Virus record (IMG/VR): IMGVR_UViG_3300012931_000759
Location: 124,001-188,000 of that record
Reading direction: 5' to 3' (one strand)
Length of the DNA: 64,000 bases
The notes under the pieces were generated by a model that saw only the letters and a list, made by a program, of their open reading frames with translations, had not been told where the DNA came from and did not search any database. The position numbers and the translations under genes were made by a program. Of this stretch, positions 1-64,000 are shown in pieces; within the stretch, counting starts at the first letter, position 1; every line of letters begins with the position of its first letter.

Positions 1-108
1 GATCGGCGCCAATTCCGATGCCAAGTTGATGGTGCGGGGATTTCGGCGTTGTCCGGATGAGCTCAGCCGGGAATCGTTCGACTGCCGCGTCGAGCCGGTG
101 AGCTAACC

Positions 109-555
109 ATGTGCTGGAGTAGCAAACTGAAGACATCATTAGGGTTGAAGGTAAATGCCAACAAAGTGCCCGGCCTTCCCACACTTGCCTCCTACGAGCG
201 TGCGCTGGCAATTTTGATCGAAGAGTGCGCAAAGAGGCTTGACCCGTCCGCCGTGTCGAAAGCCGTGTCGTCTGTCACGGTCGAATGGTGGGATAAGATA
301 GCTCCACGGCCGTCTACAGGTGTACTTGATACCGTGGTGGTGGATGGCGATGCGATCTACAGCGGCCTGACAATCGGGACGGTGTGTAAGGTTGCCTGGC
401 GCGGAAAGTTCTACAGGAGCGCGTTCTGCCACGAGATTTTACACGTTGTCGGGGCGGTAGCCCTGAATGACGCCGATCCTGGACATGTCAACAATCTCCT
501 ATGGAAAGAGCTGGAATCAGCGGCAAACGGTCGACTGGCGGCCGAGCAGCTCTAA
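109..555 (+). CDS. Hypothetical protein with HExxH motif (possible zincin-like metallopeptidase)
   Basis: ORF contains AFCHEILHVVG followed by DPGH; ATG follows a preceding TAA. Confidence 0.55.
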   Translation: MCWSSKLKTSLGLKVNANKVPGLPTLASYERALAILIEECAKRLDPSAVSKAVSSVTVEWWDKIAPRPSTGVLDTVVVDGDAIYSGLTIGTVCKVAWRGKFYRSAFCHEILHVVGAVALNDADPGHVNNLLWKELESAANGRLAAEQL

Positions 556-572
556 CTCTGCTAGGAGGGCCG

Positions 573-1136
573 ATGGCAGGCAAGAAAAGGAAGGCGTCTT
601 GGACCAAGGCGCAGCTGGACACTCTTCACGAATGTTGGAAGGCCTCACAGACTCGCCAGAAGTACTTAGAACTTGTCGCGCAGAGGATGCCGGAGATCCC
701 GCCACCCACGGCGCTGTTGCTTGCCCGAAAGCTTTCACGATCCGACCGCGACTGGCAGATGACGGCCAGGCGGAAGGAGCGCGAGTGCGAGGAGCGCCAG
801 CTGGCCAAGGAGCGGAACCGGCAGGACAGGTTGCGTCGTCACGACGAGCGGCAGCGTGCCAAGGAGTGGAAAGGGCAGCGGGAGGCGATACGTGAGGCGC
901 TGTCCAAGAAGCACGCCGAACAGGTTGAGGAGGTTGTGGGCAGTGAGTTCTTCTTTTGCCCGGATACACGCCAGCACGTGTGTCACCTCTCCTGCGTGTT
1001 TAGAGTGTTCTCGAAGGACGACAAGTACGGTTTTGTACATGGTGGACCGTGCGATAAGTGCGAGCGCATGGATGAGCATATCCCAGCCTTGGAACGGATA
1101 ATTGGAGGTTTAGGCGATGAAGGACAAAAATCTTGA
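573..1136 (+). CDS. Hypothetical protein, charged coiled coil plus Cys-rich C-terminus
   Basis: AGGAGG at 563-568 before ATG 573; CPD..CHLSC..CDKC cluster. Confidence 0.7.
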   Translation: MAGKKRKASWTKAQLDTLHECWKASQTRQKYLELVAQRMPEIPPPTALLLARKLSRSDRDWQMTARRKERECEERQLAKERNRQDRLRRHDERQRAKEWKGQREAIREALSKKHAEQVEEVVGSEFFFCPDTRQHVCHLSCVFRVFSKDDKYGFVHGGPCDKCERMDEHIPALERIIGGLGDEGQKS

Positions 1137-1614
1137 CGATATCAGACCGGCAAGGGGTGTGAAGCTGGGACACAAGGCTGCTCCTCAGCCGCAGCGGTCG
1201 GTAAGGGCGCAGGTAGTCAAGGATGTCCAGCAGCCCACCAGCGACATTTCTCCGCCTACCGAGGAGGCCGCCAAAATTGTCCTGGAGAACAATAGGGCCA
1301 AGGAGGTTCTGATCGAGGCGATCAAGGGCGTCAACCGCCTGATGAACAGGCGCATCCTACCCGAGAACCGGTCGGTCAGGGAAAACGACGAAGAGAAGGT
1401 GGCTATAACGGATCTGGTAAATGCTGCCATCGTCATGGAGGGCCTTAGCCCCGGCGAGGGACTGCTTGGAATGGCAACCTTGGCCGTACGGCAGGGACTG
1501 TCGCTGCGCGACGCTGGCAACCATCTGGCGTACGAACTGGAGCTGGCACGCCGCGAATTAGCCGAGCTGCGCAAGCGCCTGGATATCTGTGAGAAGACCA
1601 AGTCCGATGGCTGA
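1117..1614 (+). CDS. Hypothetical coiled-coil protein
   Basis: GGAGG upstream; tightly packed in the operon. Confidence 0.7.
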   Translation: MKDKNLDDIRPARGVKLGHKAAPQPQRSVRAQVVKDVQQPTSDISPPTEEAAKIVLENNRAKEVLIEAIKGVNRLMNRRILPENRSVRENDEEKVAITDLVNAAIVMEGLSPGEGLLGMATLAVRQGLSLRDAGNHLAYELELARRELAELRKRLDICEKTKSDG

Positions 1615-1780
1615 TGCTCACGGCGTGATATCCTCCGTACTAGAGGAGCTGGACACTGAATATACAGAGTACCAGGAACTCCACTGTAGGTACCATATAC
1701 GCGAGGACGATGTCGCAAAGATCGTCCACAAGCGGCTTGTTGAGCTGTGTAAGCGGCTCTTGAGGGAGATACCCAGATAA
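1607..1780 (+). CDS. Small hypothetical protein
   Basis: Fills the gap; its stop TAA overlaps the ATG of the next gene. Confidence 0.55.
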   Translation: MADAHGVISSVLEELDTEYTEYQELHCRYHIREDDVAKIVHKRLVELCKRLLREIPR

Positions 1781-2850
1781 TGACGGATCCGGGAATTGTC
1801 CTCGGCGACACGCTTCGCCAGTTTAAGATTAGGGCGAGGGTCAAGCAGTGCCGCCGTGAGGGGGCGTTCCTCGTCTGCGATATCATGCTGGAGCCAGGCG
1901 GCAAGGTCAGGCAGATAGAGCGGCACAGTATGGAGATTGCGCTTGCGATCCGTGCTACAGTCGAGCCGCTGGTGTATCCAGTGCCCTCCGAGGGTATTGT
2001 GCGGCTGGAGCTGATGATGGAGGATCCTGGTCCGGTGCCCTTCCAAGACGTGGTGAACTCAAAGGAGTTCCAAGTGGGAGATGCGGTTCTGCCGGTGGCT
2101 ATGGGCGTGGCGCGTAATGGTCGGAACCTCGTGGCGGATCTGGTACAGATGCCGCACCTGCTTGTCGCAGGGACGACTGGTTCTGGTAAGTCGATGGCTC
2201 TCCATGTCATCGTTAACAGTCTTATGCTGTGCGGCCAGGATCGGGTCCGCCTGGCCATGATAGATCCGAAGCGGATAGAATTCTCCCACTACATTGGAAT
2301 GCCGCAGCTGTACGCTCCCATCGCCAAGGATGTCGAATCGTCCATGGAGCTGCTTGGGCGCCTAATCTCCGACATGGAGACGCGGTTTGCCACTCTCCAG
2401 AAAGCAAAATGTCGTGACATTACACAGTATTGTGGCCGTATGCCGCGCATTGTGGTGCTGATTGACGAGTTTGCCGACCTCATGATGGCGTCGAAGCGCG
2501 CCGCGCAGGACCTGATCTGCCGTTTAGCCCAGAAGTCCAGGGCCTGCGGTATACACATGGTTCTAGCCACACAGAGGCCGTCTATCGATGTTGTGACTGG
2601 GCTCATCAAGGCGAACTTCCCCTCGCGCATGAGCTGCCAAGTCAGTTCGGCTACCGACAGCCGCGTCGTCCTTGATCGGAACGGGGCTGAGCGCCTGACC
2701 GGAAAGGGCGACGCCATCCTTGATTGTCCAGGCAATCGCTTCGTGCGGCTGAAGGGAGCCTTCCTGTCGGAGGCCGACATCATGCTAAACGTGAAGCGCC
2801 TAGCGTCGAACCAATCCTGGTGGAAGAGAATGTGGAGCGTAAAACCATGA
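1780..2850 (+). CDS. FtsK/SpoIIIE-family ATPase (motor domain only, no membrane or gamma domain)
   Basis: HLLVAGTTGSGKS Walker A, IDPK, IDEFADL Walker B, LATQRP, GAERLTGKGD. Confidence 0.9.
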   Translation: MTDPGIVLGDTLRQFKIRARVKQCRREGAFLVCDIMLEPGGKVRQIERHSMEIALAIRATVEPLVYPVPSEGIVRLELMMEDPGPVPFQDVVNSKEFQVGDAVLPVAMGVARNGRNLVADLVQMPHLLVAGTTGSGKSMALHVIVNSLMLCGQDRVRLAMIDPKRIEFSHYIGMPQLYAPIAKDVESSMELLGRLISDMETRFATLQKAKCRDITQYCGRMPRIVVLIDEFADLMMASKRAAQDLICRLAQKSRACGIHMVLATQRPSIDVVTGLIKANFPSRMSCQVSSATDSRVVLDRNGAERLTGKGDAILDCPGNRFVRLKGAFLSEADIMLNVKRLASNQSWWKRMWSVKP

Positions 2851-3872
2851 AAGTGTTGGCTCCTGAACTAGAGCGCGGCTTGGCGGACATACTTGCGCGC
2901 GGAGGCTGCGTATTCCCAATATGCTCTGACAGCAAACGCCCTCTGCCTCTGCCCGGATGTAGCATTGGCAAGCCGGGGAAAGGCGGGTATAAGCTGGCCA
3001 CTAATGATCCGCGCGTGGCGTGGCGGTATTTCAGGGGTGACCCTCTGCCGGACGGTACGCCCGACATTTCCAAGAAGACTTTGCGCGCTTGGAGGAGAAC
3101 CGAGAGCCCGAACGCGGCCGTGACGCTGGACATGAGTGGCATGATGGTTCTCGACGCCGACAACCTGGACGAGCTGCGTGTCTTTCGGGCTCAGTATGGC
3201 GATTTGCCGCCAACCTACTGCGTACGCTCGCCAAGGGAGAACGGCGGGCTACATTACTACTTTAGGGCGAACCCCGATGCGAACTTTAGGCGCACGGTGT
3301 CCGGGTTTCCGCATCTCGACGTGAAGCATCACGGTTACGTGTTGATTCCAGGCAGTGTGAAACGGAACGGATCCGGGGAAGTAGTTGGGCGCTACGCTGT
3401 TGTGGATGATAGTCCGATAGCCGAGCTGCCAGCTTGGCTGATTCCGCTGATCGAGAGGCCGCCGGTCCAGCCGGGAGAGTCCTCCAGGATGGCTGATGAA
3501 TGGGGAGGCATGTGCGCCGAGATTGAGAGGGCGCGCGCCTATCTGGCCAAGATGCCGTCCGCCATATCTGGGCAAGGCGGGCATAACGCCACCTTCGCCG
3601 CAGCCTGTATTCTGGTGCGTGGCTTCGCGCTTCCTGAGGAGGAGGCGTACGATCTTCTGGTTACCCACTTCAATTCTCGCTGCGAGCCCCCGTGGACGGA
3701 ATGGGAGTTGCGCCACAAAGTTAGGAGCGCCATGGAGGTTGGTGGTTCCCCGATTGGGTACCTGCTGGATGGTGGTGAGAGGGAATCCGAGGTCGCTGAG
3801 GCCGTGGAAGTTGGGCCATACGACATTACGCCCCTTTGGGACGAAGCTGGAAACGATTGGGGTAACACATGA
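2847..3872 (+). CDS. Bifunctional DNA primase/polymerase (Prim-Pol) with PriCT-like C-terminal domain
   Basis: VLDAD, GGLHYYF, GYVLIPGS motifs; C-terminal GQGGHNATF..CEPPW; ATGA overlap at 2847. Confidence 0.8.
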   Translation: MKVLAPELERGLADILARGGCVFPICSDSKRPLPLPGCSIGKPGKGGYKLATNDPRVAWRYFRGDPLPDGTPDISKKTLRAWRRTESPNAAVTLDMSGMMVLDADNLDELRVFRAQYGDLPPTYCVRSPRENGGLHYYFRANPDANFRRTVSGFPHLDVKHHGYVLIPGSVKRNGSGEVVGRYAVVDDSPIAELPAWLIPLIERPPVQPGESSRMADEWGGMCAEIERARAYLAKMPSAISGQGGHNATFAAACILVRGFALPEEEAYDLLVTHFNSRCEPPWTEWELRHKVRSAMEVGGSPIGYLLDGGERESEVAEAVEVGPYDITPLWDEAGNDWGNT

Positions 3873-5074
3873 AACTGGTTGTTCTTGGCGATCTCCATCT
3901 TGGCGGAGGATATTCACTCGGTAGGATAGATCCGTACAAGCAGTTGAACACCAGACTTATAGACCACTCGAACACATTCGACCACGTGGTCGATTTTATG
4001 GTGGATCATGGGGTGGAACACCTGGCGCTCACCGGAGATATCTACGAGCACCGCCGCCCGGAAGCCTCACAGATGGCGCTTTTTTCGGAGAAACTGGCGC
4101 GCCTGACGGACCTAGGCATACACACGCATATCGTAGCAGGGAATCACGACATAGTGCGGGCGCATAAGGCGACCACTATGGACAAATTCCGCCTCCTGCG
4201 GTTGCCGATGGTCCACGTGTACAATGACATTGAGAGTCACCACTGTATTGGGGCTGATGGAAACGGGATCAATCTGGTATTTCTGCCGTTCAGGACTAGG
4301 CAAATGCTCCAGTGCTGGTCGAACGGCGAGGCCGTAGCTTTCCTAAAGGAGAGGCTCCAGTTCGAGAAGCGTGGTTTTGGTAACGATAATCCAGCGGTCA
4401 TCGTCGGGCACTTGACATTACAAGGTGCGCAGTTACACGGCACGGCACTCGAGGAACATGCCGTGTTCGACATTGTAATGCCGCCAGACGCCTTTGACGG
4501 ATTCGAGGCTGTGTTCATGGGTCATGTACATCAGTTTCAGGTGCTGTCCAAGGATCCGTTGATTGCGCACGTGGGATCGATGGAGCGCACGGATTTTGGT
4601 GAGGCTGACCAGCCAAAGATGTTTGTGATGGTGGAGGTGTCCAAAGGACGGGTCGCGTGCGAGTTTGTGGCCCTGCCGGTAAAATCCCTGTGCGATATTG
4701 TGATCGATAGGACGGCCGACCATCCAGATGGGATGATGGATGGCATCAAGGCCTGGCTGAGAACCTATGCCTCGAGGAGCAGTTTGGTGGACAGCATTGC
4801 CAGGGTCACGATTACGGTCAGTGATGCGGCAGCTCATGCCGTGGACACCGCCGAGATCATGAGATTCTTGCTCCGCGATTTGGCGGTCAGCAACTGCGTC
4901 GGCGTACATGCGCAGATTGTGTCGAAACGACAGTTGCGAGATGCTACTATAACTGAGAAGTCCGACCCCTTGGTTTCCCTGAACAAATGGCTTGAACTTA
5001 ATGTCGCCGATCCAGCGACTCGCGACGAGATGGCCAAGGCGGGGGCGAGTATTATCGAAGGGAGCCGCAGATGA
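3869..5074 (+). CDS. sbcD: SbcD/Mre11-family nuclease
   Basis: GDLHLG, LTGDIY, AGNHD, GH, MGHVH metallophosphoesterase motifs; adjacent to SbcC. Confidence 0.9.
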   Translation: MKLVVLGDLHLGGGYSLGRIDPYKQLNTRLIDHSNTFDHVVDFMVDHGVEHLALTGDIYEHRRPEASQMALFSEKLARLTDLGIHTHIVAGNHDIVRAHKATTMDKFRLLRLPMVHVYNDIESHHCIGADGNGINLVFLPFRTRQMLQCWSNGEAVAFLKERLQFEKRGFGNDNPAVIVGHLTLQGAQLHGTALEEHAVFDIVMPPDAFDGFEAVFMGHVHQFQVLSKDPLIAHVGSMERTDFGEADQPKMFVMVEVSKGRVACEFVALPVKSLCDIVIDRTADHPDGMMDGIKAWLRTYASRSSLVDSIARVTITVSDAAAHAVDTAEIMRFLLRDLAVSNCVGVHAQIVSKRQLRDATITEKSDPLVSLNKWLELNVADPATRDEMAKAGASIIEGSRR

Positions 5075-7191
5075 TTCCGGTTTATCTGCTGCTTGAAGAC
5101 TTTATGTCGCATGCGCACTCTGAGCTGGACTTCACCCAGTTCGACATGGCGCTGATCATCGGGATGGAGAATGACGATCCGGACTCGTCGAACGGCATCG
5201 GTAAGACGGCGCTTTTCGACGCAATCCGCTGGGTGCTGTACGGCAAGCACCGTTTTCGCACCAAAAAGCGCGTGATCAAGCGCGGCAAGGTGACCTGCTC
5301 GGTCACTTTCATATTCCAGATACAGAATGAGATGTATAGGATCGTGCGCAAGTTGAGCCAGCGGGCAACCTTGAGTGAGGTGTCGCTTTTTGTCCAGGAC
5401 GGTCAGGATTGGCGGGATCTGTCATGCGATACGGCTACTGCCACGAACAGGAAGATAGAAGAGCTGATCAGGCTGACCGACGAGACCTTTGTGAACTCAA
5501 TCTGCTTTCCGCAGAATGACCTGCTGCGCTTTGCGTCAGCCACAGCTAGCCAGAAGAAGGAGATAATGAAGGAGAGTCTGGAGATTGAGATCTGGGATCG
5601 CTACTACGAGAGGGCGAAGGAGGTCGCGCGTCGGCTTTCGGCGCAAATATCTGCGCTCGACGACAGGATTAGGTCGTTTGGCAATCCTGAGCGCGAGTTG
5701 GCGTCAAACAAGGCGGCAATACAGGAACTTACAAATCGTATAGAGAGGGTCAAGGGAAGCATTGCGGACAACATGCGTGAGCTGAATGTACTACAGGCTT
5801 CGGCCGACCCATCTGCCGGGCGGCTAGAGGCTATAGTGACGCGTGCCGCTGCAATAAAAGATCGAAAGCAGGCGATCATGGCCGAACTGGCCAACTACAG
5901 GAGTGTGGCAGACGCCGCTCGGGAGAACCAATCGGCCCTAGTTGACCGTCTTGTCGAGGCTGCGCACCAGGTTCTCGTAGTCTTGGGCCACCCTGATCGT
6001 TCAAAGGCTGAGGATGTGTTCAGGATGTTTGCGCCTTCGCGTAAAGTGCCGACGTACGCAGTGTTTCGCGATAGGTTGGAGCAGGACAAGACCTCCCTGA
6101 AAGAGGCGCAGAAGAAGGCGGACGATGCGAGCATGAAGCTCCAACAACTTCTGACGTTGGAGCCGGGCAAGAAGTGTCCGACATGTCTGACGACGCTCGA
6201 TGATCCGGAAAAGGTGCTGCGGGAGCGCAAGAAGCGCACGAAGTTCCTCGAGAACGCCAAGAGAGAGGCCGAAACGCTCGCGGCCGAGTTTATGAAAACC
6301 GTGATACGTCAGGATGGGATCATCGCCAAGGCAGATGTAGCATCTGCCAACATTGTACACATGGTTGAATCCATGTCGCAGCTCGACGCCCAGTTGTCGA
6401 ACCTGTCCACTTGGTGTACTAGCCTGGAGGCTGAATTGGGTTCTCTGGCAGATGAGTGGAGAGCCCTGAAGGACGAGAAGGCCAGCCTGAAGGCTATTGA
6501 TTCCGAACGGGTTGGACGGAGTGCTGACGACCTGCGGGTATCGCTTGAATTACTGCGCCAGGATCTGCTTAGGATGAGTGTTGAGTACGGCAACATACAG
6601 GGTCACACAGAGGATCTTGAGAGACAGGTGTCAGAGCGTAGAACGCTCGTGTCCCAGAAACCAATTATCGCCAAGGAGCTGGATATTCATAACCAGCTCG
6701 TGAAGGCGTTCGGGAAGGGCGGCGTTCCGGCCATCATCATGGAGAACGTCACCGAGGATCTACAGAACTACGCGAACGAGATTTTGAGGCTTATATCGGA
6801 TAAGCCGATGTCCGTCGACTTCATAACCCAGAAGCGGACGGAATCCGGATCATGGACCGAGACCTTCGATATCGCCGTGACCATAGACGACGAGGCGAAC
6901 GAGTTCGAGGACCTGAGCGGCGGCGAACAGGTTAGGACAGCGATGGCTATCAGGTTGGCGCTCAGCAAAGTGCTTATGCGGCGAATGGGCAGCACGGCCA
7001 AGTTCCTGCTATTGGACGAAGTGGATCAAGCCCTAGACCGCCGTGGAGTCCAGGCCCTCGCGGACACCCTGGCCCTCTTGTCGAAGGAATTTAAGATCCT
7101 GGTGATCACCCACAACGAGAATATGAAGGAACGCTTCGATCACATTGTGACGGTTCAGAAGGGTCCTGATGGGAGTTTTCTGCGTCAATAG
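5071..7191 (+). CDS. sbcC: SbcC/Rad50-family SMC-like ATPase
   Basis: NGIGKT Walker A, Q-loop, CPTC zinc hook, LSGGE signature, LLLDE Walker B, ITH. Confidence 0.92.
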   Translation: MIPVYLLLEDFMSHAHSELDFTQFDMALIIGMENDDPDSSNGIGKTALFDAIRWVLYGKHRFRTKKRVIKRGKVTCSVTFIFQIQNEMYRIVRKLSQRATLSEVSLFVQDGQDWRDLSCDTATATNRKIEELIRLTDETFVNSICFPQNDLLRFASATASQKKEIMKESLEIEIWDRYYERAKEVARRLSAQISALDDRIRSFGNPERELASNKAAIQELTNRIERVKGSIADNMRELNVLQASADPSAGRLEAIVTRAAAIKDRKQAIMAELANYRSVADAARENQSALVDRLVEAAHQVLVVLGHPDRSKAEDVFRMFAPSRKVPTYAVFRDRLEQDKTSLKEAQKKADDASMKLQQLLTLEPGKKCPTCLTTLDDPEKVLRERKKRTKFLENAKREAETLAAEFMKTVIRQDGIIAKADVASANIVHMVESMSQLDAQLSNLSTWCTSLEAELGSLADEWRALKDEKASLKAIDSERVGRSADDLRVSLELLRQDLLRMSVEYGNIQGHTEDLERQVSERRTLVSQKPIIAKELDIHNQLVKAFGKGGVPAIIMENVTEDLQNYANEILRLISDKPMSVDFITQKRTESGSWTETFDIAVTIDDEANEFEDLSGGEQVRTAMAIRLALSKVLMRRMGSTAKFLLLDEVDQALDRRGVQALADTLALLSKEFKILVITHNENMKERFDHIVTVQKGPDGSFLRQ

Positions 7192-7201
7192 CATGGCGAA
7201 A

Positions 7202-7221
7202 TCTATCAATTTTCGGCTATT
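7202..7221 (+). promoter_or_regulatory. Candidate phage promoter motif TCTATCAAT-N7-TATT
   Basis: The same motif and spacing recur at 27891-27910; both copies are intergenic and upstream of genes. Confidence 0.45.
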
Positions 7222-7236
7222 TTACATAGAGGGGCT

Positions 7237-7806
7237 ATGGATATCCTTAAAACCATAATCGCTTTGGTAGGTCCCTTAGGGGCTGGAAAAGATACGGTGG
7301 CTAACTGCCTCATGGGTAGGCACAGTTTTCAGCGGTTCGCATTTGCGGACGAGATTAAACGCCAGTACTACGCGGCCAGTGGATATTCCGAGGAGAAGTT
7401 CAAGGCCGCGCGTGGAACGCCGCTCGAGGAGGAGATCAGGAGAGGATTGTGGCAGTATAGCGACCAGGTGAAGTGCGAGAAGGGTCCGCTGTACTTTATC
7501 AACATCGTCTCTGTGGCTGTCTGCGACTGTAAATTGCCCGTCGTTGTGACCGACATCAGGACATACGACGAGCTGGCAGCCATGCGGGCGACTGGAGCTA
7601 AAATCGTCCTTGTTGTCAAGCTCGCTTCCGGCGAGGCTTTCCAGGAGCCGAAAGCGGGTGACAGAATCCCCGGCACACGGCTGCTATACGGTGATCTCGG
7701 CCCGGAGCGGGGCCTGTTCGTGAACCGGGAGAATCCGGATCTTCAGGCGGCCGAAGCTGCCATCGAGGAATGGTACATGGCTGAAAGCGGCAAGATGCGC
7801 TCGTAG
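7237..7806 (+). CDS. Deoxynucleoside monophosphate kinase-like protein
   Basis: GPLGAGKDT P-loop, FAFADEIK, VVTDIR..E. Confidence 0.8.
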   Translation: MDILKTIIALVGPLGAGKDTVANCLMGRHSFQRFAFADEIKRQYYAASGYSEEKFKAARGTPLEEEIRRGLWQYSDQVKCEKGPLYFINIVSVAVCDCKLPVVVTDIRTYDELAAMRATGAKIVLVVKLASGEAFQEPKAGDRIPGTRLLYGDLGPERGLFVNRENPDLQAAEAAIEEWYMAESGKMRS

Positions 7807-7835
7807 CCGCCGTGCGCTTGACGCTCGGCGGCTTT
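7806..7835 (+). terminator. Terminator-like hairpin
   Basis: GCCGCCG-t-GCG [cttga] CGC-t-CGGCGGC followed by TTT, directly after the kinase stop codon. Confidence 0.45.
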
Positions 7836-7845
7836 GGAGACATCC

Positions 7846-8046
7846 ATGGTTGTCGAGTTTGCCACTACCAGAAGGGTACGCGCAGTCAGGCGGGCCATAA
7901 ACTTCTGGTATAGGAACCTGGCGGACAGGATGTCGCTTTTTAAGTTCCTGTCATGCTGCGACTGGTTGGAGACGGATGGGCAGCCGCTCCTGGTTTACGA
8001 CAGCGACAAGGCGGACGACGACACGAAGATCGCCGCCGGAGGGTGA
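7846..8046 (+). CDS. Small hypothetical protein
   Basis: GGAG before ATG 7846; fills the gap. Confidence 0.55.
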   Translation: MVVEFATTRRVRAVRRAINFWYRNLADRMSLFKFLSCCDWLETDGQPLLVYDSDKADDDTKIAAGG

Positions 8047-8049
8047 TGG

Positions 8050-8964
8050 ATGGCAGTCATCACGATAACCGCAATCGGACTCGGTCCCGACCTTGTGGCC
8101 GGGATACCGCAGCTTGTCGAACTGGCCACCAACCTCCCGGCGACGGTCTACTTTACCCTCGACGGATCCGAGCCTACCGCGTACTCGCCGGTCTATGTGA
8201 GCCCTATACAGCTTCCGACCGCCCTGCGCGTGCGCCTCAGGGCCTTGGCGATCAGCGGTCCGGACCAAGGAACGCTAGATCTGACCTTTAGTGCCTCACC
8301 CGGCCTCATCGGCGAGACTAGGAAGGGTACATTCACTGGAATTGTCGTGGACGCCTACGGGGTCCCCGAAGTCGTGGTCGACGGGTATGGGCCGAACATA
8401 GACCATCCGGTCACGGACAATGAGTTCACGGTGGATGTGCCCGTGCGCGGCTCCGACATTCCGCTGGTTGGCCTGGAGACAAAATATTCCAGAACCGGAT
8501 TCGATGGCGAGGGTCCCGGAACCCTGATTTCGATCGGTTTTCCTACCAAGGAGGAGCAGGAGCACGCCTCGGCTATCGATCCGAGGGCCAGCTCGCCAAA
8601 CAACGACAATGTCTATTTCAACCCGCGCTCGCAGTTCGTTGTGATAGATGGGCGGGACGGCTACCAGGATCAATCCGTATTCATCATCAACCGCCCGATG
8701 GGCGGAACAATGGACGATACTAAGTACCTAGGAGGTAAGTCACTCTACGAGCCAGCCCCGTATATCTCCGGGAGCCTGGTGCGGCATTTCTACAACTATG
8801 AGAAGGGAATAGCTGTTTTTTACTATTTTGATGGCAACGAATGCCGATGGATCAAAAGTATCCAAAAGTTACAAGAGCCACCGCTGCCGCCTGGAGTCGG
8901 ACAGAGACGAGGGGGAATGCCGCTTGTGTTCGCCTGGGTCTATGGCAGGCGCAGTATGATTTGA
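8050..8964 (+). CDS. Protein with N-terminal chitobiase/beta-hexosaminidase C-terminal (Fn3-associated) Ig-like domain; possibly structural
   Basis: ATVYFTLDGSEPT..SPVY..PI signature. Confidence 0.7.
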   Translation: MAVITITAIGLGPDLVAGIPQLVELATNLPATVYFTLDGSEPTAYSPVYVSPIQLPTALRVRLRALAISGPDQGTLDLTFSASPGLIGETRKGTFTGIVVDAYGVPEVVVDGYGPNIDHPVTDNEFTVDVPVRGSDIPLVGLETKYSRTGFDGEGPGTLISIGFPTKEEQEHASAIDPRASSPNNDNVYFNPRSQFVVIDGRDGYQDQSVFIINRPMGGTMDDTKYLGGKSLYEPAPYISGSLVRHFYNYEKGIAVFYYFDGNECRWIKSIQKLQEPPLPPGVGQRRGGMPLVFAWVYGRRSMI

Positions 8965-8979
8965 CCGGAAGGGGCGATT

Positions 8980-9768
8980 ATGGCAGACAATGAGACCGGA
9001 AAATCGGCTGAAGACGATGCCGAACAGGAGACCCGCAAAATCCTCATCAAACTTTCAGCATCGAGAGCAAAAACATTCGAGCAATGTCCTAGAAAATATT
9101 ATTATTTATACCTAGAACAGTTGCCGAAAAAAGAATGGGACCACCTTGAGCTGGGGACGTATGTCCACGCCGCGCTGGAGACCTTCCACCGCAGCATCAG
9201 GGACGGCTCCAAGGAGCCCCTGCGTAAGCTCATGGGGGCAGCCGTCGGCGATGCCTTCAAGCGGATGACCGACAAAGGCCGTTCGCTTCCCGACGAACAA
9301 CTTCGCGAGGCCAAGGTTATGCTCTCCGACTACCTGGTACGCATTGAGGAGAAGGGCCTTCCGGACGTCCTGGAGGTCGAATTCCCGTTTACCATCCCAC
9401 TGAACGACATGTACGACCTAACCGGAGTCATTGATCGCATAGACCGTGACTTAGATGGCACACTTCACATCGTGGACTACAAGACAAGCAAGAGTGCCAA
9501 ATATATGGAGCCTTTCCAGCTCAACACCTACGGGTTGCTTCTAGAGTCTAAGTATCCGGGCATCAAGCGTTTCAGGGCTTCGTACATCATGCTCAAGCTC
9601 GGCTGCCAGCCCCTGTCGTATGAGTTCACGTCCGACGACATCGAGAAGTGCCGCGCCAAGCTGATCAAATACGCCGACAGAATCACCTCCGAGGAACGCT
9701 GGCTCGCGAAGCCGGGAAGGCTTTGCGACTGGTGTGATTTCAAGGACGTCTGCTTCAATTCTTGGTAG
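8980..9768 (+). CDS. PD-(D/E)XK nuclease, Cas4/RecB/AddB-like with Fe-S cysteines
   Basis: CPRKY, GVIDRID, IVDYKTS, QL..Y, C-terminal CDWCDFKDVC. Confidence 0.85.
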   Translation: MADNETGKSAEDDAEQETRKILIKLSASRAKTFEQCPRKYYYLYLEQLPKKEWDHLELGTYVHAALETFHRSIRDGSKEPLRKLMGAAVGDAFKRMTDKGRSLPDEQLREAKVMLSDYLVRIEEKGLPDVLEVEFPFTIPLNDMYDLTGVIDRIDRDLDGTLHIVDYKTSKSAKYMEPFQLNTYGLLLESKYPGIKRFRASYIMLKLGCQPLSYEFTSDDIEKCRAKLIKYADRITSEERWLAKPGRLCDWCDFKDVCFNSW

Positions 9769-10354
9769 ACAATGGAGAAAAATATTGCGAACCGATGAGG
9801 CCCGGTTTTTTGTCGGCCACGCCCTGGTCTATGGTCGCCGGGTTTGTGTCGATACTGCCAGCGGAGTCGGCATTGCCGACGTGTTGGAAAGGATGTCCGC
9901 TTTCCTGGACGGCTTCGCTCGCTGGCGGCACACTGATCCCATGTTTGGCACCGCCGACATGCGTCAGGAAGCGTACGCTGCCGCTATAGAGGGGATGAGG
10001 GCATACCGGACCGGATATTCGGCACAGCTATCTACATTTTTACACATGTATGTACGAAATCGCATGATTGACATCAGACGCGGACGCCAACCTATCCACA
10101 CGGAGCTTCCGGACATCCCTGTCCCACAGACCATGAGCCCGGAGGAGGTCATCGATCTCGCCAATGCGATCGGGGACCTTGGGGAACGATGGGAACGCAT
10201 CGCGCGCAGGCTGCTTATCGAGGGTGAGCGTGTGGGCGACGTGGCCCGCGAGGAGCAGATGTCCCCGTGGGGTCTAACACGCGCTCTTAGGAAGCGGATG
10301 GATTTCGTCAGGCGCCAGAGGTGTCAGGACGGCAAACTGACAGGAAAGTCATGA
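9734..10354 (+). CDS. Sigma-70-family (ECF-like) RNA polymerase sigma factor; true start uncertain and probably downstream
   Basis: Region 2-like DMRQEAY..LSTFLHMYVRNRMID; region 4-like HTH near the C-terminus. Confidence 0.75.
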   Translation: MISRTSASILGRQWRKILRTDEARFFVGHALVYGRRVCVDTASGVGIADVLERMSAFLDGFARWRHTDPMFGTADMRQEAYAAAIEGMRAYRTGYSAQLSTFLHMYVRNRMIDIRRGRQPIHTELPDIPVPQTMSPEEVIDLANAIGDLGERWERIARRLLIEGERVGDVAREEQMSPWGLTRALRKRMDFVRRQRCQDGKLTGKS

Positions 10355-12372
10355 AGAGCAAGGAAGCTGAACTTGAAGCCAAGGCCTGGTTGGCGGAACA
10401 CGCCGTCCTGCTGGGACCGGAGGAGTTGCCGTTCGAAGAGGAAAAGTTGGCTGAAGCTTTCGTGCTCCGTGATGGCAGCTGGCCTTTGCCGCGCCAAGTT
10501 GAGCACATGGGGCAGTTCGCTGAAATAGTGGACGAGGGAAGTTTCAATAGGGTAGTGGGCGAACCCAGCAACTGGCAGATAATCCTCGACAGGCCCGATC
10601 TGTACCATTATTGGATCCTGCCAAAAGCTGCCGTCATATTTGGTCGGACTTGGTTCGAGCGTGTACAGTGGAAAAACTCCATCAGACGTGGCGTTCCGTT
10701 CGCCCTGTTCAGTACGGACGAACGCAGGGTGGCCAAGGAGTCCGGTATTCAGCTCGCGGAAACCACGGCCGGACGCAGCATTGTGTACAAGATCGTTTCG
10801 CGCATCGAACACGCCATGGATGTGTACCTTGCCGGGGGCGGCCGTTCGAAATCCGATGATCGTATCAAACAGCCCGGCGGATACATCGTCGAATCTATAG
10901 CTAACGAATTTATACAAGATGCGGGCGCAGACACGGGGTATCGACTCCTTCGCGTCCGGGCCTGTCCAAATTGCCTTGCGGCTGGGCAGGGGCGTTCCAA
11001 GCGTCGCCAGGTCAAGCATGTCGTGGGAAACATCTATCAATGCGAACAGTGCGTGGACACTGTGCGCAACCTCGACTTGGCCATCGACAAGCATTATGCG
11101 AACGGCACGCCCGTTCCGTCGGGGATCCTGTCGGAGCGTGAACGTGCAAGCCATTTCCAGGAATTTTCGGCCGTGGTGTGCGTCTGTCCGAACCCGGCGT
11201 GCCGGGGTCGTTTTGTGCCGACCGACTGTGTCGAGGACCCCGGATGGTGGTCTACACCCGAGGGACGCCTGGCAAAGGAGGAATTGTCACGCATCCATCC
11301 GCTCAAGGGGACGCAGAGGTTCCGGGATCCGCCCAATGCCATGATGAAGTTGCCACTACAGTGTCCGGTTTGCGAAGAGAAGTTTACACCGGCGTCCGCT
11401 ATGGCGGTCTCGAACGGATTCAGGGGACAGTCCGGGAAGTTGACGGGCCTGCCATCTATGTTCGTGTGGGTGAAGCGCGAAGTACGTGCAATCGACCACG
11501 GCCAGGCCAATATCCATTCGGTTCTCAAGGACAGCTTGGTTGACTCTTTGTGCCTAGATCCGGCACGGCGCATAAGTGCTGAACAGCATGTACGCATATT
11601 GACTGGGGAATTGGCCATATATGCGCAAGCGTTGTCCGGACAGACGGCTCCCGCCATCGTGTCGCGCTGTTTCTGTGAGGCAGTGTCAGAATGGATGGCC
11701 AGACATCCGGAGGACGCATCGCGGTACTTTTTCGAATGGTCGTCCGTGGGGAAGGATGAGAAGCGCATAACCAAGGTCGCCAAGGGACGGGAGGTGGCCA
11801 TCCACCAGACGATTCTGTCGGCGTGGTTGGCCCGGATCCTGGCGCGGATGGACGAGATACGCCGGGCGAAAGGATCGAAGATTAGGACCTTGGATGACTT
11901 GAAGTGGTTCTGCCGCTCTCCGGCATACAACGGTGGGCCAAGATCGTCATTCGTGGCTGAGGTCGACGACGGGCTTCGCGTGCGTAACGCGAGTCGCATA
12001 GTGTCCATGGACGGCACTACCGACAAGCCGCGGATGGCGTGGGTGTTTTCCGTTCGTCGGATTGGTGCGAACGGAAAATCCGGTCCGGAGCTTGCGCCGC
12101 TCATAAGGTCGCGTGAGTGGCAAGTCATCTCAATGTCCAGGGAATCCGGCTTGGTTCCGGGGGATAAGGTCAAGGTCGTGGCGCTCATGATGCCCGGACA
12201 CCATTGCCATGCGCCGATCCAGAGGATAATTAGGTTGAGGACATCCCTCCTGTCCGCCATCATCGAACGGATCAGATCCGAGGAATCTATGGGCGAGACC
12301 GACACGGCGTTCTGGTGGGAATGGCAGAAACGTGCTGAGGCGGCCAGGAAGGCCACAGGTATTGGCATCTGA
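10351..12372 (+). CDS. Unknown multi-zinc-finger protein; paralogue of the central region of 50026..55344
   Basis: CPNC, CEQC, CPNPAC, CPVC; ATGA overlap with the sigma gene; colinear similarity to the later ORF. Confidence 0.8.
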   Translation: MKSKEAELEAKAWLAEHAVLLGPEELPFEEEKLAEAFVLRDGSWPLPRQVEHMGQFAEIVDEGSFNRVVGEPSNWQIILDRPDLYHYWILPKAAVIFGRTWFERVQWKNSIRRGVPFALFSTDERRVAKESGIQLAETTAGRSIVYKIVSRIEHAMDVYLAGGGRSKSDDRIKQPGGYIVESIANEFIQDAGADTGYRLLRVRACPNCLAAGQGRSKRRQVKHVVGNIYQCEQCVDTVRNLDLAIDKHYANGTPVPSGILSERERASHFQEFSAVVCVCPNPACRGRFVPTDCVEDPGWWSTPEGRLAKEELSRIHPLKGTQRFRDPPNAMMKLPLQCPVCEEKFTPASAMAVSNGFRGQSGKLTGLPSMFVWVKREVRAIDHGQANIHSVLKDSLVDSLCLDPARRISAEQHVRILTGELAIYAQALSGQTAPAIVSRCFCEAVSEWMARHPEDASRYFFEWSSVGKDEKRITKVAKGREVAIHQTILSAWLARILARMDEIRRAKGSKIRTLDDLKWFCRSPAYNGGPRSSFVAEVDDGLRVRNASRIVSMDGTTDKPRMAWVFSVRRIGANGKSGPELAPLIRSREWQVISMSRESGLVPGDKVKVVALMMPGHHCHAPIQRIIRLRTSLLSAIIERIRSEESMGETDTAFWWEWQKRAEAARKATGIGI

Positions 12373-12383
12373 AGGAGATTTTT

Positions 12384-13700
12384 ATGGAAGAGCAGGTAAG
12401 GAAGGACGAGATTGAACAGCAGCAATGGCATCATGTTGTGACTTTGGAGGACCTTGGTGGCCTGAAGAGGAAGTTGGGTGTGACCTACGACCAGGAGGCA
12501 GTTAAGATGGCTTTCGACAAGGCCAACCAGGCTGTTGGTAAGCGGGCGATGATAAATGGTTTTCGTCGCGGGAAGGCTCCGCAGGCCCTGGTGGCGAGAT
12601 TCTGTGCGAAGGAGATCGAGACTGCTGCGTCCAGTATGCTGGCGCAGGAAGGATATCTTCACGCTGTTTACGAGCACAAGCTGGCTGCGCTCACTGAGCC
12701 TAAGGTGGAGAATCCCAAGTTCAATACTGATGGGACATTCTCTTGCGAGATCGTGGTCGAGGTACGTCCGGCCATTACCCCGACGGGATACGTGGGGCTC
12801 AAGCTGTCGAAACCACCGATCGATCCCGGACGGACGGTAGATGGTCTGATGGCCGAGCTGCGTAGTAGGTTCGCGACATTTGAGGAGCGAGAGAAGGTTG
12901 CCCCAGGCATGACCGTGGTGGTTGACTATTCCTTGGCGGTCGACGGGAAGGAGGTAATGGCACACCAAGGAGTACCTTTCACAGTAAGTGAGTCCGGCAC
13001 ATTGCCACTTGGAGGTGTTCAGGTAGCGGGTCTCGGGAGCGACGGATCTGCCACCGCCAAGATGACCCTGCCTGTAGATTTCAAGGACCACGGTGGTAAG
13101 GAGGCCGAGGTGCGCGTCCAGGTCAGGAAGATCCTGGAGAGCGTGCCCCCGACCGACGAGGAGCTGGCGGTCCGGAATGGCCAGGCATCTATAGACGACC
13201 TGGCCCGTAACGTACAGCAGCAGGCTAACATAGAGGTTGGACACAGGATCCGCCAGGTGCTTGAGGAGCAGGTTGTCGACAACTTGCTATCGTCACACCA
13301 GTTCGAAGTCCCTGGCGACTGGATCGACCGCGAATCACAGTACCTCGTCAAGCAGCTCGGCATTACCAGCGAGATGGACAACAATACGAAGGAGGCGGTG
13401 CGACAGCTCGCCGAGCGCAACGTGAGGCGCTCCTTTATGCTGGATGCCGTCTACGATTCCGAACCTGGCCTCCGTGTGAAAACCGAGGAGGTGGAAACAG
13501 TTCTCGACCAGGAAGCTGCCAGGCAGAGCGTCCCCAAAACGCAGCTAAAAAGGATGCTGCTCAAGCAGGGGATGATGGACAGTGTAGTCGAGCTGGTTAA
13601 GGGTCGGAAGATCATGGATTTTCTGATCTCGAATGCCGAGATCTTAACTGCGGACAGTGAGTCCGCGTCACAGGGGGCCTCGGCCCCCGTGGAAGCGTAG
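12384..13700 (+). CDS. tig: Trigger factor-like ribosome-associated chaperone
   Basis: GFRRGKAP ribosome-binding signature; EVRP..; FKBP-like middle region; C-terminal chaperone domain; 438 aa. Confidence 0.85.
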   Translation: MEEQVRKDEIEQQQWHHVVTLEDLGGLKRKLGVTYDQEAVKMAFDKANQAVGKRAMINGFRRGKAPQALVARFCAKEIETAASSMLAQEGYLHAVYEHKLAALTEPKVENPKFNTDGTFSCEIVVEVRPAITPTGYVGLKLSKPPIDPGRTVDGLMAELRSRFATFEEREKVAPGMTVVVDYSLAVDGKEVMAHQGVPFTVSESGTLPLGGVQVAGLGSDGSATAKMTLPVDFKDHGGKEAEVRVQVRKILESVPPTDEELAVRNGQASIDDLARNVQQQANIEVGHRIRQVLEEQVVDNLLSSHQFEVPGDWIDRESQYLVKQLGITSEMDNNTKEAVRQLAERNVRRSFMLDAVYDSEPGLRVKTEEVETVLDQEAARQSVPKTQLKRMLLKQGMMDSVVELVKGRKIMDFLISNAEILTADSESASQGASAPVEA

Positions 13701-13709
13701 GAGGGCAAG

Positions 13710-13925
13710 ATGGCCGACAAGATCAAGACGCAGCCGGTGCAGGGCTTCAAGGTGGACAGTTTCCTCGTCAAGAAGGACGAGATCAAACTGGTCCTCAAGG
13801 CAAGCAAAGACGACGTCCGCGCCGGGAACTTCAACCTCGGTGATGTGCTGGGGATGCTCGAACTCCACAGCACGGCCGACTACGCGGTCGAGTTGGCGCT
13901 CGTGTCCGAGGAGCTTCCGGAATGA
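13710..13925 (+). CDS. Small hypothetical protein
   Basis: AGGAGG upstream; ATGA overlap downstream. Confidence 0.65.
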   Translation: MADKIKTQPVQGFKVDSFLVKKDEIKLVLKASKDDVRAGNFNLGDVLGMLELHSTADYAVELALVSEELPE

Positions 13926-14218
13926 CCGCGAGGGCCGGCAGACGGAAGATCGGCACATGCCCCAGCGGGTGCGTGACTTTCGCGTACGACCTGCCGGTCC
14001 GGCTGGACGAGGGCATCCTGCCGTTCCTGGAACCGCTCGGCAGGTTTGCCCTCCCTTTTCTGAAGACGTCGGTTCTGAAGCTGGAGTGTCCTGGGTTCAC
14101 CGTGAGCGGAATCAAGCGCCTGCGGGAGATCCGGGTCGTTCTGAAGAAGGGCACGACCGAGCAGGACCTGCTCGCGTTCGAAGCTGCTCTCGACGACTGG
14201 CTTGCCAAGGCCGGTTAG
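13922..14218 (+). CDS. Small hypothetical protein
   Basis: ATGA coupling; fills the gap. Confidence 0.6.
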   Translation: MTARAGRRKIGTCPSGCVTFAYDLPVRLDEGILPFLEPLGRFALPFLKTSVLKLECPGFTVSGIKRLREIRVVLKKGTTEQDLLAFEAALDDWLAKAG

Positions 14219-14230
14219 GAACAACCGCAG

Positions 14231-14884
14231 ATGGAAACGACACCTGTAATCTATGCTATAGAAAACAGGATCAATCACAAGGTCTACATTGGCTCTGCGA
14301 CGCATTTCGATAAGAGATGTCGCATCCATCTGTATTATTTGAACAAAAACAAACATCACAGTAAACACCTCCAAGCAGCCTGGAACAAGTATGGGGCCGA
14401 CGCGTTCTATTTCCATGTTTTGGAATATGTGAATTGTTCCAATATGTTGAAGCGAGAACAATGGTGGCTCGATACGGTTCAACCCTTTCGTCGCGAAGTT
14501 GGATACAACATTTCACCCACAGCTGGCAACATCTCTGGAACAGAACTGTCGTATGAGGCCAAACGGCAAATTTCGGACAGAATGAGGAAAATTTGGGCTT
14601 CGCCGGATGGACGCAAGAAAATGTCAGATTCCATGAAAGAAGGATGGGATGCCGAAGCCCGCCAGAACAAATCGGTTGCTTCGCAACGAATGTGGACGCC
14701 GGAACGGAAAAGACGGCAGTCTGAAAGGATGAAACAGATATGGGCGCGCCCGGAGGAAAAGGAAAGTCGAGCAAATCTAATGAAAGAGGCCTGGGCCTCT
14801 GAAACCAGACGCCAAAACCTATCGAATGCCGCCAAACAAGTTTGGTCCAAACGCAAAGCCCAAGACAAGAGGAACAAGACATGA
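14231..14884 (+). mobile_element. Free-standing GIY-YIG homing endonuclease with C-terminal helical repeats
   Basis: VIYAIENRINHKVYIGSA; repeated R..MS..MK..W units; AT-richer than its neighbours. Confidence 0.85.
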
Positions 14885-17800
14885 AGTTTGTCAACCTACA
14901 TGTCCATTCGTCGATCGGTTCGATGCTAGACAGTCTCGCAACCGTGGATGGGCTTTTTTCCAGAGCGAAAGAACTTGGACAGACGGCATTAGGAATCACT
15001 GATCATGGTACACTTGCGGCCCATTTTGATGCGTACAAAATAAGCAAAACAAAAGGCTTGAAGTTTGTGCCAGGCTGTGAAGCGTATTTTGTACATGATT
15101 ACGATCCCATACCGGGAGAAAATAAGCGCAAGAAGAATGAGCCGAGGAAGCATATCATCCTCATCGCCCAGAACGACCTAGGCTACAAGAACCTCCTGTC
15201 GGCCACCTACAAGGCGTTCCAGCACAGTGAGATCACCGTGGGACGCGTGTATCCTCGCCTGAGCTGGGATATCTTGCGCGAGCACGCCGAGGGCCTAGTC
15301 TGTACCACCGCCTGTGGGCAGGGGATAGTCGCCGAGAAGCTCATGCTCGGCGACGAGCAGGGCGCCAAGGACATGGCCTCCACGCTGGCCGGGATCTTTC
15401 CCGGCCGTTTTTTCATGGAGATCCAGCCGCACCACCTGAAGGTGCCTAGGATTGATCAGGAACTGATCAATTCCGGCACCATCCGCATTGCCCGCGAGCT
15501 GGGCATCCCGCTCGTGGCAGGTGTGGACACACACTACCTGTCCAAGGGCATGGCGAAGTACAAGGACATGTTCTCTGCCCTCCGCCTGAAGCGATCGCTC
15601 GAGGAGCAGCTGTCCGACGAGGGTCCGGCGATCGACGAGTTCTACATGAAGAGCGGCGACGAGGTGTTCGAATTCTTCTCCAAGCACTACGGCGAAGAGG
15701 TGGCGACCGAGGCGGTGGGGAACACGGTGCGCATCGCGGAGGAGATGTGTGCCGAACCGGACTATCTGAAGCCGACCGGGAACCATCTTCCAGCGTACCG
15801 TCCGCAGGACGAGTCTGACTACGCGGAATTCGCGGAGTGGCGCAAAGTCAAGGTTCCGGAAACCTTGGATGAGGCCGCAGCTTTCATGCGTTTCAGGTGC
15901 TTCAAGGGCTTCATGGAGAAGTTCGGACACCGTGATCCGGAGATCCAGAAGCAGCGCTGGGACCGGGTGAAGTACGAGATCAGGATCCTGGAGAAGAACA
16001 AGTTCTCCAGCTACATGCTGGTCGTGGCCGATTTCATCAACTGGGCTAAGTCGAACGGCATCCTGGTGGGCATAGGGCGCGGCTCGGACGGAGGATGCCT
16101 GGTGGCACACCTGCTTGGTATTCATGGGGTTGATCCATTCGACTACGGCTTAATATTCGAAAGGTTCCAGAACGCCGAGAAGAAGTCTCTGCCGGATATC
16201 GACACGGACTTCACTTCGGCCGGGCGCGACATAGTCGAGGAATACGTCCGGGGTAAGTACGGGTATGACAAGTGTGCGCAGGTCAGTAACATCAACACTT
16301 TTACGCCAAAAAACACCATCAGCGAGCTCGCCCGCTCGATGAGGATTGGGGGAGGGGATGGCAAGAATTACTTCCAGACCGCTGTAGCGATCAAGGATTC
16401 CATACCGGATAAGGACGAGAAAGACCATAAGGTAACAACGCTCAAGCAAGCGCTAGAACTATCAGCCAAATTCCGGGAGTTTGCGACACAGTATCCGGAA
16501 CTCATGGAGCATGCCAAGCTTTTCATAGGCTTGGAGAAGGAGTACAGCACCCACGCCGGCGGTTTGGTTGTGTCCGACATCCCGCTGACCGAATTTGTTC
16601 CGTTGCGGATAGACAAGGACGGCAAGGTAGCCATCCAACTGGAGAAGAACCGCTGCGAGGAGCTTGGTCTGGTGAAGATGGACTTCCTGGCCATCAGCAC
16701 GCTGGATATCATAGACGAGGCTTTTAAGAATATTGCCAAACTAGGCGAGAATGGACCGGAATCGATGGAGGTGATCCCACTGGATGACCCAGAGACCTAC
16801 GCCATGATCGCCAAGGGACACACGCGGTGCGTGTTCCAACTTGGGAAAACTGGCATGATGGCGGCCCTTTGTAAACAGATAAAGCCGACCCGCATCATCG
16901 ACATCGCTATCATCAATGCCCTTGGCAGACCCTCCTCGAAATTGGTGAACAAGGACACCGGGCGTAGTGAGCGTGAGGAATTTGTTGGGCGCCGTTGCGG
17001 CGCCATTAAGGTGACATACCTCCATCCAAGCCTGGAATGTCTGAAGGAAACCAATGGTATGTGTATCATCGAGGACCAGTTGATGAAGGTGGCTCAGCAT
17101 GTTGCCGGATGGGACCTGAACAAAGCCGATGGTTTACGTAAACTTACAAAACTGAAAGAGAAAGGCAAGGATCTGGCCGCCAAGCTCGAGAAAGAGTTTG
17201 TCGAGGGTGCGATGGCCACCCATGCGATGACGAGGGAGCTTGCGCAGGAGATTTGGGACAAGATCGTGGGCAAGTTTGGAGGATATGGGTTTAACCTCAG
17301 TCATGCCGTCTTCTATTCGATCAATGGTTATTATACGGCGTATCTGAAATGCCACCATCCGGCAGCCTTCATGGCGGCTAAGCTCAAGATTGAAACCAGC
17401 AAGAACAGCATCACCAGCGACGACGAGATCGACGCGGCGAAGCAGGAGTGCAAGCGCCTGGGTATCCGCATCATGCCTCCGGACGTGAACCGGAGCGGCA
17501 CGGGCTACGAGGTGCTGGACGCCAAGACCATCATCACGGGCCTGGCGGCCATCAAGGGGCTGGGGGAGAAGGCGGCGGGCGAGATCGTGTCCAAGCAGCC
17601 CTACGCCTCCTTCGTGGATTTTCTCCAGCGCACGGATGCCAGGATCGTGAACAAGAGCAAGCTCGAGGCCATGGCGAAGGCCGGATGCTTCGACTCGCTC
17701 GGGGTGCCCCGCCGGTTTGTGTTCGAGGCGGGCAAGGACGCGCGGGAGAGGCTCAAGAGGGTGGTGGCGAAGCGCATGAAGGACGGGTACGCGGCGGAGG

Positions 17801-18294
17801 ACGCCGCGAGGGACTTCTCGCTGGGGACCTCGGACGAGTGGGACCGCAAGACCCTGCTTGAGCACGAGGCCGCGGTGCTCGGGCAATGCCTGTCGGGGAG
17901 CATCAACGAGATCTACGGTGGGTTCTTCACCGGAGTCAACGCGACGCCGCTGTCGCGCCTGAAGGCTCTCCCCAACCGCCACGAGATCGTGGTTGAGGTC
18001 CTGGTCAAGGCGGCGACCCGCGAGTTCACCATCCGCAAGGACGGGCGGAACAAGGGCCGTAAGATGATCAAGTACAGCGTTGAGGACATCGAGGGCACGG
18101 CCACCGAGCTCACGGTGTGGCCGGACCAGTACGAGATGGCCAAGCGACGGCTTTCGGACGGCGTACCGATACGGGCGCAGTGCCAAGTTAGTGACTTCAA
18201 CGGACAGAAGACGCTCATGCTTATGAAATTCCAGGAGATATATGGGGAAAAAAAGGACAAGGGCAAGGTTGACACGCCGGAGGAGGCGGGATAA
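14881..18294 (+). CDS. dnaE: DNA polymerase III alpha subunit (family C)
   Basis: PHP domain LHVHS/ITDHG, GRGS, PDIDTDF, KMDFL, YGFN.SH, C-terminal OB fold; ATG 14881 overlaps the HEG stop. Confidence 0.97.
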   Translation: MKFVNLHVHSSIGSMLDSLATVDGLFSRAKELGQTALGITDHGTLAAHFDAYKISKTKGLKFVPGCEAYFVHDYDPIPGENKRKKNEPRKHIILIAQNDLGYKNLLSATYKAFQHSEITVGRVYPRLSWDILREHAEGLVCTTACGQGIVAEKLMLGDEQGAKDMASTLAGIFPGRFFMEIQPHHLKVPRIDQELINSGTIRIARELGIPLVAGVDTHYLSKGMAKYKDMFSALRLKRSLEEQLSDEGPAIDEFYMKSGDEVFEFFSKHYGEEVATEAVGNTVRIAEEMCAEPDYLKPTGNHLPAYRPQDESDYAEFAEWRKVKVPETLDEAAAFMRFRCFKGFMEKFGHRDPEIQKQRWDRVKYEIRILEKNKFSSYMLVVADFINWAKSNGILVGIGRGSDGGCLVAHLLGIHGVDPFDYGLIFERFQNAEKKSLPDIDTDFTSAGRDIVEEYVRGKYGYDKCAQVSNINTFTPKNTISELARSMRIGGGDGKNYFQTAVAIKDSIPDKDEKDHKVTTLKQALELSAKFREFATQYPELMEHAKLFIGLEKEYSTHAGGLVVSDIPLTEFVPLRIDKDGKVAIQLEKNRCEELGLVKMDFLAISTLDIIDEAFKNIAKLGENGPESMEVIPLDDPETYAMIAKGHTRCVFQLGKTGMMAALCKQIKPTRIIDIAIINALGRPSSKLVNKDTGRSEREEFVGRRCGAIKVTYLHPSLECLKETNGMCIIEDQLMKVAQHVAGWDLNKADGLRKLTKLKEKGKDLAAKLEKEFVEGAMATHAMTRELAQEIWDKIVGKFGGYGFNLSHAVFYSINGYYTAYLKCHHPAAFMAAKLKIETSKNSITSDDEIDAAKQECKRLGIRIMPPDVNRSGTGYEVLDAKTIITGLAAIKGLGEKAAGEIVSKQPYASFVDFLQRTDARIVNKSKLEAMAKAGCFDSLGVPRRFVFEAGKDARERLKRVVAKRMKDGYAAEDAARDFSLGTSDEWDRKTLLEHEAAVLGQCLSGSINEIYGGFFTGVNATPLSRLKALPNRHEIVVEVLVKAATREFTIRKDGRNKGRKMIKYSVEDIEGTATELTVWPDQYEMAKRRLSDGVPIRAQCQVSDFNGQKTLMLMKFQEIYGEKKDKGKVDTPEEAG

Positions 18295-18318
18295 GTTGGT
18301 GGTTGAGGAGGAAATTCA

Positions 18319-18945
18319 ATGAACTGCGCAAGTTGTGGAGCACAGGTCCCGGCGGCCTTCGGCCACGCGATCAGGAAGAACGAGTGTCCGGCCTGCGGTA
18401 GCGTTCTCATGGACGAGGAATCTATGGCCATCGTGGAGGAGCTACGCGGCTTTGTTCTCCAGACCGTCAAGGTCAGGGAGGAGACGGCCGACACGCTGGC
18501 GCTGGCTTTGGTCGCAGCTTATCAGATCTCCGGGCGCGGGGACGCGCCACGGCAGCCGGTGACTAGGCCCTCTGCGGCCCAGAGGCCGAAGACGGGCGCG
18601 TCCGTCCAGCGGGCCGAGGAGGAGACCGGCGAGACGGCGGATGGTGAGTTCGTCAAGGCCTCCGACCTGTTTGATCCGAACAGCCCCCTTTCCAAGGAGG
18701 AAAGGGAGGCGGAAATCCAGCGCCGCATCGAGGAACGACTGATGACCCAGGCCATGATCCCGTCCAAGGTCGCGGCCAGGGTCGCCACGGCGGCCGGGGC
18801 GGGTCGCATGTTGACGGATCGCGAGTTGGCCGAGAGTCCCATCCTGGAGGCGCAACGCCTCGCCCGCCTGGAGCGGCAGGAGGCTAACCGGATGAACAAT
18901 CCGAGCAGCATGTGTTCGCCGGTAAGCCGCAGGGACGAGACGTGA
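18319..18945 (+). CDS. Zinc-ribbon hypothetical protein
   Basis: CASC..CPAC at the N-terminus; GAGGAGG upstream. Confidence 0.75.
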   Translation: MNCASCGAQVPAAFGHAIRKNECPACGSVLMDEESMAIVEELRGFVLQTVKVREETADTLALALVAAYQISGRGDAPRQPVTRPSAAQRPKTGASVQRAEEETGETADGEFVKASDLFDPNSPLSKEEREAEIQRRIEERLMTQAMIPSKVAARVATAAGAGRMLTDRELAESPILEAQRLARLERQEANRMNNPSSMCSPVSRRDET

Positions 18946-19247
18946 CCATCCAGATCATCGACCACAAGGCCGTCGATATGACGGACGAGGAGTTCGCCTA
19001 CTACCAGAAACTGGTTCAGGAGTTCACTGTGGGTATGGCGAATGGCAAAGATCAGTTCCACGATCTTTTTGAAGTGGATGGTGACGGCTGTATTATTCTC
19101 ATCCATCCACCCATCAGGCGGCAGATAGGCTGGGGCATTTTGTTTTTTGTACAGAACCTCATGATCAATCAGCGTCTTAGGCGCATGGAGAGTCAGGTCG
19201 GCCAGTGGCTTGTGCGCCTGGCGGCGGAGGGAAGAAATGGCCAGTGA
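18942..19247 (+). CDS. Hypothetical protein
   Basis: GTGA overlap start at 18942. Confidence 0.6.
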   Translation: MTIQIIDHKAVDMTDEEFAYYQKLVQEFTVGMANGKDQFHDLFEVDGDGCIILIHPPIRRQIGWGILFFVQNLMINQRLRRMESQVGQWLVRLAAEGRNGQ

Positions 19248-19728
19248 GCTTGGTGCCATCCTCGGGTTCGCGGATTTCGATCCAGAAAGGATCGACGTCA
19301 CCGAGATCAGGGAACTGACGGACGCCATCCCGCCGGATGGAAACGTCGATATTGTCATCGCCGAGGTTCTGGCGACCAAGTTCCTGCGGGGTGCCGATCG
19401 GTGCTCCGAAATCCTGGCCCAGCTGACTTGGTGGGAAGCCAAGATGGATGACGAGAAGCGGCGCGCGCTGGCGAAAGCTGCCCTTGTGACGGCCGTCGAG
19501 AAGGGTCTTAAGACGGCGACCGAGAAGCGGACGTATGCCGACGGGGATCCTGAATACCTCAAGGCATGCGAGTCGGCAAATAGGGCTAAGGCAATGAAAC
19601 AGTGGTTCAAGAACAAGCACGAGAGTCTTGTAAGCGCGCATTACCTCATGAAGGAGATCGCCAAGGGCGGAAGGTCGCACCAGGCGGCGGGCGGAAGTTC
19701 TTCATGGGGCGAACAGGAATGGAAGTGA
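19237..19728 (+). CDS. UvsY-like recombination mediator (putative)
   Basis: Helical protein with KRTYADGDPEY, reminiscent of T4 UvsY; next to SSB, near RecA. Confidence 0.5.
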   Translation: MASELGAILGFADFDPERIDVTEIRELTDAIPPDGNVDIVIAEVLATKFLRGADRCSEILAQLTWWEAKMDDEKRRALAKAALVTAVEKGLKTATEKRTYADGDPEYLKACESANRAKAMKQWFKNKHESLVSAHYLMKEIAKGGRSHQAAGGSSSWGEQEWK

Positions 19729-19906
19729 ATCAAAATGTCGACCGGACGCAAAAAGGCGCTTATCGATTATAACAGGGGCTAGGTGTATCCTAGCGTACAC
19801 GGTAATAGGATGATAGATCGCATCATAAACCGCACGCACAAGCCCAAATAGGGGCACAAAACGAACCCAGCAGGCCAAGGCCGCATGGGAAAACCAGGAG
19901 GACAAC

Positions 19907-20569
19907 ATGTCACAGGAATACAAATACGGCGAGCTACAGGATTGGAACGAGGCTGAGGTCAAGACCGGATCGGAGTTCATGAAACTGGTCGAGGGCGACA
20001 ATGTCGTAAGATTCATCACGAAGCCCCACCAGTTTGCGGTTGCCTGGATTACGGATGGCAGCGGAGTTCCCCGTAAAGTTCGCGCTTCGGATCAGAGGAA
20101 TTGTCCGCTTCGAAAGCGTGGGGAGAAGATTCAGAGTAGGTGGTATGTAGGCGTCATCAGCCGCAAGGCGAAGTCTGCCCAAATCCTGGAGATCTCCAGC
20201 CAGATTGTCTCTGCCATCAAGAAACTATACAAGGATGAGGATTGGGGCGATCCAGAGCAGTACGATGTCAACATCTGCCGTGGACCTGCAGGCTCCCAGC
20301 CATTGTACACTGTCATAGCCAAGCCCAAGAGGCCTCTTAACGATGACGACAAAGCGATGGCCGCAAGATTCGTCGAGAACACCGACCTCAAGAAGATGAC
20401 GACTCCTCCAACCCCGGAGGAGGTCGCCGAGCGCCTCGCTGCCATCGAGGGCGGACAGACCAACAACAGCAAGGGACAGCAGGGCGGATCCGCCCGCAAT
20501 AACGCTGGCGGCGGCGGACGTGTCGGCTCTGATCCGAGCCTCTTTAGCTTTGACGACGAGCAGATCTAG
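19907..20569 (+). CDS. Phage single-stranded DNA-binding protein (gp32-like)
   Basis: FMKL.EG.N.VRF, WGDP..YDVNI, Gly-rich linker, acidic/aromatic tail SFDDEQI; strong AGGAGG. Confidence 0.7.
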   Translation: MSQEYKYGELQDWNEAEVKTGSEFMKLVEGDNVVRFITKPHQFAVAWITDGSGVPRKVRASDQRNCPLRKRGEKIQSRWYVGVISRKAKSAQILEISSQIVSAIKKLYKDEDWGDPEQYDVNICRGPAGSQPLYTVIAKPKRPLNDDDKAMAARFVENTDLKKMTTPPTPEEVAERLAAIEGGQTNNSKGQQGGSARNNAGGGGRVGSDPSLFSFDDEQI

Positions 20570-20578
20570 TTACCGACC

Positions 20579-20612
20579 GACGCGGGAGTCGGCTGTGGTC
20601 GGCTCCCGCGTC
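20579..20612 (+). terminator. Long GC-rich hairpin after SSB (terminator or processing stem, no U-tract)
   Basis: GACGCGGGAG-TCGGC [TGTG] GTCGG-CTCCCGCGTC; 10 perfect pairs plus 5 pairs including G-U. Confidence 0.55.
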
Positions 20613-20630
20613 CTCCATTCCAAACACAAC

Positions 20631-21224
20631 ATGCCGGAAATCATATCCGCACAGATTATCAGCATTGGCCGCTTTCGCGCTTTCTTTTTCGGGTCGGTGC
20701 CTCCTCGTCTTGAGGCGGCGGTGGTGTTCGACGGCCAAACCCTGAGCCAGAAGCTTGTGTTCCAGATGATGGACATCAGCTGGCGGCACGGTTTTGGATG
20801 CTCAGCTCCACAGTTCGAGGAGAAAGGCGATATGGTGTTCTCCATCGGGGCTAACCTGCCGTCGCGGCGCTCGTTGCGTCGGTATGCTTCCAGGCTCGGC
20901 GCCTGCCTGGAGGAGGTGTCCGACTTTTCGGCGGAGTTTGCGCGCCAACTAGATTTCAGTAAACTTGACGTTTCGATGTTCGGGGATCTCGACCCGGCTG
21001 CTTTGGATCTGTCGTTCATAGCGGCTGTCCGCGACCAGCAGTACAATGGCGACTGGGATCGGTTTCTGCGCGCGATGCGAGACACGGATCGGCAGGAGGA
21101 GGCACATGTGATAGAAAGGTGCCGGGTCTTCGAAAATACCAACGGCAAAGATATCGGCCTCGTTGGAGGTAAGCTTCTGGATTTACTAGCTATCCTGTCG
21201 GAAGCCCCCTCCGGTCAGAACTGA
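20631..21224 (+). CDS. Hypothetical protein
   Basis: First ATG after the hairpin; ORF fills the gap to RuvC. Confidence 0.65.
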   Translation: MPEIISAQIISIGRFRAFFFGSVPPRLEAAVVFDGQTLSQKLVFQMMDISWRHGFGCSAPQFEEKGDMVFSIGANLPSRRSLRRYASRLGACLEEVSDFSAEFARQLDFSKLDVSMFGDLDPAALDLSFIAAVRDQQYNGDWDRFLRAMRDTDRQEEAHVIERCRVFENTNGKDIGLVGGKLLDLLAILSEAPSGQN

Positions 21225-21229
21225 GGAAT

Positions 21230-21817
21230 ATGGGATCGCGCAGAATTGTTCTTGAACCAGGATTTGACAGGAGCGGGACCGTTCTTGGCCTCGACTGTAG
21301 CTCGAAAACCATCGGCTGGGGACTTCTTGGCACACATCCCCCGGTTCTGGTAGCGCATGGACATTTCAATCCGTTACCCTCTAAACACTCCCTGATGGCC
21401 CGTCTGTCCGACGTATTTGACAGAATCACCACCCTGTGTGTCGAGCTTCGGCCGGATTTGGTGGCTGTCGAAGACATCATCCAGCACATGAAACGCGGCG
21501 GCGGATCGAGCGCCCAGACCATTACTATCCTTGCGGCCTTTAACCGCGTGGCGTCCCTTGCGGCCTGGCGGCAGGTCTGTGGAGGTCTTTCGTTCTATCC
21601 GGTCGCTACCATACGTAAAACAATCCGCGAGGGTGTCGGGCGGCAGACCAAGATCGAGAAGGAAGACATGCCGGTCGTCGTTCGGGCGCATTTGTGCCCG
21701 AAATTCTCGGATGTCATCTCCAAGCGGGGAGCCGTATCCGATTTTACGATGGACGAGGCCGACGGGATTGCCGTCGCCTGGTGCCACGTCCTCACGCTCG
21801 AAAGGGAAAGCAGATGA
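21230..21817 (+). CDS. ruvC: RuvC-like Holliday junction resolvase
   Basis: VLGLDCS..TIGWG, VAVED, DEADGIAVA acidic motifs. Confidence 0.82.
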   Translation: MGSRRIVLEPGFDRSGTVLGLDCSSKTIGWGLLGTHPPVLVAHGHFNPLPSKHSLMARLSDVFDRITTLCVELRPDLVAVEDIIQHMKRGGGSSAQTITILAAFNRVASLAAWRQVCGGLSFYPVATIRKTIREGVGRQTKIEKEDMPVVVRAHLCPKFSDVISKRGAVSDFTMDEADGIAVAWCHVLTLERESR

Positions 21818-22800
21818 GGAATCCGCATGAGATTCTCGGTGTGGCACCAAACGCCTCCGACGGGGATATCAAGAAGGCCTATAAGAAGATGGCTATGGAG
21901 TGGCATCCTGACCACCATGGCGGCAGCAAGGAGGCCGAGGAGAAGTTTAAGGAAATCAACGCGGCATACCAGATCCTGACCGGCAAGGCCAAGAACCAGG
22001 AGTCGGTTTTCCGCCCTAGCGCGACCGACGAGGAGGTGTTTGAGTTCTTCAGGAACGGCGGAGGATTCCCCTTTGATGACGTGTTTGCGCCTTTCATGCA
22101 CCGCGCGCGCATGCGTGTAAGTCTGACCATCATGATTTCTTTGGAGGAGGCCTATGCGGGTGGTCGCAAGACGATCCAGTACACAAGGCAGGATCCGTGC
22201 CCCGGTTGCGGTGGACACGGCCGCGAGATTAACGAGGAGGCCTGTACGTCCTGCGGCGGTTCCGGCAGGACGGCCGCATCCACAAGTTCTACCGTGTTCA
22301 CTATCATGTTTACCTGTCAGGCATGCTCTGGCCTTGGCAAAAAGTTCGGTAACGTCTGCGCCAAGTGCCGAGGTGCGCGCAACGTTACAACCCAGCGCGA
22401 AACTGTAGTAGATCTGCCGAAAGGGATCTCAGACGGCCAGCGTCTGGATGCGGCGGACGGATCGCAGATCATAGTGCGTTATCTTCCCCATCCATCCCTA
22501 TCGATAGTACCTGGTACACTAAATACGCAGAGCGAAGCGGAGGTGGGAATTTTCGATCTGATACTTGGCGGCAGCGTTTCTGTAAAGACGCTTGCCGGGG
22601 AAATGAGCGTAAAGATCGAACCTGGATGGCGGCCTGGCAATTCGCTCCGCATGAGAGGTGCGGGAATGGCTGGCTGCCAGGGGGCCAAGGGAGACCACAT
22701 TCTCCGTATTTGGGCGAGGATGCCCGCGCTCACAGAGGAGCAAAGGAAGGCTCTTGAGGCAATGAGGGCCAAGATCGAAGGAGGGGCTTATGGCAAGTGA
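21814..22800 (+). CDS. dnaJ: DnaJ (Hsp40) chaperone
   Basis: J-domain with HPD; four CxxCxGxG-type repeats; C-terminal domain; ATG 21814 overlaps the ruvC stop. Confidence 0.9.
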   Translation: MRNPHEILGVAPNASDGDIKKAYKKMAMEWHPDHHGGSKEAEEKFKEINAAYQILTGKAKNQESVFRPSATDEEVFEFFRNGGGFPFDDVFAPFMHRARMRVSLTIMISLEEAYAGGRKTIQYTRQDPCPGCGGHGREINEEACTSCGGSGRTAASTSSTVFTIMFTCQACSGLGKKFGNVCAKCRGARNVTTQRETVVDLPKGISDGQRLDAADGSQIIVRYLPHPSLSIVPGTLNTQSEAEVGIFDLILGGSVSVKTLAGEMSVKIEPGWRPGNSLRMRGAGMAGCQGAKGDHILRIWARMPALTEEQRKALEAMRAKIEGGAYGK

Positions 22801-23905
22801 GAAGTGTGCTCCCAGCGCCATGGATAAGATATGGGATGAGGTCTACAAGACTTTCGGTTCGGACGGCATGTTCGAGGGTGATGGCGATTTCATCGAACCG
22901 GCATCCCCCGAGACGTCTGGCAGTCCATCGTTGGACGAGGCGATCGGCATCTGGGGCTATCCCAAGGGACGGCTGATCCAGGTGGCCGGCCACGAGAGTA
23001 GTGGCAAGACGCTGTTGTCCCTTATGGCCATCCGCGAGTGGCAACGCAAGGATCCGAAGAACTGGGCCCTGTTTATTGATGCCGAGTACACTTTCGACCC
23101 ATCGTGGGCCAAGCGCCTAGGTGTCGACCTGTCCAGGCTGCGCATCATGAAGACAAACTCGGGCATCGAAATCTTCGAGCGCTTGTGTGGCAAGCCGCAC
23201 AAGGAGCCGGGGAAGCCAAAGGTGAAAAAGGGTTTCCTGGACCTGGTGATCGAGCAGGGGGGCGCCGACAAGTCCGGCCTCGGCATTATCGTCCTGGACA
23301 GCGTGGCGGCCGTGGTGCCTCCGCAGGAGGAGGCTAGCGAGGTCGGGAAGCAGAACGTGGCCGCACTGGCCAGGTTCCTGACGCCAGAACTTCGCAGGAT
23401 ACTTCCAATTCTCGCGGAGAGCCAGGTAGTGTTCATTGGCATCAATCACCTGAAAGTCGCTATCGGCGTGTACGGCGATCCGGAAACGAGCCCCGGCGGC
23501 GCGGCTTGGAAGTTCCATTGCTCCCTCATGCTTAATGTAGCCAGGATCAAGAAGGAGGAATGTAAGATCTACGAGGGCAACGAGCAGGTCGGGCACCGCA
23601 TCAGAATGAAAATCGGCAAGAACAAGATGGCACCCCCGTTTCAGGAGGCCGAGGTGGACATCGCCTACCTGCGGGGTTTCGTCAATCGCCATGCGGAGAT
23701 CAAGGACCTGGCAGTGAAGTACGGCGTCGTCAAGAGGCCCAACAACCAGACATACGTATTTGGGGATCTCAACGTGCGCGGAAAAGACAACTTTCTAAAG
23801 TATCTGGAGCAGGATCCTGCGCTGTGTGACAAGTTGTTGGTGCTGGTTAAGGAGGCGAAGGCCTCCGGAACGAAGTTGACCGAAGCGACGGAAGAAGAGG
23901 AGTAA
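22790..23905 (+). CDS. recA: RecA recombinase
   Basis: GHESSGKT, FIDAE, IVLDSVAA, PETSPGG, KNKMAPPF. Confidence 0.95.
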   Translation: MASEKCAPSAMDKIWDEVYKTFGSDGMFEGDGDFIEPASPETSGSPSLDEAIGIWGYPKGRLIQVAGHESSGKTLLSLMAIREWQRKDPKNWALFIDAEYTFDPSWAKRLGVDLSRLRIMKTNSGIEIFERLCGKPHKEPGKPKVKKGFLDLVIEQGGADKSGLGIIVLDSVAAVVPPQEEASEVGKQNVAALARFLTPELRRILPILAESQVVFIGINHLKVAIGVYGDPETSPGGAAWKFHCSLMLNVARIKKEECKIYEGNEQVGHRIRMKIGKNKMAPPFQEAEVDIAYLRGFVNRHAEIKDLAVKYGVVKRPNNQTYVFGDLNVRGKDNFLKYLEQDPALCDKLLVLVKEAKASGTKLTEATEEEE

Positions 23906-23912
23906 TAACAAC

Positions 23913-24263
23913 ATGTTGATTACCTGTACAAACAAAGGCTGCCTACAGTCCACCGAGGCGAAGCTCGACAAGAAGACGAATGAAGTCGTCTGTATGGTCT
24001 GCGGAAAGCCGATCTCCAACCTGACTGAGCAGATGAAGCGGACGCTTGTGGCGTTCGGCCAGGTCACGCGGTCAGCAGAACGGAAGCCGTTCCAGATCCA
24101 TTGCTCGAAATGCGCGGCACAACGCGATATCTCTCTGTCAGGGGATGTAGCCCATTGCTCGACATGTGGTACAGAGCTGCGCATGTCGACGTCCTTCCTG
24201 AACGCCTTCAAGCAGCATATTATACAGGCCGACAAAGAAAAGAAAAGCGACGGGGACAAGTAG
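23913..24263 (+). CDS. Double zinc-ribbon protein
   Basis: CTNKGC, CMVC, CSKC, CSTC. Confidence 0.75.
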   Translation: MLITCTNKGCLQSTEAKLDKKTNEVVCMVCGKPISNLTEQMKRTLVAFGQVTRSAERKPFQIHCSKCAAQRDISLSGDVAHCSTCGTELRMSTSFLNAFKQHIIQADKEKKSDGDK

Positions 24264-24282
24264 GCGACCGCATAGGAGCGCG

Positions 24283-24840
24283 ATGGGGATGTCAACATAC
24301 GATCGTTTAGACGACGACATCGACGGTGATCTCGACGATACTGAGGGGGAGAAGGAGGGCGGCGAACCGGCTCAGCCGACTGTCGAGGTGTTTTCGTTGG
24401 CACGCCGCAATAAGTCCGATTCGTACCAGTATCGCATCATCGAAATCGCGATTGATCCCTTCCTCCTGTCAGATTTTCCGAACGAGGACGGGTTTGGGGC
24501 GCAAGTGAATACTTCTGGATACTCAGAGGAGCTCTCCGAGCTGCGTCATGAGTTGATCCACGAAGTGCGGCGTCTAATCAAGACCTCCCTGACCAAGCGA
24601 CAAGTACAGGTTATGTCCCTGCGGTTACAAGGGAAGACGCAGGTTGAAATCGGGCAGAAGCTTGGGATTAAGCAGCCTACCGTACACAATGCGATCAATG
24701 GCGTCATAGATTACAAGAACGGAGGAGCCAAGTACGGCGGGGCTATAAAGAAGTTGCGCAAGATGTGTCTTAAGGATGAACGCGTGCTTAGCATCCTAAA
24801 AAGGATAGAGGAGATCCGTTCGGAGGAGGGCGATGCCTGA
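24283..24840 (+). CDS. Sigma-70 region 4 / LuxR-type HTH protein
   Basis: LTKRQVQVMSLRLQGKTQVEIGQKLGIKQPTV. Confidence 0.75.
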   Translation: MGMSTYDRLDDDIDGDLDDTEGEKEGGEPAQPTVEVFSLARRNKSDSYQYRIIEIAIDPFLLSDFPNEDGFGAQVNTSGYSEELSELRHELIHEVRRLIKTSLTKRQVQVMSLRLQGKTQVEIGQKLGIKQPTVHNAINGVIDYKNGGAKYGGAIKKLRKMCLKDERVLSILKRIEEIRSEEGDA

Positions 24841-25030
24841 TGGCTTTGCTCCTGTGCTGTAACTGTATGGTTCTGCTGCGTGCGAAACGCGGTCACAGGT
24901 GCCGGACGAGCTATCCTAAGTCGACCTCTGACAGCCTCGGTGTGGCCAGGATAGGGGTGCTGAACATGCTGTGTATCGACAAACTGTGGCCACGGGAATG
25001 CCCGTGGACCTTGCGAAGGGAAACCATCAT

Positions 25031-27799
25031 ATGAACGGCGACGATATCCTTAGCCGCATTCTGGAGAGGTGTGCCAAGATCACTATCGTGGGTGGCGGCT
25101 ATGTGGGGCTTCCGCTCGCCATTCGATGCGCTAATGTAGGACATGTTGTGACAGTGTACGACATAGACCAGCGTAAGATTGATAGTTTGGCCGCTGGCAA
25201 ATCTTACATTGACGACGTAAAAGATGAGCAGCTCCAGCTTAACGGTTATCCGCTCCTGTGTGCGACATCTGATCCAGTCATCGCAATGCGTGATCCGGAC
25301 ATTGTGATCATCTGCGTTCCCACGCCGCTCAACAAAACAAAGGACCCCGATGTCTCCATGGTGGTCAGCGCGGCGAGGATGGTGCGCGACCACACGCCGT
25401 TCCCTCCTCCCGAGCGCCTTGTTGTCCTGGAGTCGACCGTCTATCCAGGCTTCACCCGTGAGGTTATGCTGCCAGAGCTGCTTGTCGGCGGAACGCATGA
25501 TGAAAAAACGCTGGCCATGGAGAGCCTTTTCGTGGCATTCTCCCCTGAGAGGGTGGACCCCAGCAATCCCGTATTTGGCGTCCAGAACACGCCCAAGGTC
25601 GTGGGCGGCCTGACCCCAAGGAGTGCCGAACTCGCGGTCGCCTTCTACACCGACCTCGTGCCCAAGGTGGTGCCCGTCAGTTCCTGCGACGCAGCCGAAA
25701 TGGCCAAAGTTGTTGAGAATACCTTCAGAATGGTGAATATTGCCTTGGCCAACGAGACCGCACTCGAGTGTGGCAAGCTTGACCTGGACGTCTGGGAAGT
25801 GATAGGTGCCGCAGCAACCAAGCCTTTCGGCTTTATGCCCTTTTGGCCAGGTCCCGGCGTGGGCGGTCATTGTCTGTCAGCCAATGAATGGGTGTATTTT
25901 CGGCGCAATAGTCACATTGGCATAGACACAACGGCCAGCTTGTGGAAAATATTGGCAAATCCAGATCAGAATCTTGTTTTTCCCGAAAATCTACAAGTGC
26001 TTGCTTTGGATGAATCAGGACAGGTGCGATGGTCTGCTGTCAAGGCCTTCTCAAAACGCAGCTTTTCTGGCGACATGGTGCGCATAAAAACAGGATATGG
26101 ATATGTTTTGGATGTTACCGCCGATCATCCCATGCTGACTGCGGTATGCGGTGCTATACAGACAAAAACAGCCGACAAGGTAGAACCAAAGGATATAATT
26201 CCTGTTTTTGTAGGCGGAGCCCCAGAGAATAGTGCTGTTCCCACCATAGATATCATAGAATATTTGTTGCCACAACAAATGGACAATATACGCGTGCGTC
26301 TGCGTAACAGGGACTGGAAATCCTACAAGGATATTATATATAGACTAGTTGACAATCAGAATAAATATGATTTCATCAAAAACAACTGTATACCTCTTCA
26401 TATTTTCTTGGAATTCGAGAAAGTTTGCGGTAGCAATTTCAGGGAAGACGCCTTTCTGCTAACGGGTCGCGGACCATCTTTTTCCATGACACCGGCAATA
26501 CTCACCATCGATTGTGATTTCGCACGCCTGGTTGGTTATTATCTCAGCGAAGGGTGTTTGACCGAGGAAAAGTTGCTGCCGCGCGTGCGTCTTACTTTTG
26601 GGGCGCATGAGAGAGAGTACATAAGCGATGCGCATGCCATATTGTCGAAACTCGGAATGCGATGGTCTGACCATGTGTGTAACAATGCGCATCATATACG
26701 AATCGCATCCGCTGTTTTTGGATTTGTCCTGCGGGATATCCTGAAGTGCGGGTGTAACAGTCTTGGAAAAAGAATTCCCGCCTCACTGCTTGATTTGCCG
26801 ACATTACAACGAAGACATTTGCTAGGAGCTTTGATAAAAGGCGACGGATCATGTGGGGGATCACACGGCAAAAAGCAATATGTTAAGAATGGTCGGAAAT
26901 ACAGCCATCAGAACAACAGTGTACGAGTGTCCTTCTTCTCGGCAAGTGAAAATCTGTCCAGGGGCGTGGCATACTTGATGCAGTCTCTGGGAATCATTCC
27001 ACGAATTGGACAAAAGAAAAACCAGAATGGGATGGAAGTGACCATCGGCGGCGGATCCGCCGCCATACACAGTTGTCTAGATTTCTTGGGTTCAGAGAAA
27101 GGTGATCGCATAAGGAAAATCCTTGCTTGTACAAGACACGAATCAGGTGCTCATTTAATGCGGCGCGAAGGTCCATTTATTGGCGTTCCCGTCATTGGTG
27201 TTGGCAAATATCGTGTTTTTGACAACGATGTGTTTTCGTTCGAGGTGGAGGGCCCACATACTTTTGCCGCTGGTTTTGGATGTTTTGTCCACAATTGTAT
27301 CGGCCTGGATCCTCACTATTTAGCATGGAAGTTGCGAAGCCTCAACTACAGATCGCGGTTTATAGAGTTGGCTGAACAGATCAACTCGGCCATGCCGGAG
27401 CATGTTGTGCGCCTGGTTGTCGATACCCTGTCGCAGCGGTGCGGGAAGGCGATCTCCGGCGCCAAGGTGCTGGTGCTCGGCATGGCGTATAAGCCGAACG
27501 TCTCCGATGTACGCGAATCCCCGGCTTTCGACATTGTCCGCCTGCTGGATCAGCACGGTGCCAAGGTCAGGTTTTTCGATCCGCACGCTCCGACCGTGCG
27601 GTTGGAGAACGGGGATAGGTGGCACGCCGTATCAGATCCCGTGGAGGAGGCCAAGACCTCGGATTGTGTCCTGATAGTGACCGACCACCGTGCGGTCGAC
27701 TATCGCGCCGTGTGCGAGGCGGCTCAGCTCGTGGTCGATTCGCGCAACGCCACCAAGGAGCTCCGCAAGGAATTCCCAAACAAAATCGTGGTTCTATAG
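25031..27799 (+). CDS. UDP-N-acetylhexosamine/UDP-glucose 6-dehydrogenase (WecC/TviB family) containing an intein
   Basis: GGGYVG Rossmann motif, ICVPTP, LESTVYPG, SPER, GPGVGGH/CI, LGMAYK..SDVRESP; start placed at ATG 25031. Confidence 0.92.
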   Translation: MNGDDILSRILERCAKITIVGGGYVGLPLAIRCANVGHVVTVYDIDQRKIDSLAAGKSYIDDVKDEQLQLNGYPLLCATSDPVIAMRDPDIVIICVPTPLNKTKDPDVSMVVSAARMVRDHTPFPPPERLVVLESTVYPGFTREVMLPELLVGGTHDEKTLAMESLFVAFSPERVDPSNPVFGVQNTPKVVGGLTPRSAELAVAFYTDLVPKVVPVSSCDAAEMAKVVENTFRMVNIALANETALECGKLDLDVWEVIGAAATKPFGFMPFWPGPGVGGHCLSANEWVYFRRNSHIGIDTTASLWKILANPDQNLVFPENLQVLALDESGQVRWSAVKAFSKRSFSGDMVRIKTGYGYVLDVTADHPMLTAVCGAIQTKTADKVEPKDIIPVFVGGAPENSAVPTIDIIEYLLPQQMDNIRVRLRNRDWKSYKDIIYRLVDNQNKYDFIKNNCIPLHIFLEFEKVCGSNFREDAFLLTGRGPSFSMTPAILTIDCDFARLVGYYLSEGCLTEEKLLPRVRLTFGAHEREYISDAHAILSKLGMRWSDHVCNNAHHIRIASAVFGFVLRDILKCGCNSLGKRIPASLLDLPTLQRRHLLGALIKGDGSCGGSHGKKQYVKNGRKYSHQNNSVRVSFFSASENLSRGVAYLMQSLGIIPRIGQKKNQNGMEVTIGGGSAAIHSCLDFLGSEKGDRIRKILACTRHESGAHLMRREGPFIGVPVIGVGKYRVFDNDVFSFEVEGPHTFAAGFGCFVHNCIGLDPHYLAWKLRSLNYRSRFIELAEQINSAMPEHVVRLVVDTLSQRCGKAISGAKVLVLGMAYKPNVSDVRESPAFDIVRLLDQHGAKVRFFDPHAPTVRLENGDRWHAVSDPVEEAKTSDCVLIVTDHRAVDYRAVCEAAQLVVDSRNATKELRKEFPNKIVVL
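25871..27295 (+). mobile_element. Intein (475 aa) with LAGLIDADG endonuclease in the sugar dehydrogenase
   Basis: CLSANE N-terminus, VTADHP block B, LVGYYLSEG and LIKGDGS, ends FVHN before +1 Cys; AT-richer DNA. Confidence 0.93.
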
Positions 27800-27890
27800 C
27801 CACGTACGCCAAATTCCCACCATCAGGGCCTCCGGCCCTCCCTCCCCGGTTTCCCCTTCCTTTCTGTACAAACCGCATGTGCGCATTTTT

Positions 27891-27910
27891 TCTATCAATA
27901 TCTGGGTATT
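27891..27910 (+). promoter_or_regulatory. Candidate phage (late?) promoter motif TCTATCAAT-N7-TATT
   Basis: Matches 7202-7221; sits at the boundary between the replication block and the head block. Confidence 0.5.
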
Positions 27911-27969
27911 AACTTGAACCCGCGTCCAGCGCGCGTTGCACGCCTATTCCTGGCGTCCTAGGAGACCCG

Positions 27970-28836
27970 ATGGGAGCATTCGATCTGGACTATTCGCACC
28001 TTCGCGCGGTCGTCGCGCCCGACAGGATTCCCCTGCGCGGGAACGAGCACCGTCTCGCGAGGGTCGCGTTCGACTTGTTCAAGCTCGACGAGGACAAGGA
28101 GCACCTGTGGCAGGTCCAGGCGGACGACGACGGCAACGAGTTCCTCGTCCGCACGTACGAACTGCCGAAGGAGGAACTCCAAGCCAAGTCCGATTGGAGT
28201 GTGGTCGAGGATGGCAAGAAGGCAAGCCTGACCGTGGCGTACCGCGGCATGCCCGTTCACCGCGTTGTAGCCGCCAAGTACGGCGCGCACACGCCCGAGG
28301 ACGTGGGGCTTCTGCGTGATCTGCTCCAGGCCAAACTTACGGACGACGAGTTCGCGGCCCGTTTCCTGATGTCCATGCCCCAGTCGAAGCGCGCCGCCCT
28401 CGCGGCGCTTTTCCCCAAGTTCGCAGCCATGGTTCCCAAGGCTCCGCCAGCCGACGAGCTGCCGGAGGAGACTGAAAGCGAGCCCTCCGAGGAGCAGGAT
28501 CCGGACGTATGGCGTGCCATGGCCTTTGAGGCCGACATGGGACGTCCGGCGCTCAGGCAGGAAGCCAAGGAGATCGTTCCGAAAGTCATGGCCTATTTGA
28601 GGTCTCGCCCAGGCAAGAAGGTCTCTCTCCAGAACATCTATATGGACCTGGAGGTCAACGACATCCCCCTCTACATGGCGCTACACGCGCTTGTGAAGGG
28701 CGGGGCGATCCAAGGCGTGTCCCCGTACGACACACAGTCGGCCGAGATGGCCGCACTGACCGGCCAGCCGGAGACGACGCACAGGGACCTGTTCTATAGT
28801 GTGGGCGGTTCGAAACTTCAGAACGCGGATCGATGA
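27970..28836 (+). CDS. Hypothetical protein (first gene of the putative late/head block)
   Basis: AGGAG upstream; coding-like composition. Confidence 0.75.
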   Translation: MGAFDLDYSHLRAVVAPDRIPLRGNEHRLARVAFDLFKLDEDKEHLWQVQADDDGNEFLVRTYELPKEELQAKSDWSVVEDGKKASLTVAYRGMPVHRVVAAKYGAHTPEDVGLLRDLLQAKLTDDEFAARFLMSMPQSKRAALAALFPKFAAMVPKAPPADELPEETESEPSEEQDPDVWRAMAFEADMGRPALRQEAKEIVPKVMAYLRSRPGKKVSLQNIYMDLEVNDIPLYMALHALVKGGAIQGVSPYDTQSAEMAALTGQPETTHRDLFYSVGGSKLQNADR

Positions 28837-28892
28837 CGCGCCAGCCGGAAATGCCGGATGGAGGAAGACACCTTTACGGAGGAGAGGATTCC

Positions 28893-30560
28893 ATGAGCCA
28901 CTTCAACGAGCTCAAGCGCCGTGCGGAGGCCCTGCTGTCGCAGATGGAGCGCGGCAAGGAGTACACCGTCGGGCATGTGAGCCAGCGCCTCGAGAGGGCG
29001 GCGGCGGACCATCCGCAGGACACGGTCATACGCGCCGTGGCGGGAGTCCTCGACAAAATGAGCCGCCAGAATCCGGGCACCCTGATCAGCCAGGCCGACA
29101 TGGACAAGATCTACAACCAGCTTGTCGGACTGGACGCCAGCGGCACCCGATTCCGGGAGGTGCTGGGCGACCTGCTGCTGTCGGAGAAGCCGGCCTCGGC
29201 CGCGCCTGATCCGAAATATGCGGAGGCTCGCCGAGATCCTCTACAGGAGGCGTTGTCCGAAACCGAGCCCGCCTTGACCCAAGAGCTGGGCGCGATGTTC
29301 GATTTCGCGGACAGCCACTATGATCCGAGGCACGCCCTGCTGGCACGCGAGAAGATCGGCATGGAGCTACACTCCATGGGGCTGCGTAACGCGCGGGTAC
29401 GGATCGCGGGGGGCAACCCGCGCCATCTGGTGTTCGCGACCGACATCGACACCAATCGCGGGGCGGTCAGAGTCTACATCCCAGTCGAGGCCTCCGGCGG
29501 CAAGCTCCCGAGCGTTTTCGTCGCAGGCGACCGTTTCGCCGAACTTACACCCTCCAATTTAAAAACCCATCTCGACCAGGCGTCCATCCGTAGCGACAAA
29601 CTGCCTGACGTCTCGGCCATCCTGAAATCCCTCGACGTCCTGACCATGCAATCGAAACGACAGGTTCCGGCCGACAAGGTGGCGAAGATCGCTGCCATGC
29701 TCCCGGACAACAATGGCAGCGTCGGCCTGTCCGCACCAGGGCTTTTCGCATCCCTGCCTGAGGGCAAGGGTATCGGCGAGGTCAAGATCCCCAGAATTGA
29801 ACCGCCCGAGCCATTGAAGTCGTTGGCTGCCGAAATCGAGGAAAGTGTCCTCGAGGCTGCCGTCGGCTATCCCCAGGTTGCCGTCAGGCTCGCGAAACGC
29901 ATGCTGCTGGCTGAGCTGGCCGCGATGGGGTTTAAGGGCACGCAGGTTCGCGTGGCCGCCCCGACAAGCGACGGCTTCATTTGCGAGGCGGTGCTCAACA
30001 CGCCGCGCGGCAAGATCTCCGTAGATGTGCCGATCGAGATGCGCGACAACCAGCCGCTTATGCCGGCCGTGTTCGCACAGGGCGACAAGGTGGAAGATTT
30101 CACCGAGACCAATTTGAAGGTAATGCTCGCCCGTGAACCTGAGACGGTCAACATCGCCGTACGCCGCGACAGCCAGTTGCTCGGCATGGAGTACCACGAC
30201 TTGAAGGACGCGCTCATCAGGAATGCTGCCCAGGGTAATCTGACGGCGTGCGACGAGGTGATGGAGGCGATCGCCGAGAAGTTTGGGTCGGAGATCTACC
30301 GGAACGCGTTGTTCGACTATCAGAAGCTCCTCATTGACCTCGGCAGCGCCAGGCAGCAGACCGAGTCTCGTTGCGGGCGCGTGCTAAGGAGCTCCACTTC
30401 CATTTTCCCGCTGTGCGGGCACTTCATGGTTCCCCTACACAAGGTAGTCCAGGACGAGGATGGCGCGTGCCACCTTGCCTCGACTTACTACTCCCGCAAG
30501 AACCAGATGGAGGAGGGCGCATTCTTCAGCAACGCCAAGGTGCTACTCGGCGACAAGTAA
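28893..30560 (+). CDS. Hypothetical putative structural protein with an internal ~70-aa duplicated domain
   Basis: GGAGAGG before ATG 28893; repeats ELHSMGL..T.RG.V.V.IPVE and ELAAMGF..T.RG.I.V.VPIE. Confidence 0.8.
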   Translation: MSHFNELKRRAEALLSQMERGKEYTVGHVSQRLERAAADHPQDTVIRAVAGVLDKMSRQNPGTLISQADMDKIYNQLVGLDASGTRFREVLGDLLLSEKPASAAPDPKYAEARRDPLQEALSETEPALTQELGAMFDFADSHYDPRHALLAREKIGMELHSMGLRNARVRIAGGNPRHLVFATDIDTNRGAVRVYIPVEASGGKLPSVFVAGDRFAELTPSNLKTHLDQASIRSDKLPDVSAILKSLDVLTMQSKRQVPADKVAKIAAMLPDNNGSVGLSAPGLFASLPEGKGIGEVKIPRIEPPEPLKSLAAEIEESVLEAAVGYPQVAVRLAKRMLLAELAAMGFKGTQVRVAAPTSDGFICEAVLNTPRGKISVDVPIEMRDNQPLMPAVFAQGDKVEDFTETNLKVMLAREPETVNIAVRRDSQLLGMEYHDLKDALIRNAAQGNLTACDEVMEAIAEKFGSEIYRNALFDYQKLLIDLGSARQQTESRCGRVLRSSTSIFPLCGHFMVPLHKVVQDEDGACHLASTYYSRKNQMEEGAFFSNAKVLLGDK

Positions 30561-30690
30561 GGGAAGCGGAATGGGCAGAATGGCGAAAGATAAGATGACC
30601 GGCGGCGCCCCGGTTCCGGCAGTTGCCCAGCGCCGGAAATGGCTACAGTAGCGGAGCCGGTCATTTCCATGGGAGGACGATGTTCGAGCC

Positions 30691-31698
30691 ATGTCCCAGC
30701 CGATTTCGAAACGTGCCCTGAACAGGCCGCTAGCGGCCCTTGTTCATAAAATACAGCCGCTGGTCAGTGGCATGCTCATGTTCACTAAGAGGGTTGGCGG
30801 CGAGACCGAGGAGAATTTGTCCGCCCAGATGGAGACCATGCGCGGCTACCTCCTAGAGATGGGCTGCCTACTCGAAAAGCACGATTCGTTGGTCTGCCGC
30901 AGTGCCGCAGTTCCCGTCCTGGTGCGACTAGCCGATCAGCTTGACGCTATCGGCGCGCATGCGATGGCTGACGTAGCCGACGAGGCTGCCCAGCTCATCA
31001 AAACCGCCCAGGCATCCCAGGCCCCACAGCAGCAGCTCGCCCAGCAGCAACAGCAACAAACCACACTCCAGCAGCTTGCCGACAGGTTCATCAACATTCA
31101 CACCGAGATGCTCAACGCGACCCGCCTGTTCTCGAATCCGGCCACCATCCCGTCCGGTATGAAACGTCTGCTAGACGCAGCCAGGGAGATGGGTTTGGCT
31201 GCCAACGCGCTGAAACAATCCATCTCCACCACGACCACAACGACTTCTACTCCAATCCCAGCCACCACGTCCGCAGTTCCGGGGGGACCGACCACGGCTG
31301 CTGACGCCGCCAGAGAGCTTGTCGCATTGGCCAACAGGCTGGATGTCGAGGGGAACTACGTGCTCGCCGACTTGGCGGATTGCGCGGCCAAGATGGTGCT
31401 AAAGTTTTCCGACAATCGGGAGCAGGAGGAATCACCGATCAGGCCGGGTCATCTCTCTCCGCTGTCGACGCGCTATTGCCCTGATCACTGTGGCGTACAA
31501 GCTTACAGGGTAGCCGACAGGGTGTTCCAATGTCCTATAGACGGGCGCATGTACGACTACGAGGGCGGGTACGTGGATTACAGCGGACAGAGGGTTCCGG
31601 GTGGCAACATCGCCAACCAGACCCCAACAACGATGCCATACCAGCTGCCACAGCGCTTGTATGACCCGAACCAGTACGTACTGAACACGATGAATTGA
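30691..31698 (+). CDS. Hypothetical putative head protein: PISKRA N-terminus, two LAxxLDxxG tags, Q/T-rich linkers, C-terminal Cys/His domain
   Basis: Motifs visible in the translation. Confidence 0.8.
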   Translation: MSQPISKRALNRPLAALVHKIQPLVSGMLMFTKRVGGETEENLSAQMETMRGYLLEMGCLLEKHDSLVCRSAAVPVLVRLADQLDAIGAHAMADVADEAAQLIKTAQASQAPQQQLAQQQQQQTTLQQLADRFINIHTEMLNATRLFSNPATIPSGMKRLLDAAREMGLAANALKQSISTTTTTTSTPIPATTSAVPGGPTTAADAARELVALANRLDVEGNYVLADLADCAAKMVLKFSDNREQEESPIRPGHLSPLSTRYCPDHCGVQAYRVADRVFQCPIDGRMYDYEGGYVDYSGQRVPGGNIANQTPTTMPYQLPQRLYDPNQYVLNTMN

Positions 31699-31705
31699 GG
31701 AACGC

Positions 31706-32464
31706 ATGGCTTTCCCGAAAATAATGGAGCATCCGGACAAGAATCGGATCGTAAAATGGCTGCTTGAGGGCAAGGGTGTGCGCAGGGTCAGCAAGATGCT
31801 GCGCGAGATGTATCCCGACGACAAGGAGAAGCAGTTGTCGGTGCCTACGCTCCAGGATTTTAGGAAGAAGCACCTCAAGTTGGAGGGTGACGCGCTGGAG
31901 GACGTAAAGAAGGCGAAACGCCAGCATGACGGCGAGAAGACACTACAGAAGGAACACACGCAGGTTAAAAACCTGCCGACCTATAAGCAGAAGCTGAACG
32001 AAGTTGTTGATCTCCATCTCGACATCAAGAGAGGTTTGGTCGGCATGGAGAAACTGATCACAGCGCGGCTTGAGGATTTGTTCGATATGGCGGCCCGTGG
32101 CGAGGCCACGATCGACAAGGAAAAGCTGTTACAGGGCTATTTCGACCGCTATTTCATGATGATAGACAAGTGGGCCAAGTACGTGGACAAGGTGGCTGAC
32201 TTCAAGATCGAGGCAAATGTCAACGTGACGGTCATACAGGATCAGATGGCCGTCCTGAGGCAAGTTGTGTACGAGCTTCTGCGAGAGATGGACCCCGAGC
32301 TGGCCATCGGGTTCCTGGATCGGCTGAATAACCACGTGCGCACCCTGACGTACAGGCCTACCACGCCGTCAAAGGCGGCCTCGCTAGCGACCTTGCGCGA
32401 CGAAATCGCAGCGCTACCGGATGCCCAAATTATTGACGCTCCGGAGGGATACGATGCCGACTAG
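31706..32464 (+). CDS. Hypothetical helical protein with N-terminal HTH-like segment (possible terminase small subunit)
   Basis: IVKWLLEGKGVRRVSKML..LSVPTL HTH-like pattern; function inferred only from context. Confidence 0.65.
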   Translation: MAFPKIMEHPDKNRIVKWLLEGKGVRRVSKMLREMYPDDKEKQLSVPTLQDFRKKHLKLEGDALEDVKKAKRQHDGEKTLQKEHTQVKNLPTYKQKLNEVVDLHLDIKRGLVGMEKLITARLEDLFDMAARGEATIDKEKLLQGYFDRYFMMIDKWAKYVDKVADFKIEANVNVTVIQDQMAVLRQVVYELLREMDPELAIGFLDRLNNHVRTLTYRPTTPSKAASLATLRDEIAALPDAQIIDAPEGYDAD

Positions 32465-34055
32465 CTATGTCGACGACATGATGGGCGACATTTCCGGAGA
32501 CGGGATGGACGACGAGTTGCGGCAGCTAGCCGACGACGACGAGACTATGCTTGGTCGGCTTGGCGTCGGGGACGAACGCGAGCGTAACCTGGCTTTCTAT
32601 CTGGATCATTTTCTCGACGAGTTCTGCGCCGAGATGGGCATGCCAGTTCCGGACGACAGGCGGGCCGTTGTGGCTGCCGCTTTCTCCGACCTGCGAGGCG
32701 GAGCCAATGTCGGACTTGCGGACATCAGGAGCGCTCTGTACCGCGCGATGGGCGGGAAACGGTCCGTGAAAAGGGCTTATCCGAATGTCACCGGAATCAT
32801 GGAGGCGAACGTCAAGCCGCAGCGTGATGTTTCGAAGTGGGTCAGGACGCTCGGCGACATTCGCGCAGCAGAGCGCATTGGGGAGGGTGGTGACGGGGTC
32901 AAGAGAAGACTTACCGAGGAGTGGGATCCTGTGGAGAAACAGGACTTCGAGCAGTGGCTCCGCTTCTACGAGCGGGGCGATCATGAGAAATACGCCGGCA
33001 TTGAGTCAGAGGTTGCGTCTCCTATTCCAGCCGGGCAGGCCTCCCCGGTTACTCAGCATCCAGTAGTCGGCCCTCGGCGCGGTCGCCCCAAGGCGGATAC
33101 TCGCACACTAGCCGACAACCAGAAGGCCCTGATTGGGAGGCTCGATGCCGCCAAACGCCTCCTGCGTCTCTTTAGGCCGCCTATTTGGCCGCAGGAGCGC
33201 TGGTATAGCATCTACCGGGCGCTGTCGGATCTTGAGCAAGAGATTGTCAGTTTGCGCACCACAGCATCGATGCGCGATAGGATCATCAGAACCGCTGGAC
33301 TGTTGACAAGGGCTGGTTTCCGGGAGGGTGCTGATGTGCTGCTTAAGGTTGCACAGCCCCCGGACGAGGATGTGGCGAGCCAGATCGAGAAGGCGTTGAC
33401 TGGTCGCGAGTACGACATCAAGTCGCCCGGTGGCTCAGCTGAACTCCCTGGCGGGATGTCGGATATTCCGTCCACGCCCGCTCCAGAGGCGGGAGGAACA
33501 ATCCCGGTCCCTCCGGAAAGCGAATCTGCGCCTCCAGCGTCGCCAGAAGGCATGCCGCCGGAGGCCATGGGGAAACTGCCGGAACCGCCGCCACCCCCTG
33601 AGCCCGAGGCCGAAGCCGAAAAGCCTAAGCCCAAAAAGGATGAGAACCCCTACGCCGGGGCCACCACTAAGGATATCCTTGAAGTTCTTGAGCCGCTCAT
33701 GAAGAGGTTTAAGGAGCGGGAGATTGTTAGGCAGCTGTCCAAGGCGGACATGATGATGGATGCCTTGAACATCGTCTCCTATTTCCCGGAACTTGGGGAG
33801 GCCATCGGCCGCCTGATCGAGACGGACTCGTATGTTGGCACGCGGCTGGAGAAAGTCATCGGCAAGCTGCGAGGAGGCCTGAAAGAGGAGGAGGGAAAGG
33901 GCAAGAAAAAACCAGAGCCTCCTAGCATCGAGATGGGTCCGCCGCCCGAGGAGGTTGCTACCGAGGTATCCGAGAAGCCGACCGAGGAGACGGCGGTGGA
34001 GGTTGGCGAGCGTCCGACTGCGGCCCCTGAAGCGCCTGCGGCGCCTGGAGTGTGA
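32454..34055 (+). CDS. Hypothetical putative head protein with Pro/Glu-rich linkers and one helical tag
   Basis: GGAGG before ATG 32454; IIRTAGLLTRAGFREGADVLLKVA. Confidence 0.8.
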   Translation: MPTSYVDDMMGDISGDGMDDELRQLADDDETMLGRLGVGDERERNLAFYLDHFLDEFCAEMGMPVPDDRRAVVAAAFSDLRGGANVGLADIRSALYRAMGGKRSVKRAYPNVTGIMEANVKPQRDVSKWVRTLGDIRAAERIGEGGDGVKRRLTEEWDPVEKQDFEQWLRFYERGDHEKYAGIESEVASPIPAGQASPVTQHPVVGPRRGRPKADTRTLADNQKALIGRLDAAKRLLRLFRPPIWPQERWYSIYRALSDLEQEIVSLRTTASMRDRIIRTAGLLTRAGFREGADVLLKVAQPPDEDVASQIEKALTGREYDIKSPGGSAELPGGMSDIPSTPAPEAGGTIPVPPESESAPPASPEGMPPEAMGKLPEPPPPPEPEAEAEKPKPKKDENPYAGATTKDILEVLEPLMKRFKEREIVRQLSKADMMMDALNIVSYFPELGEAIGRLIETDSYVGTRLEKVIGKLRGGLKEEEGKGKKKPEPPSIEMGPPPEEVATEVSEKPTEETAVEVGERPTAAPEAPAAPGV

Positions 34056-34058
34056 GAT

Positions 34059-34829
34059 ATGAGACTCGAGGAGCTGCTCGGCATTCTTGGCCACCTGGCG
34101 GAGACGGCCGATCTGTCGGAACCCTTTCTGGTCGGGGGATTCCCGAGAGATAGGCGACTCGGAAAGCTGCCAACGCAGGTCGAGGATATCGACCTGACGA
34201 CTGGAGACAAGGATAGCCTGGCGTTGGCCCTGCTGGCTAGCAGACAGTGGCAGGACGCGGCGTTCCGCTCGTACGACGACGGGCACGTGTCCTTGTCTTT
34301 TAAGAACATCAGGATGGATTTTTCGAACCATTTTGTCCTACCTGGCATCGATGCCGAACTGGTCAAGAGGGGAATCACGGAGCCCACGAACCTACAGCGC
34401 GAAATGTTCTCCAGGGATTTCACGGTGAACACGCTTCTACAGCCCATGAATCTATCGCGCGAGCCCGGCGATCCTACAGGAATGGGCCTGGCCGACTTGG
34501 AGGCAAAGCTGCTGCGGACGCCGGTCGATCCGGATCTGACGATAGGCCACGACTCGAGACGGATCCTGCGCGCTCTAAAGCTGTCGCTGCGGCTGGGATT
34601 CAGGATAGATGAAGACCTCGGGAAAGCAATGTTGAAGTATCGCGGGGCGGTCGGCCAGCTGTCCGCCGGGCATGTGCGCCGCCAAGTACACCAGATGTTC
34701 CATCTGGATTCGAGAAAGGCTATTGAACTGCTGTCGGAGTACAAGTTGCTTCCGATTATCCCGCTCAGCAGGTTGATGGCTATGGAGATGGCCAAGCACC
34801 GCATGATCCAGCACCTGCTGGATTCATGA
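34059..34829 (+). CDS. Class II nucleotidyltransferase (CCA-adding / poly(A) polymerase family), compact, no HD domain
   Basis: FLVGGFPRD..DIDL, RDFTVN, D..RILRA. Confidence 0.88.
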   Translation: MRLEELLGILGHLAETADLSEPFLVGGFPRDRRLGKLPTQVEDIDLTTGDKDSLALALLASRQWQDAAFRSYDDGHVSLSFKNIRMDFSNHFVLPGIDAELVKRGITEPTNLQREMFSRDFTVNTLLQPMNLSREPGDPTGMGLADLEAKLLRTPVDPDLTIGHDSRRILRALKLSLRLGFRIDEDLGKAMLKYRGAVGQLSAGHVRRQVHQMFHLDSRKAIELLSEYKLLPIIPLSRLMAMEMAKHRMIQHLLDS

Positions 34830-34885
34830 GATTAATGGTGGTTAGCAATACAAATACAAATACAAAGAGAGAGAGGACATTACTG

Positions 34886-35557
34886 ATGGAGACCACCACT
34901 ACGACACCCTCTGAGGACAAAGATAAGAAAAAGGCTTCCCCGCTGGATCGTCTGCTTCGCTTGGCGACTGTCATGGAGGATGCTGGCGCGGACACGGTGG
35001 CTTTTGATTGTCAACTTGATCTCTACCTACAACGCGGCATCCAACGCAGGGCTCACGTGGTGCCTAGCAAAGAGACGAACACGCCTCCCATGTGGAGAAA
35101 GAACATGGACTACGCGCCGAAGGAGGAATCATCCTATTTCGGCAGTGTATCAGAGTTCATGAAGCGATTTCCTGGTGGAATCGCCGAGTGGAAGAAGTGG
35201 CGTGGAAAGACCCGTAAGCAGCGCGAGCGCAAGTGGCGCATTGCGTCCCTGATGCCAGGAACACAGGACGACGGCCTGGACGCTTTCCTTATGGAAGCGT
35301 GGAAGCAGGAAGAGAAGCCAGAACTGGCGCTGGCCCATTTTGTGCCCGAGGGCGGGGACGACGTTGACAAACTTGGCGGCAAAGAGCCGAAACTTTGGTC
35401 CGACGACCCCAAATGGAAGAGCATCGGGGAGTTCTTGGAGGCGCACAGCGAGCATTTCGGCCAGGACGCTGACGATGCGGCCCTTAGGGCCGCGCGTGAC
35501 TTTGTGAAGTACTGGAAGCTCACAACTAAGAAGTCCAAGGGGTCGAAGGGTAAATGA
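34886..35557 (+). CDS. Hypothetical protein with degenerate helical tag
   Basis: GAGG before ATG 34886; LLRLATVMEDAG. Confidence 0.7.
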   Translation: METTTTTPSEDKDKKKASPLDRLLRLATVMEDAGADTVAFDCQLDLYLQRGIQRRAHVVPSKETNTPPMWRKNMDYAPKEESSYFGSVSEFMKRFPGGIAEWKKWRGKTRKQRERKWRIASLMPGTQDDGLDAFLMEAWKQEEKPELALAHFVPEGGDDVDKLGGKEPKLWSDDPKWKSIGEFLEAHSEHFGQDADDAALRAARDFVKYWKLTTKKSKGSKGK

Positions 35558-36186
35558 AAAAGACCTGTTGGATACGCGGTGAGGATAAGGTGAAACGGTG
35601 CCCGTTCGGGCTGCCGATCACCCTTGCCTGTAAAAACGCGGGCGAGTCTGTCACGCACATGTGCCCGCTGGAGGGTCTGTCAGAGGGGAACGGCGGGCGG
35701 ATTGCACTGGCTAACAAGAGGGTGTACATATACCACAAGAGCGGCCAACGATGTTTGTATGCTGTGAATGTTATGGACGAGGCCCAGGCAGTGAACTGTG
35801 ATTTCGGGGACGCTGGCGCCGGAATGGGCGGGACCCCCTTTGCGGGCAGCCCGTTGTACACCCAGACCTTCAGCGGCATCGGCCTGGACGGCCTGTATGC
35901 GTTCCCGATGGGCTTCTATGCCGACAACAACGAGTCGCGTAACCTATTCCAAGGATTGTTCTCACTGTTGGGTGCGGCAGCCCCGACCATAGTCAAGATG
36001 GCCATTGAGGAGGGCGACGCAGGCCTTTGGGCGAAACTCAGGGAAGGCGAACCGCTCACGGGTGAGGAGAAAGCGCGGTTGGAGGGCATCATCGAGAACT
36101 GCCGTCGAGAGTTCGAGGCGGCGCGCACTGATCCAGCTAAGGCCAGGGAGCTTGTTGATAAATTCAATCCCCGGCTAGGCTTGTGA
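35554..36186 (+). CDS. Cys-rich hypothetical protein
   Basis: CW..CPFGLPI..AC..CP..C..C pattern; ATGA overlap. Confidence 0.75.
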   Translation: MKKTCWIRGEDKVKRCPFGLPITLACKNAGESVTHMCPLEGLSEGNGGRIALANKRVYIYHKSGQRCLYAVNVMDEAQAVNCDFGDAGAGMGGTPFAGSPLYTQTFSGIGLDGLYAFPMGFYADNNESRNLFQGLFSLLGAAAPTIVKMAIEEGDAGLWAKLREGEPLTGEEKARLEGIIENCRREFEAARTDPAKARELVDKFNPRLGL

Positions 36187-36195
36187 AATCGCGAG

Positions 36196-36549
36196 GTGTA
36201 TCTCATGGAGTTGACTAGCAGCGCGTTGACGGCGGCCCTTGTGGGCGTAATCGTCGTCCTGACCAAGGTGATCGAGTGGCTTATGAATCGCAGCGGGAAC
36301 GGGAAAACTAAGGCGGGCAAGGAGTTCAATGGTCACGGAGATACCCTGACGAGGGTTGAGGCAAAACTCGACATGGTCGCCAGTGGTTTACAGGAGATGA
36401 GGCAAGGTCGGGCGCTGATGGTGGAGCACATGGCCAGCGTGGCAAGTGGCCAAGAGCACATCATCGAGCGCCTCGGTGACGTGGCACGTGGGGTGGAGAG
36501 GGTCGCAGATAATGTCGCCGAACTGAGAAGCGATATCAAGCACCGGTAG
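36196..36549 (+). CDS. Small single-TM protein with coiled coil (holin-like architecture)
   Basis: N-terminal hydrophobic helix ALTAALVGVIVVLTKVIEWL, then heptad repeats. Confidence 0.6.
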   Translation: MYLMELTSSALTAALVGVIVVLTKVIEWLMNRSGNGKTKAGKEFNGHGDTLTRVEAKLDMVASGLQEMRQGRALMVEHMASVASGQEHIIERLGDVARGVERVADNVAELRSDIKHR

Positions 36550-36568
36550 AACCGACGGAGGGTACAAC

Positions 36569-37477
36569 ATGGCCACGAATGAGGAAGCGATTATCGCGGT
36601 GTCCGAGACGAGCACCGTCACGGCCGAGGGCGACACCATTGTTGTCAAGGAGGCCTTTGGCGAAATGCCGAGTCAGGTCATGCCGCCCGCGCCGGAGCCG
36701 ATGCCAGCTCCGTCACCAGAGCCACAGCCTCCCGATATGGGCGACAATGGAGGGGCGCGGGCTCCGGCGGACAAGCTAAAGGGATGGATGGATTCTCAGG
36801 AAGCCAAGGATTTCGTGCCATTCCTTGTCGGAGAGATGAAGCGCATCAAACAACCTGGTGCGTGCGCCAGGAATCGCAACGAGGCTGAACGTGCCCTTGG
36901 GCAGTCCAAGAAGTTGGATGCCTATGTCTCCAAGGCGCTGCGCGAGGACTGGGCCGATGATATCCCAATCGGAGATGTCGATCGCATGCGGCAGCAGCTG
37001 GAACAGAATATTGAAGCGTTCGAGCGCATGCTGGAAGCACACCACGAGATGAAGAGGCAGCGTAGGCAGGTGCGCAGGCACCGTCGCGCCTCAGATGATT
37101 CCGTGTGTCCAAAATGCGCCGTCCCGCTGTGGAATGACGATGGGAGTGCGGTCTGCCTTGCCTGTGGTGGTGACAGTCTGAGGAAGGAGGCTGGCACGCC
37201 GCATTTCGAAGGGCTCCAGTACCAGATCAGCGCTTTCGAGCGTGCCCTGGTGGGGACGCTTATCAACGCCGTGGTTGCGGGTGGCCGCGATATGGAGGAG
37301 CTGTTTAAGAAGCTGGAGAAAAAGTATAAGCTTGACCCCCGCGAGCGGCTGGCGGTCCAACAGATTCTGGCCGACATGGGGTATCCTGTGTTCAAGGACC
37401 GCGCCCGTATCGATGAGGACGAGGATCCGACCGACCCCGACGAGCCGCGCGAATGGCAGTCGCAGTACTATGCGTGA
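36569..37477 (+). CDS. Hypothetical protein with internal zinc ribbon
   Basis: CPKC..CLAC flanked by RRRA and RKEA; GGAGG upstream. Confidence 0.78.
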   Translation: MATNEEAIIAVSETSTVTAEGDTIVVKEAFGEMPSQVMPPAPEPMPAPSPEPQPPDMGDNGGARAPADKLKGWMDSQEAKDFVPFLVGEMKRIKQPGACARNRNEAERALGQSKKLDAYVSKALREDWADDIPIGDVDRMRQQLEQNIEAFERMLEAHHEMKRQRRQVRRHRRASDDSVCPKCAVPLWNDDGSAVCLACGGDSLRKEAGTPHFEGLQYQISAFERALVGTLINAVVAGGRDMEELFKKLEKKYKLDPRERLAVQQILADMGYPVFKDRARIDEDEDPTDPDEPREWQSQYYA

Positions 37478-37487
37478 GGTGGGAGAT

Positions 37488-38168
37488 ATGGTTTTCGGCA
37501 GGGAATACGAGATAGCCAGACCGTCTGCCGTACCGGAGTGGCTGCGCGAGTTTGCTGAAAGCGCGTTACGCCGATCGGCCGACGGCTCGAATCCGTTCCA
37601 GGAACTTAAGAGCTTATTCCAGAGGAATAAGGATCTTGGCGCCATCGAGGAGCGTGTCCGCGAATTGAAGGACCGGATCGGCTTGAGTTTACTTGCGGGA
37701 CACGAGGCCGACCATCCCCCTGTTAAGACGGCCTCTGTAGCTTTCCGGCCGGACATGGCGAGGTTGGTTCGCTTGGCCAATTGGCTCGACAAGTGTGGTC
37801 TCGAAAACGAGGCGCGGGACGTGGATAATATGATCTGCGTGCGGGCCGCCCAGGCAAAGGCAGACGGTGTGTTTGCCAAATACCCTAAACTGAAGTCTTT
37901 CTTGGACAATGTGATCCGGTCGCGCGGTGGCCACGTGACGGTGCCCGCCCTCCTAAAGATGGTGAGGGACGAACGTCCCGATGAGAGTGTGGCGGCCTCC
38001 GACGAGTCGCTGAGGGAGTACGTGGAGAGCATGATCCGCAGCGAGAAGCGCGAGGTGGGCGACGCCAGCGACAGCCTTGCTGGTTTTGGTGTGGGGCTCT
38101 CCGTGCCCGAGGTTGATCTCCAGGAAGACAACAAAATGTTCGAGCCAGCAAAACCAGCCAACAGATAG
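37488..38168 (+). CDS. Hypothetical protein with helical tag
   Basis: GAGGTGGGA before ATG 37488; VKTA then LVRLANWLDKCGLENEARDVD. Confidence 0.75.
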   Translation: MVFGREYEIARPSAVPEWLREFAESALRRSADGSNPFQELKSLFQRNKDLGAIEERVRELKDRIGLSLLAGHEADHPPVKTASVAFRPDMARLVRLANWLDKCGLENEARDVDNMICVRAAQAKADGVFAKYPKLKSFLDNVIRSRGGHVTVPALLKMVRDERPDESVAASDESLREYVESMIRSEKREVGDASDSLAGFGVGLSVPEVDLQEDNKMFEPAKPANR

Positions 38169-38171
38169 CCG

Positions 38172-38348
38172 ATGATAGTGCCGAACACGCGGCGCCTAAA
38201 ACGCTTCGCGGTGATATACAAGGGAAGATCTTGCGGCCCGACCACGTCGTGGCCGCAAACCATTTGGTTTGATAAGGAGGAGGAGTACGATGAGGCGGTT
38301 CGCAAGCTGAAGACGCTGGTCGTGGATCTGAATGCCAATGCCGATTAG
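38172..38348 (+). CDS. Small 58-aa hypothetical protein (below the ORF-track cutoff)
   Basis: ATG 38172 to TAG 38348 fills the gap before the terminase (MIVPNTRRLKRF...). Confidence 0.4.
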   Translation: MIVPNTRRLKRFAVIYKGRSCGPTTSWPQTIWFDKEEEYDEAVRKLKTLVVDLNANAD

Positions 38349-40182
38349 GACAATTAACACCAGCCGTTGGGCTCCGGAGAACAGCTTCGAAGAGCTGAAG
38401 GCCGAACTGATGAAAGTCGATCCGGTCTATTTCGCCGAGTCATACCTGACGCTCGACGGAAATCCGATGAAGCTGACGGGCAATGGATGGAAGTTCATCG
38501 CCGACATCTACCGCTACATCATGTCCAAGGCGGTGTCGCCCGACGGCAAACCGATCGTCATCGTCAAGGGTCGCCAGGTCGGCGCCACAACGATGGCCTC
38601 GGCGCTGGAATTACACATGGTCGCCAGTGGTGTGTTTGGGCAGGGCGGAGCCAGGCCTATCCGCGTCATGCATGCTTTCCCACAGTTGGAGCTGATGCAT
38701 GCCTTCTCCAAGGACAAGCTGGAGAAAATGGTTCGTGAGTCGGCGATGGTTCCGGATCCGGATGATCCGCGGCACCAGATGAGGCCTTTCGTCGAGACTA
38801 TGAAAGATGCCTCGCGTGAGGCTTCCGACAGCCTGACCTACAAACAGTTCAAGCACGGCAACACCCTGTGGTGTGATTCCATAGGAAATGAGGGGGTTAG
38901 GGTGCGCGGCCGTACCATCGATGCCATCTTTTTCGACGAGGCCCAGCTCATGACGAAGCAGGCGGTCGACACGGCGGTCAAGTGTACCACGCGAGCCCAG
39001 TATGGTCCACAGCCTGGCGGCATCCAGGTCTACTTCGGCACCCCGGAGCATAAGAACTCTCACTTCTACGAAATGTGGGAAAACTCCGACCAACGCCGGT
39101 ATTACCTCGGCTGCGCTGAATGCCACCGCTACTTCCTTCTATACACTCCTGGCTCCGATAAGTGGGAGAAGGACATCTGGCTATACGAGAATGTGGTGAA
39201 ATGTCCTAACTGCGGTCACGAGCAGGACAAGGTAGAAGCAATCGAGCGCGGCAAATGGCTCCCTGCCCCCGGTAAAGAGGACGCTAAGATCGTCGGTTTC
39301 CACTTCAACCAACTCTTTATTCCGGAGTTTACGAAGGAAAAGATCCTCAATGAGAGCCCGGCGTATAACCCGATGAAGAGGGAGGTGGACTGGAACAATG
39401 AGGTGCTTGGCGAGTTTCACACGGGAACCGGCCTACCAATCACCCGCGAGGAGATCTATAAAACCTGCCGGGACCCTATGCGCACGATGGCCAAGCATAT
39501 CACCAAAGACGAGCGAAAGATGGTGTACATGGGTATCGACTGGGGAGGTAAGCCGGATATCGACGACGTAAAGACCCGTGGACAGTCCTTCTCCTGCGCA
39601 GTTGTGATCTCGGTAGAACACGACGGCCGGGTGTTGATAGAGTTCGCCCAGAAGTTAAAGAAGCTAGACCTACAGTCCAAGATGCAGTTTGTCGAGGAAA
39701 TGATGCGCCTGTACAACGTGCGGATGGTCGGGGCGGACATTGGGTATGCCGAGGACATTTCGGGTGAACTGAAAGCACGCCTAGGCGACCGCTTCAAGAC
39801 AGTGCGGAACTCCGCCCAGGTTCTCAGTGGCACCAAGTACCGGGAGGACGAGTTGGAGATCGTCATTGACAAGGATAAGTGGATTGGCGATATGTTCAAT
39901 CTGCTGCGTCGCGGCGGCGTTCGTTTCCCGTGGGGAAGCTACGAGCGCGTGGCCTGGCTGGTAGACCATTGCTGCTCCATGGAGAGCAAGCAGACCATCC
40001 GCGCGGGCATGCCGCATACCATGTTTGTCAAGGGGAAAACACACAACGACGGGCTGATGGCGCTCATTTACGCCTATGTCGCATACAAGTTCGAGCAGAC
40101 GCATGGCTTCAAGGCCACGCCTGGCAATGCGGTCGCGAAGTCGGTGAAGCCGGTCCTGGCGTTCGTTCCGCGCATGAGATGA
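38332..40182 (+). CDS. terL: Terminase large subunit (lambda GpA-like, with Zn-binding cysteines)
   Basis: IVKGRQVGAT Walker A, IFFDE Walker B, GTP coupling motif, CAEC/CPNC, GFHFNQL, MGIDWG nuclease motif. Confidence 0.9.
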   Translation: MPMPIRTINTSRWAPENSFEELKAELMKVDPVYFAESYLTLDGNPMKLTGNGWKFIADIYRYIMSKAVSPDGKPIVIVKGRQVGATTMASALELHMVASGVFGQGGARPIRVMHAFPQLELMHAFSKDKLEKMVRESAMVPDPDDPRHQMRPFVETMKDASREASDSLTYKQFKHGNTLWCDSIGNEGVRVRGRTIDAIFFDEAQLMTKQAVDTAVKCTTRAQYGPQPGGIQVYFGTPEHKNSHFYEMWENSDQRRYYLGCAECHRYFLLYTPGSDKWEKDIWLYENVVKCPNCGHEQDKVEAIERGKWLPAPGKEDAKIVGFHFNQLFIPEFTKEKILNESPAYNPMKREVDWNNEVLGEFHTGTGLPITREEIYKTCRDPMRTMAKHITKDERKMVYMGIDWGGKPDIDDVKTRGQSFSCAVVISVEHDGRVLIEFAQKLKKLDLQSKMQFVEEMMRLYNVRMVGADIGYAEDISGELKARLGDRFKTVRNSAQVLSGTKYREDELEIVIDKDKWIGDMFNLLRRGGVRFPWGSYERVAWLVDHCCSMESKQTIRAGMPHTMFVKGKTHNDGLMALIYAYVAYKFEQTHGFKATPGNAVAKSVKPVLAFVPRMR

Positions 40183-40194
40183 TAAGGAGAATTC

Positions 40195-43100
40195 ATGGTT
40201 GACCAGAGCAGGCGGGCAACGGGGCGGACACCAGGACCGAAGGTCCTACGAACATCTCCCAAGCTAGCCAATGTGTTGTCGCCAATTCGGCGCGGAGCGC
40301 TACAGGACGAGGTTGAGAATGGCATAGTCAGGGAGGGCGCACAGTACGGCGGTAGTATGCTGCGTCGAGGAATTGCCGAACCTATGCCTGCGGATCTCGA
40401 CAAAGGTCTTGCTCGCGGAGTGTGGATGGAGGGGGGTCGGCCAACCAGCGGGAAGAAAGCTGCAGAGGGCAGCCAGGCCCTGATCGCGCACAGCCCATCC
40501 TTCAGAAAACAGGCCGCCGTGGGCGTGATGAATGGCGGTGTCGGCAGTACGGCCGGCGCGCCGGTGGAGCGCCTGGCGCCCGAGGTGTATTCGCCATTGT
40601 TCGTGATGGCGAACCTAAACCTGCCGCGTGATCGCATCACGGTGAATGCGTGGTGTTTTCTTCCAGGAACAATGGTGTGGATGGCCGACGGGACACGTAA
40701 GCCTATCGAGGAAATCTGTGTCGGAGACATGGTCCTGTCTGGCGAGGGTTTGCCGCGCCGAGTCACAACCGTGTTTCGGCGACATGTGGACGAGGAGATT
40801 GTTGGTCTCCGTGTCAAAAACTCGCAGGAAACTGTGTGGTGTACTACAAATCACGGCTTCAATGCCGTCAAGGCTGATGCTGTCCGCTGCCACGATAAAA
40901 CGACGTTTGTAAAATGTAAGCCGGACGGGGATGGATGTTTTTGTTCCCGTTGCGGGCGTAAAGATGACCCATATGTGTTCGGGAAAGTGGAGTCCGGACA
41001 ACTTGGAGAAAGAGACATTCTCTATATGCCGGTGCCCAAACTAGAACCGGTTTCGAATGATCCATTGTTGAGCAATCCCGAAGCCATAGAACTTCTTGGC
41101 TATTATGCCGCCGAAGGCTTCGTCGCACACAATAGGGTGACTTTCTCGCTGGGCAGTCATGAGAAGCAGTTGGCTGTTAGGATTGAGGAATTGGTCGGCA
41201 AACTGTTTGCTGAAGGTCAAATCCATACGCGATCAGACAGGTCGACGGAAATCTATGTGGATTGTTCCAATGCCAAATTGGCTGCTTTTGTTTTGCGGCA
41301 CTGCGGACAAGGCTCCCTGACAAAACGCCTGTCGTTCGAATTGATGTCGGTTGAGCCCGGATTGCTGCTGCGGTTCCTGGTTGCCTGGCTGGACGGGGAC
41401 GGTGGACAGGAAAAGTATAATTCGGGCATTTTTGTTGGCAACACTTCCTCCGAGAACCTAGCCTGGCAAATGCGAATGTTGTGTTTGCGCTGCGGCCTGG
41501 TGGCACATGTGTTCCGGGCCCATAGCCAGAAAACTATGGTTTCACCAACCAACGGGGAAACATATCCCGCTGCTCCTCGCTACTATGTTAAGATTCGTGG
41601 CAAATCAGCACTAAAACTGGCGGAATGTTTTTCGTCTGAGTTTTATAGGTTTGCCGCCATCGAACGCTCATATGAGCGCGACGGCTGCTGTTTTATCCAC
41701 AAAGACAAAGCGATCCAGTGGATCAACACCGTGAAGAGGTCAGGCTACATAGGGTTCGTCCACAATATCGAGGTTGAAATTGACCACACCTATGTGGTTG
41801 GATATGGTGTAAGTGTTCGAAATTGCAGGAATTTTTTTGATTTGCACCCGCTTGTGCGCAACGCGATCACGATGCATGCGACCTATCCGATCTCCAAGAT
41901 CAGCATCAGGTGCCAGGACAAGAAGGTTCAGCAGTTCTTCGAGGACATGATCGAGGAGATGGACCTGCTCGGGGCGCTCGGGGATATCTCACTGGAGTAT
42001 TGGAAGCTCGGTGAGGCTTTCCCTTACGCGGAGCTTGACGAGAACACGCTGAAGTGGAAGAGGATCGTCGTTCAGAACCCGGACTACATCCACGTCAAGA
42101 AGATGGTGATCGCCAGCGAGCCGGTTATCTCACTGCGTCCGGATGCCGTACTACAGCGGCTCGTCATGAGCAACAACCCAGCCGACGTCCAGCTGCGCAA
42201 GCAGATCCCGCAGCACATTGTGTACCACGTGCGCCGCGGGGAGAATATTCCCTTGGACAATTTTAACGTCAGCCACCTAAAGATGTTGTCAAGCCCGTAC
42301 GATGTGCGCGGCACCAGCGTCATTGTGGCAGCCTTCAAAGACCTGATGCTTTATGACAAAATTAGGGAATGTTTCTCAATAGATAGCGAAATCATGACCG
42401 AAAGGGGCTTCAAAACTTATGACGAGATCAAGGAGGATGACAGGCTTGCCACTTTCAACCCGGCCACTGGGATAATGGAGTTCCAACCATATACAGCTCG
42501 CATCAAAAGGCGACATGACGGGGATATGTGCCATTTTCATGGCAAGAAGGTGGATGTTCTAGTAACGCCCAACCATCGCATGTGGCTCGCTCAAAGTAGA
42601 TCGCATGGGGGCGGATATCACGATTTCGGCATTATCGAGGCCCAGGATGTTAAGAAGGGCTATTTCTACAAGTTGCGATGCGTTGCCGACTGGGTGGGCA
42701 AGGAACTGAAGACAATTTCGGTTCTCGGGCACGAAATGCCAGCCGAAACCTATATGAGAATCCTTGGGCACCTAGTAGCCGAAGGATGTATCCACTACAA
42801 GAATATCAACAACTATAAGTACAAAGTTGGCATAAGCCAAAACCTTGACCAGAATGAATTGATTTTCGGTCATATTTGCCAATCTATGGTTGATCTTGCT
42901 CGGTTTTGTGGGAAACATCTTGGAACATATGACCATAGGAATACCAAGGGGTTTTCGGTCAACAAGCCATCCGAGATGAGGAATTGGACAATTTCCAGCA
43001 AGGAACTCGCTGCCCATTTTGCCGCCGAGATTGGTACAAACAGTCACGACAAGCATCTGCCGCGCTGGGTGTTCGACTTGTCCCCGCGCCTGTTGCGTAT

Positions 43101-44451
43101 CCTGCTTGATGCCGCCACGGAGGGCGATGGGACGGTCAAGTCCAGTAAATACGGTACGGAATCTGTTGGTATCCGCTACACCACGGTATCCAAGCAACTG
43201 GCGGACGACATCCAAGAGATCGCCTTCAGGTGCGGCTATGCGCCCATCATGCGACGCGACCAGAATGGTCAAGGCAAGTGGTTCTGGGCGGTTGACTGGT
43301 CGAACACGTCTTATGGACATTTTCCCACGGTTTACGGCAATCGCAAAGCCAAGAGGAACGGTGGTGGTGCGACCTTCGAAAGGATTCCGTACAACGGCGA
43401 TGTGTTCTGTTTCGAAGTGCCAAACGGTCTGCTGGTGGTTCGGCGCAATGGGCATATCTCGATCCAGGGCAATTGTAAATTCGCGCAGGCCGACGACCTC
43501 ATCAACCCGATTACGTTGGTGAAGATCGGCGGCACGGGCGAGGGCGAGTTCCACCCGGACGACGCACAACTCGAGGCGTGGCGCAACGTTATCGAGGAGG
43601 CTCAGTACGACAAGAACTTCAAGATTGTTACTCACGCGGGCGTAGTGATCGAGCGCGTGGGATCCTCCGGAGCTGTTCTCGACATCAGCCAGGACATGGA
43701 TCTCATCATCAAGAACATCATGTGGGGTCTCATGGTACCGCACGCCGTGATCGACACTGAGAGCGCCGTGTATGCTTCGGCCTCCATTGGTCTAGAAGTA
43801 CTGCGGCAGCGATACTTCAACTTCCGCAACATGATAGCCAAGTGGTTGACGAACAAGATTTTCTCGCCCATCAGCGATCTCCAGGGATTCTATAGGGCGG
43901 AAGCTGGGTACAAGAAGCTAATCGTTCCCGAGGTCGAGTGGAACCACATGAACCTGTATGACCTACAGGATTACATCAGCAATGTCTCTAGCCTGGTGAC
44001 GGCAAAGCAGGTGTCTCTACAGACGCTGTACAGGAGCCTCGGACTCAATTACGAGGAGGAACGTCAGAAAATGCGCAAGGAGGCGATCAACGACGCTGTA
44101 CGCCAACGCGAGGAACAGGCGCTGTCCAGCATGTCCCTCCTGGAGCTTAGGTCTCTTGACCCCGAACGCGAGATCATGGAGTCTACGCAGGCGGCGCAGC
44201 CGATGGGAGGGCCCTCCATGGGCGCACCTGGTGCGCCGGGATCCGATATGGGCGCTCCGCCGATGGGTGGAGGGGCTCCCCCGATGGGCGGTGGAGGCGG
44301 CGGTCTTCCGGGAGGATTGCCCGAACTAGCCCCGCCGCCCGGTGAAGCAATGGCAGGGCCTGGTGGTGCCGGGGCACCACCTCCTGGGGGAGCAACCCCT
44401 CCGCTCGGACCGGGTGGGCCGGGGGCTCCCCCGGCAGGGCCAGGGAAGTAG
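40195..44451 (+). CDS. Portal protein (about 660 aa after splicing) with two inteins and a Pro/Gly-rich C-terminal tail
   Basis: Directly after terL; HPLVRNAI, YWKLGEAF, VSHLK..PYDVRGTS portal-like motifs. Confidence 0.8.
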   Translation: MVDQSRRATGRTPGPKVLRTSPKLANVLSPIRRGALQDEVENGIVREGAQYGGSMLRRGIAEPMPADLDKGLARGVWMEGGRPTSGKKAAEGSQALIAHSPSFRKQAAVGVMNGGVGSTAGAPVERLAPEVYSPLFVMANLNLPRDRITVNAWCFLPGTMVWMADGTRKPIEEICVGDMVLSGEGLPRRVTTVFRRHVDEEIVGLRVKNSQETVWCTTNHGFNAVKADAVRCHDKTTFVKCKPDGDGCFCSRCGRKDDPYVFGKVESGQLGERDILYMPVPKLEPVSNDPLLSNPEAIELLGYYAAEGFVAHNRVTFSLGSHEKQLAVRIEELVGKLFAEGQIHTRSDRSTEIYVDCSNAKLAAFVLRHCGQGSLTKRLSFELMSVEPGLLLRFLVAWLDGDGGQEKYNSGIFVGNTSSENLAWQMRMLCLRCGLVAHVFRAHSQKTMVSPTNGETYPAAPRYYVKIRGKSALKLAECFSSEFYRFAAIERSYERDGCCFIHKDKAIQWINTVKRSGYIGFVHNIEVEIDHTYVVGYGVSVRNCRNFFDLHPLVRNAITMHATYPISKISIRCQDKKVQQFFEDMIEEMDLLGALGDISLEYWKLGEAFPYAELDENTLKWKRIVVQNPDYIHVKKMVIASEPVISLRPDAVLQRLVMSNNPADVQLRKQIPQHIVYHVRRGENIPLDNFNVSHLKMLSSPYDVRGTSVIVAAFKDLMLYDKIRECFSIDSEIMTERGFKTYDEIKEDDRLATFNPATGIMEFQPYTARIKRRHDGDMCHFHGKKVDVLVTPNHRMWLAQSRSHGGGYHDFGIIEAQDVKKGYFYKLRCVADWVGKELKTISVLGHEMPAETYMRILGHLVAEGCIHYKNINNYKYKVGISQNLDQNELIFGHICQSMVDLARFCGKHLGTYDHRNTKGFSVNKPSEMRNWTISSKELAAHFAAEIGTNSHDKHLPRWVFDLSPRLLRILLDAATEGDGTVKSSKYGTESVGIRYTTVSKQLADDIQEIAFRCGYAPIMRRDQNGQGKWFWAVDWSNTSYGHFPTVYGNRKAKRNGGGATFERIPYNGDVFCFEVPNGLLVVRRNGHISIQGNCKFAQADDLINPITLVKIGGTGEGEFHPDDAQLEAWRNVIEEAQYDKNFKIVTHAGVVIERVGSSGAVLDISQDMDLIIKNIMWGLMVPHAVIDTESAVYASASIGLEVLRQRYFNFRNMIAKWLTNKIFSPISDLQGFYRAEAGYKKLIVPEVEWNHMNLYDLQDYISNVSSLVTAKQVSLQTLYRSLGLNYEEERQKMRKEAINDAVRQREEQALSSMSLLELRSLDPEREIMESTQAAQPMGGPSMGAPGAPGSDMGAPPMGGGAPPMGGGGGGLPGGLPELAPPPGEAMAGPGGAGAPPPGGATPPLGPGGPGAPPAGPGK
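40654..41823 (+). mobile_element. Portal intein 1 (390 aa) with LAGLIDADG domain
   Basis: CFLPGT start, CTTNH block B, LLGYYAAEG and WLDGDG, ends VRN before +1 Cys. Confidence 0.9.
42370..43473 (+). mobile_element. Portal intein 2 (368 aa) with LAGLIDADG domain
   Basis: CFSIDSEI start, VTPNH, LGHLVAEG and TEGDG, ends IQGN before +1 Cys. Confidence 0.9.
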
Positions 44452-44454
44452 CCC

Positions 44455-44907
44455 ATGGATCGTTCGGAACTCTTGTTTAGGGACGGCTGCCGCAAATGGC
44501 ATGCCTACTTCGAGCGGTGCGCGAACGATGGTCGGATGGCCGAGATTCCGCATCTTATCAGGAAAATCGCGCAATACCTGGATGCCTGGAAGGGTGGCCT
44601 CGTGGCCGCTCATCGCAAGACGCAGGAGGCTGAAAAGTACCTCCTGGAGTGCCGTCAGAAGGAGGCCTCGATCCAGTCTCGGCTGAGGCTGCTGGGGCAG
44701 CTCGCCGCCACCATGGATAGCAGATTTGCCGAGAGGAGTCAGCAGGAGCGTTTTGTCAGGAGGGAGCGCGCGCTAGCGGCGGCCGAAACCTGGAGGCTGG
44801 TGGAGGGAAAGAAGCGGGAGGAATCCGAGCGGGAAAGGCTCGAGAGGGCTGAGAGGCACATGGCCGCACAAGAGCAGGAAGGCAGATCCGGAGGCGACAA
44901 TGAATAG
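44455..44907 (+). CDS. Hypothetical coiled-coil protein
   Basis: Fills the gap after the portal. Confidence 0.65.
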   Translation: MDRSELLFRDGCRKWHAYFERCANDGRMAEIPHLIRKIAQYLDAWKGGLVAAHRKTQEAEKYLLECRQKEASIQSRLRLLGQLAATMDSRFAERSQQERFVRRERALAAAETWRLVEGKKREESERERLERAERHMAAQEQEGRSGGDNE

Positions 44908-46081
44908 GGAAATAACATTTGCCAAGATCGCCGCTATGGCGCAGCTGCTGGACGATCACGGGCTACACGACGACGCCACAGTTATGGATGAAGTGCTGGA
45001 GGCGGCCGCGTTTCCCGGCATCCTCAAGGAGGCAGGATTGTGGAAGAACATCTTGTCCAGGCTGAGCGGCTGGGCGCGTAAGGTCCTTTTTAGTGAGTAT
45101 CGCGAGATGTACGATATGGCTGAGGAGGCCCAGAACGCACTCGATGAGCGCATCGAGGCACTCCAGGATGCCAACAAGGAACTCAAGGCCATGCTGTCGC
45201 GTCACGAGCTTCCCGAATGGCGCAAGAATATTGCTACCATCATCGCTGGTGTCGGCGAGAATGCGGATGAGGTCATGTCCGACTATGATTCGCTCCACGC
45301 GAAGATGACGGCGCGTCTGCTGAAGCTCGCCCCGGCGGCCAAAAAGAGGGAAAAGAAGCCAACAACGCCCGCGCTGCTACCGAAAGAGGAGGGGGAAAAG
45401 GAGGAGCCCAAGTCCCCAGAGAAGGCCATAGAAGAGACCTTAGTTCCCGAAAAACCGGCCGAGCCAACCAGCATCCCGGAGGAGCCGATTCCCCTGACCG
45501 AGGTCAAAAAGAAGCCGACGCCGGAAGCGCCCCCGGAGCCTGCGCCAGCCCCGAAGCCAACTCTCGCTCCGGTAGCTCCGCTACCCAACTGGAAAAAAGA
45601 GAGGTTCGGCACTAGCGGCAAACATGGCTGGGAATGGGAATGGGAAGTGTCACCTGACAACAACCAGCTGCGCCTTCTGAAGAGCCAGCTGGCTGCTGCC
45701 TCCAGCGGCAAGGGGAAGGTCCTACATAGGCATGGGGATAAGTACCGCCCGACCGGTGGCACGTCCAGCATTAAGCTGCGTAAACTCATGGGCGGCACGT
45801 TTTGGGAGATGGACGACGACCCCTCTGATCCAAACATGGTGATCCTGACGCGTACGGAAGAGGTTGTACCTTTTCCGCTGTCGATGCGCCAGGAGCCGGT
45901 CGAACAGGCCAAGAAGCTTAAGGAGCTCGGCAAGTCTTCCAAAGAGCGGATGAACCGACTTGTGACCATTGCTGTCGGCAGATCGGCCGGGGAAGAGATG
46001 AGCGAGGAGGAGAAGCTCGACGTGGCCGCCGAGGCTCTGCTCGAGGGTTTCGAATCCGAGGAGACCGAGGAGGAAATTTAG
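44900..46081 (+). CDS. Hypothetical putative head protein with N-terminal helical tag
   Basis: AKIAAMAQLLDDHGLHDDATVMD..LKEA; Pro/Glu/Lys-rich linker; acidic tail. Confidence 0.8.
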   Translation: MNREITFAKIAAMAQLLDDHGLHDDATVMDEVLEAAAFPGILKEAGLWKNILSRLSGWARKVLFSEYREMYDMAEEAQNALDERIEALQDANKELKAMLSRHELPEWRKNIATIIAGVGENADEVMSDYDSLHAKMTARLLKLAPAAKKREKKPTTPALLPKEEGEKEEPKSPEKAIEETLVPEKPAEPTSIPEEPIPLTEVKKKPTPEAPPEPAPAPKPTLAPVAPLPNWKKERFGTSGKHGWEWEWEVSPDNNQLRLLKSQLAAASSGKGKVLHRHGDKYRPTGGTSSIKLRKLMGGTFWEMDDDPSDPNMVILTRTEEVVPFPLSMRQEPVEQAKKLKELGKSSKERMNRLVTIAVGRSAGEEMSEEEKLDVAAEALLEGFESEETEEEI

Positions 46082-46083
46082 TT

Positions 46084-49000
46084 ATGGCGTGGCCATCCCT
46101 TTCGCGACGCGCTTCCCCCGGCATATCCCCGGTGGCCCTGATGCGCCTGACGGAGATTGATGATCCTGATGAACTACTCAAAAAGTTCAACAGAGATGAT
46201 ATTATAGTAGAACATAAATACGATGGCTGGAAGGCGCAGATCATCAAGGACGGGGAAAAGGTCCGCATCTTCAGCAGGCGCGGCGAGGAGGTCACTGGGA
46301 ACTTCCCGGCGATCGCCAAGGAGATGGTTGGTCTTCCTGACGGTACCCTTGTCGAGGGCGAGCTGGTCTACTGGGACAAGGGCAAACAGGATGTGACGAA
46401 GGTAACGTCCCTTGCCGGAAGCTCGGTCGACAAGGCCTTGGAGAAAGTGAAGGGGCTGCCCGGCAAGATGAAGCTCCATATCTACGACATCCTGTGGCTC
46501 AAGGGCAAAAACGTGGCCGACAGACCCTTCTCCGAGAGGCGCAAGCTGCTTGAGTCGGCTGTGAAGACCTCCGATACGGTCCTCCTGACAAAGCAGTACC
46601 CTTTCGCCAAGTGGCAGAATGCCATGAACACGGCAGTCGGCCAAGGTGGCGAGGGCATCGTACTCAAGCTCAAAGGCACCAAGTACCAGTACAAGCCCAA
46701 GGGCGAGTCCGAGCCAAAACCAAAAGATACGATGTGGAAGTATAAGGGCGGGGCTGGCAAGCACGACTCCGACGACTATGTGGTCTACGGCACGACCAAG
46801 AGCAAGACCGGCAAGCTCATGGCGCAGTTCGGCCAGTACTACAAGGGCAAGCTGTACGCCATCAGCGAGATCGACAACTTCTCGGCCGAGAACGAAGCCG
46901 AGATCGAGAAGCGCCTGAAAAAGGGTCCGTTCGTCATCGAAATTGGTTTCCAGGAGCGCGTGCCGGGCGGGCTGCGGCACCAGAAGTTTCTCAGGTTTCG
47001 GGACGACAAAAAGCCCAAGGATGCCACCATGCACGAATTCCATGCGGAGCATATCGGCGAGTTCGAACCAGCCAAGATGGAGCGGAAAGCAATGTTTGCG
47101 CTGGCGGGTACTCCCGATCTCGCCAAACTTGTTACGACGCTGGAACGGGCGGTTGGAAAAACAGACCCCATGAAGACGGGACCGACAAGGATCGGCGACG
47201 TGGGTGGTGTGGATGGCGACAAACTGTTCCAGCTCGTATCCAAACTTGAATCGAACGGTAGGACAGATGTTGTAGGAGACGCTGGAACGTCCTTTGGACC
47301 GACACAAATTCATGGGCCCTACCTCCTGGCCAGGCTTGCTGGAATGTCCGGCGCGCAGGCGGCCACCGGCTTGTCGCCCGATGAGATGCGCAAACTCTCC
47401 TCTTCCTGGCTGGACACCCTGAGGCAGCTTCGCGGCGCGCGCGTTTGGAAAGAGGTTCCAGTAGATCAGGACGAGGCGCGGAGATTACCTAGGATCAAGC
47501 GCCTGGAGAAGACCTTTATCCGCAGGCCGGATATGGTCATCGAGCAGAGGGACGGCCGGTATGTCGGTCGCATCTTGGATCTGGACGCCCTGCGAAGCCT
47601 GGGCTTCGATGTCGACTCGCAGATCTTCAGGAACGCCTTGCGCAGGATCTACGCGGAGTACATCACCGACAATGTCGCACTTAGCGGCCTGGCCCAGGCC
47701 CATCTGGGCTCCTTGGCCCCCGAGGCCTTCTACAAGTTCAAAAGGCAGTTCAACCCCGCCGGTATCCGGAAGAACAAGCCCCTAGCATCCCTGCTGGAGA
47801 GGGCCTCAACTAGCGACCTAACCAGCAGGATCGCTGCCGTGGTCCGGATGGTCGAGAAATCCGGGTACGACACGACTGCGCCGGGCGCGTTCAGCATCCC
47901 GCAGCTGGTCTTCATCGCCAACGGGAGCGGTATAGGGCGGGTCCAGCAGTTCCTCATGGACAGGAAGCCCTTCGCGCCGGGGAACTTACACTACCTACAG
48001 AGCCCCAGGTTTAAAGCCGCCATGAGCGCCTTTGTGAAAAACGATCCCGATCTTCGTGGAATGGCCACCCAGCTGCTCGCCGGGCTTCCTTCCGGCGACG
48101 GCATAGCTGGCTTTAAGGGGGAGGTTGCCGCTCGCATCGCGGCGCTGCTCGGGGCGGACAGCGAAGAGATCAGCCGGTCCGATGCAGTGAGGATGTTAAC
48201 GTTCGCCGACGGCCATCCAGATCGAGGGCGTGGCCGCTATCCGCGCTGGAATCCGGCCCTCCAGGCCCGCGAGATCATGAACTTGGTCGACCGCTGGCTG
48301 AACTATGAGAACATCCGGCCAATTGACCTGAAGGCGGTGGGCGTGACGCTCATTCGCGTCGACAGGGAGCAGGATCCGCCAAAGCTCGTCCTCTGGATCA
48401 TGGGGGACATTCAGGCGCTACAACGCCTGCTGCCGAGAAAGATGTGGGGCATGCCCGTTGTTCTACACTCCGACATCCCGAGGGCGACAACGGAGCTACC
48501 GGCCGTCACGGAGTTCGAGGAGGAACCGACGCTCGTTGACGTGGAGTCAAGAATGCCGACTAAGCTGTTCCAGGAGTACAGTGATCTCCTGGTGCGGGTA
48601 CGCGCCGAACTAAAGAGGACGCACAGGCACGTTCCCGAGGATCAGCTAAGACGTACGGTCTTTCTACACATTGCCGAGGAGCTGGGATACGATCTCGGGG
48701 AGCTGGAGAGAACCCTGGGTGAGCACGCCTGGCTCAGATTCTCCCATTGGCAGCCTCCTTTGTCCAAGCTGGCGATGGGCAATCGTGGCGTGCTCGCGTT
48801 CCCTGGACAGTACGCTGAGGATATCAAATCCGGCAAGATGGAACGGACGATCAGGCCTGGTGACATGCCGGTCGAGCCGGAGGAAGTGGTAGACGCTATC
48901 ACCTATTCGGGAGGACCTATTTGCCGGATCAAGATTCTGCTTAAGGAGATCATGAGCCTGCCGCGTCTCGCCAAGGCGTTCGGCAAGCATGTGGCCAGGT

Positions 49001-49980
49001 CCCTCGAGCACCGTTTCGGGCCGGACAGGCGCTTTATGGTCATCCGTTTCACTCGCTTCGGGGAGCAGGATGCCGACGACGGTGAACTTGACGAGAAAAA
49101 GCGCGGCGAGATCCTGATCGACAAGGATGGGATCGAACTCACGCGCGGGCAGATCTACGACCACTACGCCAAACCAGCGATCCGCAAACAGATCATGTCC
49201 CGCATCAAAGGCAAGCCTGTGCTAGTCTATCTTGGTGTGGGCAAGAACGAGAAGATCTTGAAGCGCAACCATGACAGTAAACCCATCGTCATTTCCAGCG
49301 ATGACCCAAAAGGGGATGGAGACAGTGGAAATTACTGGTACTGGGTCAAACGTCGGCTATTGGCTATTCATCAAGTGTTCGGTACGAAAACAGGTATTGG
49401 TTTTGTCGACCTGGATCTACATGGCGGATACCCACTCGATAAGAGCAAGGAGTACGCTAGGAAGGCAGTTGCGGCCATCAAGGAAAAGTATGGCGTTCAG
49501 CCGAAGGTCTACCAGAGTGGCGGCACTGGGCTCCATGTGGAGTTTGAGCTTGGCAAGGAGGTTGGTATCGACGGCCTGCGCAAGGAGTTGCGTGAGCTGC
49601 TCGACAAACTGAACGAGGATTTCGAGGGCGCGACGACCGGCCTTGTGAAGGGAAAAGGTATGCGGACGGATGTGAGTACACTTCACAACAAGGGCAGCCT
49701 ACGTGTGCCTGGTTCATTGGGTGAAACTTGGGGCAAGATGAAAAAGTCTTTGTCCCAATCGACCGATGACGATTATCAGAATGGGCAATTTGGTGGCAAA
49801 TATTCGGACACTGGCCCATTTGGCGATGGTGGTTCTATTGTGCCTATGCCCTATCAGTCTTCGGCTCCCGAACAGGTCGGAGCTGCGACGGCCTCTGAGA
49901 GAATCAAGTTATTCCGAATTGTTGCGCAGCAGTACGATGATGAAGTGAAGCCTGGAACAATAGCTCCTGGAAAATTTTGA
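46084..49980 (+). CDS. Mosaic protein: ATP-dependent DNA ligase + lysozyme/transglycosylase-like + unknown + ASCH + LigD-type primase-polymerase
   Basis: EHKYDG, EGELV, YDIL, EGIVLK, LRH..F.RFRDDK; LESNG..GDAG.SFGPTQI; LAFPGQYAEDIKSGK..TIR; FVDLD, SGGTGLHV, RVPGS. Confidence 0.85.
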   Translation: MAWPSLSRRASPGISPVALMRLTEIDDPDELLKKFNRDDIIVEHKYDGWKAQIIKDGEKVRIFSRRGEEVTGNFPAIAKEMVGLPDGTLVEGELVYWDKGKQDVTKVTSLAGSSVDKALEKVKGLPGKMKLHIYDILWLKGKNVADRPFSERRKLLESAVKTSDTVLLTKQYPFAKWQNAMNTAVGQGGEGIVLKLKGTKYQYKPKGESEPKPKDTMWKYKGGAGKHDSDDYVVYGTTKSKTGKLMAQFGQYYKGKLYAISEIDNFSAENEAEIEKRLKKGPFVIEIGFQERVPGGLRHQKFLRFRDDKKPKDATMHEFHAEHIGEFEPAKMERKAMFALAGTPDLAKLVTTLERAVGKTDPMKTGPTRIGDVGGVDGDKLFQLVSKLESNGRTDVVGDAGTSFGPTQIHGPYLLARLAGMSGAQAATGLSPDEMRKLSSSWLDTLRQLRGARVWKEVPVDQDEARRLPRIKRLEKTFIRRPDMVIEQRDGRYVGRILDLDALRSLGFDVDSQIFRNALRRIYAEYITDNVALSGLAQAHLGSLAPEAFYKFKRQFNPAGIRKNKPLASLLERASTSDLTSRIAAVVRMVEKSGYDTTAPGAFSIPQLVFIANGSGIGRVQQFLMDRKPFAPGNLHYLQSPRFKAAMSAFVKNDPDLRGMATQLLAGLPSGDGIAGFKGEVAARIAALLGADSEEISRSDAVRMLTFADGHPDRGRGRYPRWNPALQAREIMNLVDRWLNYENIRPIDLKAVGVTLIRVDREQDPPKLVLWIMGDIQALQRLLPRKMWGMPVVLHSDIPRATTELPAVTEFEEEPTLVDVESRMPTKLFQEYSDLLVRVRAELKRTHRHVPEDQLRRTVFLHIAEELGYDLGELERTLGEHAWLRFSHWQPPLSKLAMGNRGVLAFPGQYAEDIKSGKMERTIRPGDMPVEPEEVVDAITYSGGPICRIKILLKEIMSLPRLAKAFGKHVARSLEHRFGPDRRFMVIRFTRFGEQDADDGELDEKKRGEILIDKDGIELTRGQIYDHYAKPAIRKQIMSRIKGKPVLVYLGVGKNEKILKRNHDSKPIVISSDDPKGDGDSGNYWYWVKRRLLAIHQVFGTKTGIGFVDLDLHGGYPLDKSKEYARKAVAAIKEKYGVQPKVYQSGGTGLHVEFELGKEVGIDGLRKELRELLDKLNEDFEGATTGLVKGKGMRTDVSTLHNKGSLRVPGSLGETWGKMKKSLSQSTDDDYQNGQFGGKYSDTGPFGDGGSIVPMPYQSSAPEQVGAATASERIKLFRIVAQQYDDEVKPGTIAPGKF

Positions 49981-50025
49981 ATATCAGTTTGTGTAAATAT
50001 TTGAGATCGCTCAACATTATGGAGT

Positions 50026-53000
50026 GTGGTGCTGATGGTCAGCCTTCGTAGACGAATCCTCATGCTGGTGGCCCCGAAAGGGTTCTTTGAACCCGAATAT
50101 TCGGCATCACGTGCCGTGTTTGCCGATAGGGGCATCGATGTGGCCGTGGCCACGGCCGGTAAGTCGGCTGTGAGTGCGCAGGGCACAACCATCAGGGTCG
50201 ACCTTGACGTAGCGGACGCTGACGCAAAGGACTTCGACGCACTGTTTGTGGTCGGCGGCAAAGGTATGATCGAGTTTTCGGACGACAAGGCCGCTAAGCG
50301 CATCCTGCGCAAGTTTGTGCGCGTCGGCAAGCCGGTAGCCATGATCTGTCACGCCCCGCTCTTGGCGGCAAAGGCGAAGGTTGCTGCCGGTCGGCAGATG
50401 ACCGGATGGCCAGAGATCCGTCCCGATATGGTGGCCTCCGGAGCCAAGTGGACCGGCATGCCGGTGGAGCGGGACGGCGATCTGTTTACAGCCGTGGGAC
50501 CGGAGGATGCCGAATCCCTCGCCGACATCCTGGTCCGGCGGATGGATGGTGCCCCGACGCTCTCCGAGGCAATGTTAGATGACAACGCCGCCATGCGCAA
50601 ATTGGCGCGCCTGTGGCGCGCCGCAGCAAGGCTCGACAAGCCGATGACGGACGAGGAGGCCGAGCGCTGGTTGACGGAGTTTGAGCGCAGGGACGAGGGC
50701 GAGGAGGAGCCACCTTCTGAACCTACCACTCCCAAGCCGGTTCTAGCACCCGCGCCGAAATCGGTCCCGGCGCTCGCCGCCAAACCCAAACCTGAACCAG
50801 AGTTTACGCCCGACCCAGAGAGGCGCGATCAGATCACACATAAGCCGAAAAACGAATGGAATATTGTGGTGGAGCTTCGGCCACCCCGCACAGACGGCGG
50901 CTGGCCGGAACTTCCCGAGACCCCTCCAGTCGGATTCCCGTTCCCAGCTGAGGCGCTGAAGGACAGCCCTTCCATCAGGGCGCTATTCCAGAAGCCTGAG
51001 ACCTGGCGCGCACTCAAAGAGATTGCCGCCAATCCCAACAAGAGTGGTACAATACAGTCATACCTCGTGCCGACGCTAGTGCTCGTTATCGGCAAGGCCT
51101 GGTGGGAGATCAACAAGCGTCGCAAGCAGCTCGGCAACGCGCCGTTCGGCCTTTTCTCGTCCGACGAGTACAAGACCATACAGGACGCCAATGTCCCCAT
51201 GGAGGAGACGCAGATTGGACGGGCCTTCATTGCGCTGATCAACTGGCAGGTTACCAAGATACTCCAGTTCTACCTCGCCACCGGCAAGATCGAGAATGCT
51301 CGGCTGGATGGCTATATCTATGACGCCCTGAACAAGCACATGGTGAACGATGCGGGCAAGCGGCACGGATTCGAACCCAAGCGCCAGCCCGCCTGTGCCT
51401 ACTGTCGCAGCAAGCGCGTCATAGAGACGACGCCTCCGTTCCTTTCGCAGATCGGGACGCACACTGTCCAGGAAAGGAATCTGACGCGAAGCCGTCCCCT
51501 GTTCAAGTGCCCAACCTGCGAGGATCTGATCGAGACCAAGGAACAGGAGCTTCGCCTGAAGGAACAGGGTGTCCGCAACGCGGAAGAGAGTTTGCGCGAT
51601 ATAGCCAAGAATGTCCGGAACACCAAGGACAATCTGACCAAGGATCCGGACAGTGCCGAGCTGAAGCAGCGCCTGGTGAACTATGAGGCTATGTTGGCCA
51701 GCTACCGCCCACAGGTAGAGGAACTTGCCAAGGAGCGCAACACCCTGAAGGGCGAGATCCAGAACAGGCGCAATATGATAGGCGTGCCTTATTCGCATCT
51801 CTCTTGTATTAACGAGGCCTGCCCAGGCGCCGCTATACCCCTCACGTTCGTGGACTGGGACAACTCTTTCTGGAAGACGCCTGCTGGAGATGTGGCCAGG
51901 CGTGACCTAGCCAGCTTCTACCACATCGAGAAGAGTCCCGAAGGTCAGAAGGCTGAGGATGCGCCACAGGAAAGCGTTCAGCCTACATCTGAGCGCGCCG
52001 GGAAAAAACCGCCCCCGTGGATGTGGCACATTCCGTTCCGCTGCCCGTTTGATGGGCTTGTTTTCACGCCGCATGAGGCATTCGGGAAGGGGCGTGTCGG
52101 CGAGGACGGGACAAGACTTGGTGGCTTGTTTGTTAACCCGCCTCGCGCCACTAGGTGGTGGAAGCCGATGTCTCTCGAGCAGCAGCGGATGCCCGATGAC
52201 GAGGGCCAGAAGCAGCGCATCGAGGAGATCCGGTCGTTGACCGGTATCGAAACCACCACGGACTCGCCGGATTTCCTGCGCTCTCAGGAGATGAAACAGG
52301 AGAACGCCTGGCTGGCGGACCGCCTGCGCGAGGATATCCTCCGGCAGAGGGAAAATTTTATGAAAGAGCGCGGAACGCTTGAGGGCCATCGCGAGGTCAA
52401 GCTCCGCAGGACTATGTTCGACGCTTTGCTTGAATGGGCATATCTACATCCCATACATCTTGTGGCATTCTATAGCGCGCGTTCCCAGGCTACACAGAAG
52501 CCGCAGACGCACGTGCCAGTCGGCACCGAGCCAGTTGTGGACGGAAAGAGTGGGGAAGTCAAGGAGCATCTCGACGAAAAGAACATTAAGATGTCCCCAA
52601 AGCAGGCCGAGCGGATCATCTCCGCAATCATACAGGTGTGGTTCGAGAAGATGCTGGCCGAGAAGGATGGGCTGACCATCCTCAAAGGTAGGCCGGGCAA
52701 AGGGCGTTCAGGCAAGCTCACGGGACAGGGCAACTACCTGGCCATCAAGGAAGTCGACGGCGTAGAGCCGGACGGCTTTTTTGTCACGACGGTACAGCGA
52801 GCGTTGGACGGGCAGCTCGAAGCGCTTTGTAATCTCCGCACAACCAGCCCTAAGACTCGCGGGGCCGGATACTACCCCGCTCCATGGATGGCGCTTGTAC
52901 AGGGTATCTGGGACTACGACGGCCCAGCCGAGCGAATGGGTATCTCTATGCCCCTCGTGGAGGGGCAGAAGCTGGTCGCGGGCAAGAGAAGCCATCTCCA

Positions 53001-55344
53001 CGAAATGGAGACCCACAACAGCCATGGCATCCGATTCGACCCCGAAACGACGCTGAAGGAGGGGGATCGCATTGTTGTGAAGGCCCTGCTGATGCCGCGT
53101 AACTCCTCCTGGCCTCCCAATAAGTTCGTTAGCCATATCCGGCAAGGTCTGAAGTGGGACATCGGCGATGCCAAGGTCTACTACTCGGCGCTGCGCCGCC
53201 GCCAGAAACCTAAACCCTCGGACGAGCAGGTTATGGCCTTCTGGACGAAAAAGATGCAAGAAGCCAACATGACCGAGAAACTTGAGAAGTTTTATGAGAC
53301 GGTATACGACAGGCTGCGCCACAAGGAGGACCTCTCGGCTTTCGAGATAAGGCTGTTGGAGCAGTTTGAGCAAGCCAAGGAACAGGAGGCGTCCGACACC
53401 ATGGTTTCCGAAGCCAAGGATCCCCTCGCAAAATACCAGGGCAAGCGCGAATTCGACAAGACCACGGAGCCGAAAGGTAAGGAGTCGGAGGGTGGGAACA
53501 GGTACCGCTTTGTCATCCAACTACACCATGCCAAGAAAGCGGGTGACCATTACGATTTACGCCTAGAGAACGACGAGGGCGCATTGTCGTCGTGGAGTAT
53601 CCCGAAGCACCGGCTACCCAAGGGCAAGGAGAAGTTGCTCGCTGTCAGGACCGAAGACCATCCGGTCGAATACCTGAAGTTCAAGGGCGAAATCCCGGCG
53701 GGCGAGTATGGGGTCGGCACGATGGAGATCCACGACTCGGGAACCTACGAGGAGATCGAGGCCGGCAAGACCAAGATCGTCTTCTGCTTGAAGGGAAAGA
53801 AGGAGAAGGGGGCCTACAAGTTATTCCGGGCAGGCGAGGGAAACAAATGGATGGTGATGGAACATACAGAAAATAAACAGGAAAAGAAAGAGGCAGCCTG
53901 TGGCTCGAGTGTAACTCTATTCTCCAAACGAATTGGCAGTGTTCCGTTGTCAAAGATGGCGGCGCACAGTGGTGCGATGTTGGCTCTCATGGCTCCGTCG
54001 GCCATTGCCAGGAAGATGCGCAAGGCCAAGATGGTAGAGGACGAAGATCTGTCTGATACCCTTCACATGACTCTGTTGTACCTCGGGAAAGCTGCTGACC
54101 TCAGCAAAGAGACGCTGGAAGCAGTCCGGAAGGCGGCAGAGAAGGTGTGCGAGCGGCACGACCCGCTAAAGATGGGTGTTTCGGGTGCCGGGACATTCAC
54201 TCCGGAAGAAGATGGCACTCCGGTATACGTGGTACCTAATGCGAAGGGATTGAGCGCTCTACAGGCCGACCTGGAGAATGTTATCGGCAGCATCGTCGAC
54301 CTGCCCTCTGAGCACGGCTGGGTTCCGCATATGACTGTATGCTACTGCCGCGACGGGAAACCGGAACTCCCAGACCTGACGGAGAAACTGGAGTGGACCG
54401 CTGATAAGGTGCGTCTACAGGCTGGTGACGAGAAGATCGCGGACATTCCCATTGGCCGCAGGAAAAAGGGTGGAAGCGAGCTTCCGCTGTCCAGGCGGGC
54501 TGCGCTGGAGCGGTTGCCGATAGCCGCTGATCCTGTAATGTGGACGGATGAACAGTTGGTGGAAGCCGTCCGTCGACCGGAACTGTTCGGAAACGACAAA
54601 GATCGGTATCGGGCAGCAGTCGAACAGTTGGCCAAACGCGGTCTGGTGAAAAAGGTGGAGCCAACAGACATCGGCGAATGGCGTGAGCGCGGTTGGTGGC
54701 TACTAATGTGGGCGGGGATCCCACTCGCTTTCTACAACAACGATGCTGCTGCCAGTATGGCTAAACGGCTGCTCGCAGAGGATTTCGCCAAGGACGGCAC
54801 GCAGCCTATTGCTGCGCGTAAGTTTGATCCGATCCATTCCCGTCTGCGTTGGCAACTCGACGAGGTCATGGATCTGGGCCCGGCCGAGGACTACGAGGAG
54901 GCTGATCACCGGCGCGGTAGGGCAGGAACGGCCGTGGATGAACTGGTTACGCATCCTATGTACGCAAAACGGCGCAGGGAATTCGCCGAGAAGGCATTGA
55001 ACATCGCCAAGGCTCCCGCTGGTTTCAGACCGTTCAAAGAGTCGGTTCCCTCAGGTGCGCGACCAACCGAAACTAACGCTGACGCAGCTGAGGCTCGCAT
55101 CACGGACATGCGGTTCGGTAACACCCTGCCGGAGTTTACTGGACCGCTGGTGGATTCCCAGGAGGCTGCGAAGGACGCCGGTGACGAACTGGTCGAGGAC
55201 ACCGCCAAGAGACTTGCCAAGCGGCTGGAGGCCGAGCGGGCCGGTCTAGATCCTGAAAAACTGGCGGACGACGATGCGCTGGAACTAGCCCTGATCGAGC
55301 CGGACGAGGTTCCGCTCTCGAAGCGGACGGAAACATACCAATAA
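50026..55344 (+). CDS. Mosaic protein: DJ-1/PfpI + multi-zinc-finger domain (paralogue of 10351..12372) + LigD 3'-phosphoesterase + 2H phosphoesterase + unknown domain
   Basis: AMICHAP; FVIQLHHA..HYDLRLE..SWSIPK..AVRTEDHP..Y..F.GEIP.GEYG.G; LHMTL and PHMTV. Confidence 0.85.
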   Translation: MVLMVSLRRRILMLVAPKGFFEPEYSASRAVFADRGIDVAVATAGKSAVSAQGTTIRVDLDVADADAKDFDALFVVGGKGMIEFSDDKAAKRILRKFVRVGKPVAMICHAPLLAAKAKVAAGRQMTGWPEIRPDMVASGAKWTGMPVERDGDLFTAVGPEDAESLADILVRRMDGAPTLSEAMLDDNAAMRKLARLWRAAARLDKPMTDEEAERWLTEFERRDEGEEEPPSEPTTPKPVLAPAPKSVPALAAKPKPEPEFTPDPERRDQITHKPKNEWNIVVELRPPRTDGGWPELPETPPVGFPFPAEALKDSPSIRALFQKPETWRALKEIAANPNKSGTIQSYLVPTLVLVIGKAWWEINKRRKQLGNAPFGLFSSDEYKTIQDANVPMEETQIGRAFIALINWQVTKILQFYLATGKIENARLDGYIYDALNKHMVNDAGKRHGFEPKRQPACAYCRSKRVIETTPPFLSQIGTHTVQERNLTRSRPLFKCPTCEDLIETKEQELRLKEQGVRNAEESLRDIAKNVRNTKDNLTKDPDSAELKQRLVNYEAMLASYRPQVEELAKERNTLKGEIQNRRNMIGVPYSHLSCINEACPGAAIPLTFVDWDNSFWKTPAGDVARRDLASFYHIEKSPEGQKAEDAPQESVQPTSERAGKKPPPWMWHIPFRCPFDGLVFTPHEAFGKGRVGEDGTRLGGLFVNPPRATRWWKPMSLEQQRMPDDEGQKQRIEEIRSLTGIETTTDSPDFLRSQEMKQENAWLADRLREDILRQRENFMKERGTLEGHREVKLRRTMFDALLEWAYLHPIHLVAFYSARSQATQKPQTHVPVGTEPVVDGKSGEVKEHLDEKNIKMSPKQAERIISAIIQVWFEKMLAEKDGLTILKGRPGKGRSGKLTGQGNYLAIKEVDGVEPDGFFVTTVQRALDGQLEALCNLRTTSPKTRGAGYYPAPWMALVQGIWDYDGPAERMGISMPLVEGQKLVAGKRSHLHEMETHNSHGIRFDPETTLKEGDRIVVKALLMPRNSSWPPNKFVSHIRQGLKWDIGDAKVYYSALRRRQKPKPSDEQVMAFWTKKMQEANMTEKLEKFYETVYDRLRHKEDLSAFEIRLLEQFEQAKEQEASDTMVSEAKDPLAKYQGKREFDKTTEPKGKESEGGNRYRFVIQLHHAKKAGDHYDLRLENDEGALSSWSIPKHRLPKGKEKLLAVRTEDHPVEYLKFKGEIPAGEYGVGTMEIHDSGTYEEIEAGKTKIVFCLKGKKEKGAYKLFRAGEGNKWMVMEHTENKQEKKEAACGSSVTLFSKRIGSVPLSKMAAHSGAMLALMAPSAIARKMRKAKMVEDEDLSDTLHMTLLYLGKAADLSKETLEAVRKAAEKVCERHDPLKMGVSGAGTFTPEEDGTPVYVVPNAKGLSALQADLENVIGSIVDLPSEHGWVPHMTVCYCRDGKPELPDLTEKLEWTADKVRLQAGDEKIADIPIGRRKKGGSELPLSRRAALERLPIAADPVMWTDEQLVEAVRRPELFGNDKDRYRAAVEQLAKRGLVKKVEPTDIGEWRERGWWLLMWAGIPLAFYNNDAAASMAKRLLAEDFAKDGTQPIAARKFDPIHSRLRWQLDEVMDLGPAEDYEEADHRRGRAGTAVDELVTHPMYAKRRREFAEKALNIAKAPAGFRPFKESVPSGARPTETNADAAEARITDMRFGNTLPEFTGPLVDSQEAAKDAGDELVEDTAKRLAKRLEAERAGLDPEKLADDDALELALIEPDEVPLSKRTETYQ

Positions 55345-55353
55345 TCCCGTATC
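55336..55353 (+). promoter_or_regulatory. Variant of the candidate promoter motif (TACCAAT-N7-TATC)
   Basis: Same spacing as 7202 and 27891; 17 nt upstream of ATG 55371. Confidence 0.3.
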
Positions 55354-55370
55354 CGTAGGGGTGATCCAAC

Positions 55371-55664
55371 ATGGGCATGGCTGAGTACATCGCGAAGAAA
55401 TTTATGGGCGAAGAAATCTGGGTCGACTTGGACGACGAGGCGGAGACTGTCGTATACAGTGAAGTATGGGCAAAAAATCGCGAAATAATTCGAGGCATTG
55501 TACGCACAGTTGAAGAAGGAGTGCTAGAATTCGAGATTCCCACCGTTGGTGTGATCTATATTAACTGTGACTGTATCAAAGTGCTCTGGAAACCAGGAAT
55601 TGATTGGCGAAAGGCAACAAAAGGATCTTTCACCAATCGTCTCCTTAGTGCCAACAGGCGATAA
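55371..55664 (+). CDS. Small beta-rich protein (possible Sm/LSm-like fold)
   Basis: IRGIVRTVEEGVLEF..VIYINCDCI strand pattern. Confidence 0.6.
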   Translation: MGMAEYIAKKFMGEEIWVDLDDEAETVVYSEVWAKNREIIRGIVRTVEEGVLEFEIPTVGVIYINCDCIKVLWKPGIDWRKATKGSFTNRLLSANRR

Positions 55665-55667
55665 CAA

Positions 55668-56864
55668 ATGTCAAAAAAGAAGGCAACTCCCGATAACAAT
55701 CTACAATCTGTCAATCCTGAATTGGCGAAAGAGTGGCATCCGACCAAGAATGGGAGTCTGAAGCCGACAGAGGTCTTGCCGTATAGCCAAAAGAAAGTCT
55801 GGTGGAGTTGTGTCAAAGGGCACGAATGGTCTGCCGAGATAGGAAGCCGTTCACAAGGGTACAAATGTCCATATTGTTGGGGAAGATTTGCTACGCCCGA
55901 GAACAATCTTGCGATTATACATCCGGAAGTGGCCACAGAATGGCATCCGATGAAAAATGGCACCTTGCGCCCAATCGATGTGACACCATTGTCGAGCAAA
56001 AGGGTGTGGTGGAAATGTACCAATGGGCATGAAAGATGCTCAACGGTAAAAAGTCGTGTGCGCGCTAATGGATGTCCGTGTAAAAAAGGCAGGTTGTTTT
56101 CCCAAGAACACAGTCTCGCCGCACTTTTCCCCAAAGTAGCGAAACAATGGCATCCAACCAAGAATGGCCGCTTGGCGCCCTGCGATGTTGGCCCCAGATC
56201 AAACAAAATTGTATGGTGGATATGTGAACAAGGACATGAATGGAAAACATTCGTATATACGCGGACAGATGGATGGGGGTGTAGGATTTGTAGTGGGCGA
56301 GTGGCAACTTCCGAACACAATCTAGAAATCGCATTTTCTGACATAGCATTACAGTGGTGTTTAGTAAAAAATGGTTCTCTGAAACCTTGCGATGTAACCC
56401 CGCATTCAGGCACAAAAGTGTGGTGGAAATGTATAAACGGGCATGAATGGGAAGCGGCTATCTGTAACAGGACAAGCACCAACAAGACAGGATGTCCATA
56501 TTGTTCCACACGCGTCTCCAAGGGTTGTGTGAAATGGCTTGACAGCATTGGGTTGCCGAACGATAGCCAGCATCGAGAAGTGATATTGAAAGCGGGCAAA
56601 CACTGGTACTGTGTTGATGGGTTTGATAAAGATATAAACACAGTATATGAATATCTTGGAGACTTTTGGCACGGCAATCCTAATAGGTTTAAACCAACTG
56701 GTGTAAATCCACAATGTAAAGAAACATACGGGTCATTGTTGTTAGGAACAGTAGACAAGTTGAATAATATTTACAACGGCGGCTTCAAAATTATATATAA
56801 GTGGGAAAGTGCCGCCAATCATCAGGTATACAAGCCTGGAGTGATAAGCGCATCGGCGCATTGA
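55668..56864 (+). mobile_element. Putative homing endonuclease: four zinc-ribbon (DUF4379-like) repeats plus C-terminal nuclease
   Basis: 4x L...P..A.EWHP.KNG..VWW.C..GHEW..C..C; C-terminal VDG..VYEYLGDFWHG; AT-rich. Confidence 0.75.
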
Positions 56865-56873
56865 GGCGCATCC

Positions 56874-57581
56874 ATGGAGAAGCAGGCTAACATAGTCAAG
56901 ATCGCCTTCATCCGCAAAGTGAAAGGTAAGGGATGGTGCGTTTTTGCCCACCGCAAAACCAAAAGCGGAAAACGCCAGAATTTCGGATGCTACAAATCGA
57001 AGGCGGCCGCGAAAAAACGCCTTGGTCAGATCTATTTCTTCAAGGGTCGCGGAGCTTTGGATGGCATGATCGGCATTGCGGATGACTTGGATCGCAGGGG
57101 ACTTCTCCATTTCGCGGACGCCCTGATGGATAGTCTGGAGCAGATCGTGGCTGCCAGCCTAGGCGAGATATCTGAGCGCCCGGTCTCCGTGACCATCGGC
57201 AAGATCGCCTCACTGCTGGAGAAAAAGGGCGAGGCAGCGCTCGCAGAGCGGCTGGACAGTCTTCTGCCAGCCGTGCTGGATGTGGAGTGTGGCGGAGTTG
57301 ACTGCCCCGACTGCCCGGACATGGTGGTCGAGGCCGATCTCGGCCGCTGCGGCGGCATCACTAGGCAGGTGTCCGCCGACAAGCTGTATGCGATGGCGGC
57401 CCGCTGCCGCCAGATGTACCGCGAGGGCATGATAGACGAGAACAGCTTCGAATACAGGAAGTTCCGTGAGCTGCGCTATATGCTGCGCACTGGTTTCCTG
57501 TTCCCGCCCCCTGAGGGACAGGGCGTCCCAAAGGACGCCGCGAACTGGTGGGACCATTTCGAGAAGGAGGCGGGCGAATGA
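56874..57581 (+). CDS. Hypothetical putative head protein with basic N-terminal module and two helical tags
   Basis: EKQA/VKIA; IRK..GWCVF..NFGCY..AKKRL.QI.FFK; IADDLDRRG, IASLLEKKG. Confidence 0.8.
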   Translation: MEKQANIVKIAFIRKVKGKGWCVFAHRKTKSGKRQNFGCYKSKAAAKKRLGQIYFFKGRGALDGMIGIADDLDRRGLLHFADALMDSLEQIVAASLGEISERPVSVTIGKIASLLEKKGEAALAERLDSLLPAVLDVECGGVDCPDCPDMVVEADLGRCGGITRQVSADKLYAMAARCRQMYREGMIDENSFEYRKFRELRYMLRTGFLFPPPEGQGVPKDAANWWDHFEKEAGE

Positions 57582-58153
57582 GCGGACGACTTTTGAGGCT
57601 GGCCAAGGCCATCGCCGTGATCGATGTCAAGGAGCCGGAGGGCGGCTGCTTTCCCGGTGCCGAGAAGGTTTTAGAAAAGCAGAAAGGTCCCGGCGGCATG
57701 TGGCGCGAGGACGAGTTGCTGGACTATGGGCGCGCCAAAGGCACCGTGCCGGACAAGAAGCCGAAAGATCTCGACCTGAGGGCCGAGGACCTCGCCAACC
57801 GGCTCGAGGAGGCTGTGGCTGCCATTGGCGACTGCGTGGCAATCCTGAAGGAATTGGGAATGGACGAGGGGAAGGCTGGGGACAAAATCCTCTCCATCGT
57901 CCGGGACGAGACGCTCGGACCGGAGAGGATTCCGGGCGGGTTCTCGGAGGGCAAACCGGACTCCGAGTTCGACCCCGACCAGCTGGAGAAGGGCATCAAG
58001 GTCGAATTGGAGCATACGGGCAACATCGGGGTCGCAAAAGAGGTCTCCAAAGACCATCTTTGCGAAAACAAGCGTTATTACGATTACTTAGAAGAAATGG
58101 AAGAAAAAGCCGAAAAGAAGGGCGATTCGTGTAGGTTGGCGGATCAAACATGA
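57578..58153 (+). CDS. Hypothetical protein with C-terminal DUF5661-like domain
   Basis: FDPDQLEKGIKVELEHT..AKE..KDHL.E..RYY; AAGGAGG and ATGA overlap at 57578. Confidence 0.7.
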   Translation: MSGRLLRLAKAIAVIDVKEPEGGCFPGAEKVLEKQKGPGGMWREDELLDYGRAKGTVPDKKPKDLDLRAEDLANRLEEAVAAIGDCVAILKELGMDEGKAGDKILSIVRDETLGPERIPGGFSEGKPDSEFDPDQLEKGIKVELEHTGNIGVAKEVSKDHLCENKRYYDYLEEMEEKAEKKGDSCRLADQT

Positions 58154-59016
58154 ATCTGTGTCAATGTGGCTGCGGCGCCCTCGTTGAGAAGCGTTACAAA
58201 AAAGGTCATGGGCGGCGTGGCAAAACAAATACTCCAGAACACAATCAGAAAATAGGTCTGGCCAATTCTGGTAGGAAACACACGCGAGTTGGTACAACCA
58301 GCGAATACAAAGCTGTTCCTGATTCTTTCCTCCAAAACCAACAGGTTGGTCGTCGTCTGTCCGAAGAAACAAAGGCGAAAATGAGTCGCATCGCCAAAGA
58401 AAAGGGTTTTGGAAAATGGATGGTCGGCAGAAAACGATCTGAGGAAAGTATCAAAAAAGGAGCAGACAAGGTAAAAGGACACGAAGTGTCCTCCGATACG
58501 CGCAAAAAGATCTCCGATGCCAACGGTGGTCAGAACAACGGTATGTTTGGGAAACGTCACACAGAGGAAGCGAAAACGAAAATTGCTGAAGCCGCTGCTG
58601 CTATGTGGGAAAACCCGGAAATCAGAGCACAACTGCTTGAGGCGTTCAATGCTCCAGAACATATCGAAATGCTGCGCCAGAGAAGGGCCAATATGGTGTT
58701 GCCCGTCAAGGACACAACCATTGAGGTGATCGTGCGCGGATTCTTGGACGCTTTGGGTGTTCTGTATCAACAGCACAAGATGATCAAGGACATAGAGCAC
58801 AGATATCAATGCGATTTTTATGTAGAGGCTCATGGGCTGGTCATAGAATGCGATGGCGATTACTGGCATCAGTATCCACATGGCCGCGACATAGACCGCG
58901 CGCGAACCTTTGAGATGGAACAGCAGGGATATAAAGTATTGCGACTGTGGGAGCACTCCATTCGCAAAATGTCCTGCGATGATTTTCGTCTGGTATTAGA
59001 AAAGGTGGTCAGATGA
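58150..59016 (+). mobile_element. Putative homing endonuclease: NUMOD3 repeats + Vsr/DUF559-like nuclease
   Basis: CQCGCG, SEETKAKMS-type repeats, CDFY..IECDGDYWH, GYKVLRLWE. Confidence 0.8.
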
Positions 59017-60137
59017 ACCTGCGCCAGAGGTTATTGGTCCTGCGCCCCGCCATGGCGGCGGCCGCCCAGAAGGTGGTCGACGAGTGGCAGCTGGACGAGG
59101 AGGGGCTTGATCCGGAGCTGGGCGCGGGCGGGATCTGCGACCGCGTGGCCGACGCCATCACCGACACGCTGTACTCCCATCTCGGCGATGTCGAGGTGGC
59201 GCTTGGCGCTCCGGAGGGCGAGGACCACCAGTGGGTTGTTGTGAGTGACGGGAAGGAGGCCTTTGTGGTCGACATCCCGCCAGGCGCGTACGAAACCGGC
59301 GGCGGCTACGCCTGGACAAAGATCGAAGGCGCCCGGATCGAACCAAGTGATGTGTTCGTAGGCCCGATCGACCTAGAACTAGCGCAAGACCTTCTCAAGG
59401 AGGGTGGACGGATGCATAGACTCGTTGTCCTGGCCGAGGCGCTCGAGGCGCTCGGCGAAGCGAACAGTGCCGCGCTCGCGCGCGTGCTGGCGGTCCCCGA
59501 ACTCGTCAGCGAGGCACAGGGCTGGGCTGATCGGTTTTTTAAGGCGAATCCCGAACTACTGGACAGGGCTGAGCAATTCGCTGAGGCCAAGGGTATCTCA
59601 GTCGGGCAATATCTCGGCCATCTTGAGCAGCTTCCGGAGGATATCGGCCGCAAAAAGGTCCATCAGGATCTCGGTTATGTCGGAATGGGCGCGGCGTGGT
59701 CCCCGACCGGTAAACCGACCGCAAAACCGGAGCCTAAGCCGGAGAAGCCGGAGCCGAAACTACAGCCGGAGACCGAACTCCGGTGGCCGTTCCCGCCGCC
59801 GAATGTCCTCCAGGACAGAAAGGCCTTCATTGCCGCCGCCCTCGGATGGGCGATGGGCGAGGGCAGGGACCTCTACGGGCGCATGTACGGTTCGCAGGGG
59901 CTGCGCGACACGGGCAGGAAGGGGGAGGTGGGGGCTGCGCGCGCCTATCTGCGATACCTCATGAAGGATGTGGCGCCGCGCCTGGCCGCCACCCTGCAGG
60001 CCAAATGGAAGGAGGCCTCGACCAAGGGCGACACGGAGGCGCAGCGCACGCTGAGAGCCTGGTGGTCGTCGCTGTCGGACGTGTGGGAGCTGATCCAGGA
60101 TATGGTCGGCAACATCAACGAATATTCTATGGAATAG
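59013..60137 (+). CDS. Two-module hypothetical protein; N-terminal module has a possible papain/transglutaminase-like C-H-D triad
   Basis: GGICD..HQWVV..VVDI; second module starts at an internal AAGGAGG..ATG (59412). Confidence 0.7.
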   Translation: MNLRQRLLVLRPAMAAAAQKVVDEWQLDEEGLDPELGAGGICDRVADAITDTLYSHLGDVEVALGAPEGEDHQWVVVSDGKEAFVVDIPPGAYETGGGYAWTKIEGARIEPSDVFVGPIDLELAQDLLKEGGRMHRLVVLAEALEALGEANSAALARVLAVPELVSEAQGWADRFFKANPELLDRAEQFAEAKGISVGQYLGHLEQLPEDIGRKKVHQDLGYVGMGAAWSPTGKPTAKPEPKPEKPEPKLQPETELRWPFPPPNVLQDRKAFIAAALGWAMGEGRDLYGRMYGSQGLRDTGRKGEVGAARAYLRYLMKDVAPRLAATLQAKWKEASTKGDTEAQRTLRAWWSSLSDVWELIQDMVGNINEYSME

Positions 60138-60140
60138 TTA

Positions 60141-60815
60141 ATGGTTTCTGGGATATACCTCATAACAAACACCATAAATGGCCATCGGTATGTGGGCAGC
60201 AGCGCCGATGTTGACATGCGCTGGAGCCAGCACAAATGGAATGCCGGAAAGAACAAACACATAAACCCTCATTTTCAGCATGCCTGGAACAAATACGGGC
60301 AACAAGCATTCGCGTTCGAGGTGTTGGAAATTGTACCGGATCCTGCTGATTTGGTGACCATAGAGCAGTACTACCTGGATTGGCTGGAACCGGAGTACAA
60401 CATTTGTCCTGTGGCGGGTAGTTGCCTTGGTCGGGCGTGTTCCAAACAGCATCGGGCAAGAATCAGCGCGTCGCACAAGGGCAAAGTGCTGTCGGAGGAA
60501 CACAAGACCAAGATCAGCGCGTCTCATCAAGGCAAGCCCCTGTCGCAATCGCATCGGGATCACATAGGTGCCGCACATCTTGGACGACACCTTTCCGAGG
60601 AGACCAGAGCGAAACTCAGGGCCGCAAACATGGGAAAATGTCCTTCTGAAGCGACATTGGCGGCAGTACGCAAAGCAAATAAAGGAAGGCCATTGTCCGA
60701 GGAACATCGTGCCAAATTGAGTGCGGCACACAAGGGCAAGGTGTTTTCTGACGAACACCGCGCCAGGTTGAGCGAAGCGGCCAAACGCAGATATGGTCGC
60801 TTGTCGGAGGGCTAG
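60141..60815 (+). mobile_element. Free-standing GIY-YIG homing endonuclease with NUMOD3 repeats
   Basis: SGIYLITNTINGHRYVGSS; repeated SEEHRAKLSAAHKGK. Confidence 0.88.
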
Positions 60816-60818
60816 GCC

Positions 60819-61202
60819 ATGGCGACTCCACCGCTCTCCAAGAGGAGCAATTCCACACCGCTGCTTCCCATCTCGAAGCGGGCGCAGGATCCCGTGCGCC
60901 GCACGGCTGAGTCCATCCTGAAGATCATCACCTTCATCCTTTTCCGCGTGGCGCCGAAAGACAAGACACGATACCTACAGCGTATTAGAGGAAAAATACT
61001 AAGGATTCCAACAGGGCAAGTGAGTCTGAAAAAGTTGCCGCAAACAGCGGCCATTGGACAAGCTATCAGTTTGACCAAAAACATCTTGTCCGGTTTGAAC
61101 CCCTTCTTTGTCAAAAGAGTGGTGGACGAACTGGCGAACCTTATGCTTCTACAGGTGCCCGTTCGCCAGACTCTACCAATCCAGCGACCTAGGGTCCAAT
61201 GA
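60819..61202 (+). CDS. Small basic hypothetical protein with tandem PLSKRS/PISKRA N-terminal motifs
   Basis: MATPPLSKRSNSTPLLPISKRA; GGAGG upstream. Confidence 0.75.
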   Translation: MATPPLSKRSNSTPLLPISKRAQDPVRRTAESILKIITFILFRVAPKDKTRYLQRIRGKILRIPTGQVSLKKLPQTAAIGQAISLTKNILSGLNPFFVKRVVDELANLMLLQVPVRQTLPIQRPRVQ

Positions 61203-61855
61203 TGAAAACCTGTACGCGCTGTAACCAACCAAAATCCAAAGACGAATTCTACGCAGATCATAGGGTTTACGACGGACGACGAAGTGTTTGTAAACAGTGT
61301 CAAGATACTGTGAATAATCAATATCGCACTCAGCATAAGAATGAGGTGGAGGCACAGCGGGCCGCCTATCGCGAAGCGCACAAAAACGAGAACCAGGCGT
61401 ATCAGAAGCAATATCGTGCCATCCACAGACAAGAACTATCTGAGAAAAAACGGGCATACTACAATCAGTCCGATGTGAGGGATGCGAAACAACTCCATGA
61501 CAGGGCGTACCATGCTAGTAACAAAGAAAGTCGCGCGGAGACCATGAAGCGTTGGCGGCAAACTGACGCCGGACAGGCCTCCAGAGCAAATTCGTGTGCC
61601 AAACGTCGCTCCAGGGTTGGAGACAACATCATCTCAACAACCGAGTGGCAACTCATCATGTCCAATGCCAACTGGCATTGCGTTTATTGTGACATCGCGC
61701 TCACCCCAGAAAACCGTAGTCTGGATCATGTGGTGCCTCTATCGAAAAACGGATCACATTGCGTAGACAATCTAGTGGCATGTTGTAGAACATGTAATTC
61801 CAGTAAAAAAGACAAACCTGTCCTGGAATTTGTCTCCAACAGAGGTCAGATATGA
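61199..61855 (+). mobile_element. Free-standing HNH endonuclease
   Basis: CTRC..CKQC N-terminus; CVYC..DHVVPLS..G.H..NLV.CC..CN..K. Confidence 0.88.
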
Positions 61856-63345
61856 TTCCCCTCAGCAAACGCGCGATCCAGGTCGTCATCGAGCCGCTTG
61901 ATCCTGCGGTCCAGCAGGCTGTGACGCGCATCAATGCGCGCGACCCTGCTCTTCTTGCGCGTGTCCACAAGATTGTGGTACACCCAGGTGGCGGAGCCGA
62001 GTTGGGTCATGTTCAATCCGGAAAAGGACATGATCCGCAGGAGATCCACCTTTTCAAGGGGCGCATAGAGCAGATGGTTCGTCAGCAGACCAGCGCCACC
62101 GGCGTGAAGCCAACCCCGACGGATTTCGCCCAGGCTTTGGAACAGGCAATAGTGGAAGTAATCGGCCATGAGGCCGGGCACATCGGGCCGGAGCGGCCGA
62201 TTGTGCCGGGAGCGCAGCCTTTCCTTGGGGAACCGGAGGCTGAGACGAAGGCCAAGGAGACCGTCCGGAGGATCTATCCCGGAGCCGTCGCGCACGCGGC
62301 CATCGAACTGGACGACATCAGACGGAAATTCATGCCAGATGCCCCCATGGGCGAGCCGGATCTGGCCTTTGTGGCAAAGGTTGCCGCCGGAAACGGCGCT
62401 GGCGCCCTGCGCGACGGGTTGAGGATCTTGCGCCACGGCAGCGTGCCTGTGGCTTTGGCTATGGGACAGGCCTGCGTGTTCAACAGCCAGGTCGCGCGTC
62501 GCACGGATGTGGCCAGGAAGTTGGGCTTCCTAGTGAGCCTGTTTGGGGCGCTGCCGAACTCCAACGATTTCGCGATGGCGCTTGCCGCCTGCCAAACGGA
62601 CAACGGCCTCGAGCCGACAGGGAAGCTCGACCGTCCAACCATAGCGCACCTGCGCGCCCGCATGGCGCCCTCCGAGGAGTTCCCGCGCAACTTCGGCATG
62701 GTGGCCGAGGGACTGTATCGCGGAAGGCAGCCCGACAGCATCGGGCAGCTCGCGGCCCTGCGCGACAGGCTGGGCGTCCGCCGCGTTGTGACGCTGAACG
62801 ACGACGGCCCACCGATCGCCGACTGGTGCCGCCAGCTGGGCCTGGGGCACCTCCACGCGATGCTGTCGTCCGGCGCTCCCCAGGAGCCCGGATGGCAGGT
62901 TTTCGGCCCCGAGCTGTCGGATTTCCTGCTTGAGACCCCCACATTCGTCCATTGCCGCCATGGAGCCGACCGGACGGGCGGCGTCGTGGCGCGGTGCCGC
63001 ACCGAGATGGGTTGGCCCTGCGACCTGGCATACGCCGAAGCCAAAGCCTTCGGTTTCAAGGACCGTTTCCCCGACATGGTCGACCGGTTTACCGACGCCT
63101 GCGGACACGACCCGCACGGGCACCGGCACCCGCCCATCGACACCGCCCTGATCCGCCGCATCATGGGGGCGGAGCTTGCCGCCAACGCCCCGCGTCCTTC
63201 GGTCGAGCAGGATCTGCTCGAGCCCACCCCGTTTGACCTCCACTACACCACCGACAACAACAGCTACGAGAGTGGGATCGATACGATCCTGTCGCCATAT
63301 TCCATCATGTCTATTCCGACAGGTTTTCCGGGGGCGGGGAGATGA
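61852..63345 (+). CDS. Mosaic protein: HExxH module + peptidoglycan-binding-like helix pair + tyrosine/dual-specificity phosphatase
   Basis: PLSKRA N-terminus; IGHEAGH; CQTDNGLEPTGKLD..T; LYRG.QP, FVHCRHGADRTG (CX5R). Confidence 0.8.
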   Translation: MIPLSKRAIQVVIEPLDPAVQQAVTRINARDPALLARVHKIVVHPGGGAELGHVQSGKGHDPQEIHLFKGRIEQMVRQQTSATGVKPTPTDFAQALEQAIVEVIGHEAGHIGPERPIVPGAQPFLGEPEAETKAKETVRRIYPGAVAHAAIELDDIRRKFMPDAPMGEPDLAFVAKVAAGNGAGALRDGLRILRHGSVPVALAMGQACVFNSQVARRTDVARKLGFLVSLFGALPNSNDFAMALAACQTDNGLEPTGKLDRPTIAHLRARMAPSEEFPRNFGMVAEGLYRGRQPDSIGQLAALRDRLGVRRVVTLNDDGPPIADWCRQLGLGHLHAMLSSGAPQEPGWQVFGPELSDFLLETPTFVHCRHGADRTGGVVARCRTEMGWPCDLAYAEAKAFGFKDRFPDMVDRFTDACGHDPHGHRHPPIDTALIRRIMGAELAANAPRPSVEQDLLEPTPFDLHYTTDNNSYESGIDTILSPYSIMSIPTGFPGAGR

Positions 63346-63911
63346 GTTGTGAACTGACCCTCCTTGTACACCTAGCCGACGAGTTGGACAGGCGCGGAAT
63401 GCTCTGGGAAGCTGATGAGGTCGACCACATAGTGCGCTTGGCTGTCGGCGGGCCGGATGTAAGGGACTGGTTGCGCCGCCAGTATGAGCGTCTGCGCCGA
63501 CTCTTTTCCAGGAAAAAGACTGATCCAGGTGCCGCGAAGACGTACGACGCCGCTGCGGCGAACCGTCTGGATGACATGTTGCGTCGCAAACAGAGTGGCC
63601 CGCCGGATGAGCGCGTGTTTCTCTGGTTTTGCCAGCAGTTCCCGAATTCCTGTCCAGCTTGTCGCGGCCGACACGGCCGCATGCGAACCATGCGCCAATG
63701 GCGCGGGGAAGGCCTGCCAGGCCCCATGGTCTGTGAAAAGGACGATTGCGCGTGCCACCTTGTGCCGCTGCTGCCAGGAGGTGTTGCCCAGATGGATGAG
63801 GATGGCGACATCATGGCGAACATTACCGGCCTCCAGGAGGACAGCTCTGGCCACAGCATGAATCAAGGATTTGCTCTCGAGCCCTTCTTCAGCGACACAA
63901 CAACTAGTTGA
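63342..63911 (+). CDS. Helical-tag protein with MuF/gp7-like Cys-rich C-terminal module
   Basis: LADELDRRG..EADEVD; CPAC..RHG..W...GLPG...C..DC.C.L.P. Confidence 0.65.
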   Translation: MSCELTLLVHLADELDRRGMLWEADEVDHIVRLAVGGPDVRDWLRRQYERLRRLFSRKKTDPGAAKTYDAAAANRLDDMLRRKQSGPPDERVFLWFCQQFPNSCPACRGRHGRMRTMRQWRGEGLPGPMVCEKDDCACHLVPLLPGGVAQMDEDGDIMANITGLQEDSSGHSMNQGFALEPFFSDTTTS

Positions 63912-63917
63912 GAAAGC

Positions 63918-63992
63918 CTGAGCGGCATCTACTTGATTACCAACCGCGTGAATAGAAAACAGTACATTATCGCAGCAAAACACACGGACTAG
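63918..63992 (+). pseudogene. Truncated GIY-YIG endonuclease remnant
   Basis: Reads LSGIYLITNRVNRKQYIIAAKHTD*; no ATG and a premature stop. Confidence 0.55.
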
Positions 63993-64000
63993 ACAAAACA

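What the first reader, a model, noticed from the sequence alone, without database searches (positions are those of the whole stretch)
10351..53260. Unknown ~600-aa multi-zinc-finger protein present twice: stand-alone beside a sigma factor and embedded in the polyprotein
Colinear similarity is seen between ~10560-12330 and ~50995-53260: ILPKAAVIFGRTWFE / LVPTLVLVIGKAWWE; PFALFSTDE..LAETTAGR / PFGLFSSDE..MEETQIGR; GYIVESIANEFIQDAG / GYIYDALNKHMVNDAG; ACPNC / ACAYC; CPNPAC.G / CINEAC.G; WWSTPEG / FWKTPAG; PLQCP..FTP / PFRCP..FTP; GDKVKVVALMMP / GDRIVVKALLMP. The stand-alone copy is translationally coupled to a sigma gene, and the GYI..I.N..I.D segment loosely resembles sigma region 2. Inference: a novel transcription-factor family with an expressed copy and a virion-delivered copy for immediate-early transcription.
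Basis: partly seen in the sequence, partly recalled or inferred. Interest (0 to 1): 0.78.

Follow-up and report, generated by a model that had tools for sequence, protein, structure and literature searches.

The report
Sigma-like zinc-ribbon module, duplicated in huge phages
A huge phage carries two ancient copies of a previously undescribed ~650-residue protein module, one free-standing next to a sigma-factor gene and one built into a giant DNA-repair-like protein of the head gene cluster; its first domain looks by predicted structure like the core-binding, DNA-melting domain of bacterial sigma factors, so it may redirect host transcription, but this is not proven.

Summary
ORF A (window 10351-12372, 673 aa) and the middle of ORF B (50062-55344, 1760 aa) are full-length paralogs. 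BLASTP gives 3e-14 for the first ~190 residues. The profile-profile comparison gives E 1.4e-37 over 616 columns. The window lies in a 340-kb virus record.

The module has about 100 representatives, all from metagenomes or phage contigs. None matches Pfam or PHROGs, or any PDB sequence. Stand-alone and embedded forms split on one branch with 100/100 support. Both occur about 40 kb apart in relatives, including a complete 442-kb genome.

A keeps the order sigma, A, trigger factor, with an ATGA overlap between sigma and A. B lies between the portal gene and the protease and capsid genes. In relatives it is fused into 2.7-3.8-kaa proteins: DNA ligase ... DJ-1, module, LigD 3'-phosphoesterase.

Best reading (~0.4): a divergent sigma-like factor that engages RNA polymerase or promoter DNA. 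Main rival (~0.25): a DNA-end-binding partner of the LigD-like enzymes. Virion delivery is inferred from gene position only.

The parts
9734..10354 (+). Small ECF-like sigma factor gene (sigma2 plus a C-terminal HTH). Its stop overlaps the start of ORF A.
   Evidence: Pfam Sigma70_r2 at 27 bits against a cut-off of 24. ATGA overlap. An ortholog lies directly upstream of A in most related loci.
10351..12372 (+). ORF A, the stand-alone copy of the module (673 aa).
   Evidence: AlphaFold model with mean pLDDT 82.7.
10468..10941 (+). A domain D1 (residues 40-197): helical, sigma1.2/sigma2-like fold, and the part best conserved between A and B.
10942..11478 (+). A domain D2 (residues 198-376): two predicted zinc sites, C205/C208/C231/C234 and C279/C284/C338/C341. 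The domain is strongly basic.
   Evidence: Invariant Cys columns. Mean net charge +10.8.
11479..11559 (+). A linker (residues 377-403): low-confidence, acidic and not conserved between the families.
   Evidence: pLDDT below 50 for residues 378-403. Charge and conservation.
11560..12369 (+). A C-terminal half: helical domain D3 (404-512), small beta-barrel D4 (513-620) and terminal helices (621-673).
12384..13700 (+). Phage trigger-factor homolog, always the gene directly after A.
   Evidence: Pfam Trigger_N and Trigger_C. Synteny.
46084..49980 (+). 1298-aa protein with an N-terminal ATP-dependent DNA ligase domain. In relatives it is fused to ORF B in a single giant ORF.
   Evidence: Pfam DNA_ligase_A_M. 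PDB ligase matches. Fused architectures.
50062..55344 (+). ORF B (1760 aa): DJ-1/PfpI, embedded module, LigD 3'-phosphoesterase, 2H phosphoesterase and an unassigned C-terminal region.
50887..53196 (+). Embedded copy of the module inside ORF B (P0020 residues ~276-1045). It is longer than A because of inserts, among them a long predicted coiled coil between the two zinc sites.
   Evidence: hhalign E 1.4e-37 over 616 columns. Coordinates. Domain lengths.
53518..53829 (+). LigD_N 3'-phosphoesterase domain of ORF B, the most constant fusion partner found downstream of the module.
   Evidence: Pfam E 1.3e-25. Same order in 14 further proteins.
54046..54417 (+). 2H (LigT-like) phosphoesterase domain of ORF B.
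   Evidence: Pfam 2_5_RNA_ligase2 at E 6.6e-16.
38332..44451 (+). Large terminase (38332-40182) and intein-containing portal (40195-44451), which open the head module that contains ORF B.
   Evidence: The same order (terminase, portal..., giant protein) is seen in L010.

Best explanation
The two regions are ancient paralogs of a new four-part protein module. It consists of a sigma1.2/sigma2-like helical domain, a basic double zinc-ribbon domain, an acidic flexible linker, and a helical domain plus a small beta-barrel. It is found in a clade of huge phages in which no RNA polymerase of their own was detected.

I propose that the module engages host RNA polymerase or promoter DNA through the sigma2-like domain, as sigma domain 2 binds the beta' clamp helices and the melted -10 strand. 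The zinc-ribbon domain would add nucleic-acid or polymerase contacts.

The stand-alone copy A is made from the same operon as a small ECF-like sigma factor. It would act with, or alongside, that sigma during infection.

The embedded copy B is part of a giant head-module protein that also carries DNA ligase, DJ-1, LigD 3'-phosphoesterase and 2H domains. I infer that this protein is packaged and enters the cell with the DNA, so that a polymerase-engaging module and end-repair enzymes are present before any phage gene is expressed.

Shown: the paralogy, the conservation, the architecture, the synteny and the fold resemblance. Inferred: binding to RNA polymerase, the direction of the effect (activation or displacement of host sigma), packaging and timing.
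For: Paralogy and age:
- hhalign E 1.4e-37 over the full length.
- About 100 cluster representatives.
- A single split between stand-alone and embedded lineages with 100/100 support.
- Both copies lie about 40 kb apart in a complete 442-kb genome and in two further records.

Fold:
- The D1 model has pLDDT 93.4 and pTM 0.88.
- Group-1 sigmas align from region 1.2 to the end of region 2.
- Phage sigma factors appear at ranks 3, 5 and 23 in BFVD.
- A viral cluster named 'Sigma factor for late transcription' is a top shape match in the ESM Atlas, TM 0.47.

Context:
- There is an ATGA overlap with a sigma gene.
- A sigma-like ORF lies directly upstream of A in 7 of about 10 distinct loci, down to 34% identity.
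- No RNAP beta, beta' or T7-type RNAP was detected in the own record, and no beta in three relatives.
- A is strongly basic, and the linker is acidic and disordered.

Precedent: AR9 gp226 and phiKZ gp68 are accepted as sigma homologs on structure alone, with vanishing sequence similarity (PMC9209446). D29 gp53 displaces host sigma by mimicry (bioRxiv 10.64898/2026.10.05.756390).

Head-module position of B: terminase and portal lie upstream. A protease-domain protein, a lysin-domain protein and the major head protein (PHROG E 3e-76) lie downstream.
Against: - Foldseek against PDB and AlphaFold DB gives nothing significant.
- There is no sequence-level sigma signal. Pfam scans of the full protein and of 83 D1 sequences are negative. 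So are the PHROGs scans, the profile search against PDB and hhalign against a phage sigma profile (probability 0.2%); that sigma profile was narrow.
- No sigma4-like domain was found.
- The operon already encodes a complete sigma2+sigma4 sigma, so A is not needed as the sigma itself.
- The sigma gene is missing upstream of A in L009 and three other loci.
- B's fusion partners are DNA-end enzymes, not transcription proteins.
- A sits among recombination and replication genes.
- The RNAP searches used Pfam models, which can miss the very divergent multisubunit RNAPs of jumbo phages, and the own record is only 84% complete.
Confidence: 0.4

Rival explanations
1. The module binds DNA ends or single-stranded DNA and acts as an accessory of a phage LigD-like end-healing and sealing machine, filling a Ku-like slot. 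In B it would hold the genome ends, for example the cohesive ends left by a GpA-type terminase, for the fused ligase, 3'-phosphoesterase and polymerase-like domains after injection. A would do the same for the Mre11/Rad50, Cas4-like nuclease and replication proteins encoded around it. On this view the sigma2-like fold is used only for its ability to bind single-stranded DNA.
For: In every embedded protein that carries LigD_N, that domain lies downstream of the module. This holds for 15 proteins: P0020, P0023, P0024, P0026, P0069, P0073, P0076, P0078, P0079, P0085, P0086, P0103, P0110, P0119 and P0122; P0115 has the same order for the module's C-terminal part only. In P0079 an intein and in P0103 a long spacer intervene. 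Most of the longest ones also carry an N-terminal DNA ligase, and two have weak LigD Prim-Pol hits. A lies in a conserved block: Prim-Pol, Mre11, Rad50, dNMP kinase, Cas4-like nuclease, A..., Pol III alpha. No Ku homolog is found in the genome. The protein is basic and has zinc ribbons. Language-model features of the C-terminal half weakly point to OB-fold nucleic-acid binders (scores below the tool's lead threshold).
Against: The order of domains in the giant protein is inherited from one ancestor. It therefore counts as a single event and need not mean cooperation, particularly if the giant protein is a string of independent cargo domains. No fold search returned Ku, an OB-fold end-binder or any repair factor above noise. 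The only coherent structural signal is to sigma2. The tight operon with a sigma gene is left unexplained.
Confidence: 0.25
2. A is a partner or anti-sigma-type regulator of the sigma factor encoded directly upstream. It would bind that sigma rather than RNA polymerase. B would be a delivered version that sequesters a host sigma or otherwise shuts off host transcription.
For: The order sigma gene then regulator gene, with overlapping stop and start, is the classic sigma/anti-sigma arrangement (established knowledge of ECF sigma operons). It is seen here and conserved. The protein has zinc sites. The upstream sigma is complete in itself.
Against: There is no H-x3-C-x2-C zinc anti-sigma motif at the first zinc site (sequence). 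No anti-sigma fold appears among the matches. A 650-residue four-domain cytoplasmic protein is unlike known anti-sigmas. A persists where no sigma gene is adjacent. B has no cognate sigma next to it.
Confidence: 0.12
3. The module is a structural or assembly element with no role on nucleic acids. It could be an internal head or neck-associated scaffold in B, with A as a soluble assembly paralog whose folding is helped by the neighbouring trigger factor. The sigma2 resemblance would then be a coincidence of helical packing.
Against: The barrel matches cover only about 70 residues of a very common fold. A is encoded in the replication and transcription block, not with structural genes. The invariant zinc ligands and the strong positive charge fit nucleic-acid binding better. 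The homogeneity of the sigma2 hit list in three libraries is hard to ascribe to chance.
Confidence: 0.13

Closest known systems
T4 gp55 (late sigma factor) and other minimal phage sigma factors
   Different: gp55 is about 185 aa and a single domain. Here the sigma2-like domain is the first quarter of a ~650-aa protein with two zinc ribbons, a helical domain and a beta-barrel. No sequence similarity to sigma region 2 was detected, and no partner like gp33 or a sliding clamp was identified.
AR9 gp226 and phiKZ gp68 (promoter-specificity subunits of jumbo-phage non-virion RNA polymerases)
   Same: [quoted passage not shown] The layout here is similar: N-terminal half, acidic disordered linker, C-terminal half.
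   Different: Those proteins serve phage-encoded multisubunit RNA polymerases, and none was detected in this clade. They have no zinc ribbons according to the paper search ('zinc' occurs 0 times). Neither protein appeared among the 50 matches listed by any PDB fold search. No embedded, head-module copy is known for them.
N4 virion RNA polymerase and the crAss-like virion RNAP polyproteins (giant packaged proteins that start early transcription)
   Same: The idea is the same: a giant multidomain protein encoded with virion genes, packaged and injected so that transcription can begin at once (established knowledge of N4 and crAss-like phages). B sits in a 1.8-3.8-kaa protein in the head module.
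   Different: Those proteins contain a polymerase catalytic domain. Here there is no polymerase, only a putative polymerase-engaging module together with DNA-end repair enzymes. Packaging is not demonstrated.
Bacterial LigD/Ku non-homologous end joining, as exploited by mycobacteriophages Corndog and Omega (which encode Ku)
   Same: The giant protein unites the LigD activities: ligase, 3'-phosphoesterase and a weak Prim-Pol hit. Use of end joining to circularise an incoming phage genome has precedent (my knowledge of Pitcher et al. 2006, not re-read here).
   Different: There is no Ku. The domain order differs from LigD. The module has no counterpart in LigD or Ku.
Mycobacteriophage D29 gp53-gp52 (sigma-displacing module)
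   Same: A phage protein without recognisable sigma sequence is proposed to occupy the sigma-binding surface of host RNA polymerase, and the module occurs in fused or split gene architectures.
   Different: It is an unrelated small protein. I made no structural or sequence comparison with it, so it is only a functional analogy.

Membership tests
Sigma-70 family sigma factors | Region 2 (2.1-2.4) recognisable at sequence level (Pfam PF04542 or profile similarity) | tested here: not met
   There is no PF04542 hit for full-length A or B or for any of 83 D1 sequences at E up to 10. hhalign of the D1 profile against a phage sigma profile gives probability 0.2%. The profile search against PDB returns no sigma.
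Sigma-70 family sigma factors | Sigma2 three-dimensional fold | tested here: inconclusive
Sigma-70 family sigma factors | Sigma4 helix-turn-helix domain for the -35 element and beta-flap | tested here: not met
   There is no PF04545 hit in A or B. No sigma4 match to residues 200-673 appears in the fold searches.
Sigma-70 family sigma factors | Binds RNA polymerase core and confers promoter-specific initiation | not testable with these tools
   This needs biochemistry or a co-fold with the unknown host's polymerase.
Structure-only phage sigma homologs (T4 gp55, AR9 gp226, phiKZ gp68) | Sigma2-like core without detectable sequence similarity, in a phage transcription context | tested here: inconclusive
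Zinc-binding anti-sigma factors (ZAS) | H-x3-C-x2-C motif in a four-helix anti-sigma domain, encoded downstream of the cognate sigma | tested here: not met
   The gene order is met. There is no His four residues before C205 (sequence). No anti-sigma domain appears among the fold matches.
Ku / LigD end-joining proteins | Ku beta-barrel ring fold, or LigD ligase, polymerase or phosphoesterase domains within the module itself | tested here: not met
   The module has no Pfam hit. There is no Ku in the genome. No Ku or LigD structures appear among the fold matches. The LigD domains lie outside the module.
Virion-packaged, ejected giant proteins (N4 vRNAP type) | Gene located within the head or virion morphogenesis module | tested here: met
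   The order is terminase, portal..., ligase protein, B..., protease-domain protein, lysin-domain protein, major head protein. The same position after the portal is seen in L010.
Virion-packaged, ejected giant proteins (N4 vRNAP type) | Protein physically present in virions and delivered to the host | not testable with these tools
   This needs virion proteomics of a cultured relative.

The most novel reading that the evidence does not exclude
Huge phages that lack their own RNA polymerase package a sigma-like module in the capsid, as part of a giant LigD-like pilot protein. On injection this module captures the host RNA polymerase core, or displaces host sigma, at the entering genome end, while the fused ligase and phosphoesterases secure the DNA ends. 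A free paralog, made together with a small phage sigma, then takes over for later transcription. This would be the first virion-delivered sigma-type factor, and a third route to immediate-early transcription beside host-sigma promoters and packaged RNA polymerases.
Probability: 0.15. Interest if true: 0.85.

Novelty: new variant of a known kind. Interest (0 to 1): 0.62.

Why it matters
Huge phages with genomes of 300-460 kb are known almost only from metagenomes, and how they take over host transcription is largely unknown. This clade seems to rely on the host polymerase.

A conserved pair of large paralogs with a sigma2-like domain is a concrete, testable candidate for that takeover. One paralog is tied to a sigma gene and the other sits in a probable capsid-cargo protein.

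If the module binds RNA polymerase, it extends the small set of sigma relatives that only structure can recognise (gp55, gp226, gp68). It would also be the first case of such a factor being delivered with the DNA.

If instead it binds DNA ends, it defines the missing end-binding partner of a phage-borne LigD-like repair machine.

Either way, the family is a good target for expression, structure determination and binding assays. About 100 cluster representatives are known and none has an annotation.

Tried and rejected
Sequence searches that gave nothing:
- Pfam and PHROGs scans of A returned no family.
- megablast and tblastn against 50,697 phage records found nothing.
- Profile searches against PDB sequences gave only noise-level zinc-finger hits for the full protein, and nothing for D1.
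- Pfam and PHROGs scans of 83 D1 sequences at E up to 10 showed no recurring family.
- hhalign of D1 against the neighbouring sigma gene and against a 20-sequence phage sigma alignment gave probabilities of 0.2-0.3%. That sigma profile was narrow (24-100% identity).

Structure searches that gave nothing:
- Foldseek of both models against PDB, AlphaFold DB clusters and Swiss-Prot gave no hit with E below 0.1.
- The ESM Atlas searches by sequence relied on the Atlas's own poor model (pLDDT 0.41) and are uninformative.

Ideas considered and dropped:
- The module could be a hidden LigD polymerase (AEP) or Ku domain. No fold support was found.
- A could be a ZAS anti-sigma. The motif is absent.
- The beta-barrel could mark a neck protein. 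The match covers only about 70 residues of a common fold.

Other dead ends:
- The genome search could not reach the JGI, ENA or Logan contigs behind L005-L011. I used IMG/VR loci instead.
- Literature searches found no description of this family or of the giant ligase-phosphoesterase head-module protein.


Full report
**1. What the window is**

The window is bases 124001-188000 of a 340,392-bp IMG/VR virus record that CheckV estimates to be 84% complete. All long ORFs lie on the + strand and GC is 50-63%. It is therefore a huge phage known only from a metagenome.

**2. The observation**

ORF A runs from the ATG at 10351 to 12372 (673 aa, identical to database protein P0001). ORF B is the 1772-codon frame 50026-55344, and the called gene starts at 50062 (1760 aa, P0020).

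- BLASTP of the two gives E 3e-14 for A 51-228 against B-ORF 290-464. Nothing else is significant on its own.
- I collected 18 homologs of A (33-77% identity) and 10 homologs of the B region.
- The profile-profile comparison gives probability 99.95% and E 1.4e-37. Its 616 aligned columns run from A 39 to the C-terminus and across B-region 8-777.
- A six-frame search of the whole record finds just these two copies.

**3. Anatomy of the module**

An AlphaFold2 model of A, built with the 28-sequence joint alignment, has mean pLDDT 82.7. Its pTM is 0.44, as expected for several independently placed domains. The parts are:

- an A-specific acidic N-terminal pair of helices (1-39);
- D1, helical (40-197);
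- D2 (198-376) with two zinc sites;
- a low-confidence acidic linker (377-403);
- D3, helical (404-512);
- D4, a small beta-barrel (513-620);
- terminal helices (621-673).

Seven Cys are invariant in all 28 sequences: C205, C208, C231, C234, C279, C284 and C338. The eighth ligand position is Cys in A and Asp or Glu in B. D1 is the part best conserved between the families (25% identity, 19% of columns conserved across families). D2 of A carries a mean net charge of +10.8. B is longer mainly because of inserts in D2, including a long coiled-coil-like stretch between the zinc sites.

**4. Distribution and history**

An exhaustive profile search of 1.84 billion cluster representatives finds 102 proteins at E up to 1e-3, and 77 at E up to 1e-30. 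They fall into two architectures:

- stand-alone proteins of about 600-690 aa;
- modules embedded in proteins of 1300-3800 aa.

A maximum-likelihood tree of D1 (83 sequences) separates the 52 stand-alone from the 31 embedded sequences on one branch with 100/100 support. This fits one ancient duplication, or one fusion.

Both forms occur about 40 kb apart, as in the window, in a complete 442-kb genome and in two further IMG/VR records. No member has a Pfam, PHROGs or source annotation beyond 'hypothetical protein'. The family is absent from 50,697 deposited phage genomes.

**5. Context of the stand-alone copy**

The genes around A are, in order:

- Prim-Pol
- Mre11-like phosphoesterase
- Rad50/SbcC-like ATPase
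- dNMP kinase
- a CHB_HEX_C/Fn3_assoc protein
- Cas4-like PD-(D/E)XK nuclease
- a small sigma factor (9734-10354)
- A
- a trigger-factor homolog (12384-13700)
- a GIY-YIG endonuclease
- DNA polymerase III alpha

The sigma ORF's TGA overlaps A's ATG as ATGA, and a Shine-Dalgarno-like AGGA lies upstream.

The block is syntenic in relatives at 52% and 39% identity, again with a 4-bp overlap in the latter. An HMM of the upstream sigma finds an ortholog ending at the start of A in 7 of about 10 distinct loci, down to 34% identity of A. It is absent in L009 and in L026-L028. The trigger-factor gene follows A in every locus long enough to show it.

The upstream sigma has a region 2 and a C-terminal helix-turn-helix, so it is a complete minimal sigma.

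**6. Context of the embedded copy**

ORF B carries these domains:

- DJ-1/PfpI (ORF residues 9-169)
- the module
- LigD 3'-phosphoesterase (1165-1268)
- a 2H phosphoesterase (1341-1464)
- about 300 unassigned residues

The gene just upstream (46084-49980) starts with an ATP-dependent DNA ligase domain.

In more distant relatives these two genes are one ORF of 2752-3824 aa. The order is ligase ... (ASCH, weak LigD Prim-Pol) ... DJ-1, module, LigD_N. In 15 proteins LigD_N lies downstream of the module; in P0079 an intein and in P0103 a long spacer intervene.

The genomic position is constant: large terminase, portal, two or three small genes, then the giant protein. Beyond the window come three further genes:

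- a 1326-aa protein with a prohead-protease domain;
- a 1216-aa protein with an endolysin-like domain;
- the major head protein (PHROG 2522, E 3e-76).

B therefore lies inside the head-morphogenesis module among other giant enzyme-bearing proteins. That is where capsid cargo and ejection proteins are usually encoded. This is positional evidence only; packaging is not shown.

**7. What the fold says**

Foldseek finds nothing significant for the whole model in PDB or AlphaFold DB.

The Foldseek-independent VIA-align search of 48,161 PDB representatives gave two coherent groups:

- residues ~60-197 against many sigma-factor sigma2 domains;
- residues ~520-616 against small beta-barrels of phage neck and tail-tube proteins and MexA-type adaptors.

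In the second-look runs, group-1 sigmas align from region 1.2 to the end of region 2. These include the Thermus aquaticus sigma2 crystal structures bound to -10 single-stranded DNA.

Two other libraries agree. Foldseek on BFVD lists phage sigma factors at ranks 3, 5 and 23 (E 4e-3 to 0.5). Its best hit is an uncharacterised 211-aa phage protein (E 2.4e-6). The ESM Atlas shape search lists a viral cluster named 'Sigma factor for late transcription' (TM 0.47 over 110 residues).

The limits of this evidence are:

- The sigma hits are not independent of each other, because they share one fold.
- Sequence profiles give no support.
- No sigma4 was found.

I conclude that sigma2 is the closest known fold to D1 (about 0.7 that the fold resemblance is real). 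Homology and shared function remain open.

**8. Does the phage need such a factor?**

Pfam models for RNAP beta, beta' and T7-type RNAP find nothing in the own record, although the T7-type model rang in none of the control genomes, so that negative carries no weight. The beta model also finds nothing in three relatives, including the complete 442-kb genome.

The genome has two ORFs above the Sigma70_r2 cut-off and a further ORF with a sigma4 hit. The clade thus seems to depend on redirecting host RNA polymerase.

The caveat is that very divergent jumbo-phage polymerases can escape Pfam.

**9. Mechanism**

My best explanation (0.4) is that the module engages host RNA polymerase or promoter DNA through the sigma2-like D1, with help from the basic zinc-ribbon domain. 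A would act together with the co-translated small sigma. B would be a cargo version that arrives with the DNA as part of a pilot protein that also repairs and seals DNA ends. Whether it activates phage promoters or displaces host sigma cannot be told.

Precedents:

- AR9 gp226 and phiKZ gp68 are accepted sigma homologs with vanishing sequence similarity. They have an N-terminal domain, a flexible linker and a C-terminal domain (PMC9209446).
- D29 gp53 displaces SigA by mimicry.
- N4 and crAss-like phages inject giant transcription proteins (established knowledge).

The main rival (0.25) takes the fusion partners at face value. On that view the module is the DNA-end or single-strand binding partner of a LigD-like machine. 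This fits the constant order of module then LigD_N, the position of A among recombination genes and the absence of Ku. It has no structural support and leaves the sigma operon unexplained.

Both context arguments rest on arrangements inherited from single ancestors, so neither weighs much.

The lesser rivals are a sigma-partner or anti-sigma role (0.12) and a purely structural role (0.13).

**10. Novelty and verdict**

The family is real, ancient within its clade, undescribed and structurally well predicted.

If the sigma-like reading holds, it is a new variant of a known kind (divergent phage sigma-type factors) with an unprecedented second, capsid-cargo copy.

Its interpretation is partly supported and remains a hypothesis that direct binding assays could settle.

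Noticed in passing
window 40195-44451: The portal gene (PHROG portal hits) is interrupted by an intein with Hint and LAGLIDADG domains, giving a 1418-aa ORF. The relative P0079 has an intein inside the giant protein just before its LigD_N domain.
   Followed up: partly
window 12384-13700: The phage encodes a trigger-factor homolog (Trigger_N plus Trigger_C). It always lies directly after ORF A in related huge phages, and this is the most constant neighbour of A. It may chaperone the giant proteins.
   Followed up: partly
window 55668-61855: Four homing-endonuclease-like ORFs are packed into the head module: 55668-56864 (four DUF4379 treble-clef fingers, HNH-like), 58150-59016 (NUMOD3 plus Vsr-like), 60141-60815 (GIY-YIG plus NUMOD3) and 61199-61855 (HNH/endonuclease VII). 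Another GIY-YIG ORF lies at 14231-14884, before Pol III alpha.
   Followed up: no
window 46084-55344 and relatives P0069, P0073, P0079, P0110: Together the two adjacent giant genes carry DNA ligase, DJ-1/PfpI, LigD 3'-phosphoesterase and 2H phosphoesterase. In relatives they are a single 2.7-3.8-kaa ORF with ASCH and weak LigD Prim-Pol hits. This is a phage-borne LigD-like tool kit encoded in the head module, with no Ku in the genome.
   Followed up: partly
L029 (G000:C1:188001-206000) 1622-5602, 8201-11851, 15147-16172: Just beyond the window lie a 1326-aa protein with a prohead-protease domain, a 1216-aa protein with an endolysin-like domain, and the major head protein (PHROG 2522, E 3e-76). 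The head module is unusually rich in giant enzyme fusions.
   Followed up: partly
window 61852-63345: A 497-aa ORF has weak hits to dual-specificity or tyrosine phosphatase domains and to a peptidoglycan-binding domain, inside the head module.
   Followed up: no
window 24283-24840; G000:C1:313366-314010 (L003 1366-2010): There are further sigma-related genes. One is a 185-aa ORF with a Sigma70_r4 hit at the cut-off. The other is a canonical 214-aa sigma2+sigma4 sigma factor elsewhere in the genome, so the phage has at least two or three sigma-type genes.
   Followed up: partly
window 24971-27799: GC drops to about 0.50 at 26-28 kb, against 0.55-0.63 elsewhere, inside a 942-aa ORF of unknown function.
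   Followed up: no
P0103 (residues 1959-2031) and P0105 (2707-2776): Two distant giant proteins that contain the module also carry a PcfJ-like domain (a conjugative-plasmid family of unknown function).
   Followed up: no

What the first reader, a model, noticed from the sequence alone, without database searches (positions are those of the whole stretch)
30700..63425. Candidate virion 'cargo-tag plus cleavage' system shared across many unrelated head-block proteins
Seen in sequence: two short motifs are scattered through the head block and, by eye, absent from the replication block (0-27.8 kb). One is a helical tag (10 copies in 8 ORFs). The other is P-[LI]-S-[KR]-x-[AST] (9 copies in 5 ORFs). 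Many junctions also show a hydrophobic/basic-[KR]-x-A (IKTA, VKTA, LKVA, VKRA, VKMA, RKEA, LKEA, RKQA, VKIA). Established: T4 and phiKZ-type phages target internal head proteins with short propeptides and mature them with a prohead protease at short consensus sites. Inference: this phage family uses a modular tag to load diverse enzymes into the capsid and cuts after K-x-A to release them, which would be a programmable protein-delivery system. I do not know of a description of these motifs but cannot search for one.
Basis: partly seen in the sequence, partly recalled or inferred. Interest (0 to 1): 0.9.

Follow-up and report, generated by a model that had tools for sequence, protein, structure and literature searches.

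The report
Two peptide modules in huge-phage proteins
A huge uncultivated phage marks the boundaries of its multi-enzyme proteins with a short conserved peptide (F-x-L-S-K-R-A) and carries a separate 31-residue helical hairpin on many small unknown proteins; both are real and apparently undescribed, but neither capsid loading nor cleavage is shown.

Summary
The window is part of a 340-kb uncultivated phage contig. Both motifs are real peptide-level features. Both are confined to the terminase/portal side of the window.

1. **Helical tag.** It is a ~31-aa helix-turn-helix hairpin, consensus ΦxxLΦKLA[DN]xLDxxGxx[KE]EA[DN]xΦDxΦΦKKxA.
   - There are 7-8 solid copies in 5-6 ORFs, plus 2-3 marginal ones.
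   - It is conserved in related huge phages and matches about 1,600 protein clusters in metagenomes.
   - It has no Pfam, PHROG, NCBIfam or PDB match.
   - It sits on small unknown proteins, not on the enzymes.

2. **P-L-S-K-x-A.** This is the local form of a family-wide motif, Φ-x-[LI]-S-K-R-A.
   - The strict form occurs 9 times against 0.1 expected in the window. The core occurs 40 times against 2 expected across 14 loci.
   - It marks the N-terminal edge of cassettes in polyvalent multi-enzyme proteins (DNA ligase, LigD phosphoesterase, 2H phosphoesterase, zincin-phosphatase, ferritin).
   - It persists when cassettes are swapped, fused or split, and at the N-termini of stand-alone genes.

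3. **Generic K-x-A** is at chance level.

**Best reading:** a polyprotein-like joint that acts as a protease recognition site, a docking signal, or both. The candidate protease is a zincin-like domain that is itself bracketed by the motif. The hairpin is most likely a separate docking module. Packaging and cleavage remain untested.

The parts
30910..31002 (+). Helical hairpin tag, copy 1 of ORF 30691-31698
   Evidence: Window matrix 60 bits. Independent HMM i-E 3.8e-9. The AF2 model shows helix 65-86, a turn, then helix 90-108.
31309..31401 (+). Helical hairpin tag, copy 2 of ORF 30691-31698
   Evidence: Window matrix 59 bits. Independent HMM i-E 1.8e-7. AF2 shows helices 203-220 and 223-243 at pLDDT 82-93.
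37755..37847 (+). Helical hairpin tag in ORF 37473-38168, the gene just upstream of the large terminase
   Evidence: Window matrix 65 bits. Independent HMM i-E 1.8e-9. The tag is at the same place in orthologs next to TerL in L003, L011, L012, L013, L015 and L016.
44918..45010 (+). Helical hairpin tag at the N-terminus of ORF 44900-46081, just downstream of the portal region
   Evidence: Independent HMM i-E 6.4e-5. An N-terminal tag is conserved in the orthologous post-portal ORF of L004, L006, L008, L009, L012, L014, L015 and L016.
57057..57149 (+). Helical hairpin tag, copy 1 of ORF 56874-57581
   Evidence: Window matrix 55 bits. Independent HMM i-E 9e-4. Conserved in the L018 ortholog.
57186..57278 (+). 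Helical hairpin tag, copy 2 of ORF 56874-57581
   Evidence: Window matrix 47 bits. Independent HMM i-E 3.8e-4.
59412..59504 (+). Divergent hairpin tag in ORF 59013-60137
   Evidence: Window matrix 52 bits. Not significant with the independent HMM. Conserved in the L018 ortholog.
63354..63446 (+). Helical hairpin tag at the N-terminus of ORF 63342-63911
   Evidence: Window matrix 62 bits. Independent HMM i-E 5.7e-7.
33273..33365 (+). Marginal tag-like segment in ORF 32421-34055
   Evidence: Only 11.6 bits and not found by the independent HMM. A related segment scores 20 bits in the L016 ortholog.
30700..30717 (+). Junction motif PISKRA at residues 4-9 of ORF 30691
   Evidence: Absent from the shorter L015 ortholog.
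46093..46113 (+). Junction motif variant PSLSRRA at residues 4-10 of polyvalent ORF 46084-49980
   Evidence: The ortholog in L015/L018 starts M-Y-L-PISRHA.
48757..48774 (+). Junction motif PLSKLA, residue 892 of ORF 46084, a few residues before the C-terminal module
   Evidence: The same module ('..EPG.LYFP..') is preceded by [LI]SK[RH]A in L004, L006, L013, L016 and L024. The site has decayed in L015. The module has a weak LigD_Prim-Pol hit, E=0.018.
53944..53961 (+). Junction motif PLSKMA between the LigD phosphoesterase and 2H/LigT domains of ORF 50026-55344
   Evidence: LigD_N at residues 1165-1268, motif at 1307, 2H domain at 1341-1464. Alignment with L018 and L023.
54484..54501 (+). Junction motif PLSRRA between the 2H/LigT domain and the C-terminal module of ORF 50026
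   Evidence: Invariant in the window, L018 and L023, although the cassette on one side or the other differs.
55312..55329 (+). Junction motif PLSKRT, five residues before the stop codon of ORF 50026
   Evidence: L018 ends with PLSKRA...PLSQRT-KTYQ-stop, and L023 lacks this tail.
60831..60884 (+). Tandem junction motifs PLSKRS and PISKRA at the N-terminus of ORF 60819-61202
   Evidence: In L023 a ferritin domain lies between the two motif copies.
61858..61875 (+). Junction motif PLSKRA at residues 3-8 of ORF 61852-63345
   Evidence: Nearly invariant in about 40 homologs of 38-83% identity, whether N-terminal or internal. Disordered in the AF2 model.
61876..62301 (+). Zincin-like domain (HExxH plus E) of ORF 61852, the candidate processing peptidase
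   Evidence: H106, E107, H110, E127 and E131 are invariant in 35 homologs. AF2 pLDDT is 84. Foldseek hits are weak, but six of the top twelve are zinc metallopeptidases. No Pfam or PDB sequence hit.
61199..61855 (+). HNH homing endonuclease gene inserted exactly at a junction motif, between ORFs 60819 and 61852
   Evidence: Pfam HNH. Relatives P0161, P0165 and P0197 encode the two flanking ORFs as one protein, with the motif at the joint.
46084..49980 (+). Polyvalent protein 1 (1298 aa): ATP-dependent DNA ligase domain plus further modules
   Evidence: Pfam DNA_ligase_A_M, E=1.4e-31.
50026..55344 (+). Polyvalent protein 2 (1772 aa): DJ-1/PfpI, LigD 3'-phosphoesterase, 2H phosphoesterase and a C-terminal module
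   Evidence: Pfam hits. The ortholog is fused with protein 1 into a 2718-aa protein in L024 and split in two in L018.
38332..40182 (+). Large terminase subunit (context)
   Evidence: Pfam GpA_ATPase, E=5.8e-19. tblastn matches phage terminases.
40195..44451 (+). Portal protein interrupted by two inteins (context)
   Evidence: PHROG portal, E=1.6e-45. Hint and LAGLIDADG domains.

Best explanation
The region holds two separate peptide modules. Both belong to the head-gene neighbourhood of a family of 300-460-kb uncultivated phages.

**(A) Φ-x-[LI]-S-K-R-A (written P-L-S-K-x-A in this phage)** is the fixed joint of a cassette system.
- It sits in a disordered stretch a few residues before the start of each module.
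- The modules belong to large multi-enzyme 'polyvalent' proteins: DNA ligase, LigD-type phosphoesterase, 2H phosphoesterase, a zincin-phosphatase protein, ferritin and CCA-type nucleotidyltransferase.
- Most likely it is the recognition site of a phage-encoded endopeptidase that cuts these proteins into separate modules, as in a viral polyprotein.
- The motif is also kept at the extreme N-terminus of stand-alone genes. So it probably also serves as a binding signal in its own right, comparable to the T4 capsid-targeting sequence.
- The best candidate enzyme is the zincin-like domain of ORF 61852, which is itself bracketed by the motif in relatives.

**(B) The 31-residue hairpin** (two helices, an invariant Gly turn and two invariant Asp) is an independent protein-protein docking module.
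- It is carried in one to three copies by small proteins of unknown function.
- Lone hairpins would need a partner helix pair. They are therefore expected to pair with each other or with a common receptor in the head-assembly machinery.

**Shown:** the motifs, their enrichment, their conservation and their position at module boundaries.
**Inferred:** cleavage, the identity of the protease, packaging into the capsid and delivery into the host.
For: **Junction motif**
- The strict form occurs 9 times against 0.10 expected in the head block.
- The core [LIF]S[KR][RKHQ]A occurs 40 times against 2.1 expected in 100,622 residues of 14 related loci, with F preferred two residues before the [LI] and P one residue before it.
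- The codons vary, so selection acts on the peptide.
- The motif sits between Pfam domains.
- Window, L018 and L023 carry different cassettes between invariant motif copies.
- A ferritin domain sits between the two tandem copies in L023.
- Relatives fuse ORF 60819 and ORF 61852 at the motif, and in the window an HNH gene sits at that exact point.
- In 47 homologs of ORF 61852, the motif lies two residues before the conserved domain in nearly all full-length members. This holds whether the motif is N-terminal or lies after 100-480 residues of other domains. Several homologs have a second copy at the far edge of the domain.
- Residues 1-7 are disordered in the AF2 model.
- That domain has an invariant HExxH plus E. 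Its best, though weak, structural matches are zinc peptidases.
- Processing of virion-packaged polyvalent proteins by embedded zincins is an established proposal (PMC5512222).

**Hairpin**
- An independent HMM finds 7 copies, all on the head side.
- It is conserved in orthologs flanking TerL and the portal in 13 related loci.
- Three more copies lie in two ORFs next to the prohead protease/scaffold gene.
- 1,601 cluster representatives match at E<=1e-3, mostly with 2-3 copies each.
- 58 of 239 copies are at the extreme N-terminus.
- Conservation stops sharply 16 residues after the Gly.
- AF2 predicts helix-turn-helix hairpins that pack into a ROP-like four-helix bundle.
Against: - There is no proteomic or experimental evidence. 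No cultured relative exists.
- Not every module boundary has the motif. Examples are the L018 split before the LigD domain and the start of ORF 50026.
- N-terminal and C-terminal copies, which lie 3-5 residues from a protein end, make little sense for cleavage alone.
- The zincin assignment rests on a sequence signature and on Foldseek E-values of 0.14-2. There is no Pfam hit, including to the MPTase family of polyvalent proteins.
- One internal site (PLSKLA, nt 48757) is not conserved in the 83%-identical relative L015.
- The hairpin also occurs in the ORF upstream of TerL, which may be a small terminase and therefore not a cargo protein.
- The link between the hairpin and heads is by gene neighbourhood only.
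Confidence: 0.45

Rival explanations
1. The junction motif is only a short linear docking or packaging (or ejection) signal that labels each module. The polyvalent proteins stay uncut.
For: - The motif is kept under strong selection at the extreme N-terminus of about 25 stand-alone orthologs.
- It also occurs 5 residues from a C-terminus.
- Cleavage there would remove only a few residues.
- The motif lies in a disordered segment, as short docking motifs do.
- Some polyvalent proteins, such as the N4 virion RNA polymerase, are packaged unprocessed (PMC5512222).
Against: - One label per protein would be enough for packaging, yet nearly every cassette has its own.
- Fused and split versions of the same genes interchange freely at the motif. 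That is easiest to explain if the products end up the same.
- A peptidase-like domain is bracketed by the motif.
Confidence: 0.25
2. The helical element is the capsid-loading tag for diverse enzymes. The prohead protease cuts after K-x-A to release them.
For: - The tag is often N-terminal: 58 of 239 copies.
- Its last turn has a weak K-K-x-A, after which conservation vanishes.
- In a few proteins the tag tail reads F-[LI]-S-K-H-A, which overlaps the junction motif pattern.
- A prohead protease gene is nearby.
- A few tag proteins elsewhere carry ferritin, or by eye 2H-like, domains.
Against: - Tag-bearing ORFs in the window have no enzyme domain. The enzymes lack the tag.
- K-x-A is at chance frequency.
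- The K and A positions of the tag tail are only 32-39% conserved.
- Only 4-5 of 32 members of the largest tag family have an LSKRA-like site between the tags and the C-terminal domain.
- The protease-scaffold protein lacks the consensus [LI]-S-K-R-A in four phages; only non-conserved loose matches occur.
Confidence: 0.12
3. The hairpin is a general-purpose oligomerisation or TPR-like structural element with no specific link to capsids. Its clustering near head genes reflects only where fast-evolving accessory genes sit.
For: - The profile also hits a true TPR-type repeat protein, P0001.
- The hairpin packs into an ordinary four-helix bundle in the model.
- It occurs in a protein upstream of TerL that may be a terminase subunit.
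- Most tag proteins have no known function.
Against: - All solid copies in 64 kb, plus three in the next 10 kb, lie on the head side. None lies in 9,228 residues of replication and chaperone genes.
- The positions are conserved in orthologs next to TerL, the portal and the protease.
- No Pfam TPR model matches even at E<=10.
Confidence: 0.3
4. The junction motif mimics a host protease site, as staphylococcal phage 80alpha proteins mimic the L27 N-terminus cut by host Prp.
For: - The published L27 motif is MLxx(D/N)LQ(F/L)F'A(S/H)KK (PMC9405229).
- Aligned on Ser-Lys, F-P-L-S-K-R-A resembles F-F-A-S-K-K-G.
Against: - The upstream (D/N)-L-Q element is absent from all 40 instances.
- Pro would occupy the residue before the cut.
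- The host is unknown.
- This is a resemblance only.
Confidence: 0.04
5. The motifs are chance matches, low-complexity sequence or a DNA-level repeat.
For: None beyond the short length of the motifs.
Against: - Shuffle tests.
- Codon variation between copies.
- An independent HMM.
- Conservation across phages with 62-83% terminase identity.
Confidence: 0.01

Closest known systems
Polyvalent proteins of phages and conjugative elements (Iyer, Burroughs, Anand, de Souza, Aravind 2017; PMC5512222)
   Same: - Very large proteins join several unrelated nucleic-acid-repair and modification domains.
- They are encoded beside the portal and terminase genes.
- Domain content is mosaic between relatives.
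- A zincin-type peptidase is associated, and is proposed to process the protein before or after packaging.
   Different: - That work describes no conserved joint peptide.
- Here a specific 7-mer marks cassette boundaries and survives fusion, fission and cassette exchange.
- The peptidase-like domain here does not match the Pfam MPTase model of that family.
T4 capsid-targeting sequence plus gp21 prohead protease
   Same: - A short N-terminal peptide is shared by unrelated proteins of the head module.
- A prohead protease is encoded nearby.
- The concept combines targeting with removal.
   Different: - T4 cuts after [LI]-x-E. The motif here has no Glu and is basic.
- Here the motif is also internal and C-terminal.
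- The scaffold lacks the consensus motif.
- Nothing is shown experimentally.
phiKZ / SPN3US head maturation (gp175 / gp245; PMC10052503, PMC5694885)
   Same: - Giant phages with many head and ejection proteins.
- Several of these are trimmed at a short consensus by the prohead protease.
   Different: - Those sites end in Glu and remove long N-terminal propeptides of 20-254 residues.
- There is no homology with the proteins here.
- No cassette joints are involved.
Viral polyprotein processing by an embedded protease (picornavirus 3C, potyvirus NIa)
   Same: - A short conserved site precedes each module.
- The protease module is flanked by its own sites.
   Different: - This is a dsDNA phage.
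- Modules are also encoded as separate genes that keep the site at their N-terminus.
- Cleavage is unproven.
TPR and ROP-like helical hairpins; the helix-turn-helix coat-binding domain of the P22 scaffolding protein
   Same: - The tag is a ~31-34-residue amphipathic helix-turn-helix with small residues at the turn.
- It is predicted to pack into four-helix bundles.
   Different: - Copies are single and dispersed, not a tandem array.
- No TPR model matches.
- It has a conserved acidic face, whereas the P22 domain is basic (the P22 comparison is from memory and was not tested).

Membership tests
Polyvalent proteins (Iyer et al. 2017) | Two or more unrelated effector or enzyme domains in one polypeptide | tested here: met
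   ORF 50026 has DJ-1/PfpI, LigD_N and a 2H phosphoesterase. ORF 46084 has a DNA ligase plus further modules. A 2718-aa fusion occurs in L024.
Polyvalent proteins (Iyer et al. 2017) | Encoded in a phage with a portal-terminase system, next to the head genes | tested here: met
   TerL is at 38332, the portal at 40195 and the polyvalent ORFs at 46084-55344. The prohead protease lies 2.3 kb past the window end.
Polyvalent proteins (Iyer et al. 2017) | Associated zincin-like metallopeptidase (MPTase) domain | tested here: inconclusive
   An invariant HExxH...E domain is present in ORF 61852 and is fused to other modules in relatives. There is no Pfam hit. Foldseek gives zinc peptidases only at E 0.14-2.
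Polyvalent proteins (Iyer et al. 2017) | Packaged in the virion and delivered with the DNA | not testable with these tools
   The phage is uncultivated. No relative exists in 50,697 GenBank phage records beyond about 25% terminase identity.
T4-type capsid-targeting sequence / gp21 processing | Cleavage consensus [LI]-x-E | tested here: not met
   The conserved unit is Φ-x-[LI]-S-K-R-A, with no Glu.
T4-type capsid-targeting sequence / gp21 processing | Short N-terminal peptide shared by unrelated internal head proteins | tested here: inconclusive
   The motif lies within the first 10 residues of four window ORFs (30691, 46084, 60819, 61852) and of about 25 orthologs. Head location is unknown.
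T4-type capsid-targeting sequence / gp21 processing | Prohead protease present, with the scaffold carrying the same sites | tested here: not met
   The protease is present (PHROG 18299 E=1.8e-12; NCBIfam NF045541 E=1.3e-8). The 1326-1385-aa protease-scaffold proteins of four phages lack the consensus [LI]-S-K-R-A and have no conserved motif copy; only scattered loose matches occur.
phiKZ/SPN3US prohead-protease substrates | Cleavage motif ending in Glu, and long N-terminal propeptides | tested here: not met
   The motif here has a different composition and position. The published features are in PMC10052503.
Prp / ribosomal protein L27-type cleavage motif | MLxx(D/N)LQ(F/L)F'A(S/H)KK | tested here: not met
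   Only the S-K-[KR] part is shared. No (D/N)-L-Q lies upstream in any of the 40 instances.
TPR repeat proteins | Match to TPR profiles, and tandem arrays of three or more repeats | tested here: not met
   No TPR family matches any of 35 tags at E<=10. Copies are single or widely spaced.
TPR repeat proteins | Helix-turn-helix hairpin of about 34 residues | tested here: met
   The AF2 secondary structure shows it. The profile cross-hits the TPR-like repeat protein P0001.

The most novel reading that the evidence does not exclude
Φ-x-[LI]-S-K-R-A is a portable 'address and cut here' signal. With it, huge phages load interchangeable enzyme cassettes into the capsid and release them as separate effectors on infection. 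The acidic hairpin proteins act as the internal receptors or adaptors for the basic motif. Together they would form a natural, modular protein-delivery system distinct from the T4 and phiKZ schemes.
Probability: 0.2. Interest if true: 0.85.

Novelty: new variant of a known kind. Interest (0 to 1): 0.6.

Why it matters
**If the joint motif is a processing or loading signal**
- It would explain how huge phages build, shuffle and deploy multi-enzyme 'polyvalent' proteins.
- It would give a sequence rule for predicting their mature products.
- It would offer a short portable peptide for attaching foreign modules in laboratory phage systems.

**The hairpin**
- It defines a large, unannotated protein-module family of about 1,600 clusters at 50% identity.
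- It could be added to domain databases.
- It could be used to flag a class of phage proteins that currently have no annotation at all.

Tried and rejected
**Searches that found nothing**
- Pfam, PHROG and NCBIfam on all tag-bearing ORFs and on the 35 isolated tags: no family.
- tblastn of a two-tag protein against 50,697 phage records: nothing.
- The search for related loci with the 1772-aa protein: only the window's own contig.
- Protein-atlas look-up of ORF 28833: no lead.
- Foldseek of the ORF 30691 model: only generic helical bundles.
- PDB sequence searches with the zincin profile and with the protease domain: nothing.
- Literature searches for the motif string and for polyproteins in huge phages: nothing relevant.

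**Ideas tested and rejected**
- A DNA-level repeat or regulatory site. Rejected because the codons differ between copies.
- Generic K-x-A as a signal. Rejected because it is at chance level.
- A systematic 'tags, then LSKRA, then mature domain' layout in the largest tag family. Rejected because only 4-5 of 32 members show it.
- The prohead protease as the LSKRA enzyme, on the expectation that its scaffold would carry the sites. No conserved site was found; only scattered loose matches occur.
- Prp/L27 mimicry. Rejected because the upstream element is absent.

Full report
**Source and layout.** The window is positions about 124,001-188,000 of IMGVR_UViG_3300012931_000759, a 340-kb viral contig. 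All genes lie on the + strand.
- The first 28 kb encode replication, recombination and chaperone functions. These are DnaE-type polymerase, primase-polymerase, SbcCD, RecA, FtsK-like ATPase, trigger factor, DnaJ and a UDP-glucose dehydrogenase with an intein.
- From 28 kb onward come conserved unknown genes, a CCA/poly(A)-type nucleotidyltransferase, the large terminase (38332-40182) and a portal gene with two inteins (40195-44451).
- These are followed by two giant multi-domain proteins (46084-49980 and 50026-55344), four homing-endonuclease genes and several small unknown ORFs.
- Terminase relatives of 62-83% identity lie on contigs of 116-442 kb. Cultured phages reach only about 25% identity.
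- A prohead protease fused to a long scaffold-like region (1326 aa) lies 2.3 kb beyond the window end (L021:12281-16261). It matches PHROG 18299 'head maturation protease' at E=1.8e-12 and NCBIfam NF045541 at E=1.3e-8. Calling the region a 'head block' is therefore reasonable as a neighbourhood. It does not show that its products are in the virion.

**The helical tag is real.**
- A matrix from the window copies separates seven copies (47-65 bits) from everything else in six frames (17 bits or less).
- To avoid circularity I built an HMM from 219 copies found in unrelated metagenome proteins. It recovers seven copies in five window ORFs (i-E 2e-9 to 9e-4) and none in the replication block.
- A divergent eighth copy (ORF 59013) is conserved in its ortholog. 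Two further candidates are marginal.
- The consensus from 226 copies is [ILFV]xxL[IVA]KLA[DN]xLDxxGxx[KE]EA[DN]x[IVL]Dxh[IL]KKxA. Conservation ends abruptly 16 residues after the invariant Gly.
- AlphaFold models both copies in ORF 30691 as helix-turn-helix hairpins. The best structural neighbour is a ROP-type four-helix bundle.

**How widespread the tag is.**
- It is conserved in relatives at fixed places. These are the ORF just upstream of TerL and the N-terminus of the ORF downstream of the portal. It also occurs in two ORFs next to the protease-scaffold gene.
- A profile search of 1.84 billion cluster representatives gives 1,601 proteins at E<=1e-3, mostly with two or three copies. A few are TPR-like false positives, such as P0001.
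- The ten top hits looked up are unnamed or 'hypothetical' metagenome proteins.
- 58 of 239 copies lie at the extreme N-terminus.
- No Pfam, PHROG or NCBIfam model covers the tag. No GenBank phage carries it at tblastn sensitivity.
Window tag ORFs have no catalytic domain. Among the 110 best tag proteins, only a few have any Pfam domain: zinc ribbons, one ferritin, one AP2 and PG-binding domains.
- 31 of those 110 share a conserved C-terminal zinc-ribbon domain that is also found in ORF 30691.

- In the window there are nine strict matches against 0.10 expected, plus a PSLSRRA variant. Serine is encoded by both TCN and AGC, so selection is on the peptide.
- Four ORFs have the motif within their first ten residues. 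One protein ends five residues after it. The internal copies fall between Pfam domains.
- In more distant relatives the Pro is lost and the core is Φ-x-[LI]-S-K-R-A. Over 14 loci (100,622 residues) the core occurs 40 times against 2.1 expected.

**Three observations define what the motif is.**
1. *Cassette exchange.* Window, L018 and L023 differ in the cassettes that lie between motif copies, while the copies themselves are kept.
   - L018 has an extra domain between the phosphoesterase and the 2H domain.
   - L023 has a different domain in place of the 2H domain.
   - The module that follows PLSRRA in the window follows PFSKRA behind a ferritin domain in L018.
   - The tandem copies at the start of ORF 60819 enclose a ferritin domain in L023.
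2. *Fusion and fission at the motif.* P0161, P0165 and P0197 encode ORF 60819 and ORF 61852 as one protein, with the motif at the joint. In the window an HNH endonuclease gene sits at exactly that point.
3. *Retention at N-termini.* In 47 homologs of ORF 61852, the motif lies two residues before the conserved domain in nearly all full-length members. This holds whether it is N-terminal (about 25 stand-alone orthologs) or lies after 100-480 residues of other domains, such as a CCA-adding enzyme. AlphaFold leaves residues 1-7 disordered.

**Which enzyme might recognise the motif.**
- The domain that follows the motif in ORF 61852 has invariant H106-E-x-x-H110 and E127/E131. In several relatives it has a second motif copy at its far edge.
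- Its model (pLDDT 84) gives only weak Foldseek hits. Six of the top twelve are zinc metallopeptidases. It has no Pfam or PDB sequence match.
- This fits the proposal that polyvalent proteins carry zincin peptidases for self-processing (PMC5512222), but it is not proof.
- The prohead protease is a weaker candidate. Its own 1,000-residue scaffold region lacks the consensus [LI]-S-K-R-A in four phages, and the few loose matches are not conserved. In T4-like systems the scaffold is the main substrate.
- The DJ-1/PfpI domain of ORF 50026 is a further formal possibility. I did not test it.

**Cleavage or docking.**
- Joints before each cassette, free interchange of fused and split forms, and a peptidase bracketed by its own sites all argue for cleavage.
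- The strongly conserved copies 3-5 residues from protein ends argue that the peptide also works as a binding signal. Trimming a few residues has no obvious value.
- The T4 capsid-targeting sequence combines both roles and is the nearest functional analogy. However, the T4 and phiKZ/SPN3US consensus sites end in Glu (PMC10052503), so membership of those systems fails.
- The Prp/L27 motif resembles only the S-K-K part and fails on the upstream element.

**Link between the two motifs.**
- The core motif is also enriched in tag proteins from other lineages, at 15 against 1.0 expected. In a few of them it forms the tail of the tag. So the two features travel together.
- A regular 'tag, site, mature domain' layout is not found.
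- The generic K-x-A rule is at chance level.
- One untested idea is that the acidic hairpin is the receptor for the basic motif.

**Verdict.** Packaging, cleavage and delivery remain inferences.

Noticed in passing
window 40195-44451; L015:11828-14989: The portal gene carries two inteins (Hint plus LAGLIDADG) in this phage. The 83%-related phage has only the first one, so the second insertion is recent.
   Followed up: partly
window 24971-27799: The UDP-glucose/GDP-mannose dehydrogenase gene is interrupted by an intein with a LAGLIDADG domain.
   Followed up: no
window 55668-56864, 58150-59016, 60141-60815, 61199-61855: Four homing-endonuclease-type genes lie within 6 kb, interleaved with the motif- and tag-bearing ORFs. 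Their types are DUF4379 zinc fingers, NUMOD3 plus a Vsr-like domain, GIY-YIG, and HNH. Relatives lack some of them.
   Followed up: partly
window 12384-13700 and 21694-22800: The phage encodes a full-length trigger factor and a DnaJ with its zinc-finger domain. These are ribosome-associated and Hsp40 chaperones.
   Followed up: no
window 34059-34829, 46084-55344: Together the region encodes a nucleic-acid end-repair set. It comprises an ATP-dependent DNA ligase, a weak LigD primase-polymerase match (E=0.018), a LigD 3'-phosphoesterase, a 2H phosphoesterase and a CCA/poly(A)-type nucleotidyltransferase. This looks like a kit against host nucleases.
   Followed up: partly
window 28833-30560: A 575-aa protein shows, by eye, an internal duplication of about 85 residues. 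It is conserved in L015 and has a same-length (575-aa) syntenic counterpart in L020, but has no match in any library or in the protein atlas.
   Followed up: partly
window 31450-31695 (C-terminus of ORF 30691): A conserved C-terminal zinc-ribbon domain (…STRYCPDH…YQCP…GGSVAAQTP…FDSR…) is shared by 31 of the 110 best tag proteins. It defines a widespread family of unknown function.
   Followed up: partly
L021:12281-16261 and L021:18860-20570: The protease-scaffold protein contains two copies of a repeat of roughly 100 residues. It also shares a short 'AHPxGG…DEGxK' element with the 1216-aa tag-bearing protein downstream.
   Followed up: no
window 36569-38168: ORFs 36569-37477 and 37242-38168 overlap in the mechanical ORF list. 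The second most likely starts at 37473 (ATGA overlap), as in the L015 ortholog. In L006 and L016 a single 865-874-aa ORF lies directly upstream of TerL and contains LSKRA joints; it may be the fused counterpart of these two genes.
   Followed up: partly
L020:159-1096: A more distant syntenic relative encodes a sigma-70 region-4 protein and a translation initiation factor IF3 just upstream of the conserved block.
   Followed up: no

Follow-up and report, generated by a model that had tools for sequence, protein, structure and literature searches.

We analyzed a window of 64,000 nucleotides from a viral metagenomic record (IMG/VR record IMGVR_UViG_3300012931_000759, positions 124,001 to 188,000) that encodes part of the head-morphogenesis block of an uncultivated huge phage. 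Pfam and PHROGs searches place the large terminase (38332–40182, +) and an intein-bearing portal (40195–44451, +) immediately upstream of two giant polyvalent proteins, the first of which lies two genes after the portal gene. Including the flanking sequence, gene order is terminase, portal, two small genes, polyproteins, cargo genes, protease-scaffold fusion, and capsid protein; an HK97-type protease domain, fused to a scaffold, is encoded about 2.3 kb past the window end. Polyvalent protein 1 (46084–49980, +; 1,298 aa) contains an ATP-dependent DNA ligase (aa 26–207; Pfam DNA_ligase_A_M, E = 1.4e-31), a lytic-transglycosylase-like signature (ES...GPTQ...Y, aa 388–413) inferred by reading the sequence only, an unknown module, and a module with a weak PrimPol-like signal. 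Polyvalent protein 2 (50026–55344, +; 1,772 aa) contains a DJ-1/PfpI domain with an intact Cys-His (aa 9–169, AMICHAP), a conserved, largely helical, Cys-cluster region of about 850 aa, a LigD 3'-phosphoesterase (PE, aa 1,165–1,268), a 2H phosphoesterase (aa 1,341–1,464), and a C-terminal helical module (about aa 1,493–1,755). The two genes are in the same frame and are separated by two stops (49978–49980 and 50002–50004).

These proteins, and others encoded in the window, carry copies of a short peptide, all in frame in long + strand ORFs. PISKRA (30700–30717) occupies residues 4–9 of a 335-aa protein (30691–31698); the N-terminal 76 aa of this protein, motif included, are absent from the orthologue in a 441-kb relative, so this copy is lineage-specific. 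PSLSRRA (46093–46113) occupies residues 4–10 of polyvalent protein 1, whose orthologues keep a looser N-terminal version (PISRHA, LSLRA, ISIRA, or LSIRMA). In the same protein, PLSKLA (48757–48774, aa 892–897) lies 6 residues before a conserved module; the site reads MLSKRA, LISKRA, TLSKHA, or LLSKRA in relatives, and tblastn homology breakpoints fall at aa 889–902. Polyvalent protein 2 carries PLSKMA (53944–53961, aa 1,307–1,312), 4 residues before the first strand of the 2H domain, PLSRRA (54484–54501, aa 1,487–1,492), in the linker between 2H and the C-terminal module, and PLSKRT (55312–55329, from aa 1,763), which ends 4 residues before the stop. The module that follows PLSRRA is preceded by LPFSKRA, after a ferritin-like domain, in the 441-kb relative. 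PLSKRT is part of a conserved C-terminal tail, PLSxRxxxYQ-stop, which recurs after different last modules in the sequences P0050, P0052, P0070, and P0076.

Farther downstream, a 127-aa protein (60819–61202, +) has tandem N-terminal copies, PLSKRS (60831–60848, from aa 5) and PISKRA (60867–60884, from aa 17), and a 497-aa protein with a PTP/DSP-like phosphatase domain (61852–63345, +) starts with MIPLSKRA (motif at 61858–61875, aa 3–8). Between them lies an HNH homing-endonuclease gene (61199–61855, +). In five homologues (P0007, P0011, P0043, P0044, and P0046) the 127-aa module is instead fused upstream of the phosphatase module, with a motif at the junction. About 35 of 47 homologues of the phosphatase gene, at 35%–83% identity, carry the motif within their first 10 residues, at a variable distance (0–14 aa) from the domain.

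The initial annotation had listed these nine copies as marking N-termini and domain junctions, with one at a C-terminus, and each of them was confirmed. Within-protein shuffles of the 54 window proteins gave 0.21 strict matches, compared with 9 observed, and 0 of 2,000 shuffles reached 9. The strict pattern misses PSLSRRA because of its inserted S, and one of the 9 matches, PISKIS in the portal (41887), is a conserved part of the folded portal that reads PISKLN or PISKIN in relatives and is therefore unrelated. Codon usage differs between copies, as had been stated (Ser is TCG, TCC, TCA, or AGC; Arg is CGT, CGC, CGG, or AGG). Selection is therefore on the peptide. Pfam boundaries show that the copies at aa 1,307 and 1,487 bracket the 2H domain, as had also been claimed. 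In contrast, the ASCH label given to the module after 48757 was not confirmed: Pfam and PDB sequence searches gave only a weak LigD PrimPol/PriS-like signal at aa 1,107–1,176.

It had been set beforehand that motifs falling inside folded domains would refute the cleavage reading, and the motif passes this test. In an AlphaFold model of aa 1,130–1,772 (mean pLDDT 84.5), the only segments with pLDDT below 50 are fragment residues 155–182, 353–369, and 628–643, and these hold the three motif copies (fragment residues 178–183, at the end of the first segment, 358–363, and 634–639). Foldseek confirmed the flanking folds as LigD-PE and 2H.

The motif is conserved across a clade of metagenomic huge phages with GC contents from 29% to 57%, with the general seven-residue consensus F/hydrophobic-x-[LI]-S-K-R-A; Pro at −1 is found in the subclade of the window. 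In 11 related loci we counted 33 [LIF]SKRA in 73.7 k coding residues, compared with 3 in 328.6 k residues of other frames, a density about 49-fold higher in coding frames. As a control, 85 cellular LigD proteins lack junction copies and match only through an unrelated ligase core motif inside the fold.

Relatives keep the motif when modules are shuffled, and a motif junction in one phage can be a gene boundary in another. The two big genes of the window form one continuous ORF of 2,728–3,476 aa in relatives, with 2–4 strict copies at junctions. The motif brackets PE in one related locus, L026, and both PE and a C39 peptidase in P0061. The start of PE is marked by the motif in L026 and in another related locus, L024 (FYISKRAKDPLSTY), by a new gene start (MTDPLAKY) in the 441-kb relative, and by a decayed copy (MVSEAKDPL, 53401–53427) in the window. 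An alignment of 8 orthologues revealed a second decayed copy (PAKMERKAM, 47068–47094) just after the ligase domain, where relatives have F-x-LSKRA or PISKRA. In another relative, three adjacent N-terminally tagged cargo genes sit in the same slot.

The interpretation offered in the initial annotation, that the motif is a polyprotein cleavage signal, is only partly supported. The positions in linkers and at N-termini and the protein-level selection agree with it, but copies at the extreme N-terminus of stand-alone genes are among the best conserved of all, which a pure role in cutting domains apart does not require. Tandem copies exist, and a 5-residue leaving peptide with a conserved YQ end is odd for a mere cleavage site. 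Several junction copies have decayed in the window phage, so cutting at each junction is not essential, and long stretches of the polyproteins (PrimPol-like, DJ-1, and the central 850 aa) have no copy. The S78-like head protease-scaffold fusion (1,326 aa), its two orthologues, and the 341-aa major capsid protein carry no copy. The DJ-1/PfpI-like domain, the one peptidase-family domain common to all the polyproteins examined, has lost its Cys-His dyad in L026, whose polyprotein still has four clear copies, three LSKRA and one ISKKA. Cleavage remains plausible but unproven, and no protease can be assigned.

Our best, though tentative, explanation is that the motif is a short linear recognition peptide that tags a swappable set of modules (ATP-dependent ligase, LigD 3'-phosphoesterase, 2H phosphoesterase, PTP-like phosphatase, CCA-adding enzyme, PrimPol-like, TopoIB, ferritin-like, and C39 peptidase) encoded between the portal and the protease-scaffold and capsid genes of this one clade. 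In this view, an as yet unidentified, clade-specific, phage-encoded reader, possibly a dibasic-specific protease, would bind the peptide during head assembly. Terminal copies would act as an address label that gets each enzyme into the particle, whereas internal copies, whose form (hydrophobic P4/P6, dibasic P2-P1, small P1') fits an endoprotease cutting after K-R, would let the giant polyproteins be split into separate enzymes. Our data establish that the motif is real, selected at the peptide level, conserved across the clade, confined to these proteins, and located in disordered junctions and termini, and that junctions and gene boundaries are interchangeable between phages. Binding by a reader and cleavage are inferred, as is virion packaging, which is deduced from gene position and the precedent of polyvalent proteins; in this clade, with no cultured relative and no proteome, it rests on gene order only.

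The phage and plasmid polyvalent proteins (Iyer, Burroughs, Anand, de Souza, Aravind 2017, PMC5512222) are likewise multi-enzyme polypeptides encoded next to the portal-terminase packaging genes, the slot where packaged polyvalent/MuF-type proteins sit. They carry 2H, peptidoglycan-targeting, and peptidase modules, undergo extensive domain shuffling, and are proposed to be packaged, injected, and possibly proteolytically processed. However, no conserved inter-domain motif is described there, and the text has no occurrence of "linker," DJ-1, PfpI, or LigD; no such motif has been described. No MuF or MPTase anchor domain was detected in the window proteins, and the module set here is a DNA/RNA end-repair kit (ligase, PE, 2H, phosphatase, CCA enzyme). 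The closest analogy for the proposed dual role is the phage T4 capsid-targeting sequence, processed by gp21, together with A-x-E propeptide processing in the giant phages SPN3US and phiKZ, which pack many ejection proteins (PMC10052503). There too a short N-terminal peptide shared by several non-structural head proteins serves as an address and ends in a protease site. In those phages, however, the same cleavage motif also occurs in capsid, scaffold, portal, and protease and is x-x-Glu, whereas the peptide described here is basic (S-K-R-A), is absent from the clade's protease-scaffold fusion and capsid protein, and occurs also at internal junctions, in tandem, and at C-termini.

Of the alternatives, the one that survives best, though we consider it unlikely, is a pure docking or cargo-loading peptide that is never cleaved and binds a pocket on a head component (capsid interior, scaffold, portal, or an adaptor), with several copies per polyprotein giving avidity. 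The conservation of terminal copies, the tandem copies at N- and C-termini, the YQ tail after different last modules, and the failure to find a matching protease agree with this, and linkers and termini are the default location of docking motifs. Encapsulin cargo-loading peptides, short conserved terminal peptides that direct diverse enzymes, including ferritin-like proteins, into an HK97-fold shell, offer a parallel, and a ferritin-like protein carries the tag in the 441-kb relative. However, one label per chain would suffice, yet AT-rich relatives keep 2–4 near-perfect internal copies at junctions, which have no encapsulin counterpart. Junctions are interchangeable with gene boundaries, and the dibasic-plus-small-residue form looks like a protease site. 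The sequence is not known to resemble encapsulin loading peptides, and the shell here is a real tailed-phage capsid with a separate scaffold, to which binding is only hypothesized.

Classical polyprotein processing in the cytoplasm, in which the conserved DJ-1/PfpI-type Cys-His domain or another embedded peptidase would cut at each motif to release free enzymes, with no link to packaging, is less likely. A DJ-1/PfpI domain with an intact ICH(A/G)P nucleophile elbow is present in 5 of 6 polyproteins examined, other peptidase modules occur sporadically (an HExxH domain in the 441-kb relative and the C39 peptidase in P0061), and polyvalent proteins are predicted to autoprocess (PMC5512222). The parallel with junction sites of eukaryotic RNA-virus polyproteins, such as flavivirus NS2B-NS3 dibasic sites, lies in giant ORFs with several enzymes and a conserved site with dibasic P2-P1 and a small P1' in flexible junctions. 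However, L026 has Asn-Asn in place of Cys-His, no embedded protease is both universal and catalytically conserved, the C39 module is itself bracketed by motifs like any other cargo, and many DJ-1/PfpI members are deglycases or glyoxalases rather than proteases. Nor does this model explain the conserved copies 1–6 residues from the start of stand-alone genes. Moreover, these are DNA phages, in which cleavage is so far only inferred.

Similarly unlikely is a canonical head-maturation site cut by the S78-like prohead protease, as T4 gp21 or phiKZ gp175 cut their shared motif in all head proteins, although the protease is encoded nearby and short N-terminal propeptides ending in the protease motif are known for T4 internal proteins (reference in PMC10052503). 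Apart from lacking the motif, the scaffold carries its own conserved doubled AYxQG motif, found nowhere else, and the capsid protein aligns with its family profile from residue 6 and has no delta domain. Still less likely is a co-translational chaperone site or a Ser modification site. The phage encodes a trigger-factor homologue (12384–13700), the motif usually lies 0–14 residues upstream of the next fold, and its aromatic-plus-basic composition resembles reported trigger-factor binding preferences. However, five near-invariant consecutive residues imply a specific pocket rather than promiscuous chaperone binding, C-terminal copies cannot act co-translationally, and the motif is confined to head-module cargo and absent from the other large multidomain proteins of the window. 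Finally, chance, low-complexity composition, or a DNA-level repeat or regulatory element, favored by nothing beyond the short length of the motif, is refuted by the shuffles, the excess in coding frames, the variation of synonymous codons, and the conservation from GC 29% to 57%.

The DNA examined here, at bases 124001-188000 of a 340-kb IMG/VR viral contig, has a GC content of 57%, and all of its genes lie on the + strand. The first 28 kb hold replication and repair genes (FtsK-like, PrimPol, SbcCD, a Cas4-like nuclease and DnaE-type Pol III alpha), together with a trigger-factor homologue (12384-13700, Trigger_N and Trigger_C domains), which is of interest because the phage makes proteins of 1,300-1,800 aa, and up to 3,476 aa in relatives. 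A UDP-glucose/GDP-mannose dehydrogenase gene in the same part (24971-27799) is interrupted by an intein with a LAGLIDADG domain (aa about 343-775). The motif-bearing proteins that concern us are encoded in the head-morphogenesis block. The large terminase gene (38332-40182) is followed by a portal gene (40195-44451, 1418 aa) and by two small unknown genes. The portal carries two large insertions with Hint and LAGLIDADG hits; relatives align only to aa 1-153, 544-726 and 1094-1346, so the rest (about 390 and 367 aa) look like two inteins, of which some relatives have one, both or neither. Next come a 1298-aa protein (46084-49980) and a 1772-aa protein (50026-55344), and then a run of small genes interleaved with four homing-endonuclease genes (55668-56864, 58150-59016, 60141-60815 and 61199-61855). 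With a fifth such gene in the contig sequence fetched beyond the window end (locus L020, 11638-12303), five free-standing homing-endonuclease genes of the HNH and GIY-YIG types are packed into about 10 kb of this cargo region. The same flanking sequence encodes a 1326-aa fusion of an HK97/S78-type head-maturation protease domain with a long charged scaffold-like region (L020 12281-16261, beginning about 1.6 kb past the window end), and further on a 341-aa major capsid protein (phrog_2522, E 3e-76; locus L036, 16947-17972). The capsid protein is 53% identical to gp27 of Bacillus phage G, whose first 50 kb (its head module) show no tagged proteins. No GenBank phage is close: none has DNA similarity to window positions 40000-60000, terminase identity is at most 25%, and no homologues were found for the 497-aa phosphatase protein or for the central polyprotein region.

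We first checked the motif itself. The observation made in the initial annotation holds: each of the nine copies it listed is present at its coordinate and in frame. The strict pattern occurs 9 times in the 54 window proteins compared with 0.21 expected from within-protein shuffles, and none of 2000 shuffles reached 9. One of these nine matches, PISKIS in the portal at 41887, is a conserved folded segment that does not fit the motif in relatives and was rejected; the true set is therefore the nine annotated copies, counting PSLSRRA, which has an inserted Ser. Codons differ between copies. Pfam places the LigD 3'-phosphoesterase (PE) at aa 1165-1268 and the 2H domain at aa 1341-1464 of the 1772-aa protein, so that the copies at aa 1307 and 1487 bracket 2H, as had been claimed. 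In contrast, the ASCH label proposed for the module after 48757 could not be reproduced; only a weak PrimPol/PriS-like signal appears further downstream.

To find out how widespread the motif is, we searched with the terminase and with a ligase-domain profile, which recovered about 30 related loci from contigs of up to 441 kb, spanning GC 29-57%. In these loci the motif is sharper than in the window and reads F (or another hydrophobic residue)-x-[L/I]-S-K-R-A; Pro at -1 is a peculiarity of the window's GC-rich subclade. In 11 loci, [LIF]SKRA occurs 33 times in 73.7 k residues of long + strand ORFs, compared with 3 times in 328.6 k residues of all other frames; since the counts in relatives use a regular expression, degenerate copies are missed. 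In most relatives the two large window genes are one ORF of 2,728-3,476 aa. The order of modules is ligase, a module with a lytic-transglycosylase-like signature, an unknown module, a PrimPol-like module, DJ-1/PfpI, a conserved region of about 850 aa, PE, and sometimes 2H. The motif sits after the ligase, after the second module, before the PrimPol-like module, and before and after PE, with 2-4 strict copies in each ORF.

The initial annotation had named motifs lying inside folded domains as the outcome that would count against its reading. We built an AlphaFold model of aa 1130-1772 of the 1772-aa protein from a 54-sequence alignment (mean pLDDT 84.5). The model has folded PE, 2H and C-terminal helical modules and exactly three stretches with pLDDT below 50, at fragment residues 155-182, 353-369 and 628-643; the three motif copies are at fragment residues 178-183, 358-363 and 634-639. 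Foldseek confirmed PE (TM 0.92 to an archaeal LigD-PE) and 2H (LigT/CPDase). The copy at aa 892 of the 1298-aa protein coincides with tblastn homology breakpoints at aa 889-902 and precedes a conserved module by 6 residues in all orthologues. The reading thus passes this test.

When modules move, the motif stays at the seam. The C-terminal module of the 1772-aa protein follows 2H in the window, but in the 441-kb relative it follows a ferritin-like domain and is preceded by IPLSSRQA...LPFSKRA, and in other relatives it sits in an 867-876-aa protein upstream of the terminase and is followed by F-x-LSKRA. The 1298-aa and 1772-aa genes are in the same frame and are separated only by two stops (49978-49980 and 50002-50004) and a GTG/ATG restart, within 49978-50037; elsewhere this boundary is a continuous ORF, with ISKKA or ALSRRE at or near the seam, so the window shows a recent fission of the polyprotein gene. 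The start of PE is F-Y-ISKRA-KDPL in the related locus L024, a new start codon (M-TDPL) in the 441-kb relative and in several database proteins, and a decayed V-S-E-A-KDPL in the window. The 127-aa protein and the 497-aa phosphatase protein are fused, with a motif at the junction, in five database homologues, whereas in the window the HNH homing-endonuclease gene at 61199-61855 lies between them. In the database protein P0061, a C39 peptidase domain (aa 443-581) is bracketed by copies at 435 and 609, and PE (aa 187-290) is followed by a copy at 309. As a control, 85 cellular LigD proteins have no junction copies; they match only through a ligase core motif, G[IV][IV]SKRAD, inside the fold. This match and a motif-like FVISKRG in the Bacillus phage G capsid protein were set aside as chance or unrelated matches inside folds.

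Other features suggest that the motif is more than a mark for cutting. N-terminal copies occur in four window proteins. Among 47 homologues of the phosphatase protein (35-83% identity), about 35 begin with the motif 1-6 residues after Met, and the spacer to the first conserved strand of the domain varies from 0 to 14 residues; the motif is therefore a separately selected element that is retained when the protein is a stand-alone gene. In another relative (L042), three consecutive genes, encoding a 116-aa protein, an 801-aa CCA-adding enzyme with four copies, and a phosphatase, are all N-terminally tagged, and the CCA enzyme also ends with a copy 5 residues before its C terminus. These genes lie in the slot between the conserved small genes and the protease-scaffold gene. 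Tandem copies 6-12 residues apart occur at N and C termini, and a C-terminal tail, PLSxRxxxYQ-stop, recurs after different last modules. The N-terminal copy on the 335-aa protein at 30691 is lineage-specific, so tags can be gained. 

We next looked for the protein that may read the motif. The protease-scaffold fusion and its two orthologues at 53-55% identity (L038 9983-13447 and L039 1163-4840) have no copy. Their scaffold-like region of about 1,000 aa, rich in charged residues, instead contains two copies of a conserved AYxQG(G/T)xEP motif that occurs nowhere else in the loci scanned and is a candidate for the real cleavage site of this protease. The capsid protein has neither a delta domain nor a copy. 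In T4, phiKZ and SPN3US the protease motif is shared by capsid, scaffold, portal and internal proteins (PMC10052503), and hence the canonical model does not fit well. The embedded DJ-1/PfpI domain has the Cys-His nucleophile elbow of the PfpI/PH1704/YhbO group and is present in all the polyproteins examined. However, in one AT-rich relative only (L026, polyprotein 9743-18295) the dyad is replaced by Asn-Asn, while four clear motif copies persist; the domain is therefore retained there for a non-catalytic reason. Other peptidase modules are sporadic: C39, and a domain of about 320 aa with an HExxH (HELTH) metallopeptidase-like motif, which is an extra N-terminal domain of the orthologue of the 1772-aa protein in the 441-kb relative (L001 13774-14748) and is absent from the window. 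Searches for a reader or protease among the conserved unknown genes of the block gave no informative matches: ESM Atlas for 44900-46081 (a poor model) and 56874-57581; PDB sequence searches for 56874-57581, 59013-60137 and 47104-48756; a profile of the central 850-aa region against PDB; and an AlphaFold model of that region (pLDDT 62, mostly helices), for which Foldseek gave no match at E<=0.001. A Tat signal (S-R-R-x-F-L-K), a sliding-clamp-binding motif and an OmpT or host-protease site were considered and set aside, since there is no hydrophobic h-region, the composition is wrong, and strict conservation across phages of GC 29-57% argues, by inference, for a phage-encoded rather than a host reader.

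The two large proteins conform to the description of phage polyvalent proteins (PMC5512222), the closest framework, in combining unrelated catalytic domains in one polypeptide (ligase in the 1298-aa protein; DJ-1/PfpI, PE and 2H in the 1772-aa protein) and in being encoded next to packaging genes, with the terminase and portal genes directly upstream and the protease-scaffold and capsid protein genes downstream. That paper describes no such junction motif. A literature search for LSKRA returned only irrelevant hits, a jumbo-phage review makes no mention of polyproteins, propeptides or capsid targeting, and we found no description of the motif anywhere in the searchable literature. Taken together, the polyprotein and its relatives (L024, L026 and the further related locus L027) amount to a nucleic-acid end-repair kit in the head gene block: the window polyprotein contains all three modules of bacterial LigD (ligase, PE and a weak PrimPol-like hit) as well as 2H and DJ-1/PfpI, and relatives add TopoIB, ASCH, a CCA-adding enzyme, ferritin-like and C39 peptidase modules.

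What the data establish, over the about 84 kb of the 340-kb genome examined, is a selected linear motif that tags enzyme modules of polyvalent proteins in the head gene block; packaging of these proteins in the virion, which rests on gene order only, there being no cultured relative and no proteome, as well as binding by a phage-encoded reader and cleavage at the motif, are inferred. The interpretation of the motif as a polyprotein cleavage signal is partly supported. Internal copies in flexible junctions, the equivalence of junctions and gene boundaries, and the dibasic/small-residue form favor proteolytic separation, whereas conserved terminal and tandem copies and the lack of a matching protease favor an address or docking role. 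The T4 capsid-targeting sequence, like the motif here a short peptide shared by the N termini of several proteins, which in T4 are head-internal, shows that one peptide can do both. We therefore tentatively favor a dual recognition-tag model, though with less than even confidence. Pure docking without cleavage is the strongest rival, possible but less likely. Cytoplasmic autoprocessing is unlikely, as no embedded protease is both universal and catalytically intact among the polyproteins examined, and the canonical prohead-protease site is about as doubtful, because the protease-scaffold fusion, its two orthologues and the capsid protein all lack the motif. Some other kind of reader appears less likely still. 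A DNA-level repeat or regulatory element is rejected, because codons differ and other frames are not enriched.

A more far-reaching possibility, which we consider unlikely but not excluded, is that a bona fide tailed phage lineage uses an encapsulin-like, sequence-defined cargo-loading tag (hydrophobic-x-LSKRA). In this view, any enzyme carrying the tag, whether as a stand-alone gene or as a module of a 3,000-aa polyprotein, would be loaded into the capsid and injected, giving the phage a plug-and-play slot for pre-made DNA/RNA-repair and counter-defence enzymes, and the tag may double as the site where a dedicated protease separates the modules inside the head. Terminal tags do occur on diverse enzymes, and the capsid gene lies roughly 17 kb downstream of the last tagged gene in the same module, but the consensus is unlike that of known encapsulin loading peptides, and loading by binding to the shell would be by analogy alone. 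A capsid cargo tag of this kind would link phage heads functionally to encapsulins, and polyprotein processing at a defined junction motif would be unusual for tailed phages. If the peptide is an address and/or processing tag, it gives a sequence-only way to list the injected enzyme arsenal of a whole clade of uncultivated huge phages, explains how the modules are shuffled, fused and split, including by homing endonucleases, without loss of function, and offers a seven-residue handle that could be tested for loading foreign proteins into large capsids. The tagged set (ligase, 3'-phosphoesterase, 2',3'-cyclic phosphodiesterase-type 2H, phosphatase, CCA-adding enzyme and a PrimPol-like module) is a near-complete end-healing and sealing kit, which suggests a pre-packed answer to host nucleases that cut tRNA or incoming DNA.

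A second, unexplained recurrent motif is present in untagged or partly tagged head-block proteins: the 335-aa (30691-31698) and 235-aa (56874-57581) proteins, and their orthologues, share a repeated [LI]-A-D-x-L-D-x-x-G-x-x-x-x-A-D element. Finally, many internal copies of the LSKRA-type motif (for example L024 17843, L026 17432 and window 54460-54501) are preceded, 4-8 residues upstream, by a basic cluster (KKKR, RRKK), and the recognized element may therefore be bipartite.
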